DNA of 64,000 nucleotides from Okamejei kenojei (lineage: Eukaryota), in assembly GCA_035221665.1 (NCBI GenBank), contig CM069155.1, positions 29,512,001-29,576,000 on the forward strand. The letters run 5' to 3'. The stretch's first letter is position 1. Every line of letters begins with the position of its first letter. Positions 1 to 64,000 of this stretch are shown here, piece by piece. A program made the translations under genes and the position numbers. The notes under the pieces are model-generated. The model saw only the letters and a program-made list of their open reading frames with translations. It searched no databases and was not told where the DNA came from.

Positions 1-321
1 TAAGTCAGCCGCCTTCGATGTCCACCTCTACGGGACAGAACATACAAATATCCTGTACCATATCGGGTTCCAGTTCAGGCGCTAACGATGTCGCGTGGTA
101 CCAACAGATTCCTGGCAAAACTCCAAAGTATCTATTCTGGTATTATTCCAGCACCATTTATAAAGGCACGGACATTCCAGACCGTTTTTCCGTCTCGGTG
201 TCCGGCAGCTCTCTAATATTCGCAATATCTAGCGTTCAATCGGTGGATGCTGCTGATTATTACTGTGCCAAATGGGATAGTGGTTTATATTTCGGTAAAG
301 GAACGAGGCTGGGTATTGGCG
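1..321 (+). CDS. Ig light chain germline-joined VJ exon, copy 1 (5' end lies just upstream of the window)
   Basis: Frame from nt 3 reads SQPPSMSTSTGQNIQISC...WYQQIPG...DAADYYC-AKWDSGLY-FGKGTRLGIG. Both V-domain cysteines, the WYQQ motif and the J motif FGxG are in one ORF, ending at donor G|GTAAGT (321/322). No RSS between V and J. Confidence 0.95.
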
Positions 322-612
322 GTAAGTAAAATATATTCTTCCGATAGCGCGCTGTTTTCTTTTTATTCTAATGCAGATATTGTTTGAAAATAATGTATAT
401 AAGCTACGAAAATAATGTATTTGATTGTTTGCACTGATCAGAGCCATACTTCGCCTTCAAAGCATTTCAAAACGACCATGACCCGAGCAAGACTAACCCT
501 TACAGCGTCAGGGTTAGATTACATGGCAGCTGCGATTCCAAACAACATATTTTTTTACAGTTCACATAATTACTTCGGGCCGCACCATGAATTTAATGTG
601 CTCGAAAATGTG

Positions 613-620
613 ATGCAAAT
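613..620 (+). promoter_or_regulatory. Perfect octamer ATGCAAAT in the J-C intron (candidate intronic enhancer element)
   Basis: Exact Oct-1/Oct-2 motif; retained at the homologous site in copy 2 (21214-21221) and copy 3 (41537-41544). Confidence 0.45.
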
Positions 621-1534
621 CTTCCATTTTCCAATTTTTTCGCGTCTAATAATGATCGCGTACTACGCAGTGCGAATGGTGTAATTTCTCTCGGATTTTG
701 AAATAGTCAAGTAGATGAGGGTTGATGTACAACTGAAGTTGCATGGAATAGGGTTCGTCCAATACATTGCGGAAATATTCGCAGCGATTGTGCAGATATG
801 AAAGGAAATTGCTTGGGTAACGGGGGGTCAGCAACGTTAATTGTCAAAATTCCCGTTGACGATGTTTAAACAAGGATATCAAAATGCGAAATGCGAAGAG
901 AAAGTTTCGCACATTTCCTTCAGATATTTTGTTTAATACGTAGAGCAGCCTTTCTTGGACGCAACAATGCATTTCAAATTTAAATGAACATTCGATCTAC
1001 AATTCCATCCTTGCTTGTGAACGACATCTGCCAATCGGCAACCGTGGCTTTCGAAGAATAGTTTCTACATAATTTTGCCGAACTTAAATAGCGTCACCCT
1101 CCATCTCAATAGGTGCCGACAATTAAATAAGTTGAAATCTGTTATTATAAATTTCGCGACCGGGAATCGTTTATATCTGCTGATATATTTAGATAAATGT
1201 AAAGCCAGAGCTGTGTAGTAAAATGAACATTATAAAAGTTATAATAATGTATTCAGTTTTATTTAAAAAAGTGCAGCCATGATCTATCATATAAGCTTTC
1301 CCTGAGTTTATGCATAGGGTAGACAGGGTCTATTCTAGTTGCTTTCACGTACTTTATTTATGGTTCACCCAATTAAAAAAAAAACCACACTATAATGGTT
1401 GGAAATAGGTCGAGAATAAAACGACTTATTTCTACAAATGAATAAATGAGTGCTTTAATGAGATGTATTTTCGGAAAATAATGATATCTCAACGGCAGCA
1501 ATTCTCCAATTAAATGTGACTTCTTATTAAACAG

Positions 1535-1857
1535 ATCCTCGGGCACCGATCGTGACGGTCCTCCCGCCTTCAGCCGATGAAGTTACCTCAAAGGGCACCG
1601 CCACCCTGGTGTGCTTAGTGAACGGCTTTAATCCGGGCTCGGTGGCCGTTGAGTGGAGCGTTGACGGCGGTGCAAAAAATAGCGGCGTTGAGACCAGCCC
1701 GATCCAGCAGGATAAGGACAACACGTTCAGTCTCAGCAGTTACCTTACTCTGACAGCCTCAGACTGGAACTTACACGATCTTTACTCCTGTGTGGTTAAA
1801 CACCAGACTCAGTCAAACCCGCTGAAGACAACTATCATGAGATCCAGCTGTATCTGA
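1535..1857 (+). CDS. Ig light chain constant exon (lambda/type II-like), copy 1
   Basis: Acceptor ttattaaacag|AT gives a phase-1 junction G|AT = Asp. Reads DPRAPIVTVLPPS...ATLVCLVNGFNPG...VEW...FSLSSYLTL...YSCVVKH...RSSCI*, a C1-set domain with the penultimate interchain Cys. Confidence 0.95.
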
Positions 1858-2034
1858 TGTTTGAAGCGTGAGCTGACTCCCCAAAGTTAGTTAATCACCA
1901 TTGGGTTCTTTCATGTGACAAAGTTAGTCTTTGTCTTATGGAATTTTCATAAAGAAATGCCATTATAGTTGAAACCTTGATTTTTTTGACTTATTCGCTT
2001 TAAATGCAGTTATTTCGATATAATATCGTTCTTG

Positions 2035-2040
2035 AATAAA
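2035..2040 (+). terminator. Polyadenylation signal of IgL copy 1
   Basis: AATAAA about 180 nt after the stop; conserved in copy 3 (42893-42898). Confidence 0.7.
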
Positions 2041-3149
2041 GCATCACGTCGAGTCAATTGCGTTAACTAAAATAATGTATGTTGCTATTGTATCCAAGTT
2101 ATTATTTACAGACGTTGAGTAAAGTTTTAAAACTATTGTCAAATGCATCGCTGATTCTCTTTGATTTATTTGTGACCCCAAACATATGGATTGTGTTGTC
2201 TTATATATTTGAGCAAGAATCGCTGATTTATTTTCCCGTAATCTCGATCTCGCATTACAATCGTAGAACAGTAGTGAGTTTGTGCCACTCGTCAAGTTAT
2301 ACAATGCGTTCTAAACCAATCATGACAAACGTGATCTCAACTCCAATAAGAATCCCCAAAATTGGCAGGAAATTCTCGGCGAGGCGGCCTGAAGTAAGAA
2401 ATTGATTTGATGTTTCAGGTTGTTCTTTTGGTCAAAAATGTCCCTACCAACCCCACACCTTCATGGGTTAAAGGATTTGTTAAATATGTTTTTGTTCGTA
2501 AGGCGCACCGTCCATATTGTAAATAAAGGCAAGATATATGCACTCCTGGAAATTTACCGGAAACGACATTAATTCCCAACATATCAGCAAGATTCTGTAA
2601 AACTGATGGTTTGTTCCCACCTCCACTTTACACTATACACACTATGCACCGCACCTCCATCCTTTATCACCGAAGACAATGACATTAACCTATGACGGGA
2701 TTTGTATTCCAACTATGCTAAGATCTCGTTATCATCCAGTGTTCCATCACAATCATCGCTGCGGGTTGTGTTTTTTTTGAGGGAGCAAACAGCAAAGATT
2801 GAATCTTCCTAGTCTTGGCATTTCCATCTGTTCCTCTAGTGTCCAACTATCCATCAATATCAGACGATCGGATATGATTTGTTCCAATGACGCAACATTC
2901 AAAGCCACCCAACAGAGAGGATTCCAATGATTTACAACCTTGTTCGCGAAGACCTACCACTTTATTTCACTCCTACATAGCCAGATCCAGCATTATATTG
3001 TCCCCAAAACCAGTGTTCTATTGTTCGTCCCTCACAATAAGCATTTGTTTTCAATGTGTTCTCCTCTCATTCTTAGAAACTCTCAGAGAATCTTCTGCAG
3101 CCCAATTGAAATACGTTGCCCAGTTGCAGATTAAAGAAATGCGTAGTGT

Positions 3150-3345
3150 GTAGGAAGGAACTGCAGATGCCGGTTGAAACCGAAGCTAGACATAAAAAAG
3201 TTGTAGTGGTTCATTCGGGTCAGACAGCATCTCTGGATAAAAGGAATAGCTGACGTTTCGGGTCGAGACCCTTCGGACCCGAAACGTCAGCTACTACTTT
3301 TCTCCAGAGATGCTGTCTGTCCAGCTTTTTATGTCTATCTTCAAA
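3150..3345. mobile_element. Palindromic Penelope-like terminal-repeat remnant (fold-back)
   Basis: Inverted arms about 3182-3264 and 3276-3342, with a perfect 18-bp core TAGCTGACGTTTCGGGTC / GACCCGAAACGTCAGCTA. Same sequence family as the Penelope 3' end at 10212-10310. Paralog at about 44040-44220. Confidence 0.65.
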
Positions 3346-3919
3346 GAAATACCTAGAGTTTTTATGAATGGACATGGGGCGTTATTCTCACATCTACCAT
3401 GGTACAGTGTAAATCATTTTTGTTTACAGTTCAGTATCACTATACATAAGCACTTAAATACTTCTTAGATAAACATCTCAGATACAGTAAACGTGTATCG
3501 CGGTGGTACACTGAGACAGTATTCGCCAGATTTGGCGCCATTTTCATATCCTAGTTGCTGTTAATGCAGGGTTCTTGACCTGACCATTGAGGTCCGCTGC
3601 CCTGCCAGCGTTGCAGGTTCTTCATCGGCTCTCTTCGCCGTCAGAGTAGTGTACTCCCGCCCGCAGTCAGTCTGTTTAACGGCCATCGCTCCGACTCCTT
3701 CCTCTCCGGCCGGCGAGCCGGGCCTTCTGGGTGGGTTCCACGTCCGGTCCGCGGCACGAGTCATCGGCGGGCGATCGACTCTGAGAACTCCTCTTGCACT
3801 TTTTTGGTTGTTCCTAAATTTATTTTTGTTAATCACACCGCTGCACTTATTAATAAATCAATTAATCTGTCTCAATTGGCGTCCGTATACCGTCTATTTT
3901 AAGAACAGGTGCAATATCA

Positions 3920-6617
3920 GAGAGCTTGTCAGAGAGGATATTACAGCAGTGCTTTGGCAGGATAGATTAGAGGGTTCGTCTAGGGAGGCTATTTGGGTGG
4001 AACTGAGAAGTGGGAACGGTGTAGCAACACTTTTAGGGGTGTACTATAGACCGCCAAATGGGGAGCGAGAATTGGAAGAGCAAATATGTAAGGAGATAGC
4101 AGATATTAATAGTAAGCACAAGGTAGTGATTGTGGGAGATTTCAATTTCCCAAAAATAGACTGGGAAACACATTCTGTAAATGGGCTGGATGGTTTGGAG
4201 TTTGTAAAATGTGTGCAGGATAGTTTTTTGCAGCAGTACATAGAGGTACCGACCAGAGAAGGGGCAGTGGTGGACCTCCTGTTAGGAAATGAGGCAGGAC
4301 AGGTGACGGAGGTATGCGTTGGTGAGCACTTCGGGACCAGTGATCACAATACCATTAGTTTCAATATAATTATGGAGCGAGTCAGAACCGGACCTAGAGT
4401 GGAGATTTTTGATTGGAGAAAGGCTAACTTTGAGGGAATGCGTGAGTATTTTAAAGGAGTGAATTGGGACACTTTGTTTCATGGGAAGGATGTAGAAGAG
4501 AAATGGAGGACATTTAAAGGGGAAATTGTAAGAGTACAGAATCTTTATGTCCCTGTTAGGTTGAAAGGAAATAGTAAAAATTGGAAAGAGCCATGGTTTT
4601 CAAGGGAAATTAGACACTTGTTTCGAAAAAAGAGAGATATCTACAAAAATTATAGGAGGCATGGAGTAAATGAGGTTGCTAGAGGAGTATAAAGAATGTA
4701 AAAAGAATCTTAAGAAAGAAATTAGGAAGGCTAAAAGAAGATATGAGGTTGCTTTGGCAAGAAAGGTGAAAGTAAATCCAAAGGGTTTCTACAGCTATAT
4801 TAATAGCAAAAGGATAACGAGGGATAAAATTGGACCATTAGAGAACCAGAATGGACAGCTATCTGCAGAGCCAAAAGAGATGAGGGAGATATTGAACAAT
4901 TTCTTTTCTTCGGTATTCACCAAGGAGAAGGATATTGAACTCTGTGAGGTAAGGGAAAAAAGTAGAGTAGCTATGGAAACTATGAGATTCAAAGAGGAGG
5001 AAGTACTGACACTTTTGAAAAATATAAAGGTGGATAAGTCTCCAGGTCCTGACAGGATATTCCCTAGGACATTGAGGGAAGTTAGTGTAGAAATAGCAGG
5101 AGCTATGACAGAAATATTTCAAATGTCATTAGAAACGGGAAGAGTGCCGGAGGATTGGCGTACTGTGCATGTTGTTCCATTGTTTAAAAAGGGTTCAAAG
5201 AATAAACCTAGCAATTATAGACCTATTAGTTTGACGTCAGTGGTGGGCAAATTAATGGAAAGGATACTTAGAGATAATATATATAAGCATCTGGATAAAC
5301 AGGGTCTGATCAGGAACAGTCAACATGGATTTGTGCCTGGAAGGTCATGTTTGACAAACCTTCTTGAATTTTTTGAAGCGGTAACTAGGGAAATTGATGA
5401 GGGTAAAGCAGTGGATGTTGTCTATATGGATTTCAGTAAGGCCTTTGACAAGGTTCCCCATGGAAGGTTGGTTCAGAAGGTTCAATCTTTGGGTGTTAAT
5501 GGCGGAGTAGCAAGATGGATTCAACAGTGGCTGAATGGGAGATGTCAGAGAGTAATGGTGGATGGCTGTTTGTCAGGTTGGAAGCCGGTGACCAGTGGGG
5601 TGCCTCAGGGATCTGTGTTGGGTCCACTGTTGTTTGTCATGTACATCAATGATCTGGATGATGGGGTGGAAAATTGGATAAGTAAGTATGCAGATGATAC
5701 TAAGATAGGTGGTATTGTGGATAATGAAGTAGATTCTCAAAGTCTACAGAGAGATTTGGGCCATTTGGAAAAGTGGGCTGAAAGATGGCAGATGGAGTTT
5801 AATGCTGATAAGTGTGAAGTGCTACATCTTGGCAGGACAAATCAAAATAGGACGTACATGGTAAATGGTAGGGAATTGAGGAATGCTGTGGAACAGAGGG
5901 ATCTAGGAATAACTGTGCATAGTTCCCTGAAGGTGGAATCGCATGTAGATAGGGTGGTAAAGAAAGCCTTTGGTGTGCTGGCCTTTATAAATCAGAGCAT
6001 TGAATATAGGAGTAGGGAAGTAATGTTAAAATTGTACAAGGCATTGGTAAGACCAATTCTGGAGTATGGTGTACAATTTTGGTCGCCTAGTTATAGGAAG
6101 GATGTCAACAAAATAGAGAGAGTACAGAGGAGATTTACTAGAATGTTGCCAGGGTTCCAGCAACTATGTTACAGAGAAAGGTTGAACAAGTTAGGTCTTT
6201 ATTCTTTGGAGCGCAGAAGGTTAAGGGGGGACTTGATTGAGGTCTTTAAAATGATGAAAGGGATAGACAGAGTTGACGTGGATAAGCTTTTCCCATTGAG
6301 GGTAGGGAAGATTCAAACAAGAGGGCATGACATGAGAATTAAGGGACAGAAGTTTAGGGGTAACGTGAGGGGGAACTTCTTTACTCAGAGGGTGGTGGCT
6401 GTGTGGAATGAGCTTCCAGCAGAGGTGGTGGAGGCAGGATCGATTTTAACATTTAAAAGTAAAGTGGATAGGTATATGGACGTGAAGGGAATGGAGGGGT
6501 ATGGTCTGAGTGCAGGTAGATGGGACTAGGGGAAAACAAATGGTCGGCACGGACTGGAAGGGCCGAGAGGGCCTGTCTCCGTGCTGTAATTGTTATATGG
6601 TTATATTATATGGTTAT
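3920..6617 (+). mobile_element. CR1-clade LINE, 5'-truncated, nearly intact ORF2 (APE + RT)
   Basis: GVYYRPP, VGDFNFP and SDHN (endonuclease); DFSKAFDKVPH, GVPQGSVLGP and YADD (RT). Single frameshift near 4676. (TTATATGG)-type tail. Candidate TSD AATATCA at 3913-3919 and 6618-6624. Confidence 0.93.
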
Positions 6618-7399
6618 AATATCACCTTTACATTCACGATATCCCTGTCACTTGTCACCATTTTGCCCCATGGGCTTGATCTTCCGATGCAAAAAAAACG
6701 CAATGTTCTCCTTACTAAAACTCCTCTATATGGTTAAGTCTCATCTACCCCATTTTTACCCGATTAATGAGAAGGGGGTCCCAGCATGATTCTCGTGGCC
6801 ATGGTCTCATTGAAATATTGAAACGTTTATACTGTAGCAAAACATATATCGTCTACGCCAGGCGTTGAACTGCCTTATAAGATTCTGTTCCAGAGCAAAT
6901 TTGCGTGTGGCACTGTGAATACAGGGTTTGTTAACACTGAACTTCTTAATTTCAAACCGAGCTCCCAAACTTCTCGTAGAACAAGTCCACATTTGGCGCT
7001 TTGAACTTTGCCAGTTCTTTGGCCGGCTTAAAGTTGTGTGCCAGGCCAATTCCGCCACAATATGTCTCCGGAGACTTGAAGATGCGTTAAATCCCCGCTC
7101 TGCACACCGGAAACAGACCTTGGCGTTCTTCGTCAAAGTTCATAAAACAGAATGTTAGTTTGCCCTGCGCCATCCATAATACTTCCTATTTCTGCTTCAG
7201 CTATGTAACCGTGGCTCTAATGGACAATGTTAAATCTGAAACTCCTGTAACACCGCAACCTGGAATCTCATATTTATTTCGTTCACATGTACATCCCCTG
7301 GTTACTGTTTTTTGAACTAATCTTTTTTCTTCATCATCTTGGTTTAATTTATTGTGCTCAGCTTTAGGGATAATGGTTTTGGATGCGTGCTATCCGGTC

Positions 7400-7663
7400 A
7401 ACGAAAGGACGCTATATAATTACAATCAAGCCGTCCACAATGTACAGATACAGGATAAAGATAAACCATTCATTGCATGACGAAGTCATATTAAAGATAA
7501 TTCAATTGTCTCTTATGAGGCTAAATGAGAGGCTTGGATCGTAGGCACGCTCGTGAGAGGACAGTTCTGTTGCTGGAACTGTTCGTGAATCTGGAGGTAT
7601 GCGTTTTCAAACTTCTATACCTGTTGTCTGATGGGAGAAGGGAGACGAGGGAATGAGCAGAAT
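7400..7663 (-). mobile_element. Rex1/Babar-like LINE 3' fragment
   Basis: Minus-strand translation LLPSDNRYRSLKTHTSRFTNS resembles the Rex1 ORF C-terminus. Copy at about 24630-24916. Confidence 0.5.
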
Positions 7664-7798
7664 NNNNNNNNNNNNNNNNNNNNNNNNNNNNNNNNNNNNN
7701 NNNNNNNNNNNNNNNNNNNNNNNNNNNNNNNNNNNNNNNNNNNNNNNNNNNNNNNNNNNNNNNNNNNNNNNNNNNNNNNNNNNNNNNNNNNNNNNNNN

Positions 7799-8945
7799 TA
7801 TTCACATTCAAGGAATTTGCCTTGGTGCTCCGCCTGCAAGTGACAACATGACATACAATGACAGTTAGGAATGACACATAAAACATTATTGATTGTACAT
7901 GTGAATTAAATAAAATACCCGATCAAAAGGAGGCTACAGATTTTTGATTGTTGAGTAGAGCTACTACTCGTGGAAAAACATCTGTTTATATGTCTGGCTG
8001 TGGCAGCTTTGACGGTTCGGAGTCGCCTTCCAGAGAGAAGCGAATCAAAGAGTTTGTTGTCAAAGTGAGAGGGGTCAGGGATGATCTTGCCCGGCTTGCT
8101 TCCAGGCCCTTGCAGTGTACAGTGTACAGTTCATCAATGGAGGGAAGGTTGCAACCAAAAACCTTCTCAACTGATCCGACGATTCGCTGCAGCCTCCGGA
8201 TGTCATGCTTGGTGGCTGAGCCAAACTAGACCATGATTGAGAAGGTGAGGACAGTTTGTATGATGGCTGTATAGAATTGGACCATCATTGCCTGTGGCAA
8301 ATTGTGCTTCCTCAGCTGCCGCAGGAAGTACATCCTCTGTTGTGCCTTTTTGACTGTGGATGGAATCTAAAAGACTTCCCAGGAAGTTAAAAGGCTCCAC
8401 AGATGTGACTGTGGTTTTGTTGATGGTAAGTGGGGTGAGGGGAAGCGGTGAACTCCTAAAGTCTACTATCAATTCCACTGTCTTAAGAGCATTGAGCTCC
8501 AGGTTGTTGCGATGGCACCAGGCTGCCAGCTGTGTCACGTCCTGTCTATAGGCAGATTCTTCCCCATCCTGGATTAGTCCAATGAGGGTTGTGTCGTCCG
8601 CAAACTTGAGAAAGGAGTCAGTGGAGAAACTCGACAGAGAAGTCAGTGGAGGTGCAGTCATTGGTGTAGAGAGATTAGAGGAGAGGGGAGAGCACGCAGT
8701 CTTGCGGTGCTCCTATGCTGAGGGTTTGCAGGTCCGAGATGGGCTTTCCCAGCCTCACATGCTGCTTTCTGTCTGTCAGGAAGCTGGTGATCCACCGACA
8801 GAGGGGTTCAGGCACAGTCAACTCGGAAAGTTTGGAGTGTAGTAGCTCTGGCACAATGGTGTTGAATGCAGAGCTAAAATCAACAAACAAAATCCTCGCT
8901 TAGGTCCAAAGGCCGTCCAGGTGCTGGAGGATGAAGTTCAGGTCC
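7799..8945 (-). mobile_element. Rex1/Babar LINE, degraded RT and 3' end
   Basis: [37 protein letters not shown] and LNALKTVELIVDFR motifs. Confidence 0.85.
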
Positions 8946-10320
8946 AGATCGGGATGGGGGGGGGGGGGGGGGGGGGGAATGAAGCAGTACTTGAAATCAA
9001 ATAAATCAATTTTCATACCGCTGAGTTGTAAGCTGCGCAAGCGAAATATGAGGTGCTATTATTCCAATTTGCGGGTGGGCTCATTTTGAGCGATAAGGAC
9101 AGTTAGCTCAGCATGGAAATGGGATGGAGTTAAAATGTTAGGTATTCATGTTATCTGGCCTACACTTCTTCCTCCCCTGCCACTTTCAAAATACCCTATT
9201 CCCTCCTACCAATTACTCTGTTGCCGCTGCTTTTTCTCCCAAGATGAGACGTTCCCGACTAGAACATCAGAGATGTCCTAATTCTTTAGGGAACTAGAGT
9301 TCCGCCCTTTTATCATAAATTAGACCATCACACATGTCGCATCTGGATCCAGCAGTTCCTCACTTGTTCCCAAGCCCCACAGTTGCGACAGGGACAGTTA
9401 TTATCCTCCAAAATTTTCTTCTCCTCCAAACTACTCACAACTTCCCATTCCACCCCCTTCCTGTGTACCGCAGTGACCATTCCCTTTGAAACTCTCTGGT
9501 TCCATCATCAGTTCCCACGCAAACCACCCTCGCCCCAGGGACTTTCCCTTGCAACCGCAGAAGAAGCAATCCTGTCCTTATACCTCCCACCTCGATTATA
9601 TCCAGGGACCCCGACAGTCGTTTCAGGGGAGGCAGTAGTTTACTTGCACCTTCTCCACCTCATCTATTGTTCGGTGTGGGCTCATATAGATTGGCAAGAG
9701 GAACTATGAACTTGGTGGTCGTTTCGCTGAACACTTGTGCACAGTCCGCCATGGCCTAAGGGGTCTTCTAGTTGCCGAAATATTTTCCCACCCATTGAAG
9801 AATGGTCTCGACAAGAAACGTCACACATTCCTTCTATCCAGAGATGCTGCCCGTCCCGCTGAGTTACTCCGGTTTTCTTTTATCGACCTTCCCGTACTGA
9901 CCATTCAGTGCTGTCGTTGTCAGAGTGAGGCCACATGCAAATTGAAAGAACAGCACCTCAAATGTCGCTTGGGCAACTTTCAACCCAGGGTTATGACTAT
10001 TGATTTATCTAACTTCAAGCTACTCTTGCATTCCCCCCCCCCCCCCCCCTCTCCCATCCTTGTAACCTTGAAGGATAATCCTTCCCATTATCGCCCTTTC
10101 CCCAGCCAACAATGGTCTATTTTGGGCTCCACCCTTCCTGAAGTCATCTGTTGCCAGCCCTGATTTGTTCTGGCCTTGTCATTTACAGTTTCCACCCCCA
10201 CCTCTTTCAGTCTGAAGAAGGCTTCCGATCCGAAATATCACCTATTAATTTTCTCCAGAGATGCAGCCTGACTCGCTGAGTTATTCCAGCATTTTTGTGT
10301 TCACTGTCGGTTTAAAGTTG
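8945..10320 (+). mobile_element. Penelope-like retroelement remnant (RT thumb + GIY-YIG endonuclease + terminal repeat) with an inverted 5' partial repeat
   Basis: Decayed YL.YTSS.P / GTFPCNRRR / LIYC...YIG / RFAEHL / CQSEATCKLKEQHL...RLG..QP..M.ID.SNF motifs. 8975-9090 is an inverted copy of the same ORF end. The terminal repeat carries a hammerhead-like motif. Confidence 0.8.
10212..10239 (+). ncRNA. Degenerate minimal hammerhead ribozyme motif in the Penelope terminal repeat
   Basis: CTGAAGA-A-GGCTTCCGATCC-GAAA-T-ATC with a weak stem II. Copies at 27456-27483, 54093-54120 and 56786-56813. Confidence 0.5.
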
Positions 10321-12170
10321 TTTAGCTAAATTTTTCCCTATCCTTGTATTTATTTTTGGGATTAATGTATTGTTGGTCAGACAATGCATCGATCGCCCAT
10401 CCCTATCTGCCATTGAGAAGCTGATGATAAACTACCTTGAAGCTGTCTGACCTGCTGAGCTACTTTGGGTTTTTGTGTCTATCTTCAGCAACTATAATCT
10501 TGTGATGCCATTCGTGTTATACATCCAAAGGTTGGATCAACGAAGTGTGAAAGATGATATCGTTCCAAGCCTGATGTGCCATTGCTGACAACTACATTAT
10601 TATGCAGAAGATAAACACAAAATGCTGAAATAAATCAATGGCCAAGCAGAAACTCTGGACACACAGGATAGGTGGCAGCTTCTGCACCAAGCGCCCAACG
10701 CAAATAAGCACCTGCAGTTCCTGGACTCTGCCGAGGGATTTGGATATGTTGGGAGAGTGAGCTGAGTAGTGGGAGATGCAATACAGCACAGGAAAGTGTG
10801 GAGTTATACATTTGGGTGGCAGGAATAAAGGCATAGACTATTTTCTAAATATAGAAATAGTTTACAAATCGGAGATACAAAGGGACTTGGGAGTGTTGAT
10901 GCAGGATTACCAAAATGTTAAATTGCAAGTCGAATCAGTAGGAAGGAATGTGAATGCAATGCTAGGATTTATTTCGAGAGGGCTAGAATACAAAACATAA
11001 ATGTAATGCTGAGGTTATATAAGGAACTGCTCAGACTGGATTTAGATTATTATGCACAGTTTAGGCCCCGTATCAGAAGAATTATGTGTTGGCTATAGAG
11101 AGGGTCCAGAGGAGGTTTACGAGAATGATACCAGGAATAAATGGGTTAATATGTGATGAGGGCACAGGGCTTGTACTCGCAGGAGTTTAGAAGGATGAAG
11201 GGATATCTCATTGAAACTTACCAAATAGTGAAAGGCTTATATAGAGTAAACATGGGGAGGATGTTTCTACTGGTGGGAGAATCTGGGGCCAGTGGCCATA
11301 GACTCAGCATTAAAGGATGTACCTTTAGAAAGGAGACGAGGAGGATTGCTTTTATTCATGGGATGGTGAATCTTTGGAATCAATTGCCAATAGAGAGGCA
11401 TGGATATTTTTACAGAGAAACATAGAAACATAGAAAATAGGAGCAGTAGAAGGCCTTTCGACCCTTGGAGCCTGCACCACCATCCAATATGATCATGCCT
11501 AATCATCCATAATCGGTACTCCGTTCCTGCATTTTCCCCCATATCCCTTGATTCCTAACTATATCTAACTCTCGTGAAAACATCCAATGAATTGGCCCCC
11601 ACTGCCTTCTGTGGCAGAGGATTCCACTGATTCACAACTCACTTTGTCAAAACGTTTCTTCTCATCGCAGTCCAAAATGGCCTACCCCTTATTCTTAATC
11701 TGTGACGCCTGGTTCTGTTCACCCCCAACATCAGGAATAATAATTCTGCATCAAGCCTGTCCAATTCCTTCAGAATTTTATATGTTTCTATAAGATCTCT
11801 TCTCATCCTTCTAATTTCAGTGAATTCAAGCCCAGTCGTCTCATTCTTTCATCATATGTCATTCCCACCATCCGGGGAATTAACCTGGTGACCTTACGCT
11901 GCACTCCCTCAATAGGAAGAATGTCCTTCCATAAATTAGGGGAAATTAAAACTGCACACAATAGTCCAGGTGTGGTCTCATCAGGGCCCTGTACATCTGC
12001 AGTAGAACCTCCTTGCTCCTATACTCAAATCCTCTCGCTGTGAAGGCCAACATGCCATTTCATTTCTTCACTGCCTGCTGTACCTGAATGCTTACATTCA
12101 GTGACTGATGTACAAGGACATCCAGGCCTCATTGCACCTCACCTTTTCCTAAACTGACACAATTCAGATT

Positions 12171-12269
12171 CAGGGGTCTGAAGAAGGGTCTCGACCCGAA
12201 ACGTCGCCTATCTCCTTCGCTCCTTAGATGCTGCTGCACCCGCTGAGTTTCTCCATCTTTTTGTGTACC
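12171..12269 (+). mobile_element. 99-bp Penelope-derived, hammerhead-containing insertion with 13-bp TSD
   Basis: Flanked by CACAATTCAGATT at 12158-12170 and 12270-12282. Absent from the paralogous CR1 at about 58720-58750. Confidence 0.85.
12174..12209 (+). ncRNA. Minimal type I hammerhead ribozyme
   Basis: GGGT (stem I) - CTGAAGA (12178-84) - extra A - GGGT ctcg ACCC (stem II) - GAAA - C - GTC (cleavage predicted after 12205) - GCCT (stem I'). Stem III is the palindrome ACGT. Confidence 0.72.
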
Positions 12270-13378
12270 CACAATTCAGATTATAATCTGCCTTTTTGTT
12301 CTTGCCACCAAAATGGATAACCTCACATGTAGCCACATTATACTGCATCTGCCATGCATCTGCCCACTCACCCAACCTATCCAAGTTAACCTACAGCCCC
12401 ATACCACCCTCCTCACACTGCCACCCAGCTTTGTGTCATCCGCAAACTTGGAGATGTTACTTTTAATTCCCTCATCTGGATCGTTAATACATATTGTAAA
12501 TAACTGGGGTTACAGCACTGAGCATTGCGGCACCCCACCAGTCATTGTCTGCCATTCTGAAAGGGACCCGTTAATTCCTTCTCTTCGCTTCCTGCCTGCC
12601 AACCAGGTATCCATGTCAATACCCTGCTCCCAAAACCATGTGCTCTAATTTTGCACACTAATCACTTGTGTGGGACCTTGTCAAAGGCGTTTTGAAAGTA
12701 CAGATACAACACATCAACTGGCTCTCCCTTTTCCATTCTACTTGTTACATCCTCAAAAGTTTCCAGAAGATTAGTCAAGCATGATTTCCCCTTCATAAAT
12801 CCATGCTGACTTTGTCCGATCCCTTCATTGCTTTCAAAATGTGCTGCAATTACATCTTTAATAATTGAAAAATGTAAAGTGGAGATTGACAGATCCTTGA
12901 TTGGTACAGGTGGTACGGATATAAGACATGAGAATGGGGTTGAGAGGTTAAGATAGATCTGCCATGATTGAATGGTTGACTAGCTTTGATGGGCCGAATG
13001 GCCTAATTCTGCTTCTAGAACAATGAATTTATGAACTTATGAATTATGCGTCTGGTTCTTGAATGCCTTGGTGACCATTTTGTTGAGGTTATACGTAAGG
13101 GGACTGATTAGAATGTATTCTGTAGATGGCACAGACTGTGGGCTTGTTGCACTTGTGGCAAAGAGAGACAAAGGATGGGATTATGTCATTGAAATAAAAC
13201 TTAATCTCACGCCTTTACGCTCATTAAACCAGAACTGATATAGACGGCGGTTAATAATAAGAAGTCATATGAATTTCTGCCCTTCCAGGTTCCTGTTTGC
13301 TATAGCTGGTCTGGGGAACTCGAAAGTCCTGGCACCTTTCGGGGTCATGAGCTAATGTGCAGTCTTTCTCTCTCTCTC

Positions 13379-13716
13379 TTTTTTTTTTTTTTCCTTTCAA
13401 AAAACATTATTCGACACAATCATATGATACAACACATCAAAACGTAATTAAAAATTACACTATATCAAAAAAGATCATTATAGTACAAAAGTACATTCAT
13501 TGTTTACAATACTCTCAACCCCACATGGTGACCAGCACCCACGGAAAGCCTCCAGAGTCCCCGTAGACACCACGAGTTCCCACTCCAGGGATACACGTGC
13601 ACGGACGTAGGCCCGAAAGAGGGGCAGGAAGCCGACTCTAGCCTGACCATCGACCGTCCGCTGCCTGGACCCGCAAATGGCCATCTTGGCCAGGCCCAGG
13701 AGCAAACCGACAGGGA

Positions 13717-13758
<42 letters not shown>

Positions 13759-16700
13759 CTCTCCCCACTCCCTGCCTTATGTCCGAACTCCAGGATTGCG
13801 GGACAAAAATGCAACCAGAACATGAGGAACAACCCCTTCAGATATTGATACAGGGGCAGTAACCTCTCACACTCCATATACACATGGAACACGGTCTCTT
13901 CCTCGCCGCAGAAAATACAGGCGGCGGACGAGCCCGTGAACCGACTCAAAAGTTTATTACATACCACCGCTCTGTGCAACACTCTCCACCCCAGGTCCCC
14001 AATGTAAAGGGGAACAATTCCCTTATAGAAGGACCCCCACTGGGGACCACCCCCGCCTTCAGGTGGTAACACCGTCCGCCATGGTGTGTCGGGATGGGAG
14101 ACGAAGGCAAGGAGGTGCAGAATGTGCAGGAGCATCCTGTACAGTGTGCGTCTCTTCGCATCACGAACTGGCATGCTGGTCATCTCAGAAAGGCTCAGAT
14201 TGTGTGGAGCCAGTGCCCGAGAATTATCCCGGAGCCTACGCCCGATGAGCAGATCTGATGGAGCAGGGGTAAGTTCAGTCAGAACCACTCCAGGCGCACG
14301 CCTCTCCTCGACACCCGCTAAGACAGGGTGAGGACCGGACACTCCCGCAGCCACGACATCCCCCTCCCCTCGTGGAGCAACACGCTGGCTGAAGACAGCC
14401 AAATTTCTCATTCTTAGCACATCCTGGTAGAAGACAGGCAAGCCCCTTAGGGCAGGTCGACTGATGCCCGCCACCGGGAGCCGTGAGACCCCCCTTAGGC
14501 AACGACCCCGACGGAAAAATACATGGCCAGAGCGTGCCATCTGGGGGGGGTTCTCTACATACATGTACCTCCGCAGAGTCCTGAGGCGGAGAGCCGCCAC
14601 CTGGGTACACACGCATACCAAGGACTGGCCGCCTTCCTCTAACGGGAGACTCAGGACACCCGCAGAAACGCAGTGCTTCCTATTTCCCCAAAAGAAATCT
14701 ACCAGCTTCTTCTGTAAAGCAGTTGCAAAGATAGAGGGTGGGACAAGAGTAGCCAGCCGTTACCATAACATGGAGGCCACCAGCTGGTTTATGACCAGAA
14801 CCCTCCCCCGAAAGAAAAGAACTCCAAGCAGGCCTGACCAGCGCCCCAGCCGGGCAACCACTTTCGCCTCCAACTCCTGCCAGTTTGCTGGCCAAGCATT
14901 CTCAGTGGGACTCAGGTACACCCCCAGATAGAGGAGGTGCGTAGTACTCCACGCAAACATTACCATCGCCACCGGCAGGGAGTCTACCTGCCACTGACCC
15001 ACTAAAATTCCAGAACACTTACTCCAGTTAATCCTAGCAGAAGATGCGGCCGAGAAAACCTTCTGGCAGTCACGCACCCTCCGCAGGTCACCAGGATCGG
15101 TGAACATAAGAAGTACATCATCGGCATACACCGAAAGAACCACCTCCACCCCCGGGCCAGGTAGGGCCAGGACTGTCAACCTCCTCCGAAGAAGACACAG
15201 GAAGGGCTCCACACAGACTGAGTACAACTGACCCGACATGGGGGCACCCCTGACGGACCCCCTTCCCAAAATGAAAAGGAGACAACTACGCACCATTAAC
15301 CTTCACAAGGCACTCCACTGCAGCGTACAAAAGCCGGACTCGGGCTACAAGATGCGGTCCAAACCCAAACACTTGCAATGTCCCGAAGAGGTATTCATGC
15401 TCTATCCTATCAAAAGCCTTCTCCTGATCAAGAGACAGAAAAACAGCTGACTGACCAGTACCCTGGGCTAGATGAATCAGGTCCCTAACCAGGTGGATGT
15501 TATCCTGAATGGACCGGCCAGGGATTGTATAGGACTGGTCAGGATGAATCAGTTGAGACAGCACGGAGCCCAGGCGATTTGCCATTGCCCGTGCAAAAAC
15601 TTTATACTCTGTACATAGGAGAGAGACCGGGCGCCAGTTCTTTAACAAGCGGAGTTCGCCCTTCTTAGGCAGCAGGATGACAACTGCCCTAAGCCATGAG
15701 AGGGGCATCTCCCCGGTCGCCAGGCTCTCCCCCAGAACCAACATGTAGTCAGTCACCCCCTAGGATATCCCAGAAAGCTCTAACAAACTCTACCATCAGC
15801 CCATCCAGCCCGGGGGACTTACCCCTCCTGAGCTGATGCAGGGCACGAGTCAACTCCTCCAAAGATAAGGTGCCATCAAGAAGATCGGCCACCTCCCTAT
15901 CTACAGTTGGTAGACCCTCTCACAGATCTTGCTGAGCCTCCCCGCTGAATCCCCCCTCCGCAGAGAACAGGGACCCATAAAAGGACCTGACCTAGGCACT
16001 GATCCTATTTGGATCAGTGACAGAGGAGTCATCATCTGCGAGCAGCTCCACGAGCTGTTTGTGAGCTCCCCGCCCTTTCTCCAGAGAGAAAAAGAAAGGT
16101 GAAGCTCGGTCCAGATCGTGCAGCATCTGGACCCGCGACCTCACGTAAGTGCCTCGGGACCGCTCAAGCAGCAGGCTCCTCAAAGCTTCCTTCTTCTTCT
16201 GAAACTCTCCCCATTCGCTGGAGTCTTCACCAAACCGACCCAGGCGAGACTCTGCATCCAGTATCTCCCTCTCAAGCCTCTCGACCGCTGAGTCCTGCCT
16301 TCCGGTCGACCCCCCACGTATAATCCTTACGAAAAGATGGATGTGAGCTTTCCCCCACATCCCGCTGCCTAAGGGAAGAGAAGCACCTCTGCCTCTCTCT
16401 CCACTTCACCAAAAACCGACTGAATGACTCCCGGAAAACACCGATCCTCCAGCAGCCTGTTATTAAAGTGCCAGTAGGCGGACCCAGCCCGAGCGCACGC
16501 TGGATTAAAATCCACGCGCACCAGACAGTGGTCCGAGCACGGCACCAGCCGCATTGAGGCCGCTGAGACACGGGAAACAAATGCTCGGGAAATATATATT
16601 CGATCAATGAGGGAACCACCACCCTCAAACCTCCGCGAAAAAGCAGTGGAATCCGGGTGGAGGTTCCGCCACGCATCAACCAACTCAAAGGAGTCCATCA

Positions 16701-18185
16701 AATCCTCTCAGCTTCCTCACTACAGCAGGGGCACACTGAGTACCAGAACGGTCTCGCGCCTCAAGTGTGCAATTAAAATCCCCACCAAGGAAGACACACT
16801 CTCCCCTATCAATAGTCCTTAACAGAGCAGTCATCTCCTGAAGTAGGCCGTTGGCCTGCATCATGCCAGAGCTAGGGGCATACACATTAATGAAATGCAA
16901 CGGCATGCCACCCAGGCTCATGGCCAGATGGAGCAAACGTCCTGGCACAACTTCTTGCACTTTTAAAACATTTGGCAGAAAGTACGGGGCCAACAGAAAG
17001 GCCACCCCACTAGAATTCGAGCTGAGATGGCTCATGTAGACACCCCCTTCCCACTCCAGTCGCCAGGTGGGGTTCGTCACTAACAATGGTATGCGTCTGT
17101 TGCAGAAAACACACCACAGATTTCCCCTCTCTAAGGACTGATAAAAGCTGAAATCTGCGAAAACTCGCTCTACTCCCATTTCAATTTAATGTAGCTACTG
17201 TGAATGCGCAGGCACACTAGATTGAAGACCCTCACACTTCACCTATACTCAAAAACTCTCTCTCTGAGGAACTCTAAAAAGTCACCGAACTGACTCTTCT
17301 CAGTCAGGAAGATCACTATCCTTGTTGTCAAGGATAGCCTCGCGAGTCTTAATTAAAACTGGCCAATCCTCCTACCCTTTTTTTGCAGCCCCCTTTTTTG
17401 TTCTGATGGTCCAGCTTGTTTTTAGGAACTCTCACACCTCACGGATAACACTTGCATGAGACATGGCCTTTGGAGCCTGGGCACTCGGCCAATCCACTCG
17501 CACCTGAAACAACAAGCTTATCAGCACAGCGCCCAGGGTCGTTGTCAGAAATCGAAAGACCAGAACCTCTCTGAAAGCTCGCTAATCCCGCTACACAAAC
17601 TGGCCCTGTCACTCTCCCCCTCCTCCGGACAACTACCACCCCCATGATCAATGCCGGGGAAGGGTCCCGAATCCCCTGACTGCAACAAGCAGCCCACTGA
17701 ATGGCTGGGCTCCAGCACTCTAGCATCACCCTCCACGTCTGGGCCTGGGGAAGAAAAAACAAGAGGCACCCCCAGGGGCCTGTGGTACAACTGGCACCCC
17801 GGAATCTGAAAGAGGATCACGACCCGAAACAGCCCCGAGCTCCACGCACCTAGAGCACCCTCTCCACAGGCAACACCCAGAGAATCTCCACTTGCTTTTA
17901 AAATCTCCCTGCCAACTCAGCCGGTGAGGCAGCACACCCTCCAGCACCTTCACTGGCACTGATATGGAGCACAGACTTGGTACACTAATGCCCCGAACCT
18001 CCCCCTTTGGGCTGACTCTGCTCACTCCCTGTCTCAGGGGGCACACTACCAGGGCAGCTAACCCCATCATCTGGCATGCCAACACCCTCAGTAGGCCTCT
18101 GAAACGAGGGGACCTCCTCCGACCCAGAGGACACACACCCAGGGGAGCTAACCTCAACGCCCGATGAGATAACTCCCTCGGAGGG
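13379..18185 (-). mobile_element. Tx1-clade (L1 superfamily) non-LTR retrotransposon, 5' part removed by a deletion
   Basis: APE (INVYAP, GGDFN, SDH), RT (NWRPVSLL, DQEKAFD, YADD) and C-terminal CIFC..ETVFHVYMEC motifs; poly(A) end next to (CT)n; frameshifted. Confidence 0.9.
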
Positions 18186-18186
18186 A

Positions 18187-18420
18187 GTTTTCCCAGATAG
18201 GGTGGTGGGTGTATGGAACAAGCAGCCACATGAGATAGTTGTGCCAGGAACTATCTCAACGTTTAAAAAACAGTTAGAACAAGTAAATTGATATAACAGA
18301 TTTGGAGGGATATGGACCCAATACGGGCAGGTGGGACGAGTGTGGATGGGACGTTGGCCGATGTGGGAAAGTTGTGCCGAAGGGCCTGTTTCCACACTCT
18401 ATGACTATGACTCTCTTTGA
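18187..18420 (+). mobile_element. CR1 3' end fragment
   Basis: F.Q.VVGVWN motif, 3' UTR and CTATGA tail; matches 38932-39165. Confidence 0.7.
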
Positions 18421-18699
18421 CTCTATGGGGGGCCATGTAGCATCTGCGAATCGGCATTTGGGGATGTAGTAATGAACAGCCATGAGCCAGTGCATCTTTC
18501 GCGTGTTCATTTTCTTCACGGTATTGCACGTTGCAAAGTTTAAGACGTGCAGCAATTAGGAAGGATGAGAACGGTGAGAGCAGGGAACCTGTGTAAATAA
18601 ACATTAGGGAAACTTGTTAGTCGTAGTGATATGCCTACGTTCAGAGTGGCTTCATGCGCGCCATTGCAGCTCATTTCTGTATCTGGTACAAATTGTAGT

Positions 18700-18925
18700 C
18701 ACTTAGTTTTAATTTGCAGATAGTTACAGCGCATAAACAGGCCCTTCTACCCACTGATCAACACGTCCCCGCACATTAACATTATCGTGCACCTACTTTA
18801 GGGACAATATATATATATTAGTAGCAATCCAATCCAAATGAACCTTCCAATCTGTCTTTGTAGCGTGGGAGGAAACCGGGATGCTACCTGGCAAATCCCT
18901 GGCAGGTCATGCGGAAACCAGTAGT
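18700..18925 (-). mobile_element. SINE fragment (HE1/V-SINE-like)
   Basis: ACAGGCCCTTC...TAGGGACAAT...GTGGGAGGAAACCGG pattern typical of elasmobranch SINEs. Paralogs at about 39445-39645 and 62390-62595. Confidence 0.6.
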
Positions 18926-19878
18926 GGGAAAGCATGAACAGTTAAGTTTAATGGATGGCTGACCAGACATGTGCACTGCTAAACTTATGTAGTTTAATGA
19001 CAATTTAAGGCAATTATTCATGATCATTTCTTTTCTCACCCGCTATTTCCCAAAACCCGCTCTTTCGCGTAGTTATCCACCCTTGTCAAGCATTTAAGCC
19101 AGATAGCTGGAGTGGCCGTATTCTATTCTATTTTAATTGAATATGGATGTGCTGTAGTGTAAAATTCCTGTCGTCCTGTCGTACTACAAAGTCGAACGAA
19201 CTCTGGTAGTGGTCGGTTGAGAGCCAAGATGTCCCCTTTTTACTTCACTGGTCATTATGAATTAATTTGGTATAGGTATCCTTTCCTCTTTGAGTCGAGG
19301 CTTGTTAAGCGAATACTGTGCATTACAAATGAACGTTTCACAGACAGCTTTTCCAAGCTCGACACACCATCCGGTAGTCAAAATTTCCCTCAAAACTGTA
19401 ATTTATCTGACTTTGTAGCGATGTTTTTTCCATCGGGTCCTTTCTAAATTATCTGATACACAAGTCGATGGCATCCTGTGGGCATTTACGATTTCTAAAA
19501 TTTACAAAGATATTTTGATTTAATGTGATATTTAATTTTTTTTAAATGTGCCGCCGAACTGTATATGTTTTATTCAGCGATACGGAATCAGTTGGTCGTT
19601 TTGATACAATATTTCTTCCGTTTTCATTTGTGATATAAACAGTTTGCCGAACTATTATATTTATTTCTCGCAGACAATTTGTTTAGTATATATATGTGGA
19701 AGGGTCAGATTGAAAATTATAGATTGTTTGGTTAATAAAGAAGTGGCAAACTGTGGCAATCCTTGTTTTTCTGATGTTATACGTATGAGAACGCATGAAA
19801 CTTTTTTAGAAATAACAAATTTTGCAGCAAGACCTGCTGTTTCACAGTGGCGAATTTTTGCGGAAGAATCTGGCAATT

Positions 19879-19960
19879 CTGATTGGCTTCGACGAGCATC
19901 CCGGTTTGATTGGTTTGGATAGAATAAACGCAAGGTGCATGTCTCATTCCATTTTTATTA
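19879..19960 (+). promoter_or_regulatory. IgL copy 2 promoter (two inverted CCAAT boxes, degenerate TATA)
   Basis: CTGATTGG at 19879 and TGATTGG at 19907; homologous to 40582-40663. Confidence 0.5.
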
Positions 19961-20036
19961 AGAGAGCCAGTGAGCAGATTTACACCCAATTGTCCTGGAA
20001 ACTGCCGCCCCATCGGAGCTCAGTCGGTTGATGAAA

Positions 20037-20553
20037 ATGTGTTAGTGGATCCGTGTGGCGGTTTGCGTTGGTTTTTTGCGCAGTTTGTGAGTATTTTACT
20101 TTTCTGTCATTATACTGATTATGTTCTCCTTATTTTGGGGTTTTATATCCCATACTTCAACAAATTTAACTATTTTCTTTTTTTCTGATATTTCTCTTTT
20201 TCAGAACTTCTTAAGCGCGGCAGTTACAGTAAGTCAGCCGCCGCCGATGTCCACATTATAGGACAGAAATTACAAATATCCTGCACCATTTCGGTCTCCA
20301 GTTCAGGCGCTAACTATGTCTCCTTTGGTACCAACAGATTCCTGGGCAAAACTCACAATTTCTTTTCTATCATTTTACCTGTGGCGATTTATAAGGCTCG
20401 GACAATCTCAGACCGTTTTTTCCATCTCGGTGTCAGGCAGTTCTTTAATAATCGCAATATTAGCGTTCAATCGGTGGTATGCTGCGGACTATTACTGTGC
20501 CAAATGGGATAGTGTTGTTTATATTTCGGTAAAGGAACGAGGTGGTTTTGGCG
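20037..20553 (+). pseudogene. IgL copy 2: leader (20037-20086) + joined VJ (20205-20553), frameshifted as assembled
   Basis: Homologous to copy 3 and retains AADYYCAKWDS. Has an in-frame TAG in the leader and many 1-nt indels. The C exon is not visible and would fall in the gap 21744-22243. May be error-rich sequence rather than a true pseudogene. Confidence 0.75.
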
Positions 20554-21743
20554 GTTAAGTAAAATATGTTCTTCGGACAGAGCGTGTTTTATTTTTTTTT
20601 AATGCAGATATTGCTTGATGTAACATCGTGATTTCACCCTTTTACGTGATAGAGCCAACTGTATTTCAGTGTTTAGATAGTGCGACCTTGCTATACAGAT
20701 GTCCCGAGTTCACTTTGGACATTAATTCAGTGAAAATGACTGCAAAAGGAGCGAATGTTTTGTTTTGCCGCTTTTACAGACGAACCCATTTCTCAACATT
20801 AAAGTATTTCTAGTGCCCAGGGAACCTTGGGCCTTGAACTGCTTAGGACTGTAGTACTTGGGATTCCCTTTTTAGGCATTGGGGTTTGGTTGAAACGGTG
20901 CGCGATGCGAAGGAATTTATATGTTTCTACGGTGTGTAGGTTAATATTGAAGCAGTGTTACACTCTGTAAGACCATTTACTCAAGTTGAATCACGGAAAA
21001 ATAATGTCTATAATTGTTTATCACTGATCAGAGCCATATTCCCACCTTTAAAGCATTTTCAAAACAACCATGACCCGAGTAAGACTACTCTTATTTTACA
21101 GTGTCAGTATTAGATTAGAAAATCTCGCAGCTTGCGATTCCAAAAACTATATATTTTTACAATTTACAGAATTATTTCGGGTCGCACTATATGGAATGCA
21201 CTATAACATGTGGATGCAAATCTTCAATTTTCCATTATGCTTACCATCCAATAATGTTAGCGTACTTCCCATTGCGAATGGTGTCATTTCGCCCGGATTT
21301 TGAAATCGTCAATTAAATGAGGGTTTTGATGTTGAATTGAAGTTGCATGCAATAGGGGGTTCGTTCAATAAATTGCGGGGGTAATATTGCAGTGATTGTC
21401 ATATATGAAAAGGACATTGCTTTAGTAACGGGGGGGTCAGCAACGTTAATATTCAACCACTGTCAATAATTCCGGTTGAGGGGTTTAACAAGGATATCAT
21501 AAAATGCGAAATGATGAAAGTGTCGCACATTTCTTTCAGAATGTTTGTTTTAATTCGTAGAGCTGCCTTTCGTGGACAGACGCAGTGCATTTCCAATTAT
21601 AAATGCTTATTCGAACTACAATCGTCATCCGTGCTTCTGAACGACGTCTGCGATATCTGTGACCGTGGCATTCGAAGACTAGTTTCCATATATCTTTGCC
21701 GAAATAAATTAGCGCCACCATACATCTGCCATTGGGGTGCCGA

Positions 21744-22243
21744 NNNNNNNNNNNNNNNNNNNNNNNNNNNNNNNNNNNNNNNNNNNNNNNNNNNNNNNNN
21801 NNNNNNNNNNNNNNNNNNNNNNNNNNNNNNNNNNNNNNNNNNNNNNNNNNNNNNNNNNNNNNNNNNNNNNNNNNNNNNNNNNNNNNNNNNNNNNNNNNNN
21901 NNNNNNNNNNNNNNNNNNNNNNNNNNNNNNNNNNNNNNNNNNNNNNNNNNNNNNNNNNNNNNNNNNNNNNNNNNNNNNNNNNNNNNNNNNNNNNNNNNNN
22001 NNNNNNNNNNNNNNNNNNNNNNNNNNNNNNNNNNNNNNNNNNNNNNNNNNNNNNNNNNNNNNNNNNNNNNNNNNNNNNNNNNNNNNNNNNNNNNNNNNNN
22101 NNNNNNNNNNNNNNNNNNNNNNNNNNNNNNNNNNNNNNNNNNNNNNNNNNNNNNNNNNNNNNNNNNNNNNNNNNNNNNNNNNNNNNNNNNNNNNNNNNNN
22201 NNNNNNNNNNNNNNNNNNNNNNNNNNNNNNNNNNNNNNNNNNN
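21744..22243. other. Assembly gap (500 N) joining two low-accuracy contig ends
   Basis: N run. Its flanks correspond to about 1120 and about 5061 of unit 1, so roughly 3.9 kb of homologous sequence is unrepresented. Confidence 0.9.
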
Positions 22244-23836
22244 CTCGCTATCATACATTGAGGGAAGTTAGTTTTAGAAATGCAGGAGTATGACAGAAAT
22301 ATGTCAAAATGTCATTTGGAAACGGGAGAGTTGCGGAGGATTGGCGTACTGCGTTGGTTGTTCCATTGTTTAAAAAAGGGTTCAAGAATAAACCTAAGCA
22401 TTTATAGGACCTATTAGTTGACGTTCAGTGGTGGGCAAATTTATGGAAAGGATACTTAGAGGTAATATATATAAGCATCTGGATAAACAGGGTCTTTTGG
22501 GATCAGGAACAGTCAAACATGGGATTTGTGCCTGGAAAGGGAACATGTTGACAAACCGTCTTGAAAAATTTTTTTTGAAGCGGTAACTAGGGAAAATTGA
22601 TGAGGCGTAAAGCGGGGATGTTGTCTTAATGGATTTCAGTATGGCTTTGACAAGGTGTCCCCATGGATATGTTGGTTCAGAAGGTTCAATCTTTGGGTTG
22701 TTAATGGCGGAGGTAGCAAGATGGATTCAACAGTGCTGAATGGGAGATGTAGAGAGTAATGGTGGATGGCTGTTTGTCAGGTTGGAAGCCGCGAGACCAG
22801 TGGGGTTGCTCAGGGATCTGCGTTGGGGCCCTCTGTAGTTTGTCATGTTTCATCAATGATCTGGATGATGGGGTGGGAAAATTGGATATGTAAGTATGCA
22901 GATGATACTTATGATAGGTGGTATTGTGGATAATGAAGTAGATTCTCAAGTCTACAGAGAGATTTGGGCCATTTGGAAAAAGTGGGCTGAAAGATGGCAA
23001 GATGAGTTTAATGCGGATAAGTGTGAAGTGTACATCTTGGCAGGACAAATCAAATGGGACGTACTGGTTAATTGGTAGGAATTGAGGGAATGCTGTGGAA
23101 CAGAGGGATTCTAGGAATAACGGTAGCATTAGTTCCCTGAAGGTGGATCGCATGTGATAGGGTGGTAAAGAAAGCCTTTGGGTGTGCTGGCCTTTAGTAA
23201 ATCAGAGCATTGAATATAGGAGTAGGGAAGAAATGTTAAAATGTACAAGGCATTGGTAAGAACCAATTCTGAGTCTGGTGTACAATTTTGGTCGCCATAG
23301 TTATAGGAAGGCTGTCAACAAAATAGAGAGAGTACAGAGGAGATTTACTAGATTGTTGCCAGGGTTCCAGCCAATATGTTACAGAGAAAGGTTGAACAAG
23401 TTAGGTCTTTATTCTTTGAGAGCGGCAGAAGGTCGTTATGGGGGGATTGATTGAGGTCTTTTAAAATGGATGGAATGGATAGCAGAGTTGAAGTGGATAA
23501 GCTTTCCCATGAGGGTATGGAAGATTCAAACATTGAGGGCAGGACATGAGATTTAAGGAAAGAAGTTTAGGGGGTAAAACGTGAGGGGAACTTCTTTACT
23601 CAGAGTTGCCTGTGTGGAAGGAGCTTCCAGCAGAGTTGGGGAGACAGGGATCGATTTTAAATTTATAAAGTGAAAGTGGATAGGTATATGGACGTTGAAG
23701 GGAATGGAAGGGTATGGTTCTGAGTGCAGGTAGGATGGGACTAGGGGAAAAACAAATTGGTCGGCAGGAACTGGAAGGGCCGAGAGGGCCTGTACTCCGT
23801 TGCTGTAATAGTTTATGGTTATATTATATGGTTATA
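22244..23836 (+). mobile_element. Duplicate of the CR1 3' half (indel-rich)
   Basis: Colinear with 5061-6617. Confidence 0.9.
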
Positions 23837-25062
23837 ATATCACCTTGACATTCACGTATCCCTGTCACTTGTCACCATTTTGCCCTGGGCTTGATCTTCC
23901 GATGCAAAAAAAAAACGCAATGATTCTCCTTACTAAAATCTCATATATGGTTTAAGTCTCATTACCCATTTTTACCCGATTAATTAATGAGAAGGGGGGG
24001 GTGTCCCAGCATGATTCTCGTGGCCATGGTCTCATTGAAATATTGAAAGTTTATACTATAGCAAACATATATCGTCTACGCCAGGCGTTGAACTGCCTAT
24101 AAGATTATGTTTCCAGAGCAAATTTGCGTGTGGCACTGTGAATACAGGGTTTGTTAACACTGAACTTCTTAATTCAAACCGAGCTCCCAAACTTCTCGTA
24201 GAACAAGTCCACATTTGGCGCTTTGAACTTTGCCAGTTTCTTTGGCCGGCTTAAAGTTGTGTGCCAGGCCAATTCCGCCACAATATGTCTCCGGAGACTT
24301 GAAGATGCGTTAAATCCCCGCTCTGCACACGGAAAAAAACAGACCTTGGCGTTCTTCGTCAAAGTTCATAAAACAGAATGTTAGTTTGCCCTGCGCCACG
24401 CCATCCATAATACTTCCTATTTCTGCTTCAGCTATGTAACCGTGGCTCTAAACGGACAATGTTAAATCTGAAACTCCTGTAACACCGCAACCTGGAATCT
24501 CATATTATTTTCGTTCACATGTACATTCCACTGGTTACTGTTTTTTGAACTAATCTTTTTTTTCTTCATCATCTTGGTTTATTTATTGTGCTCAGCTCAG
24601 CTTTAGGGATAATGGGTTTTGGATGCGTTGCTATCCGGTCAACGAAAGGACGCTATATAATTACAATCAAGCCGTCCACATGTACAGATACAGGATAAAG
24701 ATAAACCATTCATTGCATGACGAAGTTCATAATTAAAGATAATTTCAATTGTCTCTTATGAGGCTAAATGAGAGGCTTGGATCGTAGGCACGCTCGTGAG
24801 AGGACAGTTCTGTTGCTGGAACTGTTCGTGAATCTGGAGGTATGCGTTTTCAAACTTCTATACCTGTTGTCTGATGGGAGAAGGGAGACGAGGGGAATGA
24901 GCAGAATGCGACTGTTNNNNNNNNNNNNNNNNNNNNNNNNNNNNNNNNNNNNNNNNNNNNNNNNNNNNNNNNNNNNNNNNNNNNNNNNNNNNNNNNNNNN
25001 NNNNNNNNNNNNNNNNNNNNNNNNNNNNNNNNNNNNNNNNNNNNNNNNNNNNNNNNNNNNNN

Positions 25063-26165
25063 TATTCACATTCAAGCAATTTGCCTTGGTGCTCCGCCTG
25101 CAAGTGACAACATGACATACAATGACAGTTAGGAATGACACATAAAACATTATTGATTGTAACATGTGAATTAAATAAAATACCGATCAAAAGGAGGCTT
25201 ACAGATATTTGATTGTTGAGTAGAGCTACTACTCGTGGGAAAAACATCTGTTTATATGTCTGGCTGTGGCAGCTTTGACGGTTCGGAGTCGCCTTCCAGA
25301 GAGAAGCGAATCAAAGAGTTTGTTGTCAAAGTGAGAGGGGTCAGGGATGATCTTGCCGGCTTGCTTCCAGGCCCTTGCAGTGTACAGTGTACAGTTCATC
25401 ATATGGAGGAAATGTTGCACCAAAAACCTTCTCAACTGATCCGACATAGCTGCAGCCTCCGGATGTCCATGCTTGGTGCTGAGCCAAACTAGACCATGAA
25501 TGAGAAGGTGAGGACAGTTTGTATGATGGCGTATAGAATTGGACCATCATTGCCTTGGCAAATCTTCCACAGCTGGCAGGAAGTACATCCTCTGTTGGCC
25601 TTTTTGACTGTGGATGGAATCTAAAAGACTCCCAGGAAGTTTAAAAGGCTCCACAGATGTGACTGTGGTTTTGTTGATGGTAATGGGTGAGGGGAAGCGG
25701 AGAAACTCCTAAAGTCTACTACAATTCCACTGTCTTAAGAGCATTGAGCTCCAGGTTTGTGATGGCAACAGGCTGCCAGCTGTGTCCGTCCTGTCTATCA
25801 GATTCTTCCCCATCCTGGATTAGTCCAATGAGGGTTGTGTCTCCGCAAACTTGAGAAAGGAGTCAGCTCGACAGATCAGTGGAGGTGCAGTCTTGGTGTA
25901 TGTAGAGATTAGAGGAGAGGGGAGAGCAACGCAGTCTTGCGGTGCTCCTAGCTGAGGGTTTGCAGGTCCGAGAGGGCTTTCCCAGCCTCACATGCTTTCT
26001 GTCTGTCAGGAGCTGCCACCGACAGAGCAGGCACAGTCAACTCGGAAAGTTTGGAGGTAGTAGCTCTGCACAATGGTGTTGAATGCAGAGCTAAAATCAA
26101 CAAACAAATCCTCGCTTAGGTCCAAAGGCCGTCCAGGTGTTGGAGATTTCAGGTCCAATCGGGAT
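25063..26165 (-). mobile_element. Duplicate Rex1/Babar LINE fragment
   Basis: Colinear with 7799-8945. Confidence 0.8.
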
Positions 26166-26168
26166 GGT

Positions 26169-26230
<62 letters not shown>

Positions 26231-27560
26231 AATGAAGCATACTTTGATCCAATTTTTTCATACCGCTGAGTTGTAAGGTCTGCGCAAGCGAAATATGGAG
26301 GTGCTATTATTCCAATTTGCATTTTGACGATAGGACAGTTAGCTCAGCATGGAAATGGGATGGAGTTAAAATGTTAGGTATTCATGTTATCTGGCCATAC
26401 ACTTCTTCCTCCCCTGCCACTTTCAAAATACCTATTCCCTCCTACCAATTACTCTGTCGCCGCCTGCTTTTTCTCCCAAGATGAGACGTTCCCGACTAGA
26501 ACATCAGAGATGTCCTAATTCTTTAGGGAACTAGAGTTCCGCCCTTTTATCATAAATTAGACCATCACACATGTCGCATCTGGATCCAGCAGTTCCTCAC
26601 TTGTTCCCAAGCCCCACAGTTGCGACAGGGACAGTTATTATCCTCCAAAATGTTTTCTTCTCCTCCAAACTACTCACAACATCCCATTCCACCCCCTTCC
26701 TGTGTACCGCAGTGACCATTCCCTTTGAAACTCTCTGGTTCCATCATCAGTTCCCACGCAAACCACCCTCGCCCCAGGGACTTTCCCTTGCAACCGCAGA
26801 AGAAGCAATCCTGTCCTTATACCTCCCACCTCGATTATATCCAGGGACCTGACAGTCGTTTCAGGGGAGGCAGTAGTTTACTTGCACCTTCTCCACCTCA
26901 TCTATTGTTCGGTGTGGGCTCATATAGATTGGCAAGAGGAACTATGAACTTGGTGGTCGTTTCGCTGAACACTTGTGCACAGTCCGCCATGGCCTAAGGG
27001 GTCTTCTAGTTGCCGAAACATTTTCCCACCCATTGAAGAATGGTCTCGACAAGAAACGTCACACATTCCTTCTGTCCAGAGATGCTGCCCCCGTCCCGCT
27101 GAGTTACTCCAGGTTTTCTTTTATCGACCTTCCCGTACTGACCATTCAGTGCTGTCGTTGTCAGAGTGAGGCCACATGCAAATTGAAAGAACAGCACCTC
27201 AAATGTCGCTTGGGCAACTTTTCAACCCAGGGTTATGACTATTGATTTATCTAACTTCAAGCTACTCTTGCATTCCCCCCCCCCCCCCCCCCCTCTCCCA
27301 TCCTTGTAACCTTGAAGGATAATCCTTCCCATTATCGCCCTTTCCCCAGCCAACAATGGTCTATTTTGGGCTCCACCCTTCCTGAAGTCATCTGTTGCCA
27401 GCCCTGATTTGTTCTGGCCTTGTCATTTACAGTTTCCACCCCCACCTCTTTCAGTCTGAAGAAGGCTTCCGATCCGAAATATCACCTATTAATTTTCTCC
27501 AGAGATGCAGCCTGACTCGCTGAGTTATTCCAGCATTTTTGTGTTCACTGTCGGTTTAAA
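26165..27560 (+). mobile_element. Duplicate Penelope-like remnant
   Basis: Colinear with 8945-10320. Confidence 0.78.
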
Positions 27561-27969
27561 GTTGTTTAGCTAAATTTTTCCCTATCCATGTATTTATTTT
27601 TGGGATTAATGTATTGTTGGTCAGACAATGCATCGATCGCCCATCCCTATCTGCCATTGAGAAGCTGATGATAAACTACCTTGAAGCTGTCTGACCTGCT
27701 GAGCTACTTCGGGTTTTTGTGTCTATCTTCAGCAACTATAATCTTGTGATGCCATTCATGTTATACATCCAAAGGTTGGATCAACGAAGTGTGAAAGATG
27801 ATATCGTTCCAAGCCTGATGTGCCATTGCTGACAACTACATTATTATGCAGAAGTTAAACACAAAATGCTGAAGTAAATCAATGGCCAGGCAGAAACTCT
27901 GGACACACAGGATAGGTGGCAGCTTCTGCACCAAGCGCCCAACGCAAATAAGCACCTGCAGTTCCTGGA

Positions 27970-30290
27970 CTCTGCCGAGGGATTTGGATATGTTGGGGAG
28001 AGTGAGCTGAGTAGTGGGAGATGCAATACAGCACAGCAAAGTGTGGAGTTATACATTTGGGTGGCAGGAATAAAGGCATAGACTATTTTCTAAATATAGA
28101 AATAGTTTACAAATCGGAGATACAAAGGGACTTGGGAGTGTTGATGCAGGATTACCAAAATGTTAAATTGCAAGTCGAATCAGTAGGAAGGAATGTGAAT
28201 GCAATGCTAGGATTTATTTCGAGAGGGCTAGAATACAAAACATGAATGTAATGCTGAGGTTATATAAGGAACTGCTCAGACTGGATTTAGATTATTATGC
28301 ACAGTTTAGGCCCCGTATCAGAAGAATTATGTGTTGGCTATGGAGAGGGTCCAGAGGAGGTTTACGAGAATGATACCAGGAATAAATGGGTTAATATGTG
28401 ATGAGGGCACAGGGCTTGTACTCGCAGGAGTTTAGAAGGATGAAGGGATATCTCATTGAAACTTACCAAATAGTGAAAGGCTTATATAGAGTAAACATGG
28501 GGAGGATGTTTCTACTGGTGGGAGAATCTGGGGCCAGTGGCCATAGACTCAGCATTAAAGGATGTACCTTTAGAAAGGAGACGAGGAGGATTGCTTTTAT
28601 TCATGGGATGGTGAATCTTTGGAATCAATTGCCAATAGAGAGGCATGGATATTTTTACAGAGAAACATAGAAACATAGAAAATAGGAGCAGTAGAAGGCC
28701 TTTCGACCCTTGGAGCCTGCACCACCATCCAATATGATCATGCCTAATCATCCATAATCGGTACTCCGTTCCTGCATTTTCCCCCATATCCCTTGATTCC
28801 TAACTATATCTAACTCTCGTGAAAACATCCAATGAATTGGCCCCCACTGCCTTCTGTGGCAGAGGATTCCACTGATTCACAACTCACTTTGTCAAAACGT
28901 TTCTTCTCATCGCAGTCCAAAATGGCCTACCCCTTATTCTTAATCTGTGACGCCTGGTTCTGTTCACCCCCAACATCAGGAATAATAATTCTGCATCAAG
29001 CCTGTCCAATTCCTTCAGAATTTTATATGTTTCTATAAGATCTCTTCTCATCCTTCTAATTTCAGTGAATTCAAGCCCAGTCGTCTCATTCTTTCATCAT
29101 ATGTCATTCCCACCATCCGGGGAATTAACCTGGTGACCTTACGCTGCACTCCCTCAATAGGAAGAATGTCCTTCCATAAATTAGGGGAAATTAAAACTGC
29201 GCACAATAGTCCAGGTGTGGTCTCATCAGGGCCCTGTACATCTGCAGTAGAACCTCCTTGCTCCTATACTCAAATCCTCTCGCTGTGAAGGCCAACATGC
29301 CATTTCATTTCTTCACTGCCTGCTGTACCTGAATGCTTACATTCAGTGACTGATGTACAAGGACATCCAGGCCTCATTGCACCTCACCTTTTCCTAAACT
29401 GACACAATTCAGATTCAGGGGTCTGAAGAAGGGTCTCGACCCGAAACGTCGCCTATCTCCTTCGCTCCTTAGATGCTGCTGCACCCGCTGAGTTTCTCCA
29501 GCTTTTTGTGTACCCACAATTCAGATTATAATCTGCCTTTTTGTTCTTGCCACCAAAATGGATAACCTCACATGTAGCCACATTATACTGCATCTGCCAT
29601 GCATCTGCCCACTCACCCAACCTATCCAAGTTAACCTACAGCCCATACCACCCTCCTCACACTGCCACCCAGCTTTGTGTCATCCGCAAACTTGGAGATG
29701 TTACTTTTAATTCCCTCATCTGGATCGTCAATACATATTGTAAATAACTGGGGTTACAGCACTGAGCATTGCGGCACCCCACCAGTCATTGTCTTGCCAT
29801 TCTGAAAGGGACCCGTTAATTCCTTCTCTTCGCTTCCTGCCTGCCAACGAGGTATCCATGTCAATACCCTGCTCCCAAAAACCATGTGCTCTAATTTTGC
29901 ACACTAATTCACTTGTGTGGGACCTTGTCAAAGGCGTTTTGAAAGTACAGATACAACACATCAACTGGCTCTCCCTTTTCCATTCTACTTGTTACATCCT
30001 CAAAAGTTTCCAGAAGATTAGTCAAGCATGATTTCCCCTTCATAAATCCATGCTGACTTTGTCCGATCCCTTCATTGCTTTCAAAATGTGCTGCAATTAC
30101 ATCTTTAATAATTGAAAAATGTAAAGTGGAGATTGACAGATCCTTGATTGGTACAGGTGGTACGGATATAAGACATGAGAATGGGGTTGAGAGGTTAAGA
30201 TAGATCTGCCATGATTGAATGGTTGACTAGCTTTGATGGGCCGAATGGCCTAATTCTGCTTCTAGAACAATGAATTTATGAACTTATGAA
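27970..30290. mobile_element. Duplicate nested CR1(+)/CR1(-) block
   Basis: Colinear with 10725-13045. Confidence 0.78.
29416..29514 (+). mobile_element. Second copy of the 99-bp hammerhead insertion
   Basis: TSD CACAATTCAGATT at 29403-29415 and 29515-29527; core CTGAAGA at 29423; GTC at 29448-29450. Confidence 0.85.
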
Positions 30291-30719
30291 TTATGCGTCT
30301 GGTTCTTGAATGCCTTGGTGACCATTTTGTTGAGGTTATACGTAAGGGGACTGATTAGAATGTATTCTGTAGATGGCACAGACTGTGGGCTTGTTGCACT
30401 TGTGGCAAAGAGAGACAAAGGATGGGATTATGTCATTGAAATAAAACTTAATCTCACGCCTTTACGCTCATTAAACCAGAACTGATATAGACGGCGGTTA
30501 ATAATAAGAAGTCATATGAATTTCTGCCCTTCCAGGTTCCTGTTTGCTATAGCTGGTCTGGGGAACTCGAAAGTCCTGGCACCTTTCGGGGTCATGAGCT
30601 AATGTGCAGTCTTTCTCTCTCTCTCTTTTTTTTTTCCTTTCAAAAACATTATTCGACACAATCATATGATACAACACATCAAAACGTAATTAAAAATTAC
30701 ACTATATCAAAAAAGATCA

Positions 30720-33700
30720 TTATAGTACAAAAGTACATTCATTGTTTACAATACTCTCAACCCCACATGGTGACCAGCACCCACGGAAAGCCTCCAGAGT
30801 CCCCGTAGACACCACGAGTTCCCACTCCAGGGATACACGTGCACGGACGTAGGCCCGAAAGAGGGGCAGGAAGCCGACTCTAGCCTGACCATCGACCGTC
30901 CGCTGCCTGGACCCGCAAATGGCCATCTTGGCCAGGCCCAGGAGCAAACCGACAGGGAAGTCCCCCCCCCCCCCCCCCCCCCCCACTCGGCTCTCCCCAC
31001 TCCCTGCCTTATGTCCGAACTCCAGGATTGCGGGACAAAAATGCAACCAGAACTTGAGGAACAACCTCTTCAGATATTGATACAGGGGCAGTAACCTCTC
31101 ACACTCCATATACACATGGAACACGGTCTCTTCCTCGCCGCAGAAAATACAGGCGGCGGACGAGCCCGTGAACCGACTCAAAAGTTTATTACATACCACC
31201 GCTCTGTGCAACACTCTCCACCCCAGGTCCCCAATGTAAAGGGGAACAATTCCCTTATAGAAGGACCCCCACTGGGGACCACCCCCGCCTTCAGGTGGTA
31301 ACACCGTCCGCCATGGTGTGTCGGGATGGGAGACGAAGGCAAGGAGGTGCAGAATGTGCAGGAGCATCCTGTACAGTGTGCGTCTCTTCGCATCACGAAC
31401 TGGCATGCTGGTCATCTCAGAAAGGCTCAGATTGTGTGGAGCCAGTGCCCGAGAATTATCCCGGAGCCTACGCCCGATGAGCAGATCTGACGGAGCAGGG
31501 GTAAGTTCAGTCAGAACCACTCCAGGCGCACGCCTCTCCTCGACACCCGCTAAGACAGGGTGAGGACCGGACACTCCCGCAGCCACGACATCCCCCTCCC
31601 CTCGTGGAGCAACACGCTGGCTGAAGACAGCCAAATTTCTCATTCTTAGCACATCCTGGTAGAAGACAGGCAAGCCCCTTAGGGCAGGTCGACTGATGCC
31701 CGCCACCGGGAGCCGTGAGACCCCCCTTAGGCAACGACCCCGACGGAAAAATACATGGCCAGAGCGTGCCATCTGGGGGGGTTCTCTACATACATGTACC
31801 TCCGCAGAGTCCTGAGGCGGAGAGCCGCCACCTGGGTACACACGCATACGAAGGACTGGCCGCCTTCCTCTAACGGGAGACTCAGGACACCCGCAGAAAC
31901 GCAGTGCTTCCTATTTCCCCAAAAGAAATCTACCAGCTTCTTCTGTAAAGCAGTTGCAAAGATAGAGGGTGGGACAAGAGTAGCCAGCCGTTACCATAAC
32001 ATGGAGGCCACCAGCTGGTTTATGACCAGAACCCTCCCCCGAAAGAAAAGAACTCCAAGCAGGCCTGACCAGCGCCCCAGCCGGGCAACCACTTTCGCCT
32101 CCAACTCCTGCCAGTTTGCTGGCCAAGCATTCTCAGTGGGACTCAGGTACACCCCCAGATAGAGGAGGTGCGTAGTACTCCACGCAAACATTACCATCGC
32201 CACCGGCAGGGAGTCTACCTGCCACTGACCCACTAAAATTCCAGAACACTTACTCCAGTTAATCCTAGCAGAAGATGCGGCCGAGAAAACCTTCTGGCAG
32301 TCACGCACCCTCCGCAGGTCACCAGGATCGGTGAACATAAGAAGTACATCATCGGCATACACCGAAAGAACCACCTCCACCCCCGGGCCAGGTAGGGCCA
32401 GGACTGTCAACCACCTCCGAAGAAGACACAGGAATGGCTCCACACAGACTGAGTACAACTGACCCGACATGGGGGCACCCCTGACGGACCCCCTTCCCAA
32501 AATGAAAAGGAGACAACTACGCACCATTAACCTTCACAAGGCACTCCACTGCAGCGTACAAAAGCCGGACTCGGGCTACAAAATGCGGTCCAAACCCAAA
32601 CACTTGCAATGTCCCGAAGAGGTATTCATGCTCTATCCTATCAAAAGCCTTCTCCTGATCAAGAGACAGAAAAACAGCTGACTGACCAGTACCCTGGGCT
32701 AGATGAATCAGGTCCCTAACCAGGTGGATGTTATCCTGAATGGACCGGCCAGGGATTGTATAGGACTGGTCAGGATGAATCAGTTGAGACAGCACGGAGC
32801 CCAGGCGATTTGCCATTGCCCGTGCAAAAAGTTATACTCTGTACATAGGAGAGAGACCGGGCGCTAGTTCTTCAACAAGCGGAGTTCACCCTTCTTAGGC
32901 AGCAGGATGACAACTGCCCTAAGCCATGAGAGGGGCATCTCCCCGGTCGCCAGGCTCTCCCCCAGAACCAACATGTAGTCAGTCACCCCCTAGGATATCC
33001 CAGAAAGCTCTAACAAACTGTACCATCAGCCCATCCAGCCCGGGGGACTTACCCCTCCTGAGCTGATGCAGGGCACGAGTCAACTCCTCCAAAGATAAGG
33101 GGCCATCAAGAAGATCGGCCACCTGCCTATCTACAGTTGGTAGACCCTCTCACAGATCTTGCTGAGCCTCCCCGCTGAATCCCTCCGCAGAGAACAGGGA
33201 CCCATAAAAGGACCTGACCAAGGCACTGATCCTATTTGGATCAGTGACAGAGGAGTCATCATCTGCGAGCAGCTCCACGAGCTGTTTGCGAGCTCCCCGC
33301 CCTTTCTCCAGAGAGAAATAGAAAGGTGAAGCTCGGTCCAGATCGTGCAGCATCTGGACCCGCGACCTCACGTAAGTGCCTCGGGACCGCTCAAGCAGCA
33401 GGCTCCTCAAAGCTTCCTTCTTCTTCTGAAACTCTCCCCATTCGCTGGAGTCTTCACCAAACCGACCCAGGCGAGACTCTGCATCCAGTATCTCCCTCTC
33501 AAGCCTCTCGACCGCTGAGTCCCGCCTTCCGGTCGACCCCCACGTATAATCCTTACGAAAAAGATGGATGTGAGCTTTCCCCACATCCCACTGCCTAAGG
33601 GAAGAGAAGCACCTCTGCCTCTCTCTCCACTTCACCAAAAACCGACTGAATGACTCCCGGAAAACACCGATCCTCCAGCAGCCTGTTATTAAAGTGCCAG

Positions 33701-34430
33701 TAGGCGGACCCAGCCCGAGCGCACGCTGGATTAAAATCCACGCGCACCAGACAGTGGTCCGAGCACGGCACCAGCCGCATTGAGGCCGCTGAGACACGGG
33801 AAACAAATGCTCGGGAAATATATATTCGATCAATGAGGGAACCACCACCCTCAAACCTCCGCGAAAAAGCAGTGGAATCCGGGTGGAGGTTCCGCCACGC
33901 ATCAACCAACTCAAAGGAGTCAATCAATCCTCTCAGCTTCCTCACTACAGCAGGGGCACACTGAGTACCAGAACGGTCTCGCGCCTCAAGTGTGCAATTA
34001 AAATCCCCACCAAGGAAGACACACTCTCCCCTATCAATAGTCCTTAACAGAGCAGTCATCTCCTGAAGTAGTCCGGCCTGCATCATGCCAGAGCTAGGGG
34101 CATACACATTAATGAAATGCAACGGCATGCCACCCAGGCTCATGGCCAGATGGAGCAAACGTCCTGGCACAACTTCTTGCACTTTTAAAACATTTGGCAG
34201 AAAGTACGGGGCCAACAGAAAGGCCACCCCACTAGAATTCGAGCTGAGATGGCTCATGTAGACACCCCCTTCCCACTCCAGTCGCCAGGTGGGTTCGTCA
34301 CTAACAATGGTATGCGTCTGTTGCAGAAAACACACCGCAGATTTCCCCTCTCTAAGGACTGATAAAAGCTGAAATCTGCGAAAACTCGCTCTACTCCCAT
34401 TTCAATTTAATGTAGCTACTGTGAATGCGC
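30720..34430 (-). pseudogene. Tx1 ORF2 (APE-RT-zinc finger), broken by frameshifts and stops
   Basis: ORF pieces 33595-34335, 33150-33923, 32517-32816, 31991-32527 and 30720-31847 carry the successive domains. Confidence 0.85.
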
Positions 34431-34653
34431 AGGCACACTAGATTGAGACCCTCACACTTCGCCTAGACTCAAAAACTCTCTCTCTGAGGAACTCTAAAAA
34501 GTCACCGAACTGACTCTTCTCAGAGTCAGGAAGATCACTATCCTTGTTGCCAAGGATTGCCTCGCGAGTCTTAATTAAAACTGGCCAATCCTCCTACCCT
34601 TTTTTTGCAGCCTCCTTTTTTGTTCTGATGGTCCGGCTTGTTTTTAGGAACTC

Positions 34654-36525
34654 TCACACCTCACGGATAACACTTGCATGAGACATGGCCTTGGAGCCTG
34701 GGCACTCGGCCAATCCACTCGCACCTGAAACAACAAGCTTATCAGCACAGCGCCCAGGGTCGTTGTCAGAAATCGAAAGACCAGAACTCTCTGAAAGCTC
34801 GCTAATCCCGCTACACAAACTGGCCCTGTCACTCTCCCCCTCCTCCGGCACAACACCACCCCCATGATCAATGCCGGGGAAGGGTCCCGAATCCCCTGAC
34901 TGCAACAAGCAGCCCACTGAATGGCTGGGCTCCAGCACTCTACCATCACCCTCCACGTCTGGGCCTGGGGAAGAAAAAACAAGAGGCACCCCCAGGGCCT
35001 GTGGTACACTGGCACCCCCGGAATCTGAAAGAGGATCACGACCCGAAACAGCCCCGACCTCCACAGCACCTAGAGCACCCTCTCCACAGGCAACACCCAG
35101 AGAATCTCCACTTGCTTTTAAAATCTCCCCTGCCAACTCAGCCGGTGAGGCAGCACACCCCCCAGCACCTTCACTGGCACTGATATGGAGCACAGACTGG
35201 TACACTAATGCCCCCGAACCTCCCCCTTTGGGCTGACTCTGCTCACTCCCTGTCTCAGGGGGCACACTACCAGGGTAGCTAACCCCATCATCTGGCATGC
35301 CAACACCCTCAGTAGGCCTCTGAAACGAGGGGACCTCCTCCGACCCAGAGGACACACACCCAGGGGAGCTAACCTCAACGCCCGATGAGATAACTCCCTT
35401 GGAGGGCCGCTGAAACAAAGGGGAATCCACCAGCCCAGAGGACACAACACCAGAGGAGTCAACCCCAGCACATGGTCTTATAATACCCGCTGATGATCCC
35501 TGAAATGGAGGCCCAACCTCCGACCTGGAAGACACCAGTTCAAGACCACTAACCACATCAGTGGTTGAAGGTCTGGAAAAAGACATCCCCCTAGCTTTGG
35601 ACCCACGCCCTTGCTCTTCCTCACCAGGCACATGCCTCCTTTTTGCCCCGCTAGCATGCGGCGGTACGGTGACCTCCATAACGGAAGTGTCTTCCGCCTC
35701 CACACTACCCCCAGCCACTTTACCACCCGCATGTTTTAACTTCCCTGCCCCCATCTGAACCACCTCAGCTCCTTGCTGGGCCACGGCAGGTGCAACCACT
35801 TTACCACCGCGCACCATTGAGGTTTGACGAGCCACCCCGGATGGGCCAGCAGTGCATTCCTGGGCCACTGTGCTAGAACGTCTCGCAGCGACCCCGCGAA
35901 TAAGACACTCCCTACGGAGATGTCCAAATTTGCCGCACGCATGACACCGTGCCTTCCCCCAACTCCAACGCACGGTTCTAGGGAGACCCCTACACTCCAC
36001 CTCGAAACTCCCCTCAGCGCCTTCCCACTCACCCACCTTCATGAACACCCTCCTCTTGAAACTGAAGATTCCTTTTTCCTCCGGGTCCCCCCCCCCCCCG
36101 GGGTGCATGAGCCTAAAGCACTTAGACTGCACCTCCCCAAACTTAGACAGGTGTGGAATAAGTGACGCGTCCGGAATACATGTGGGGCAACTCCACAGGA
36201 GAACCGGTCTCACCCTGGATACCCACGGATCCACCTGTATGTGGACCCCCCCCCCCACTGAGATCCCCTTCTCCAACGCTCGGGCCACACCCTCCTGGGT
36301 CTTTAACATCATCTCAACCTTTCCTCTATCGAGCTCGGAAGAGACAATAGCTCCCCTCCCAAGAAGTTCATTCATGGCCTTTGTAATTGCTCCCCTGGAC
36401 CTCATAGGCCCAGTTTGAACTGAGATACCAAATCCGTCCCAATCCAAGTCAACATGAGGCTCATGCTCAGATGGCCTCGTACCCGCCACTGTAGCCACCT
36501 TCGGCCGTGCCCCAGACATCGCCAT
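34654..36525 (-). CDS. Tx1 ORF1 (gag-like, CCHC zinc knuckle)
   Basis: 623-aa ORF containing CHACGKFGHLRREC, upstream of ORF2; the C-terminus is probably frameshifted. Confidence 0.8.
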   Translation of the reverse strand: MAMSGARPKVATVAGTRPSEHEPHVDLDWDGFGISVQTGPMRSRGAITKAMNELLGRGAIVSSELDRGKVEMMLKTQEGVARALEKGISVGGGVHIQVDPWVSRVRPVLLWSCPTCIPDASLIPHLSKFGEVQSKCFRLMHPGGGGDPEEKGIFSFKRRVFMKVGEWEGAEGSFEVECRGLPRTVRWSWGKARCHACGKFGHLRRECLIRGVAARRSSTVAQECTAGPSGVARQTSMVRGGKVVAPAVAQQGAEVVQMGAGKLKHAGGKVAGGSVEAEDTSVMEVTVPPHASGAKRRHVPGEEEQGRGSKARGMSFSRPSTTDVVSGLELVSSRSEVGPPFQGSSAGIIRPCAGVDSSGVVSSGLVDSPLFQRPSKGVISSGVEVSSPGCVSSGSEEVPSFQRPTEGVGMPDDGVSYPGSVPPETGSEQSQPKGGGSGALVYQSVLHISASEGAGGCAASPAELAGEILKASGDSLGVACGEGALGAVEVGAVSGRDPLSDSGGASVPQALGVPLVFSSPGPDVEGDGRVLEPSHSVGCLLQSGDSGPFPGIDHGGGVVPEEGESDRASLCSGISELSESSGLSISDNDPGRCADKLVVSGASGLAECPGSKAMSHASVIREV

Positions 36526-37047
36526 CCTGACATAGGCACAAACCAGTTACAGGCACCCCAGCAGCTCAGTTCCAAGTTAAGTTCCAGAGACAGTCACAGT
36601 CAAAGACAAGCAGCAGAAAGCAGAAACCTCCAGCTAACGCAGGAAAGTCCCCAAGTTCGTCCACAGCCGAGAGCAGCTTTTGGGAAGCTCTATCCCAGTC
36701 TAGCTGGGAGCAAAAGTACCTTCTTCACATTAAGCCAGGCAACCGCACTGTGCAAAATGACGTTAGGGCAGAGAAACGGTGCAAAAAAAGACAAAGACAC
36801 CGAAATCTTCGTACCCTCGATCTCCAGGCACTCTTGGCAGTCCGCCAACGACAACCGCACCCTCGACAATGTAGAGAAAACTTAGGAATGTTCACACTAG
36901 TAGAGAAATCCTAGGACAAAGGAAAGTTTCAACAGTCCAACGATAAGTTAAACTATGAAGCCCTCTGCCTCTGTTCCTTCTCCAACATCAAAATCCTTGA
37001 AAGGCTGCTTCAATCCTTCTCAACCGCAGAGCTGAGAAGAAAACACA

Positions 37048-37049
<2 letters not shown>

Positions 37050-37118
<69 letters not shown>
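37050..37118 (+). repeat. (CT)n microsatellite, target of the Tx1 element
   Basis: Pure CT run of about 34 units. Confidence 0.95.
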
Positions 37119-37120
<2 letters not shown>

Positions 37121-37394
37121 GAAGGTGAGTTCTGTGAGCTAGATCGAAACATTCATCTATACAATCAATAAATCTGATCTCGACACTAGAGTAAACTCTG
37201 TTTTAAAACTATATTCTTCTTTGTACTCAAGAAACAGTGAGCTATTTATTAAATCAAGGGCTGAGCTTGTCTCGTATATCGCATGAAATTGAGATATCCC
37301 AATAGACATCTGAAGTTCAGTGGGGTCAACTGTTTTACGAGTCACCATGTCCATTTTCTTGACTATTAAACATTAAACAAACCTTCATCAATGC

Positions 37395-39165
37395 ACTCTG
37401 CTCGATCTTTGACATGGTATTGACATGGATAGAGAATTGATTGGGAAAGGAAACAAAGAGTAGGAATAAACGGGTCCTTGTCGGAATGTTAGGCAATGGC
37501 GAGTGTACTGCCGCAAGGCTCAGTGCTGGGACCGCAACTATTTACAGTATATATGAATGATTTAGATGATGGGATTAAAAGTAACACTAGCAAATTTGCA
37601 GATGACACAAAGTTGGGTGTTATTGTGAAGTCGAACAGGTTGCTCGGAGGTTGCAGGGTGACTTGGACAGGTTGAGTGAGTGGGCAGATGCATGGCAGAT
37701 GCAGTATAATGTAAATAATTGTGTGTTTATCCACTTTGGTGGCAAGAACAAGGAGGCAGATTATTATCTCAATGGTGTCAGATTAGGAAAAAGGGAAGTG
37801 CAGCGATACCTGGGTGTCCTTGTACACCAGCCACTGAAAGAAAACATGCAGGTACAGCAGGCAGTGCAGAATGCTAATAGCATGTTGGCCTTCATAACGA
37901 GAGGATTTGAGTAGAGGAGGAAAGAGGTCCTCCAACAGTTGTACAGGGCCCTGGTGAGACCACAACTCGAGTATTGTGTGCAGTTTTGGTCTCCTAATTT
38001 GAGGAAGGACTTCTTTGCTCTTGAGGCAGTGCAGCGCAGGTTCAATCCCCGAACCAGGGGCCACAGTCTAAGAATAAAGGGGGGGAGGGGGGCATTTAAA
38101 ACTATGAGGAGAATAAACTTTCACCCAAAGAGTTGTGAATTTGTGGAATACTCTACCACATAAGGCCGTAAAGGCCAATTCACTGGATGAATTTAAAAGT
38201 TAGACAAAACACAAAGTGCTAGAGTAGTACGGGGTGTGCTTCAGGATTCGGTGCTGGGCCCGTTAATGTTTATCATCTATATCAATGATTTGAATGTGAT
38301 CATACTTGGTAAGATTAGCAAGTTTGCCGATGATACAAACGTGGGAGGTTTTGCAGATAGTGGAGATGGTTGTGAAGAAGTGCAGCAGGTTCTTGATCAA
38401 TTGGCCAGGTAGGCTGAGGAATGGTTGATGGAATTTAATGCAGAGAAATGTGAACTGTTGCATTTTTGGAAATCTAACATAGGCAGGACCTAGGCAGTCG
38501 ACGGTAGATCGGGTGATCAAAAAGGCTTTTGGCACATTGGCCTTCATCAGCCAGAGTAATGAGTATAGAGGTTGGGAGAACTTGTTGCAGATGTATAAGA
38601 CGTTGGTGACGCCGCATTGAGAGCATTTTGTTCAGTGTGGGCACCATCTTATAGGAAAGATTTCGAAAAGCTGGAAAGGATACAGAGAAGATTTACGAGG
38701 ATATTGCCAGTACTAGAGGGTCTGAGGTATAGCGGGGGGGGGGGGGGGGGGGGGGGTTGAGTAGGCTGAGACTCTAATCCTTGGAGCGCAGGAAGATGAG
38801 GGGAAATATTATGGAGGTATAGGGTCGTGAGAGGAGTAGATCGGGTAGATGTACAGATGCCCAGAGTAGGTGAATCGTGGACCAGGTTTATGGTGACGGG
38901 GCAATGATTTAATAGGAATCTGAGGGGTAACGTTTTCCCAGATAGGGTGGTGGGTGTATGGAACAAGCAGCCACAGGAGATAGTTGTGCCAGGAACTATC
39001 TCTACGTTTAAAAAACAGTTAGACAAGTAAATTGATATAACAGATTTGGAGGGATATGGACCCAATACGGGCAGGTGGGACGAGTGTGGATGGGACGTTG
39101 GCCGATGTGGGAAAGTTGGGCCGAAGGGCCTGTTTCCACACTCTATGACTATGACTCTCTTTGAC
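37395..39165 (+). mobile_element. Two degraded CR1 LINE fragments
   Basis: PQGSVLGP, KFADDTK and LVRPQLEYCVQFWSP motifs; the second fragment starts near 38225. Paralogs at about 60280-61170 and 61320-62140. Confidence 0.75.
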
Positions 39166-39444
39166 TCTATGGGGGGCCATGTAGCATCTGCGAATCGGCA
39201 TTTGGGGATGTAGTAATGAACAGCCATGAGCCAGTGCAATCTTTCGCGTGTTCATTTTCTCACGGTATTGCACGTTGCAAAGTTTAAGACGTGCAGCAAT
39301 TAGAGAAGGATGAGAACGGTGAGAGCAGGGACCTGTGTAAATAAACATTAGGGAAACTTGCTAGTCGTAGTGATATGCCTACGTTCAGAGTGGCTTATGC
39401 GCGCAATTGCAGCTCATTCTGTATCTGGTACAAATTGTAGTCAC

Positions 39445-39645
39445 TTTAGTTTAATTTGCAGATACAGCGCATAAACAGGCCCTTCTACCCACTGATCAAC
39501 AGTCCCCGCACATTAACATTATCGTGCACACTTTAGGGACAATATATAATATTAGCAATCCAATGAACCTTCCAATCTGTCTTTGTAGCGTGGGAGGAAA
39601 CCGGTGCTACCTGGCAAATCCCAGGCAGGTCATGCGGAAACCGTA
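39445..39645 (-). mobile_element. SINE fragment (HE1/V-SINE-like)
   Basis: Same as 18700-18925. Confidence 0.6.
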
Positions 39646-40581
39646 GTGGTGAAAGGATGAACAGTTAAGTTAATGGATGGCTGACCAGACATGTGCACTG
39701 CTAAACTTATTTAGTTTAATGACAATTTAAGGGCAATTATTCATGATATTTCTTTTTCTCACCCGCTATTTCCCAAAACCCGCTCTTCGCGTTTCTCCCT
39801 TGTCAGTTTAGCCAGATAGCTGGAGTGGCCGTATTCTATTCTATTTTAATTGAATATGGATGTGCTGTGTGTAAAATTCCTGTCGTCCTGTCGTACTACA
39901 AAGTCGAAAGAACTCTGGAAGTGGTCGGTGAGAGCCAAGATGACCCCTTTTACTTCACTGACATATGCATTAATTTGGTATAGGTAACCTTTCCACTTTG
40001 AGTCGAGGCAAGTTAAGCGAATTACTGTGCATTACAACATGAACGTTTCACAGACCGCTTTTCCAAGCACGACACACATCGGGTAGTCAAAATTCCCTCC
40101 AAAACTGTAACTTATCTGACATTTGTAGCGATTTTCTGTCCCCTCAGGTCCTTTCGAAATTATCTGATACACAAGTAGAAGGGCAGCCTGTGGGATTTAC
40201 GATTTCTAAATTTACAAAGATATTTAGATTTAATGTGATATATAAATTTAAAAAAAGTGCCGAACTGTCACCATGGTTTATTCAGCGATACGGATTCAGT
40301 TGGACCGTTTAGATACAATATTTCTTCCGTTTTCATTGGTGATTAAACAGTTGCCGAATATAATGTTTTATTCTCGCAGACAATTTATTTAGTATATATA
40401 TGCGGAGGGGTCATATTGAAAATTATAGATTGTTTGTTAATAAAGAAGTGGCAACTGTGGCAATCCTTGTTATTCTGATGTACGTATGAGAACGCATGAA
40501 ACTTTTTAGAAATACAAATCTCTGCAGCAAGACCTGCATGTTTCACAGTGGCGAATATTTTGAGAAAGAATCTGGCAATTT

Positions 40582-40663
40582 CTGATTGGCTTCGGCGAGC
40601 ATACCGGTTTGATTGGTTGGTATAGATAAACACAAGGTGACATCTCGTCTTTCCATTTATAAA
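40582..40663 (+). promoter_or_regulatory. IgL copy 3 promoter: two inverted CCAAT boxes + TATA
   Basis: CTGATTGG at 40582, TGATTGG at 40610 and TATAAA at 40658, about 80 nt upstream of the leader ATG; conserved in copies 2 and 4. Confidence 0.6.
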
Positions 40664-40739
40664 GAGAGCCAGAGAGCAAGATTACACGCCACTTGTCCTG
40701 GAAACTGCCGCCCCATCGGAGCTCAGTCGGTTAATGAAA

Positions 40740-40788
40740 ATGTCTTTTTGGATCCGTGTGGTCGGTGCGTTGTTTTTTTGCGCAGTTT
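40740..40788 (+). CDS. IgL copy 3 leader exon
   Basis: MSFWIRVVGALFFCAV plus 1 nt, then donor GTGAGT. A 120-nt phase-1 intron splices in frame to the V exon. Confidence 0.9.
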
Positions 40789-40908
40789 GTGAGTATTTTA
40801 CATTCCTGGACATTATACTTATTTTTGTTCACCATTAATTTGGGGTTATCTCCCACACTTCAACAAAGTTAATAATTTTCTTTTTTTCTGATATTTCTCT
40901 TTTCTCAG

Positions 40909-41253
40909 ACTTAAGCGCGGCAGTTACAGTAAGTCAGCCGCCTTCGTTGTCCACCTCTACGGGACAGAAAATACAAATATCCTGCACCATATCGGGTTCC
41001 AGTACAGGCGCTAACTATGTCTCGTGGTACCAACAGATTCCTGGCAAAACTCCCAAGTATCTATTCTGCTATTATTCCGGCAGCACCATTTATAAAGGCA
41101 CGGACATTCCAGACCGTTTTTCCATCTCGGTGTCAGGCAGCTCTGTAATATTCGCAATATCTAGCGTTCAATCGGTGGATGCTGCGGACTATTACTGTGC
41201 CAAATGGGATAGTGGTTTACATTTCGGTAAAGGAACGAGGCTGGGTATTGGCG
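40909..41253 (+). CDS. IgL copy 3 germline-joined VJ exon (intact)
   Basis: Acceptor ttctcag|AC. Reads (Y)LSAAVTVSQPPSLSTSTGQKIQISC...WYQQ...YYCAKWDSGLHFGKGTRLGIG, then donor GTAAGT at 41254. Confidence 0.96.
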
Positions 41254-41536
41254 GTAAGTAAAATATATTCTTCGGACAGCGCGCTGTTTTATTTTTCTTT
41301 TAATGCAGATATTGCTTGAAAATAATGTATATAATGCGACGAAAAAGTATATTTAATTGTTTGCACTGATCAGAGCCATATTCCGCCTTCAAAGCATTTC
41401 AAAACAACAATGACTCGAGCAAGACTAACCTTTATAGCGTCAAAGCAGCTGCGATTATTTGTGAAACAACATCTTTTTTTACCGTTCACAGAATTACTTA
41501 GGGCCGCACCATCAATTTAATGTACTCGAAAAAGTG

Positions 41537-41668
41537 ATGCAAATCTTCAATTTTCTAATTTTTTCCCGTCTAATAATGATCGTGTACTACCCATTGCGAA
41601 TAGTGTAATTTCTCTCGGATTTTTAAATCGTCAATTAGATGAGGGTTGATGTAGAACTGAATTTGCAT
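41537..41668. promoter_or_regulatory. Two perfect octamers in the J-C intron of copy 3
   Basis: ATGCAAAT at 41537-41544 and ATTTGCAT at 41661-41668. Confidence 0.45.
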
Positions 41669-42391
41669 GGAATTGGGTTCGTCCAATAAATTGCGGAAAT
41701 ATTCGCAGTGATTGTCCAGATATGAAAGGAAATTGCTTGGGTAACGGGGGTCAGCAACGTTAATATTCAACACTGTCAAAATTCCGGTTTACGCGTTTAA
41801 CAAGGGTATCAAAATGCGAAATGCCAAGAGAAAGTTTCGTGGACACAGCAATGCATTTCTAATTTAAATGAACATGCGAACTACAATGTCATCTTGCTTG
41901 TGAACGATATCTGCCAATCGGTGGCTTTCCAAGACTAGTTTCCATATATTATTGCCGAACTTAAATAGCGTCATCCTCCATCTCAAAGGGTGCCGAAAAT
42001 TGAATATGTTATTATAAATTTCGCGACAGCGAATCGTTTATATCTGCTAATATATTTATATAAATGTAAAGCCCGAGATGTGTAGTAAAATGAACATTAT
42101 AAAAGTTATAATAATGTATTCAGTTTTATAAAATAGAGCAGCCATGATCTATCATATAAGCTTTCCCTGAGTTTATGCATAGGGTAGACAGGATCTATTC
42201 TAGTTGCTTTCACGAACTTTGTTTATTGTTCACCCAATTAAAAACCCACACTATAATGGTTTGAAATAGGTCGAGAATAAAACGACATTTCTACAAATGA
42301 ATAAATGAGTGCTTTAATGAGATGTATTTTCGGAAAATAATCATCTCAACGGCAGCATTTCTCCAATTAAATGTGACTTCTTATTAAACAG

Positions 42392-42714
42392 ATCCTCGGG
42401 CACCGATCGTGACGGTCCTCCCGCCTTCAGCCGATGAAGTTACCTCAAAGGGCACCGCCACCCTGGTGTGCTTAGTGAACGGCTTTAATCCGGGCTCGGT
42501 GGCCGTTGAGTGGAGCGTCGACGGCGGTGCAAAAAATAGCGGCGTTGAGACCAGCCCGATCCAGCAGGATAAGGACAACACGTTCAGTCTCAGCAGTTAC
42601 CTGACACTGACAGCCTCAGACTGGAACTTACACGAACTTTACTCCTGTGTGGTTAAACACGAGACTCAGTCAAACCCGCTGAAGACAAATATCATGAGAT
42701 CAAGCTGTATATGA
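42392..42714 (+). CDS. IgL copy 3 constant exon (intact)
   Basis: Differs from copy 1 C by 3 aa; canonical acceptor; AATAAA at 42893-42898. Confidence 0.96.
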
Positions 42715-44039
42715 TGTTTGAAGCGTGAGCGGACCCCCCAAAGTTAGTTAATCACCATTGGGTTCTTCCATGTGACAAAGTTAGTCTTCGTCTTTCCGAA
42801 TTTTCATAAAGAAATGCCATTTATTATTGAAACATTGATTTTTATGACTTGTTCGCTTTAAATGTAGTTCTTTCGAAAGAATATCGTTCTTGAATAAAGC
42901 ATCATGTCGAGTCAATTACGTTAACTAAAAGAATGTCTGTTGCTATTGTACCCAAAGTATTCTTTGCAGACGTTGAGTAAAGTTTTAAAACTATTGTCAA
43001 ATGCATCGCTGATTCTCCTTGATTTATTTGTGACCCCAAACATGACGACTTAATATGGATTGTGTTGTCTTGTACATTTGAGCAAGAAACGCTGATTTAT
43101 TTTCCCTTAATCTCGATCTCGCATTACAATCGTAGAACAGTAGTGAGTTTGTGCCACTCGTCAAGTTATACAATGCTTTCTAAACCAATCATGACAAACG
43201 TGATCTCAACTCCAATAAGAATCCCCAAAATTGGCAGAAATTTCTCGGCGAGGCGGCCTGAAGTAAGAAATTTATTTGATGTTTCAGGTTGTTCTTTTTG
43301 GTCAAAAATGTCCGAGCAACCCCACACCGTCATGGTTTAAAGGATTTGTTAAATATGTTTTCGTTCGTAAGGCGTTCGTAACATACTGTAAATAAAGGCA
43401 AGATGTGTGCATACCTGGAAATTTACCGGAAACGACATTCATTCCCAACATATCAGCAATATTCTGTAAAACTGACAGTTTGTTCCCACCTCTGCTTCAC
43501 ACTATCCACACTATGCACCGCACCTCCATCCTTTATCACCGAAGACATTGACATTAACAGATGACGAGAGTTGTGTTCCAATTACGCTTAAGCTGTAGGT
43601 TATCATACCATGTTCCATCACAATCCCCGCTGTGGGTTGTATTTTTTATCTGAGGGAGCAAACAGTAAAGATCGAATCTTCCTAGTCTTGGCATTTCCAT
43701 CTGTTCCTCTAGTGTCCAACTATCCATCAATATCAGACGATCAGATATGAATTGTTCCAATGACGGGACATTCAAACCCGCCCAACAAAGAGGATTCCAA
43801 TGATTTACAACATTCTCCGCGTAGACATTCCACTTTATCTCACCCCTACATAGCCAGATCCAGCATGATATAAAGTCCCCACTGTAGATCCAACAGATCC
43901 AGGGTTCTCTTGTTCATCCCTCTCACAATAAGCATTTAATTTCTAATTAGTTCTCCTCTCTTTCTTCGAAACTCTCAGAGAATCTTCTGCAGCCCAATTG
44001 AAATACACTGCCCGGTTGCAGATTAAAGAAACAGTTAGT

Positions 44040-44220
44040 GGGTAGGAAGGAACTGCAGGTGCCGGTTTAAACTGCAGATAGACATTAGAAAGTTGGAGTA
44101 ATTAATTCGGGTCAGACTGCATCTCTGGATTAAAGGAAGAGCTGACGACGCTTCTTCAGACCCGAAACGTCACCTCTTCATTTTCTCCAGATATGTTGGC
44201 TGACCAGCTTTTTATGTCTA
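44040..44220. mobile_element. Palindromic Penelope-like remnant, paralog of 3150-3345
   Basis: Same position downstream of C and the same inverted arms, with a different central deletion. Confidence 0.6.
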
Positions 44221-45144
44221 AAGAAACACGTTGAGTTTTTATGAATGGTTCAATGGTGCGTTATTATCATCTACCAGGGTACAGTGTAACTCTTTTTTTT
44301 TACAGTTCAGTACAAGTATCACTATACATAAGCGCTTAAATACATCTTAGAGAAACATCCCAGACACAGTAAAATTGTATAATGGTGGTACACTGAGACA
44401 GTATATAGTGTCGCCAGATTTAGCTCCATTTTCAAATACCTGCTGTTGTTAATACACAGTCCCCTCATTTCAGGGCACCATCATGTTTGGGACATAGCAA
44501 TGTCATGTAAATGAAAGTAGTCATGTTTACTATTTTGTTGCATATCCTTTGCATACAATGACTGCTTGACGTCTGCGATTCATGGACATCACCAGTTGCT
44601 ATGTGTCTTCTCTGGTAATGCTCTGCCAGGCCTGTATTGCAGCCATCTTGAGCTTATTTTTGTTTTGGGGGCTAGTTCCCTTCAGTTTTCTCTTCAGCAT
44701 ATAAAAGGCATGTTCAATTGGGTTCAGATCGGGTGATTGACTTTGCCACTCAAGAATTGACCATTTTTTAGCTTTGAAAAACTAATTTGTTGCTTTCGCA
44801 GTATGTTTGGGATTATTGTCTTGCTGTAGAATGAACTGCTGGCCAATGAGTTTTGAAGCATTTGTTTGAACTTGAGCTGATAGAATGTGGCTATACACTT
44901 CAAAATTCATTATGCTACTAACATCAGCAGTTGTATTATCAATGAAGATAAGTGAGCCAGTACCTTCAGTAGCCATACATGCCCAGGCCATAACACCCCC
45001 ACCACCGTGTTTCACAGGTGAGGTGGTATGCTTTGGATTTTGGGCAGTTGCTCCTCTACTCCATACTTTGCTTTGCCATCACACTGATATAAGTTAATCT
45101 TCTTCTCATCTATTCACAAGACTTTTTTCCAGAACTGTGGTTGC

Positions 45145-45291
45145 TCTAGGGGCTAGTGGAATCAAGGGATATGTGGAGAAGACAGGTACGGGTTATTGAT
45201 AGGGGACGATCAGCCATGATCACAATGAATGGCGGTGCTGGCTCGAAGGGCCGAATGGCCTCCTCCTGCACCTATTTTCTAAGTTTCTATG
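45145..45291 (+). mobile_element. Short CR1 3'-end insertion inside Tc1
   Basis: CR1 3' UTR motif GAAGGGCCGAATGGCCTCCTCCTGCACC followed by a TTTCTATG tail. Confidence 0.7.
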
Positions 45292-45708
45292 CTTCAATGT
45301 TTTAGTATTTCTTGGCAAACTTTAACCTGGACGGCCTATTTTTGCGGCTAACCAGTGGTTTGCAACTTCCATTTTAGCCTCTGTGTGTCTGTTCATGAAG
45401 TATTCTGTGGACAGTGGTCATTTACAAATCCACACCTGACTATTGATGAGTGTTTCTGATCTGTCGGACAGATGTTTGGGTTTTGTCTTCATTATAGTGA
45501 CAATTCTTCGATCATCAGCTGTGGGGGTCTTCCTTGGCTTGCCATTTCCTTTGCGATTAGTAAGCTTATCAGTCCTCTTTCTTAATGATGTTCCAAACAG
45601 TTCATTTTGGTAAGCCTAAAGTTCAGCTGAAGTGTCTAACAGTTTTATCATTGTTTCTCAGTCTCATAATGGCTTCTTTGACTTTCATTGGCATAAGTTT
45701 GGTGCTCA

Positions 45709-47490
45709 AGTCAAGTCAAGTCAAGTCAAGTCAAGTCAAGTCAAGTTTATTCGTCACATACACATACGGGATGTGCAGTGAAATGAAAAGTGGCAATGCC
45801 TGCAGACTGTGCAAAAAACAAACAAACAAACAACCAACAAACTACAAACAGAATCACGTGTTCTTTTTCATATTAAATATTGTGGGCGGTATTGTGGTAC
45901 AGTAAAGTTAGTAGAGTTAGTCCCTGGTGAGATAGGAGTTTACAGTCCGAATGACCTCTGGGAAGAAACTTCTTCTCATCCTCTCCGTTCTCACAGCATG
46001 GCAACGGAGGCGTTTGCCTGACCGTAGCAGCTGGAACAGTCCGTTGCAGGGGTGGAAGGGGTCTCCCATTATCTTATTGGCTCTGGAGTTGCACCTCCTG
46101 ATGTATAGTTCCTGCAGAGGGGCGAGAGAAGTTCCCATAGTGCGTTCGGCCGAATGCAGTACTCTCTGCAGAGCCTTCCTGTCCAGGGAAGAGCAATTCC
46201 CAAACCAGATTGTAATATTTCTGGACAAGATGCTTTCCACAGCCGCTGAGTAGAAGCACTGGAGGATCCTCGGAGACACTCTGAATTTCCTCAATTACCT
46301 GAGGTGGTAACGGCGCTGCCTTGCCTTACTCATGAGTGCTGCAGCGGGTGATGTCCATGTCATATCCTCAGAAATGTGGACTCCCAGGTATTTAAAACAG
46401 CTCACCCTATCCACAGTATCCCCATTTATCCTCAATGGTGTGTACGTCCTCGGATGATGTGCCCTCCTAAAGTCCACGATCAGCTCCTTTGTTTTTTTGA
46501 TGTTCAAGAGGAGGCTGTTGTCCTGACACCAGCGTGCCTGATCAGCTACCTCCTCCCGGTAGGCCTTCTCATCGTTGTCTGAGATCAGGCCCACCACCAC
46601 AGTGTCATCAGCAAACTTGATTATCGAGTTGGAGCTGAACCTAGCCACACAGTCATGTGTGTACAGGGAGTACAATAGGGGGCTGAGGATGCAACCCTGG
46701 GTGGATCCTGTGCTCAGGGTGAGGGACTTCGATGTATTCCCTCCCATCTTGACTACCTGGGGCCTGGCGGTGAGAAAGTCCAGGACCCTGGCATACAGGG
46801 GGGTGTTGATTCCTAATTCCAGTAGCTTCTCGGCCAGTCTGGTGGGGACTATTGTGTTGAAGGCTGAACTGAAGTCTATGAACAGCATCCTCACATAGCC
46901 CCCCTTCTGGCTGTCAAGATGAGAGAGAGCGGCATGCAAACCCTGGGAGACCGCATCGTCCGTGGATCTGTTCGGACGGTATGCAAATTGTAACGGGTCC
47001 ATGTTGTGAGGGAGGGAAGGCGCAGATGTGTTTCTTCACCAGCCTCTTAAAGCACTTCATGACTACCGAGGTGAGGGCCACCGGACGGTAGTCATTCAGA
47101 CAGGCTGGGGAGGCATTCTTTGGTACAGGTACAATGGTGGATTTTTTGAAGCAGGCAGGGTCTACGGACTTGTCCAGGGAGAGGTTGAATATTGCAGTAA
47201 GCACCGGAGCTAGCTGCGTAGCACAGGGCTTAAGTACTCCCCACGAGATGCCATCGGGGCCTGCAGCTTTCCTTGTTTTCACCTTGTCAGAGCCCTCCTC
47301 ACATCATGCTCGGACAGCAAGAATGTGTACTCATTCCTCCCATCAGCTTCGTTAGCCAGCCCGCTGGCAGTATTGTCCATGTTTGGCAGACCTTGGGTGA
47401 TGTTGCCCATCCATGTTTCCTGATGCCAGGCCAGAGATGTAGGCAGCGGTGCGAGCATTCAAGGCAACACGAACGGACCTGTCTATCCAG
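45709..47490 (-). mobile_element. Rex1/Babar LINE inserted in Tc1
   Basis: [43 protein letters not shown] and KFADDT motifs; (TCAAG)n tail; possible TSD GCTCA at 45704 and 47491. Confidence 0.88.
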
Positions 47491-47864
47491 GCTCATGTTG
47501 ATAAACAGCAATAAAACTTTCCAAAGGTGATGGAAAGAGTGGAGGAAAGACTAGGTGCTGAGAGCTCTCTTATACCAGCATTAAGGAGGCATTTAAAGAC
47601 ACCTGTGAAATTATAAGCACCTATGAAGCCATGTGTCCCAAACATTATGGTGCCCTGAAATGAGGGAGACTATGTATAAACACAGCTGTCACGTCCACAT
47701 GGTGAAACCAAAATGTATGCAAATGGCCTTTTTTAAAAATCTGACAATGTGCACTTTAAACACATGTGAGTTTTCATATTACAAATCTCAAATTGTGGAG
47801 TACGGAGGCAAATAAACAAATGATGGGTCTTTGTCCCAAACATTATGGAGGGCACTGTATATGC

Positions 47865-48125
47865 TGAAGGTCCTTACGTGTTAAAGTAGACAAATCTCCA
47901 GGGCCTGATCAGATACTTCCAAGGACACTGTGAGAAGCCACAGGGGAAATTGCTGGATCCAACGCAGAGTCTTCTGGTAAATACAGGCGAAGTGCCGGAG
48001 GACTGTAGGGAGGCAAATGTTGCGCCTCTATTCATGAAGGTCTGTAGGGAAAAGGCTGGAAGCTATATTCCAGCTATCCTAACATCTGTGGTCGGAAAGT
48101 TACTGGCGAGTATTCTGAGGGACAG
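47865..48125 (+). mobile_element. CR1 internal fragment
   Basis: KVDKSPGPDQI, VPEDCREANVAPLF and LTSVVGKLL motifs. Confidence 0.7.
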
Positions 48126-48565
48126 GAGAGTTCAAGTTCACATTTATTGTCACAACCATCAATAGACAATGGACAATAGACAACAGGTGCAGGAGTAGGC
48201 CATCTGACCCTTCGAACCAACACCGCCATTCAATGTGATCATGGCTGATCATCCCCAATCAGTACCCCGTTCCCGCCTTCTCATAGACAATAGACAATTA
48301 AGTCACAGTGATATTTGAGTTACCATGCAGCCATACAAGTAAAACGAGCACAATACACGATAGAGTTTAACATTAACGTTCATCACAGTATAATCGGCAT
48401 TTCACTGTGATGGAAGGCGATAAAGTCCAGTCAATCTTCTTCCTTTGTTCACCCGTGGTCGGGGCCTTGAACCCTCCGCAGTCGCTGCTATGGACGCCCG
48501 ATGTACAAGCCTTCTCATCGGGATGATTGAAACCCCGACGTCGGGACAGATCAGATTACACCTTA

Positions 48566-48606
<41 letters not shown>

Positions 48607-50064
48607 ACAAAATGACCTCCAAACATTTATTCTGTCCGCACAATATCATTGCACAATAGAACTCAGAATAGAGTGCTTGCTTCAGCAGTTTGCTCTTGGA
48701 ACTGTACGCCAAGGATATGGACACCGAATCACCATCCCTGTCATCCCTTACACACACACAGCTCCCAACAATGTTGAGCAACTGACCACAACGTGGATAC
48801 TTTGTGTGTTGGCCTGAGAACCAATGCTTCACTTCTCGTGTCAATAGTTTTGGTCGGTCGCTCGTACGACGCATTGGAAACCTTGTGCGTTGGTTCCCAA
48901 GGTTACCTTAATGAGCGCCATGTTCAAGAATCTGTCGATTGCTGTTGTTGGTTAGCAGAAATTGTTTTTTATGCCATGTTCGAGGTATTGACCTTCCAAA
49001 GTTTTGCACATCAAAGCCTGCCTTGCTTGTGAGGACACATGGAATGTGATCCCCAATTTTCAAACTGTGCTGTGTTCTTGAAATTTGATTTTTGAGGAGA
49101 GGTGCACGGGGAGTGGTATTCTTCACTCGGGGCAGTTATATGAAGCGCGATTGCTCGTTGCCACGTAACGTCCCCTCATGGAGAGTAGCTACAATGTTCA
49201 GAAGAAAAGCTGACGACGATTGGAGCCCTGCCTCTCCAATTACCCTTGCAATTGAATTATACAACGCCTGTGCTTTCACCTCTTACCGTCGTCTTACCGT
49301 TCAGGGATCGTAAGACCCTTCCAGTGTTGTGTTCACGGTACACATTCCTTTAGAAACAAACATGCATTGCTTAATGGAGCACCCGTACACAGTCCGTAAA
49401 TTGAATCCGGAGCTTCAATTTCGGCCTTTCTGTGTGGCCTCTTATGATATTTTTGATGTGGATCAGTAGAGATAGACAAATTCTTGATTAGAACGGTTTC
49501 AAGGATTTTGGGGAGAAGGCAGGAAATGAGACCAGGAGGCTTAGATCAGCCATGATTGAGTGCGCAGTAGACTCGATTGTCCGAACGGCCTAATTCTACT
49601 CCTATAACTTGTGAACGTGAACTTATTATTGTAACAAGTTACAGCTATCCCGATTCAGAATCAAATGTCCTAATTTTAGGTTAATCAGTCGTTTCTTCTG
49701 CTTCTATCCGAGTTGGTAATTTCTGCCCGTCCTTATTTGGCCCCTTTTTCTTTATTCTATACTTTTAGTCCGTACCGCAGAACATGTTCCTTTGCCTCTC
49801 CATTAACAAGAAAATAGATCGACAGTTAAATATACGGTAATGTACGTGCAACTGGCTAGTTCACCCAGTTAAAATCTATCAGAGGAACTGTGTTCTCGAC
49901 ATCTCTCCCTCCACCCCCTTCCAAGCTTTTCTGGCACTGAAAACGAAATAGTTTTTCTCTCTATCTCCGGGTGCCAGCTGAATTTGTTCTCTTTCCATGA
50001 CGTTGGCTGTCCTGTTGAGGGTTTTCAGCGTTTTTTCCTGACTTTTTTAGAATTGTAACTATAG

Positions 50065-52821
50065 TGGAGGTGATATGTGTATACACCTTTAATTGATAGT
50101 GACGATGTCCATGCTAACCACCCCCCCCCCCCCCCCCCCCCACCACCCCACCCCCCAACCAGTTAGTATAATTGTAACCCACACGCCCCTAGTTCGCTCT
50201 GTAGTGATCGTGACAGACCACGTACAGCTAGGGCCATATATGATATATGATTAATAAAGTAGTGAAGACCTTAAGGTGTCTGTGTACCTTCTCTACAGGG
50301 CGTCAGAAGTGCTTCTTTCTGCGTCTCCAGTCTATCGCGTTTTCTTTTCTTAGTCCCAGTACCCCCTCCCTGTGCCGTGATGGCTTCTGCCTGTCGTAAA
50401 CCTGACATCCTAGTTTTTGATGCAGACATCACTCATCGCTGGAGTGTGTTCCGACGTGACTTTGAGCACTATGTTACCATCACTGACCCTGCTGTGGTCA
50501 TGGTCAACTACCTGGGAAAGTTCATCCCTGACCTGAGTGAACTGAGTGCCCCTCTGCAGGATCTGGTGAAAAAGGACACTGCCTAGGCCTGGTTCCCGCA
50601 ACACCAGAAAGCATTTGCACCCTCAAATCTAAGCTGATCAGCATGCCAACGCTGAAGTACTTTGACCTCCAGCGCCCCATCGTCCTCACATGTGATGCCT
50701 CTAAGTTTGGCCTCGGGGCCGGCTGCCTGCAGATCCATGACGGGGTGCAACTGCCTGTGTCCTAGACATCCCGCACAATGACGACCGCTGAACAACACTA
50801 CGCCCAGATTGAGAAAGAGCTGCTGGCTGTTGTCTTTGCCTGCTCCAAATTCAAAGACTATATCCTGGGCAACTGCTTCACTGTCGAGACGGACCACCAG
50901 CCTCTGGTCACCATCCTCAACAAGCCGATACACATAGCCTCATCCCGGCTCCAGCGCATGATGCTCCAGCTACAACGCTTCACTTTCACAGTGGTTTATC
51001 GCAAGGGCAAAGACATGTTTGTTGCTGACACGCTGTCTCGGGCGCCTCTCTCATCCACAACCCGACATCCTTATGAGACGTCCGATCTGATAGTCCTAAA
51101 CGTTAACTTCGTGCCCTCCAGTCAGTTGAAGTCCCTGGCCAAGCACACAGCGGCTGACGTTTCGCTACAGCAGCTGGCCGCGATCTTCAAGCAGGGTTGG
51201 CCAGACTGCCGTTCTTCCCTGCCGGCCGCAGCGGTGCTTTACTTCTTGGTTCGTGACGAGTTGGTGCTGCGTGGTGGTGTGATTGTGAAGGGGCACAAGG
51301 TGGTGGTGCCCGCAGCACTACGAGAACAATACTTTGAAACTGCTCATCGTGGCCATCCCGGGGCCGAAGCGACCCTTTCCATCGCTCAGAGCCTACTTCC
51401 GGGATAGGGTCTCCGCGTGCCCTACCTGCTACAGCCTTGCTCCACAGCAACAGCAGCAGCCGCTCTGCAGCAGCCAGCTGCTGACCTGCCATGGTCTGCG
51501 CTAGCAACCGACATCTTTGAGTGGCACGGAAAGCACTTCCTGGTGCTTTTCGACTCTTACTCCAGCTGGTTGAAGTTGACCAGCTCCACTCCCTCTCTTC
51601 CTCCACAGTCATCGAGAAGTTGCGCCGCCACTTTGCCACCTTCAGGTCACCGGCCTGCCTGCAGTCTGGCAGCCAGTGACCAAGTGCCCTTGCCGATCTC
51701 ACCAGCAGCCTTACGGCAACGGGACAGGCCGACGCAGGCGTCCGCGCGGGTCCCATGGCTAAAGGATTGGTAGGAACGTTTGCCGCCTATTCCCGCTACA
51801 AACCAATCTACCTGCCCTGTAGCTGAACATCCCGCAGCGACCATGCCCTGTGGCTTGGCTCACGACTCATGTCCGAGGGCCCATGGTTGCCGGTGTTGTC
51901 TCGGGCAGTCCCTGTCCCCCCCCACCCCCCCCACCCCCCCGTCTTTAAACCTGCCTTGGTCCGGAAACGCATTGCCCAAAAACAAGGTATACAGAAGCGT
52001 TCCCACGACAGATCCTGCCGTGGCCTCTGCCCTCTTCTCCCCAGCCAGGTCGTCCATATGAGGTCCACTTCTGGCCGTTCCAAGCTGGCCGTGGTCGTCG
52101 GTTCTGCCGGTTCCCCTCGTTTGTAACTTGTCAACCATGACGGAAGGGTGTACCGTCGGTCCCGCCAGCATCTCCGGCTCGTGAACGAGCCTCTCCCTCC
52201 CCCGGCGGCTGCGTATGCCCCCCCCCCCCGCTGCCACTGTCGCGGCCCAGTGCTTTGCCCGTTCCTCTGGGGCCAACCCCCCCTCGTCCTCCTCCTGTCC
52301 ACCTCCCGGCTGCGGTCCCGCTTTCTCCGGCTTCCTCGCCCTTCTCTTCGCCGTCCTCCCCGATGCCTTCATCGCCAAGGGGTTCTCCTGTCCGTAGCCC
52401 CCACCATGCCCCGGCGTCCCCGCTTGTTCCCGTCGGGGAAGGAGGTGATGGCGAGGTGCGGAACCGGTCTGGTCGCCTGGTCAGGCCGCCGGTCATTACG
52501 GCGATTACGTGTGATTCTGTATTCCCGTGCTTTACTGTTTGCATTTACCCTAGCGCATGAGACGTGGTCGCCCTGTCACTCACTGTTTGTTTTGGTAGAG
52601 GAAGGTTGTAGATGATATGTGTATACACCTTTAATTGATAGTGACGATGTCCATGCTAACCCCCCCCCCCCCCCCCCCCACACCAGTTAGTATAACTGTA
52701 ACCCACACGACCCTAGCTCTCTCTCTAGTGAACGTGACAGACCACGTACATATAGGGCTATATATCATGTATGATTAATAAAGTAGTGAAGACCTTAAGG
52801 TTTCTGTGTACCTTCTCTACA
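50065..52821 (+). mobile_element. Internally deleted Gypsy LTR retrotransposon
   Basis: LTRs at 50065-50297 and 52607-52821 (TG...CA); TSD TATAG on both sides; PBS-like GGGCGTCAGAAGTG; PPT AGAGGAAGG; RNase H (CDASKFGLGA, YAQIEKELLAVVFA) and integrase fragments. Confidence 0.92.
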
Positions 52822-55800
52822 TATAGTAGACATTATCTATCGTTTAAAGAAAGAACTGCAGACGCGGGAAAAATCGAAGGCAGACAAAATGTGGAGAAAC
52901 TCAGTGGGTGAGGCAGCACCAATGGAGCGAAGGAATGGTTGACGTTTCGAGATCAGTCTGAAGAAGGGTCTCGACACGAAACGTCACCCATCCCTTCGCT
53001 CCATAGATGCTGCCCATACATTACCCATCTGTTTGCCTTGCTTTGAAATTTGTTTCGTTGTTTCGACACTTTTATTCACATAAAATGATTCAAGTATTTT
53101 TATCTACCACATCCCATTTGTTATCAATTTAATAATTTGCAAGGTTATGCGCTGATAGCAAAATAATAATTAATATTGTTCAATTACTTCTGTGCATGAG
53201 CATCTGTGATCTGAAAAGGAGTGTGTTTTGTTTTCAATGTTCCTGTTTTGACCATGCATTTGTTAAATTCTGTACTTTATATCGCCCTCATCGCTTTAAA
53301 CTCAACGGTGCCCATTCCAATTCCTACACCGTTTTCCCTCTCACCTTGCTTTCTCTTCCACTCTGACCCAGCTCTGTATCTTATGTTCTATCCCGCCCTC
53401 ATGTACATCCTTTCTCTGCTTCTCTCCACCACTCTGTTTCTCTGCAATTCTCTGTTTGTTGGCTTTACGCACCGGGAAAGAGAGATTACCCCGATGCACA
53501 GCCAAAGACCGTTTTCGCATCAATTTGCTAAATAAATGTGGATTATTCACATGGTGGAGCCAAACAAAAACAACAGAGGTTTCCATAATCTTTGCTATTT
53601 TTTGTATTGTTTTATTTCTCACGGCAACGTAAAATTACTTTTCAATAGTTTTTTAAAATAATTTATTTGAATGTCCATGTATCTACAATCTTGGGCTCTC
53701 AGATGGTGCAATTAATTAAAATTCGCGACCGATGTATCACCCCTATCAAAACGAATTACGACAACTAGCATTACATTAAAATAAATTGGTGACATTTCGG
53801 GGTGTGCGCGTGTGTNNNNNNNNNNNNNNNNNNNNNNNNNNNNNNNNNNNNNNNNNNNNNNNNNNNNNNNNNNNNNNNNNNNNNNNNNNNNNNNNNNNNN
53901 NNNNNNNNNNNNNNNNNNNNNNNNNNNNNNNNNNNNNNNNNNNNNNNNNNNNNNNNNNNNNNNNNNNNNNNNNNNNNNNNCCCCAGCCAACAATGGTTTA
54001 TTGTGGGCTTCATCCTTTCTGAAGTTATGTGTTGCCAGCCCTGATTTGTTCTGGCCTTGTCATTTACAGTTTCCACCCCCACCTCTTTCAGTCTGAAGAA
54101 GGCTTTCGATCCGAAATATCACCGATTAATTTTCTCCAGAGATGCAGCCTGACTCGCTGAGTTATTCCAGCATTTTTGTGTCTACTGTCGGTTTCAGTTG
54201 TTTAGCAAAATTCCTCCCTATCCATGTATTTATTTTTGTTGGTCAGTCAATGCATCGATCGCCCATCCCTACCTGCCATTGAGAAGCTGATGATAAACTA
54301 CCTTGATGCTGTCTGACCTGCTGAGCGACTTTGGCTTTTTGTGTCTATCTTCAGCAACTATAATATTGTGATGCCATTCAGGTTATAATTCCAAAGGTTG
54401 GATCAACGAAATGTGAAAGATGATATAATTCCAAGCCTTGATGTGCTTGTATGTTACATGGCCGACAACTACATTATTATGCAGAAGATAAACACAAAAT
54501 GCTGAAGTAAATCAATGGCCAGGCATAAACTCTAGACACACAGGATAGGTGGCAGCTTCTGCACCAAGCGTCCAATGCAAATAAGCACCTGCAGTTCCAG
54601 GACTCTGCGGACTGCGGCGGGATTTGGGTATGTTGGGGGAGTGAGCTGAGTAGTGGGAAATGGAATACAGCACAGCAAAGTGTGGAATCATACATTTGGG
54701 TAGCAGGGATAAAAGCATGGACTATTTTCTATGGGGAAATAATTCACAAATCGGAGATACATAGGGACTTAGGGGTGCTGTTGCAGGGATTATCAAAAAG
54801 TTAATTTGCAAGTCGAATCAGTAGCAAGGAATGTGAATGCAATGCTAGGATTTATTTGGAGAGGGCTAGAAGACAAAACATGAATGTAATGCTGAGGTTA
54901 TAAGGAACTGCTCAGACTGAATTTGGATCATTATGCACAGTTTTAGGCCCCGTATCTGAGGAAATATGTGTTGGCTTTGGAGAGGGTCCAGAGGAGCTTT
55001 ATGGGAATGATCCAGGAATAAATGGGTTAATATGTGCTGAGCGCACAGGGGCTTGTCTGTATTCGCAGGAGTTTAGAAGGATGAAGGGGCACCTCATTGA
55101 AACTTACCGAATAGTGAAAGGCTTATATAGAGTAAACATGGAGAGGACGTTTTCACTGGTGGGAGAGTCTGGGGCCAGTGGCCATAGGCGCAGCATTAAA
55201 GGGCGTATCTTTAGAAAGGAGATGAGGAGGAATGTTTTTAGTCATGGGGTGGTGAATCTTTGAAATTAATTTCCATAGAGAGGCGTGGATATTTTTACAG
55301 AAAAACATAGAAACATAGAAAATAGGAGCAGTAGAAGGCCATTCGGCCCTTGGAGCCACGACCCTAGCTCTCTCTCTAGTGAACGTGACAGACCACGTAC
55401 ATATAGGGCTATATATCATGTATGATTAATAAAGTAGTGAAGACCTTAAGGTTTCTGTGTACCTTCTCTACATATAGTAGACATTATCTATCGTTTAAAG
55501 AAAGAACTGCAGACGCGGGAAAAATCGAAGGCAGACAAAATATGGAGAAACTCAGTGGGTGAGGCAGCACCAATGGAGCGAAGGAATGGTTGACGTTTCG
55601 AGATCAGTCTGAAGAAGGGTCTCGACACGAAACGTCACCCATCCCTTCGCTCCATAGATGCTGCCCATACATTACCCATATGTTTGCCTTGCTTTGAAAT
55701 TTGTTTCGCTGTTTCGACACTTTTATTCACATAAAATGATTCAAGTATTTTTATCTACCACATCCCATTTGTTATCAATTTAATAATTTGCAAGGTTATG

Positions 55801-58062
55801 CGCTGATAGCAAAATAATAATTAATATTGTTCAATTACTTCTGTGCATGAGCATCTGTGATCTGAAAAGGAGTGTGTTTTGTTTTCAATGTTCCTGTTTT
55901 GACCATGCATTTGTTAAATTCTGTACTTTATATCGCCCTCATCGCTTTAAAACTCAACGGTGCCCATTCCAATTCCTACACCGTTTTCCCTCTCACTTGC
56001 TTTCTCTTCCACTCTGACCAGCTCTGTTATCTTATGTTCTATTCCGCCCTCATGTACATCCTTTCTCTGCTTCTCTCCACCACTCTGTTTTCTCTGCAAT
56101 TCTCTGTTTGTTGGCTTTACGCACGGGAAAGAGAGATTACCCCGATGCACAGCCAAAGACCGTTTTCGCATCAATTTGCTAAATAAATGTGGATTATTCA
56201 CATGGTGGAGCCAAACAAAAACAACAGAGGTTTCCATAATCTTTGCTATTTTTTGTATTGTTTTATTTCTCACGGCAACGTAAAATTACTTTTCAATTTG
56301 GGATTGTGCGGTGGGGAGTTTTTTAAAATTGTGAATTTATTTGAATGTCCTGTATTCTAATCTTGGGCTCTCAGATGGTGCAATTAATTACAATTCGCGA
56401 CCGATGTATCACCCCTATCAAAACGAATTACGACAACTAGCATTACATTAAAATAAATTGNNNNNNNNNNNNNNNNNNNNNNNNNNNNNNNNNNNNNNNN
56501 NNNNNNNNNNNNNNNNNNNNNNNNNNNNNNNNNNNNNNNNNNNNNNNNNNNNNNNNNNNNNNNNNNNNNNNNNNNNNNNNNNNNNNNNNNNNNNNNNNNN
56601 NNNNNNNNNNNNNNNNNNNNNNNNNNNNNNNNNNNNNNNNNNNNNNNNNNNNNNNNNNNNNNNNNNNNCCCCAGCCAACAATGGTTTATTGTGGGCTTCA
56701 TCCTTTCTGAAGTTATGTGTTGCCAGCCCTGATTTGTTCTGGCCTTGTCATTTACAGTTTCCACCTCCACCCCACCTCTTTCAGTCTGAAGAAGGCTTTC
56801 GATCCGAAATATCACCGATTAATTTTCTCCAGAGATGCAGCCTGACTCGCTGAGTTATTCCAGCATTTTTGTGTCTACTGTCGGTTTCAGTTGTTTAGCA
56901 AAATTCCTCCCTATCCATGTATTTATTTTTGGGATTAATGTATTGTTGGTCAGTCAATGCATCGATCGCCCATCCCTACCTGCCATTGAGAAGCTGATGA
57001 TAAACTACCTTGATGCTGTCTGACCTGCTGAGCGACTTTGGCTTTTTGTGTCTATCTTCAGCAACTATAATATTGTGATGCCATTCAGGTTATAATTCCA
57101 AAGGTTGGATCAACGAAATGTGAAAGATGATATAATTCCAAGCCTTGATGTGCTTGTATGTTACATGGCCGACAACTACATTATTATGCAGAAGATAAAC
57201 ACAAAATGCTGAAGTAAATCAATGGCCAGGCATAAACTCTAGACACACAGGATAGGTGGCAGCTTCTGCACCAAGCGTCCAATGCAAATAAGCACCTGCA
57301 GTTCCAGGACTCTGCGGACTGCGGCGGGATTTGGGTATGTTGGGGGAGTGAGCTGAGTAGTGGGAAATGGAATACAGCACAGCAAAGTGTGGAATCATAC
57401 ATTTGGGTAGCAGGGATAAAAGCATGGACTATTTTCTATGGGGAAATAATTCACAAATCGGAGATACATAGGGACTTAGGGGTGCTGTTGCAGGGATTAC
57501 CAAAAAGTTAATTTGCAAGTCGAATCAGTAGCAAGGAATGTGAATGCAATGCTAGGATTTATTTGGAGAGGGCTAGAAGACAAAACATGAATGTAATGCT
57601 GAGGTTATAAGGAACTGTCAGACTGAATTTGATCATTATGCACAGTTTTAGGCCCCGTATCTGAGGAAATATGTGTTGGCTTTGGAGAGGGTCCAGAGGA
57701 GCTTTATGAGAATGATCCCAGGAATAAATGGGTTAATATGTGCTGAGCGCACAGGGCTTGTCTGTATTCGCAGGAGTTTAGAAGGATGAAGGGGCACCTC
57801 ATTGAAACTTACCGAATAGTGAAAGGCTTATATAGAGTAAACATGGAGAGGACGTTTTCACTGGTGGGAGAGTCTGGGGCCAGTGGCCATAGGCGCAGCA
57901 TTAAAGGGCGTATCTTTAGAAAGGAGATGAGGAGGAATGTTTTTAGTCATGGGGTGGTGAATCTTTGGAATTAATTTCCATAGAGAGGCGTGGATATTTT
58001 TACAGAAAAACATAGAAACATAGAAAATAGGAGCAGTAGAAGGCCATTCGGCCCTTGGAGCC
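52707..58062 (+). repeat. Head-to-tail tandem duplication of about 2.7 kb (52707-55357 and 55358-58062)
   Basis: The junction at 55357/55358 fuses a CR1 3' UTR to mid-LTR sequence; the two units are near-identical. Confidence 0.88.
52845..53015. mobile_element. Palindromic Penelope-like remnant with a hammerhead motif (52958-52985)
   Basis: CTGAAGAAGGGTCTCGACACGAAACGTC (one stem II mismatch) within inverted arms; duplicate motif at 55609-55636. Confidence 0.7.
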
Positions 58063-59500
58063 TGCACCAACATCCAATATGATCATGCCTAATCATCCAT
58101 AATCAGTACTCCGTTCCTGAATTGTCCCCCATATCCCTTGATTCCGTTAGCCCTAACATCTATATCTAACTCTCTTGAAAACATCCAATGAATTGGCACC
58201 GACTGCCTTCTGTGGCAGAGAATCCTACAGATTCACAACACACTTTGTGAAAACGTTTCTCCTCATCTCAGTCCCAATGGCCTAACCCTTATTTAGTCTT
58301 GGTTTGTTCTGTTCACCCACCCCGCATCGGGGGAAAAAAAAATCTGCATCTAGCTGTCCAAACCCTTCAGAATTTTATATGTTTCTATAAGATCTCTTCT
58401 CATCCTTCTAATTTCAGTGAATTCAAGCCCAGTCGTTCTCATTCTTTCATCATATGTCATTCCCACCATCCCGGAAATTACCCTGGGTGAACTTACGCAG
58501 CACTCCCTCAATAGGAAGAATGTCCTTCCATAACATTAGGGGATCAAAACTGCACACAATAGTCCAGTTGTGGTCTCATCAGGGCCCTGTACATCTGCAG
58601 TAGGACCTCCTTGCTCCTATACTCAAATCCTCTCGCTATGAAGGCCAACATGCCATATCATTTCTTCACTGCCTGCAGTGAAGGATGTACAAGGAAATCC
58701 AGGCCTCGTTGCACCATACCTTTTCCTAATCTGATTACCAGATTATAATCTGCCTTTTTGTTCTTGCCAGCAAAATGGATAACCTCACGTGTATCCACAT
58801 TATACTGCATCTGCCATGTATCTGCCCACTCACCAACCTATCCAAATTCAACCTACAGCCCCATACCACCCTCCTCGCAGCTCACACTGCCATCCAGCTT
58901 TGTGTCATCCGCAAACTTGGAGATGTTACTTTTAATTTCCTCACCTAGATCGTTAATATATATTGTAAATAACTGGGGTTACAGCACTGAGCCTTGCGGC
59001 ACCCCACCAATCATTGTCTGCCATTCTGAAAAGGACCCGTTAATTCCTTCTCTTCGCTTCCTGCCTGCCAACCAGGTATCCATGTCAATACCCTGCTCCC
59101 AAAACCATGTGCTCTAATTTTGACCACTAATCTCTTGTGTGGGACCTTGTCCCAGGCGTTTTGAATGCCCAGATACAACACATCAACTGGCTCTCCCTTT
59201 TCCATTCTACTTGTTACATCTCAAAAGTTTCAGAAGATTAGTCAATGCATGATTTCCCCTTCATAAATCCCTGCTGACTTTGTCCGATCCCTTCATTGCT
59301 TTCCAAATACGCTGCAATTACATCTTTTATAATTTAATAATTTTAAAGTGGAGGTTGACAGATCCTTGATTGGTACAGGGGTACGGATATAAGATGAGAA
59401 TGGTGTTTAGAGGTTAAGGTAGATCGGCCACGATAGAATGGCGGAGTAGCTTTGATGGGCCGAATGGCATAATTCTGCTCATAGAACAATGAATTTATGA
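57300..59500. mobile_element. Nested CR1(+)/CR1(-) block, diverged paralog of 10725-13045, lacking the 99-bp insertion
   Basis: Colinear with 10725-13045 and has the same nesting junction. Confidence 0.75.
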
Positions 59501-60279
59501 ACTTATGAATTATGTGTCTGGTTCTTGAATGCCTTGGTGACCATTTTGTTGCGGTTATACGTAAGGGGACCGATTAGAATGCATTCTGTAGACGGCACAG
59601 ACCGTGGGCGTGTTGCACTTGTGGCAAAGAGAGACAAAGGATGGGATTATGTCATTGAAATAAAAACTTAATCCTGTAAAATGTCGGACTTCTTGAATGT
59701 TGTCGGAGCAGAAACCATCACGTGTGGCAAGGATATCATCACAGCCATATTGCTCTTTTTTGAGCAATATCAGAGAAGTCTTGAGAATTTGGTATTGAGT
59801 GGGGAACTGTAATGAGATTGAATGGAGATAGATTATTTTGGTTCCAACACGATCTTAATGAAGCAGTAAATCTCACGCCTTTACGCTCATTAAACCTGAA
59901 CTGATATAAACGGCGGTTAATAATAATACGTCATATGAATTTCTGCTCTTCCAGGTTTCTGATTGCTGCAGCTGGTCTGGGGAACTCGAAAGTCCTGGCA
60001 CCTTTCGGGGTCATGATCTAATGTGCAGTCTTTTCTTCTCTCTCTCTCTCTCTCTCTCTCTTCCTCATGAAGGTGAGTTCTGTGAGCTGGATCGAAACAT
60101 TCATTTATATAATCAATAAATCTGATCTCGACACAAAAGTAAACTCTGCTTTAAAACTAATTTTCTTCTTTGTACTCAAGAAACAGTGAGCTATTTAGTA
60201 AATCAAGGGCCAAGCTAGTCTCGTATATCTCATGAATTTAGATATCCTAATAGACATCTGGAAGTGCAGTGGGGTCAAC

Positions 60280-61673
60280 GCTGAAACAAAGAGTAGGAAT
60301 AAATGGCGAGTGTACTGGCCGAAAGGCTCGGTGCTGGGACCGCAACTATTTACAAAATGTATTAATGATTTAGATGATGGGATTAAAAGTAACACTAACA
60401 AATTTGCAGATGCACAAAGTTGGGTGGCATTGTGAAGTCGAAGAGTATGCTGGGAGGTTCCAGGGTGACTTGGACAGGTTGAGTGAGTGGGCAGATGCAT
60501 GGCAGATGCAGTATAATGTAGATAATTGTGAGTTTATCCACTTTTAGCCACAAGGAGGCAGATTATTATCTCAATTGTGTCATATTAGGAAAAGGGGAGT
60601 GCAGCGAGACCTGGGTTTCCTTGTACACCAGGTAGTGGAACAGGCAGTGAAGAAAGCTAACGGCATGTTGCCCTTCATAACGAGAGGATTTGAGTAGAGG
60701 GGGAAAGAGGTCCTTCTGCAGTTGCACAGGGCCCTGGTGAGACCACATCTCGAGGATTGTGTGCAGTTTTGGTCTCCTAATTTGAGGAAGGACATCCTTG
60801 CTATTGAGGCAGTGCAGCGTAGGTTCAATCCCAGAACCAGGGGCCACAGTCTAAGAATAAAGGTGGGGGGGGGGGGGGGGGGGAGAGGGGGAGTTTAAAA
60901 CTGTGATGAGAAAAACTTTCCACCCAGAGAGTTGTGAATTTGTGGAATACTCTGCCACAGAAGGCCGCAAAGGCCAATTCACTGGATTAATTTAAAAGTT
61001 AGATAGAGCTCTCGGGGCTAGCGGAATCAATGGATATGGGGAGAAGGCATGCACTGGTTACTGATTGTGGATGATCAGCCATGATCACAATGAATAGCGG
61101 TGCAGGCTCGAAGGGCCAAATGGCCTCCTCCTGCACCCTCCTGAAAATAGAATTTTCTATGTTTCTATCTCATTTGCCATATCTAAATCTTCAATGTTAT
61201 TCATTTGTAGGATGAACGCGTCTTTGGGAATGTAGTATTTATTGCCCATCCAAAAGTGGGAGCACAGAGACACAAGGAACACAGATGCTGGAATCATGAT
61301 AAAACACAAAGTGCTAGGGTAGCACGGGGTGTGCTTCAGGATTCTGTGCTGGGCCCGTTAATGTTTATCATCTATATCAATGATTTGAATGGGATCATGC
61401 TTGGTAAGATTAGCAAGTTTGCCGATGATACAAACTTGGGAGGTTTTGCAGATATTGGAGAGGATTGTGAAGAAGTGCAGCAGGTTCTTGATCAATTGGC
61501 CAGGTAGGCTGAGGAATGGTTGATGGAATTTAATGCAGAAAAATGTAAAATGTTGCATTTTGGGAATTCTAACATAGGCAGGACCTGGGCAGTCGACGGT
61601 AGAGCGGGTGCTCAAAAAGGCTTTTGGCACATTGGCCTTCATCAGCCACAGTAATGAGTATAGAGTTTGAGGT

Positions 61674-61732
<59 letters not shown>

Positions 61733-62140
61733 GTTGAGTAGGCTGGGACTCTATTCTTGGAGAGCAGGAAGATGAGGGGAAATATTATAAAAGTATATAG
61801 GGTCGTGAGATGAATAGATCGGGTAGATGTACAGTCCCTTGCCCAGAGTAGGTGAATCGAGGTCCAGGTTTATGGTGACGGGGCAAAGATTTAATAGGAA
61901 TCTGAGCGGTAACCTTTTCCTCAGAGGGTGGTGGATGTATGGAACAAGCAGCCAGAGGAGGTAGTTGTGCCAGGGACTATCCCAACGTTTAAAAAACAGT
62001 TAGGCAAGTAAATTGATATGACGGATTTGGAGGGATATGGACCCAATACGGGCAGGTGGGAGTTGTGTAGATGGGACGTTGGCCGATGTGGGAAAGTTGG
62101 GTGGAAGGGCCTGTTTCCACACTCTATGACTCTATGACTC
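60280..62140 (+). mobile_element. Degraded CR1 fragments, paralog of 37395-39165
   Basis: GSVLGP, ISKFADDT and 3' UTR motifs. Confidence 0.72.
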
Positions 62141-62389
62141 TCTTTGACTCCATGGCGGATCATGTAGCATCTGCGGATCGGCATTTGGGTGTTTCGCGTG
62201 TTCATATTCTCACGGTATTGCACGTTGCAAAGTTTAAAACGTGCAGCAATAAGAGAATGATGAGAACGGTGAGAGCAGGGACCTGTGTAATTAAACGATT
62301 AGGTAAACTTGCTAGTCGTAGTGATATGCCTACGTTCAGAGTGACATGCGCCCAATTGCAGCTCATTCTGTAGATGATACACATTGTAG

Positions 62390-62595
62390 TCACTTTAGTT
62401 TAATTTGGAGATACAGCGCGGAAACAGATCCTTCTACCCACTGATCAACAGTACCCGCACATTAACATTATCCTACACACTTTATGAACAATATATAATA
62501 TTAGCAAACCAATGAACCTCCCAATCTGTCTTTGTAGTGTGGGAGGAAACCGGAGCTTCCTGGGAAATCCCAGGCAGTTCATGGGGAAAACGTAG
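62390..62595 (-). mobile_element. SINE fragment (HE1/V-SINE-like)
   Basis: Same as 39445-39645. Confidence 0.6.
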
Positions 62596-63527
62596 TGGTG
62601 AAAGGATGAACGGTTAAGTTAATGGGATGGCTTGACCAGTCATGTGCACTGCTAAACTTATTTAGTTTAATGACAATTTAAGGACAATTATTGTTGATAA
62701 GTCTTTTTCTCACCCGCTATTTCCCGAAAACCGCTCTTCGTGTTTTTCCCTTGTCAGTTTTGCCAGATAGCTGGAGTTCCCGTATTCTATTCAACTTTAA
62801 TTGAATATGGATGTGCTGTGTGTAAAATTCCTGTCGTCCTGCCGTACTACAAAGTCGAAAGAACTCTGGAAGTGGACGGTGAGAGTCAATGTGACCCCTT
62901 TTCCTCACTCATATATGCATTAATTTGGTACAGGTAACCTTTCCACTTTGAGTCGTGGCAAGTTTTGCGAATTACTGCGCATTACAACATGAAACTTTTC
63001 CAAGCACGACACACATCGGGTGGTCAAAATTGCCTCCAAAACTGCAACTTTACTGAGATTTGCAGTGATGTTCTGTCCCCTCAGGTTCTTTCTGAATTAT
63101 CTGATACACAAGTAGAAGGGCAGCCTGTGGGATTTACGATTTTTAAAATTACAAAGATATTTAGATTTAATGTGATATATAATTAAACAAAAAGTGCCGA
63201 GGAGGTGACTGTTATCATGTTTTAGTCAGCGATACGGATTCAGTTGGACCGTTTAGATAAAATATTTATATTCCCATTTCATTGGTGATTAAACAGTTAC
63301 CAAATATAACATTGAATACTCGCAGACAATTTGTTTAATATATATACGCGGTGGGGTCATATTGAAAATTATAGATTGTTTGTTAATAAAGAAGGGGAAA
63401 CTGTGGCAATCCTTGTTATTCTGATGTATGTATGAGAATACATGAAGCTTTTTAGAAATACAAATCTCTAAAATAAGACCTGCATGTTTCACAGTGGCGA
63501 ATATTTTGAGGAAGAATCTGACAATTT

Positions 63528-63621
63528 CTGATTGGCTATCGACGAGCATAATATATATACCGGTTTGATTGGTTTGGAGAGATAAACACACGGTGAACAT
63601 CCTCGTCATTCCATTTATAAA
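63528..63621 (+). promoter_or_regulatory. IgL copy 4 promoter
   Basis: CTGATTGG at 63528, TGATTGG at 63566 and TATAAA at 63616. Confidence 0.55.
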
Positions 63622-63696
63622 AGAGCCAGAGAGCAAGATTACAACTCCACTTGTCCTGGAACTGCCGCCCCATCGGAGCTCAGTCGGTTAAATGAA

Positions 63697-64000
63697 ATGT
63701 CTTATTGGATCCGTGTGGTGTTCGGTGGCGTTGGTTTTTTGCGCAGTTTGTGAGTATTTTACTTTCCTAGACATTTATACTTATTTCTGTTCACCATCAA
63801 TTTGGGGTTATCTCCCACACTTCAACAAACTTAACAATTTTATTTTTACTCTGATATTTCTCTTTTCTCAGACTTAAGCGCGGCAGTTACAGTAAGTCAG
63901 CCCGCCTTCGATGTCCACCTTACGGGACAGAACATACAAATATCCTGTACCATATCGGGTTCCAGTTCAGGCGCTAACCATGTCGCGTTTTGGGTCCCAA
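63697..64000 (+). pseudogene. IgL copy 4: leader (63697-63749) + start of V exon (63872 to window end), with indels as assembled
   Basis: Homologous to copies 1 and 3. The leader is 53 nt instead of 49 and V has 1-nt indels, which may be sequencing error. Confidence 0.7.

What the first reader, a model, noticed from the sequence alone, without database searches (positions are those of the whole stretch)
1..64000. Tandem array of germline pre-joined Ig light-chain genes sharing one VJ junction
Seen: four same-strand clusters 20-23 kb apart. In copies 1-3, V runs directly into J with no RSS or intervening DNA, while the leader and J-C introns are retained, so these are not retrocopies. CDR3 is an 8-aa AKWDSGL(Y/H) in the two clean copies. 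Established: chondrichthyan Ig genes are organised in clusters and lambda/type II light chains are typically germline-joined. Inference: one ancestral RAG-type joining event in the germline was amplified by roughly 20-kb segmental duplications, giving a near-invariant, innate-like light-chain family.
Basis: partly seen in the sequence, partly recalled or inferred. Interest (0 to 1): 0.7.

Follow-up and report, generated by a model that had tools for sequence, protein, structure and literature searches.

The report
Skate pre-joined lambda light-chain array
These are ordinary skate antibody light-chain (lambda) genes whose two variable pieces are already fused in the inherited DNA, a known trait of sharks and rays; they are four of about three dozen neighbouring copies that differ in their antigen-contact loops, so they likely form a small inherited repertoire rather than one invariant receptor.

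Summary
The window holds 4 of 37 V-bearing Ig lambda (type II) clusters on one skate chromosome, near TOP3B and BCR. All 37 are V-J joined without RSS; 24 have intact spliced reading frames. Contigs from runs guessed to be RNA (three organisms) splice leader-VJ-C at the predicted introns; four DNA runs show no split allele. Germline-joined lambda is textbook for cartilaginous fish. The joint is not a recent event spread by 20-kb duplications: AKWDSGLH occurs in three skate genera, the 8-residue joint in sawfish, stingrays and three shark genera, and spacing runs 12-47 kb. The family is not near-invariant: three V groups, CDR replacement rates about twice framework (p 0.002), and AGY-serine bias typical of hypermutation targets. 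Copy 2 has no C exon, borders a 500-N run and carries a consensus-error signature, so it may be an assembly duplicate. Side results: the window's V group lacks the Ig octamer yet is spliced, and every light-chain gene found in this assembly is pre-joined, with no kappa found (weak: the assembly may miss Ig genes). No earlier scan note covers this sequence.

The parts
1..321 (+). Copy 1 joined V-J exon (starts 21 bases before the window); CDR3 AKWDSGLY at 267-290; intact
   Evidence: L029, full frame of 237 aa
322..1534 (+). Copy 1 J-C intron, GT..AG, 1213 nt
1535..1857 (+). Copy 1 C-lambda exon with stop; AATAAA at 2035
8956..18185 (.). Transposon-filled block 98.5% identical to 26208-35406 (31 transitions, 25 transversions, 49 gap openings): very recent duplication or the two haplotypes laid in tandem
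20031..20554 (+). Copy 2 leader, leader intron and joined V-J; many 1-nt indels; V type of paralogs L026/L027; no C exon in the assembly; low-quality sequence, possibly an assembly duplicate
21744..22243 (.). 500-N run (assembly gap or masking, cannot be told apart); indel density rises towards it from both sides
26208..35406 (.). Second copy of the 9.2-kb transposon block
40583..40663 (+). Copy 3 promoter region: two TGATTGG (reverse CCAAT) boxes at 40583 and 40610, TATA-like TTTATAAA at 40656, no ATTTGCAT octamer
40734..40788 (+). Copy 3 leader exon
   Evidence: joint 40788>40909, GT..AG
40909..41253 (+). Copy 3 joined V-J exon; CDR3 AKWDSGLH at 41199-41222; intact
41254..42391 (+). Copy 3 J-C intron, 1138 nt, skipped in contigs of 4 of 4 runs laid
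42392..42714 (+). Copy 3 C-lambda exon with stop; AATAAA at 42893
63692..64000 (+). Copy 4 leader (63692-63749), intron and 5' part of V (from 63872); joined V-J (AKWDSGLH) and C lie beyond the window; a distinct gene from copy 1 (30 transitions) with likely consensus-error frameshifts

Best explanation
The window is part of a skate immunoglobulin lambda (type II) light-chain locus of leader-VJ-C miniclusters whose V and J are fused in the genome and whose transcripts are spliced; the fusion is likely an ancient germ-line joining event, and the copies likely diversify by birth-and-death duplication with selection on the CDRs, then by somatic hypermutation in B cells. Shown: gene anatomy, joined state of all 37 V genes, splicing of this gene type, CDR-biased replacement, AGY-serine bias, cross-species sharing of the junction. 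Inferred: that RAG made the joint, that the products pair with IgM/IgW heavy chains, that AID mutates them, and that a B cell picks one cluster by transcriptional choice because no recombination step is available.
For: Nearest named proteins are skate 'lambda-1 light chain-like' at 81-88% identity. The C exon is 62-70% identical to the C exons of the classical WYWQKPG-type V genes in the same locus, against 42-48% to sigma and sigma-2 C. TOP3B lies 0.77 Mb and a BCR domain 3.9 Mb from the array on the same contig; that these flank human IGL is recalled. All 37 lambda V have J within 64 nt of the Cys codon with no heptamer (parsed 36; L021 read by eye). Contigs skip the 120-nt leader intron (exactly in 3 of 4 runs, with 3 other letters in the fourth) and the 1138-nt J-C intron (4 of 4 runs; three organisms, three studies). 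Four DNA runs gave no joint and no RSS among the 21 of 25 loose ends shown. CDR pN 0.171 vs framework 0.070 with pS 0.113 vs 0.154 in 6 intact group A genes (permutation p 0.002); 0.235 vs 0.106 in 10 group B genes (p 0.0002). Ser AGY:TCN is 53:26 in CDRs and 23:190 in frameworks over 16 genes. [quoted passage not shown]
Against: CDR pN/pS is about 1-1.5, which rests on few synonymous sites and fits relaxed constraint as well as positive selection; the genes are related, so the permutation p-values are optimistic. The RNA runs are guesses of unknown tissue, and their contigs differ from copy 3 by several percent, so they show this gene type, not this copy. The best DNA run may be the assembly's own sample; contigs drop rare variants; tissue of the DNA is unknown. 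Somatic mutation was not observed here. Gene counts are inflated by likely duplicates (L020, L021, L025, copy 2). The V tree leaves the base of the lambda groups unresolved.
Confidence: 0.88

Rival explanations
1. One reading: one fairly recent RAG joint was amplified by about 20-kb duplications into a near-invariant, innate-like light chain.
For: CDR3 is AKWDSGL(H/Y) in 7 of 9 group A V exons and AKWDSG(L/V/I)(H/Y) in Leucoraja, Amblyraja and Rhinoraja proteins; group A plus those skate proteins form one clade (100/100). Germline-joined chains used early in life are described in nurse shark (PMC2193156 section 20). One 9.2-kb block is 98.5% identical between two units.
Against: 8 distinct CDR2 and 6 distinct CDR1 among 9 genes; CDR pN/pS not below 1; spacing 12-47 kb; the 8-residue joint is shared with group B and with sharks. 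A review reports that lambda overtakes sigma-2 in adult skate (PMC5192425 passage), which does not fit a neonatal-only role.
Confidence: 0.12
2. Part of the four-copy pattern is an assembly artefact: copy 2 and the duplicated 9-kb block are a low-coverage contig end or second haplotype, so the window really holds three genes.
For: Copy 2 differs from L027 mostly by transversions and 1-nt indels; errors rise towards the 500-N run from both sides; the same pattern sits beside other 500-N runs (L021 vs L036: 0 transitions, 9 transversions, 23 gaps; L025 vs copy 4: 1, 39, 80; L020 vs L026: 12, 20, 54).
Against: Copy 2 has the V of L026/L027, not of copy 3, lacks a 3.5-kb segment found upstream of L027 and copy 3, and lies between the same two N runs as L027, so it may be a real paralog that is merely badly polished. 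Copies 1, 3 and 4 differ by 30-44 transitions per 1.4 kb and are distinct genes, so the array does not collapse to one locus.
Confidence: 0.45
3. The joined exon is a primordial, never-split V gene rather than a re-joined one.
For: No split lambda is known in cartilaginous fish and none was found here; single-exon VJ genes such as UrIg2 exist (PMC12227049 passages).
Against: Lambda is split in tetrapods and its sister kappa is split in sharks, where joined kappa genes derive from split ones (PMC2193156); CDR3 lengths of 6, 8, 9 and 11 in this locus fit several old joints or later codon indels.
Confidence: 0.07
4. The joined state comes from somatically rearranged B-cell DNA in the assembly sample, or from retrocopies.
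For: None found.
Against: Both introns are kept; 37 of 37 genes are joined; the same junction peptide is in gene models of three skate genera; no split form in DNA contigs of three organisms.
Confidence: 0.01

Closest known systems
Chondrichthyan Ig lambda / type II / NS3 light-chain clusters (nurse shark NS3, skate type II; PMC5192425, PMC4279169 and PMC5985310 passages)
   Same: One V, one J, one C per cluster; all V-J joined in the germline; leader and J-C introns; lambda-type C exon.
   Different: About three dozen clusters against six in nurse shark; here mapped 12-47 kb apart in two blocks within 1.35 Mb, whereas linked nurse shark IgH clusters are 120 kb apart (PMC2435157 passage). The window's V group has a 7-8 residue CDR2 and no exact octamer.
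Raja erinacea type I (sigma-2) light chains, at least 89 all-joined clusters (PMC2192082, abstract)
   Same: Skate, all germline-joined, sequence groups, replacement changes concentrated in CDRs, expressed: the same logic of diversity without rearrangement.
   Different: Another isotype; only 3 sigma-2 genes are found in this assembly, on other contigs.
Nurse shark germline-joined kappa (NS4) genes (PMC2193156, abstract, passages, sections 3 and 20)
   Same: Fused VJ with RSS gone and leader intron kept.
   Different: Those joints are recent, multiple and datable against split sisters, and keep the octamer; here no split sister exists and the joint type is shared across rays and sharks.
[quoted passage not shown]
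   Same: 81-88% identical V, same AKWDSG(L/V/I)(H/Y) junction, many paralogs per species.
   Different: Automatic annotations; I did not see their DNA, so their joined state is inferred from the proteins.

Membership tests
Chondrichthyan Ig lambda (type II) light chain | V-J-C minicluster with one C exon | tested here: met
   Copies 1, 3, 4 and the locus map; copy 2 lacks C; 5 C exons had no V in the stretch fetched
Chondrichthyan Ig lambda (type II) light chain | V and J joined in the genome, no RSS | tested here: met
   37 of 37 lambda V; no joint in 4 DNA runs
Chondrichthyan Ig lambda (type II) light chain | Lambda-type C region, closer to lambda than to sigma or sigma-2 | tested here: met
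   62-70% to the C exons of the classical-type V genes in the locus vs 42-48% to sigma/sigma-2; labels come from automatic annotation and recalled motifs, not curated references
Chondrichthyan Ig lambda (type II) light chain | Synteny with the tetrapod IGL region (TOP3B, BCR) | tested here: met
   TOP3B exon at C25:28.55 Mb, BCR domain at C25:25.39 Mb; human gene order recalled
Chondrichthyan Ig lambda (type II) light chain | Spliced leader-VJ-C transcript | tested here: met
   contigs of runs guessed to be RNA; gene type, not the exact copy
Chondrichthyan Ig lambda (type II) light chain | Octamer ATTTGCAT in the V promoter (recalled as typical of Ig light chains; stated for shark kappa in PMC2193156) | tested here: not met
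   0 of 13 group A genes, 2 of 11 group B entries at the promoter position (one gene and its likely duplicate), 13 of 13 group C. Not treated as defining for lambda, since isotype is set by sequence
Chondrichthyan Ig lambda (type II) light chain | Somatic hypermutation and pairing with heavy chain | not testable with these tools
   Only the codon bias was measured; no raw reads of matched individuals
Invariant innate-like receptor (IgM1gj-partner type) | One or few sequences under purifying selection in CDRs | tested here: not met
   CDR pN/pS about 1-1.5 vs 0.45 in frameworks; 24 intact genes in three V groups
Lambda-2 isotype (PMC5985310) | Short CDR1 (5-7) and CDR2 (2-3); not found in cartilaginous fish | tested here: not met
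   CDR1 8, CDR2 7-8 by my anchors; definition from passages
RAG-made germline joint | P/N nucleotides or trimming relative to a split sister gene | not testable with these tools
   No split relative found

The most novel reading that the evidence does not exclude
Skates may have no rearranging light-chain gene at all: kappa lost, and lambda, sigma and sigma-2 all pre-joined. Their main light-chain repertoire would then be a single RAG-free array of about two dozen ready-to-transcribe lambda genes, two of whose three V groups have traded the Ig octamer for CCAAT-box promoters. One-chain-per-B-cell would have to come from promoter choice, as in olfactory receptor or protocadherin arrays, and this mapped locus makes that directly testable.
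Probability: 0.3. Interest if true: 0.65.

Novelty: new member of a known kind. Interest (0 to 1): 0.27.

Why it matters
The core finding is textbook: germline-joined lambda clusters in a cartilaginous fish. What the locus adds is a map: three V groups in two facing blocks, an old shared junction, an octamer-less promoter in the expanded groups, and gene-specific CDR tags. These allow single-cell tests of how a B cell limits light-chain expression without V(D)J recombination, a question the shark allelic-exclusion literature leaves open (PMC2435157 passages). It is also a caution: Ig arrays in this assembly contain error-laden duplicates next to 500-N runs.

Tried and rejected
RSS scan (heptamer with 1 mismatch, 11-13 or 22-24 spacer, nonamer with 2 mismatches) over 42 loci: 10 rows, all upstream of V, in the leader or in the J-C intron, none at a junction, none in a window copy. 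No run was on record as RNA (no RNA holder listed); the runs laid are guesses. PDB search returned only mammalian antibodies. A protein search with a turtle kappa V listed no chondrichthyan among the 120 of 365 rows shown, so no shark kappa query was obtained; kappa absence rests only (150 of 188 and 147 of 296 candidates scored). Lambda-2 was rejected on CDR lengths. A recalled idea that type II genes lack the leader intron was dropped: all three V groups have one. The bacterial promoter scan does not apply. The careful C-region tree did not finish; only the quick tree was seen. Three papers were not held, including Criscitiello and Flajnik 2007 and Hohman 1993, which may already describe the long-CDR2 V group or its promoter. 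Nine literature searches listed no paper mapping the skate lambda locus or its octamer loss; most subscription journals are not covered. Three of 15 supplementary files of PMC5985310 were not searched.
Full report
Observation. The window has four + strand Ig light-chain units. Copy 1 gives an intact 237-aa and copy 3 an intact 240-aa leader-VJ-C frame when spliced at GT..AG sites. In both, 24 nt separate the Cys and Phe codons (AKWDSGLY, AKWDSGLH). Copy 4 continues past the window and is joined as well. Copy 2 is joined but riddled with 1-nt indels and has no C exon. V starts are 20,230, 20,699 and 22,963 bases apart.

What the locus is. The window lies at G000:C25:29.512-29.576 Mb. A DNA search found 19 V matches, all on C25; protein searches with V and C extended the locus to a second block at 30.40-30.66 Mb on the opposite strand. 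I fetched 42 candidate lambda regions: 37 carry a V and 5 showed only a C exon. The V genes fall into three groups: A (13, the window type), B (11, same long CDR2, CDR3 such as AVWKDALI) and C (13, short CDR2, WYWQKPG framework, CDR3 of 6, 9 or 11 residues). All 37 have J directly after the Cys codon (parsed 36; L021 read by eye). 24 of 37 have intact frames (6 A, 10 B, 8 C). The nearest named proteins are skate 'lambda-1 light chain-like' models at 81-88%, so the organism is a skate. TOP3B lies 0.77 Mb and a BCR domain 3.9 Mb away on the same contig, which matches the human IGL neighbourhood as I recall it.

Joined state and expression. A relaxed RSS scan found no site at any junction. Contigs of four DNA runs from three organisms showed no joint over the copy 3 V exon; of 25 loose ends 21 were shown, and those at the junction were joined group B sequences. 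Contigs of four runs guessed to be RNA (three organisms, three studies) cover only exons and skip the leader intron (3 of 4 exactly; the fourth with 3 other letters) and the 1138-nt J-C intron (4 of 4); one contig each in X15 and X18 spans leader, VJ and C. They differ from copy 3 by several percent, so they show the gene type, in unknown tissue.

Age of the joint. AKWDSG(L/V/I)(H/Y) recurs in Leucoraja, Amblyraja and Rhinoraja proteins, and these group with group A at 100/100 support. Of 44 chondrichthyan relatives examined, the script parsed 42: 26 with 8 residues, 15 with 9, 1 mis-parsed; 2 were not parsed. The 8-residue A-x-W-x5 joint is in sawfish, stingrays, Scyliorhinus, Pristiophorus and, read by eye, Heptranchias; 8 rows from six other shark genera have 9. 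If the 8-residue joint arose once, it predates the shark-ray split (inference). Codon indels also occur in CDR1 and CDR2, so length alone cannot count joining events, and RAG involvement cannot be tested without a split sister gene.

Not near-invariant. Nine group A V exons (two of them identical, L026 and L027) are 71-100% identical and show 6 CDR1, 8 CDR2 and 4 CDR3 variants. In the 6 intact group A genes pN is 0.171 in CDRs and 0.070 in frameworks (permutation p 0.002) while pS does not differ (0.113 vs 0.154, p 0.74); group B gives 0.235 vs 0.106 (p 0.0002); the group A C exon has pN 0.021. This fits relaxed or positive selection on CDRs; the genes are related and synonymous sites are few. 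Serine codons are AGY:TCN 53:26 in CDRs and 23:190 in frameworks, and RGYW/WRCY targets number 10.5 vs 7.1 per 100 nt (16 genes), a pattern I recall as typical of hypermutated V genes. The same logic was published for skate sigma-2 genes (PMC2192082, abstract).

Duplication and assembly quality. Spacing along groups A and B is 12-47 kb. Shared sequence among copies 1, 3 and 4 is limited to a few kb around each gene at about 83-94%, and the spacers are largely different LINE- and LTR-type remnants. The only near-identical block (9.2 kb, 98.5%) precedes copies 2 and 3. Four 500-N runs lie in the 394 kb examined, and indel-riddled genes lie next to three of them; the fourth is followed by an indel-rich transposon block. 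Copy 2 vs L027 gives 16 transitions, 87 transversions and 143 gap openings; L021 vs L036 gives 0, 9 and 23; L025 vs copy 4 gives 1, 39 and 80; the clean pair L026/L027 gives 24, 23 and 4. These lesions are best read as low-coverage consensus errors, so the frameshifts are not evidence of pseudogenes, and some copies are probably duplicates. Whether the N runs are gaps or masking cannot be told. Copies 1, 3 and 4 are distinct genes. L027 has the far-upstream region of copy 3 and the gene body of L026: unequal crossing-over, conversion or an assembly chimera.

Side results. The exact octamer is at the promoter position in 13 of 13 group C genes, in 2 of 11 group B entries (L036 and its likely duplicate) and in 0 of 13 group A genes, which have two TGATTGG boxes instead. 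Group A is nevertheless spliced. The 3 sigma-2 and 2 intact sigma genes found elsewhere are joined too. A turtle kappa-type V query hit only C25 lambda genes (30 of 30 matches at E up to 1e-12), and a published table lists little skate kappa as not determined (PMC5985310). This absence is weak evidence: the assembly shows 3 sigma-2 genes where at least 89 were reported in Raja erinacea, so it may miss Ig genes.

Comparison and verdict. [quoted passage not shown] PMC12227049 (passages and supplement search) says the genomic distribution of the miniclusters is not well known, so the map has modest value. PMC2435157 and PMC3308330 were seen as passages. Earlier scan notes held nothing on this sequence. 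Verdict: a new member of a known kind; interest 0.27.

Noticed in passing
window 40583-40663 and the matching promoters of all 13 group A genes: The Ig octamer is absent and two TGATTGG boxes are present. Near-octamers in L023, L034 and L046 suggest stepwise decay; group C keeps it in 13 of 13.
   Followed up: partly
L060-L064 (G000 C26, C581, C28): Sigma-2 (3) and sigma (2 intact, plus decayed fragments in L104/L065) light-chain genes are also V-J joined; no kappa was found in the assembly.
   Followed up: partly
G000:C25:29330242-29388612 (L021-L025): An inverted block between two 500-N runs mirrors parts of 29.574-29.686 Mb, with error-rich ends: likely an uncollapsed haplotype.
   Followed up: partly
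G000:C26:38.48 Mb: A second BCR-type domain lies 1.5 Mb from a sigma-2 gene, echoing BCR beside lambda on C25: possibly paralogous regions from genome duplication.
   Followed up: no
L028 V exon (G000:C25:29496585): 5' part resembles the window type, while CDR2-FR3 is closer to L023/L034 and CDR3 is AKWEDGYF: a possible mosaic gene.
   Followed up: partly
L050-L052, L056-L058, about 95 bases upstream of V: An RSS-like CACAGTG-22-ACCCAAACC on the minus strand overlaps the leader exon and its donor; probably coincidental.
   Followed up: no
L022, L024, L033, L035, L038: C-lambda exons without a V in the DNA fetched; L033 is 96% identical to the copy 3 C exon over 318 bases.
   Followed up: partly
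window 3565-6529, 13500-18200, 30700-36550, 46295-47300, 50275-52600: Retrotransposon remnants by ORF content: reverse-transcriptase-like frames and an LTR-type pol fragment; family labels would be from recall.
   Followed up: no
window 52706-55357 and 55357-58062: A local tandem duplication of about 2.7 kb at 96-98% identity in the spacer between copies 3 and 4.
   Followed up: no
G000 contigs C176, C988, C633, C67, C241, C268, C1046: Dozens of closely spaced distant V-type exons (28-39% identity), probably TCR or other V arrays on unplaced contigs.
   Followed up: no
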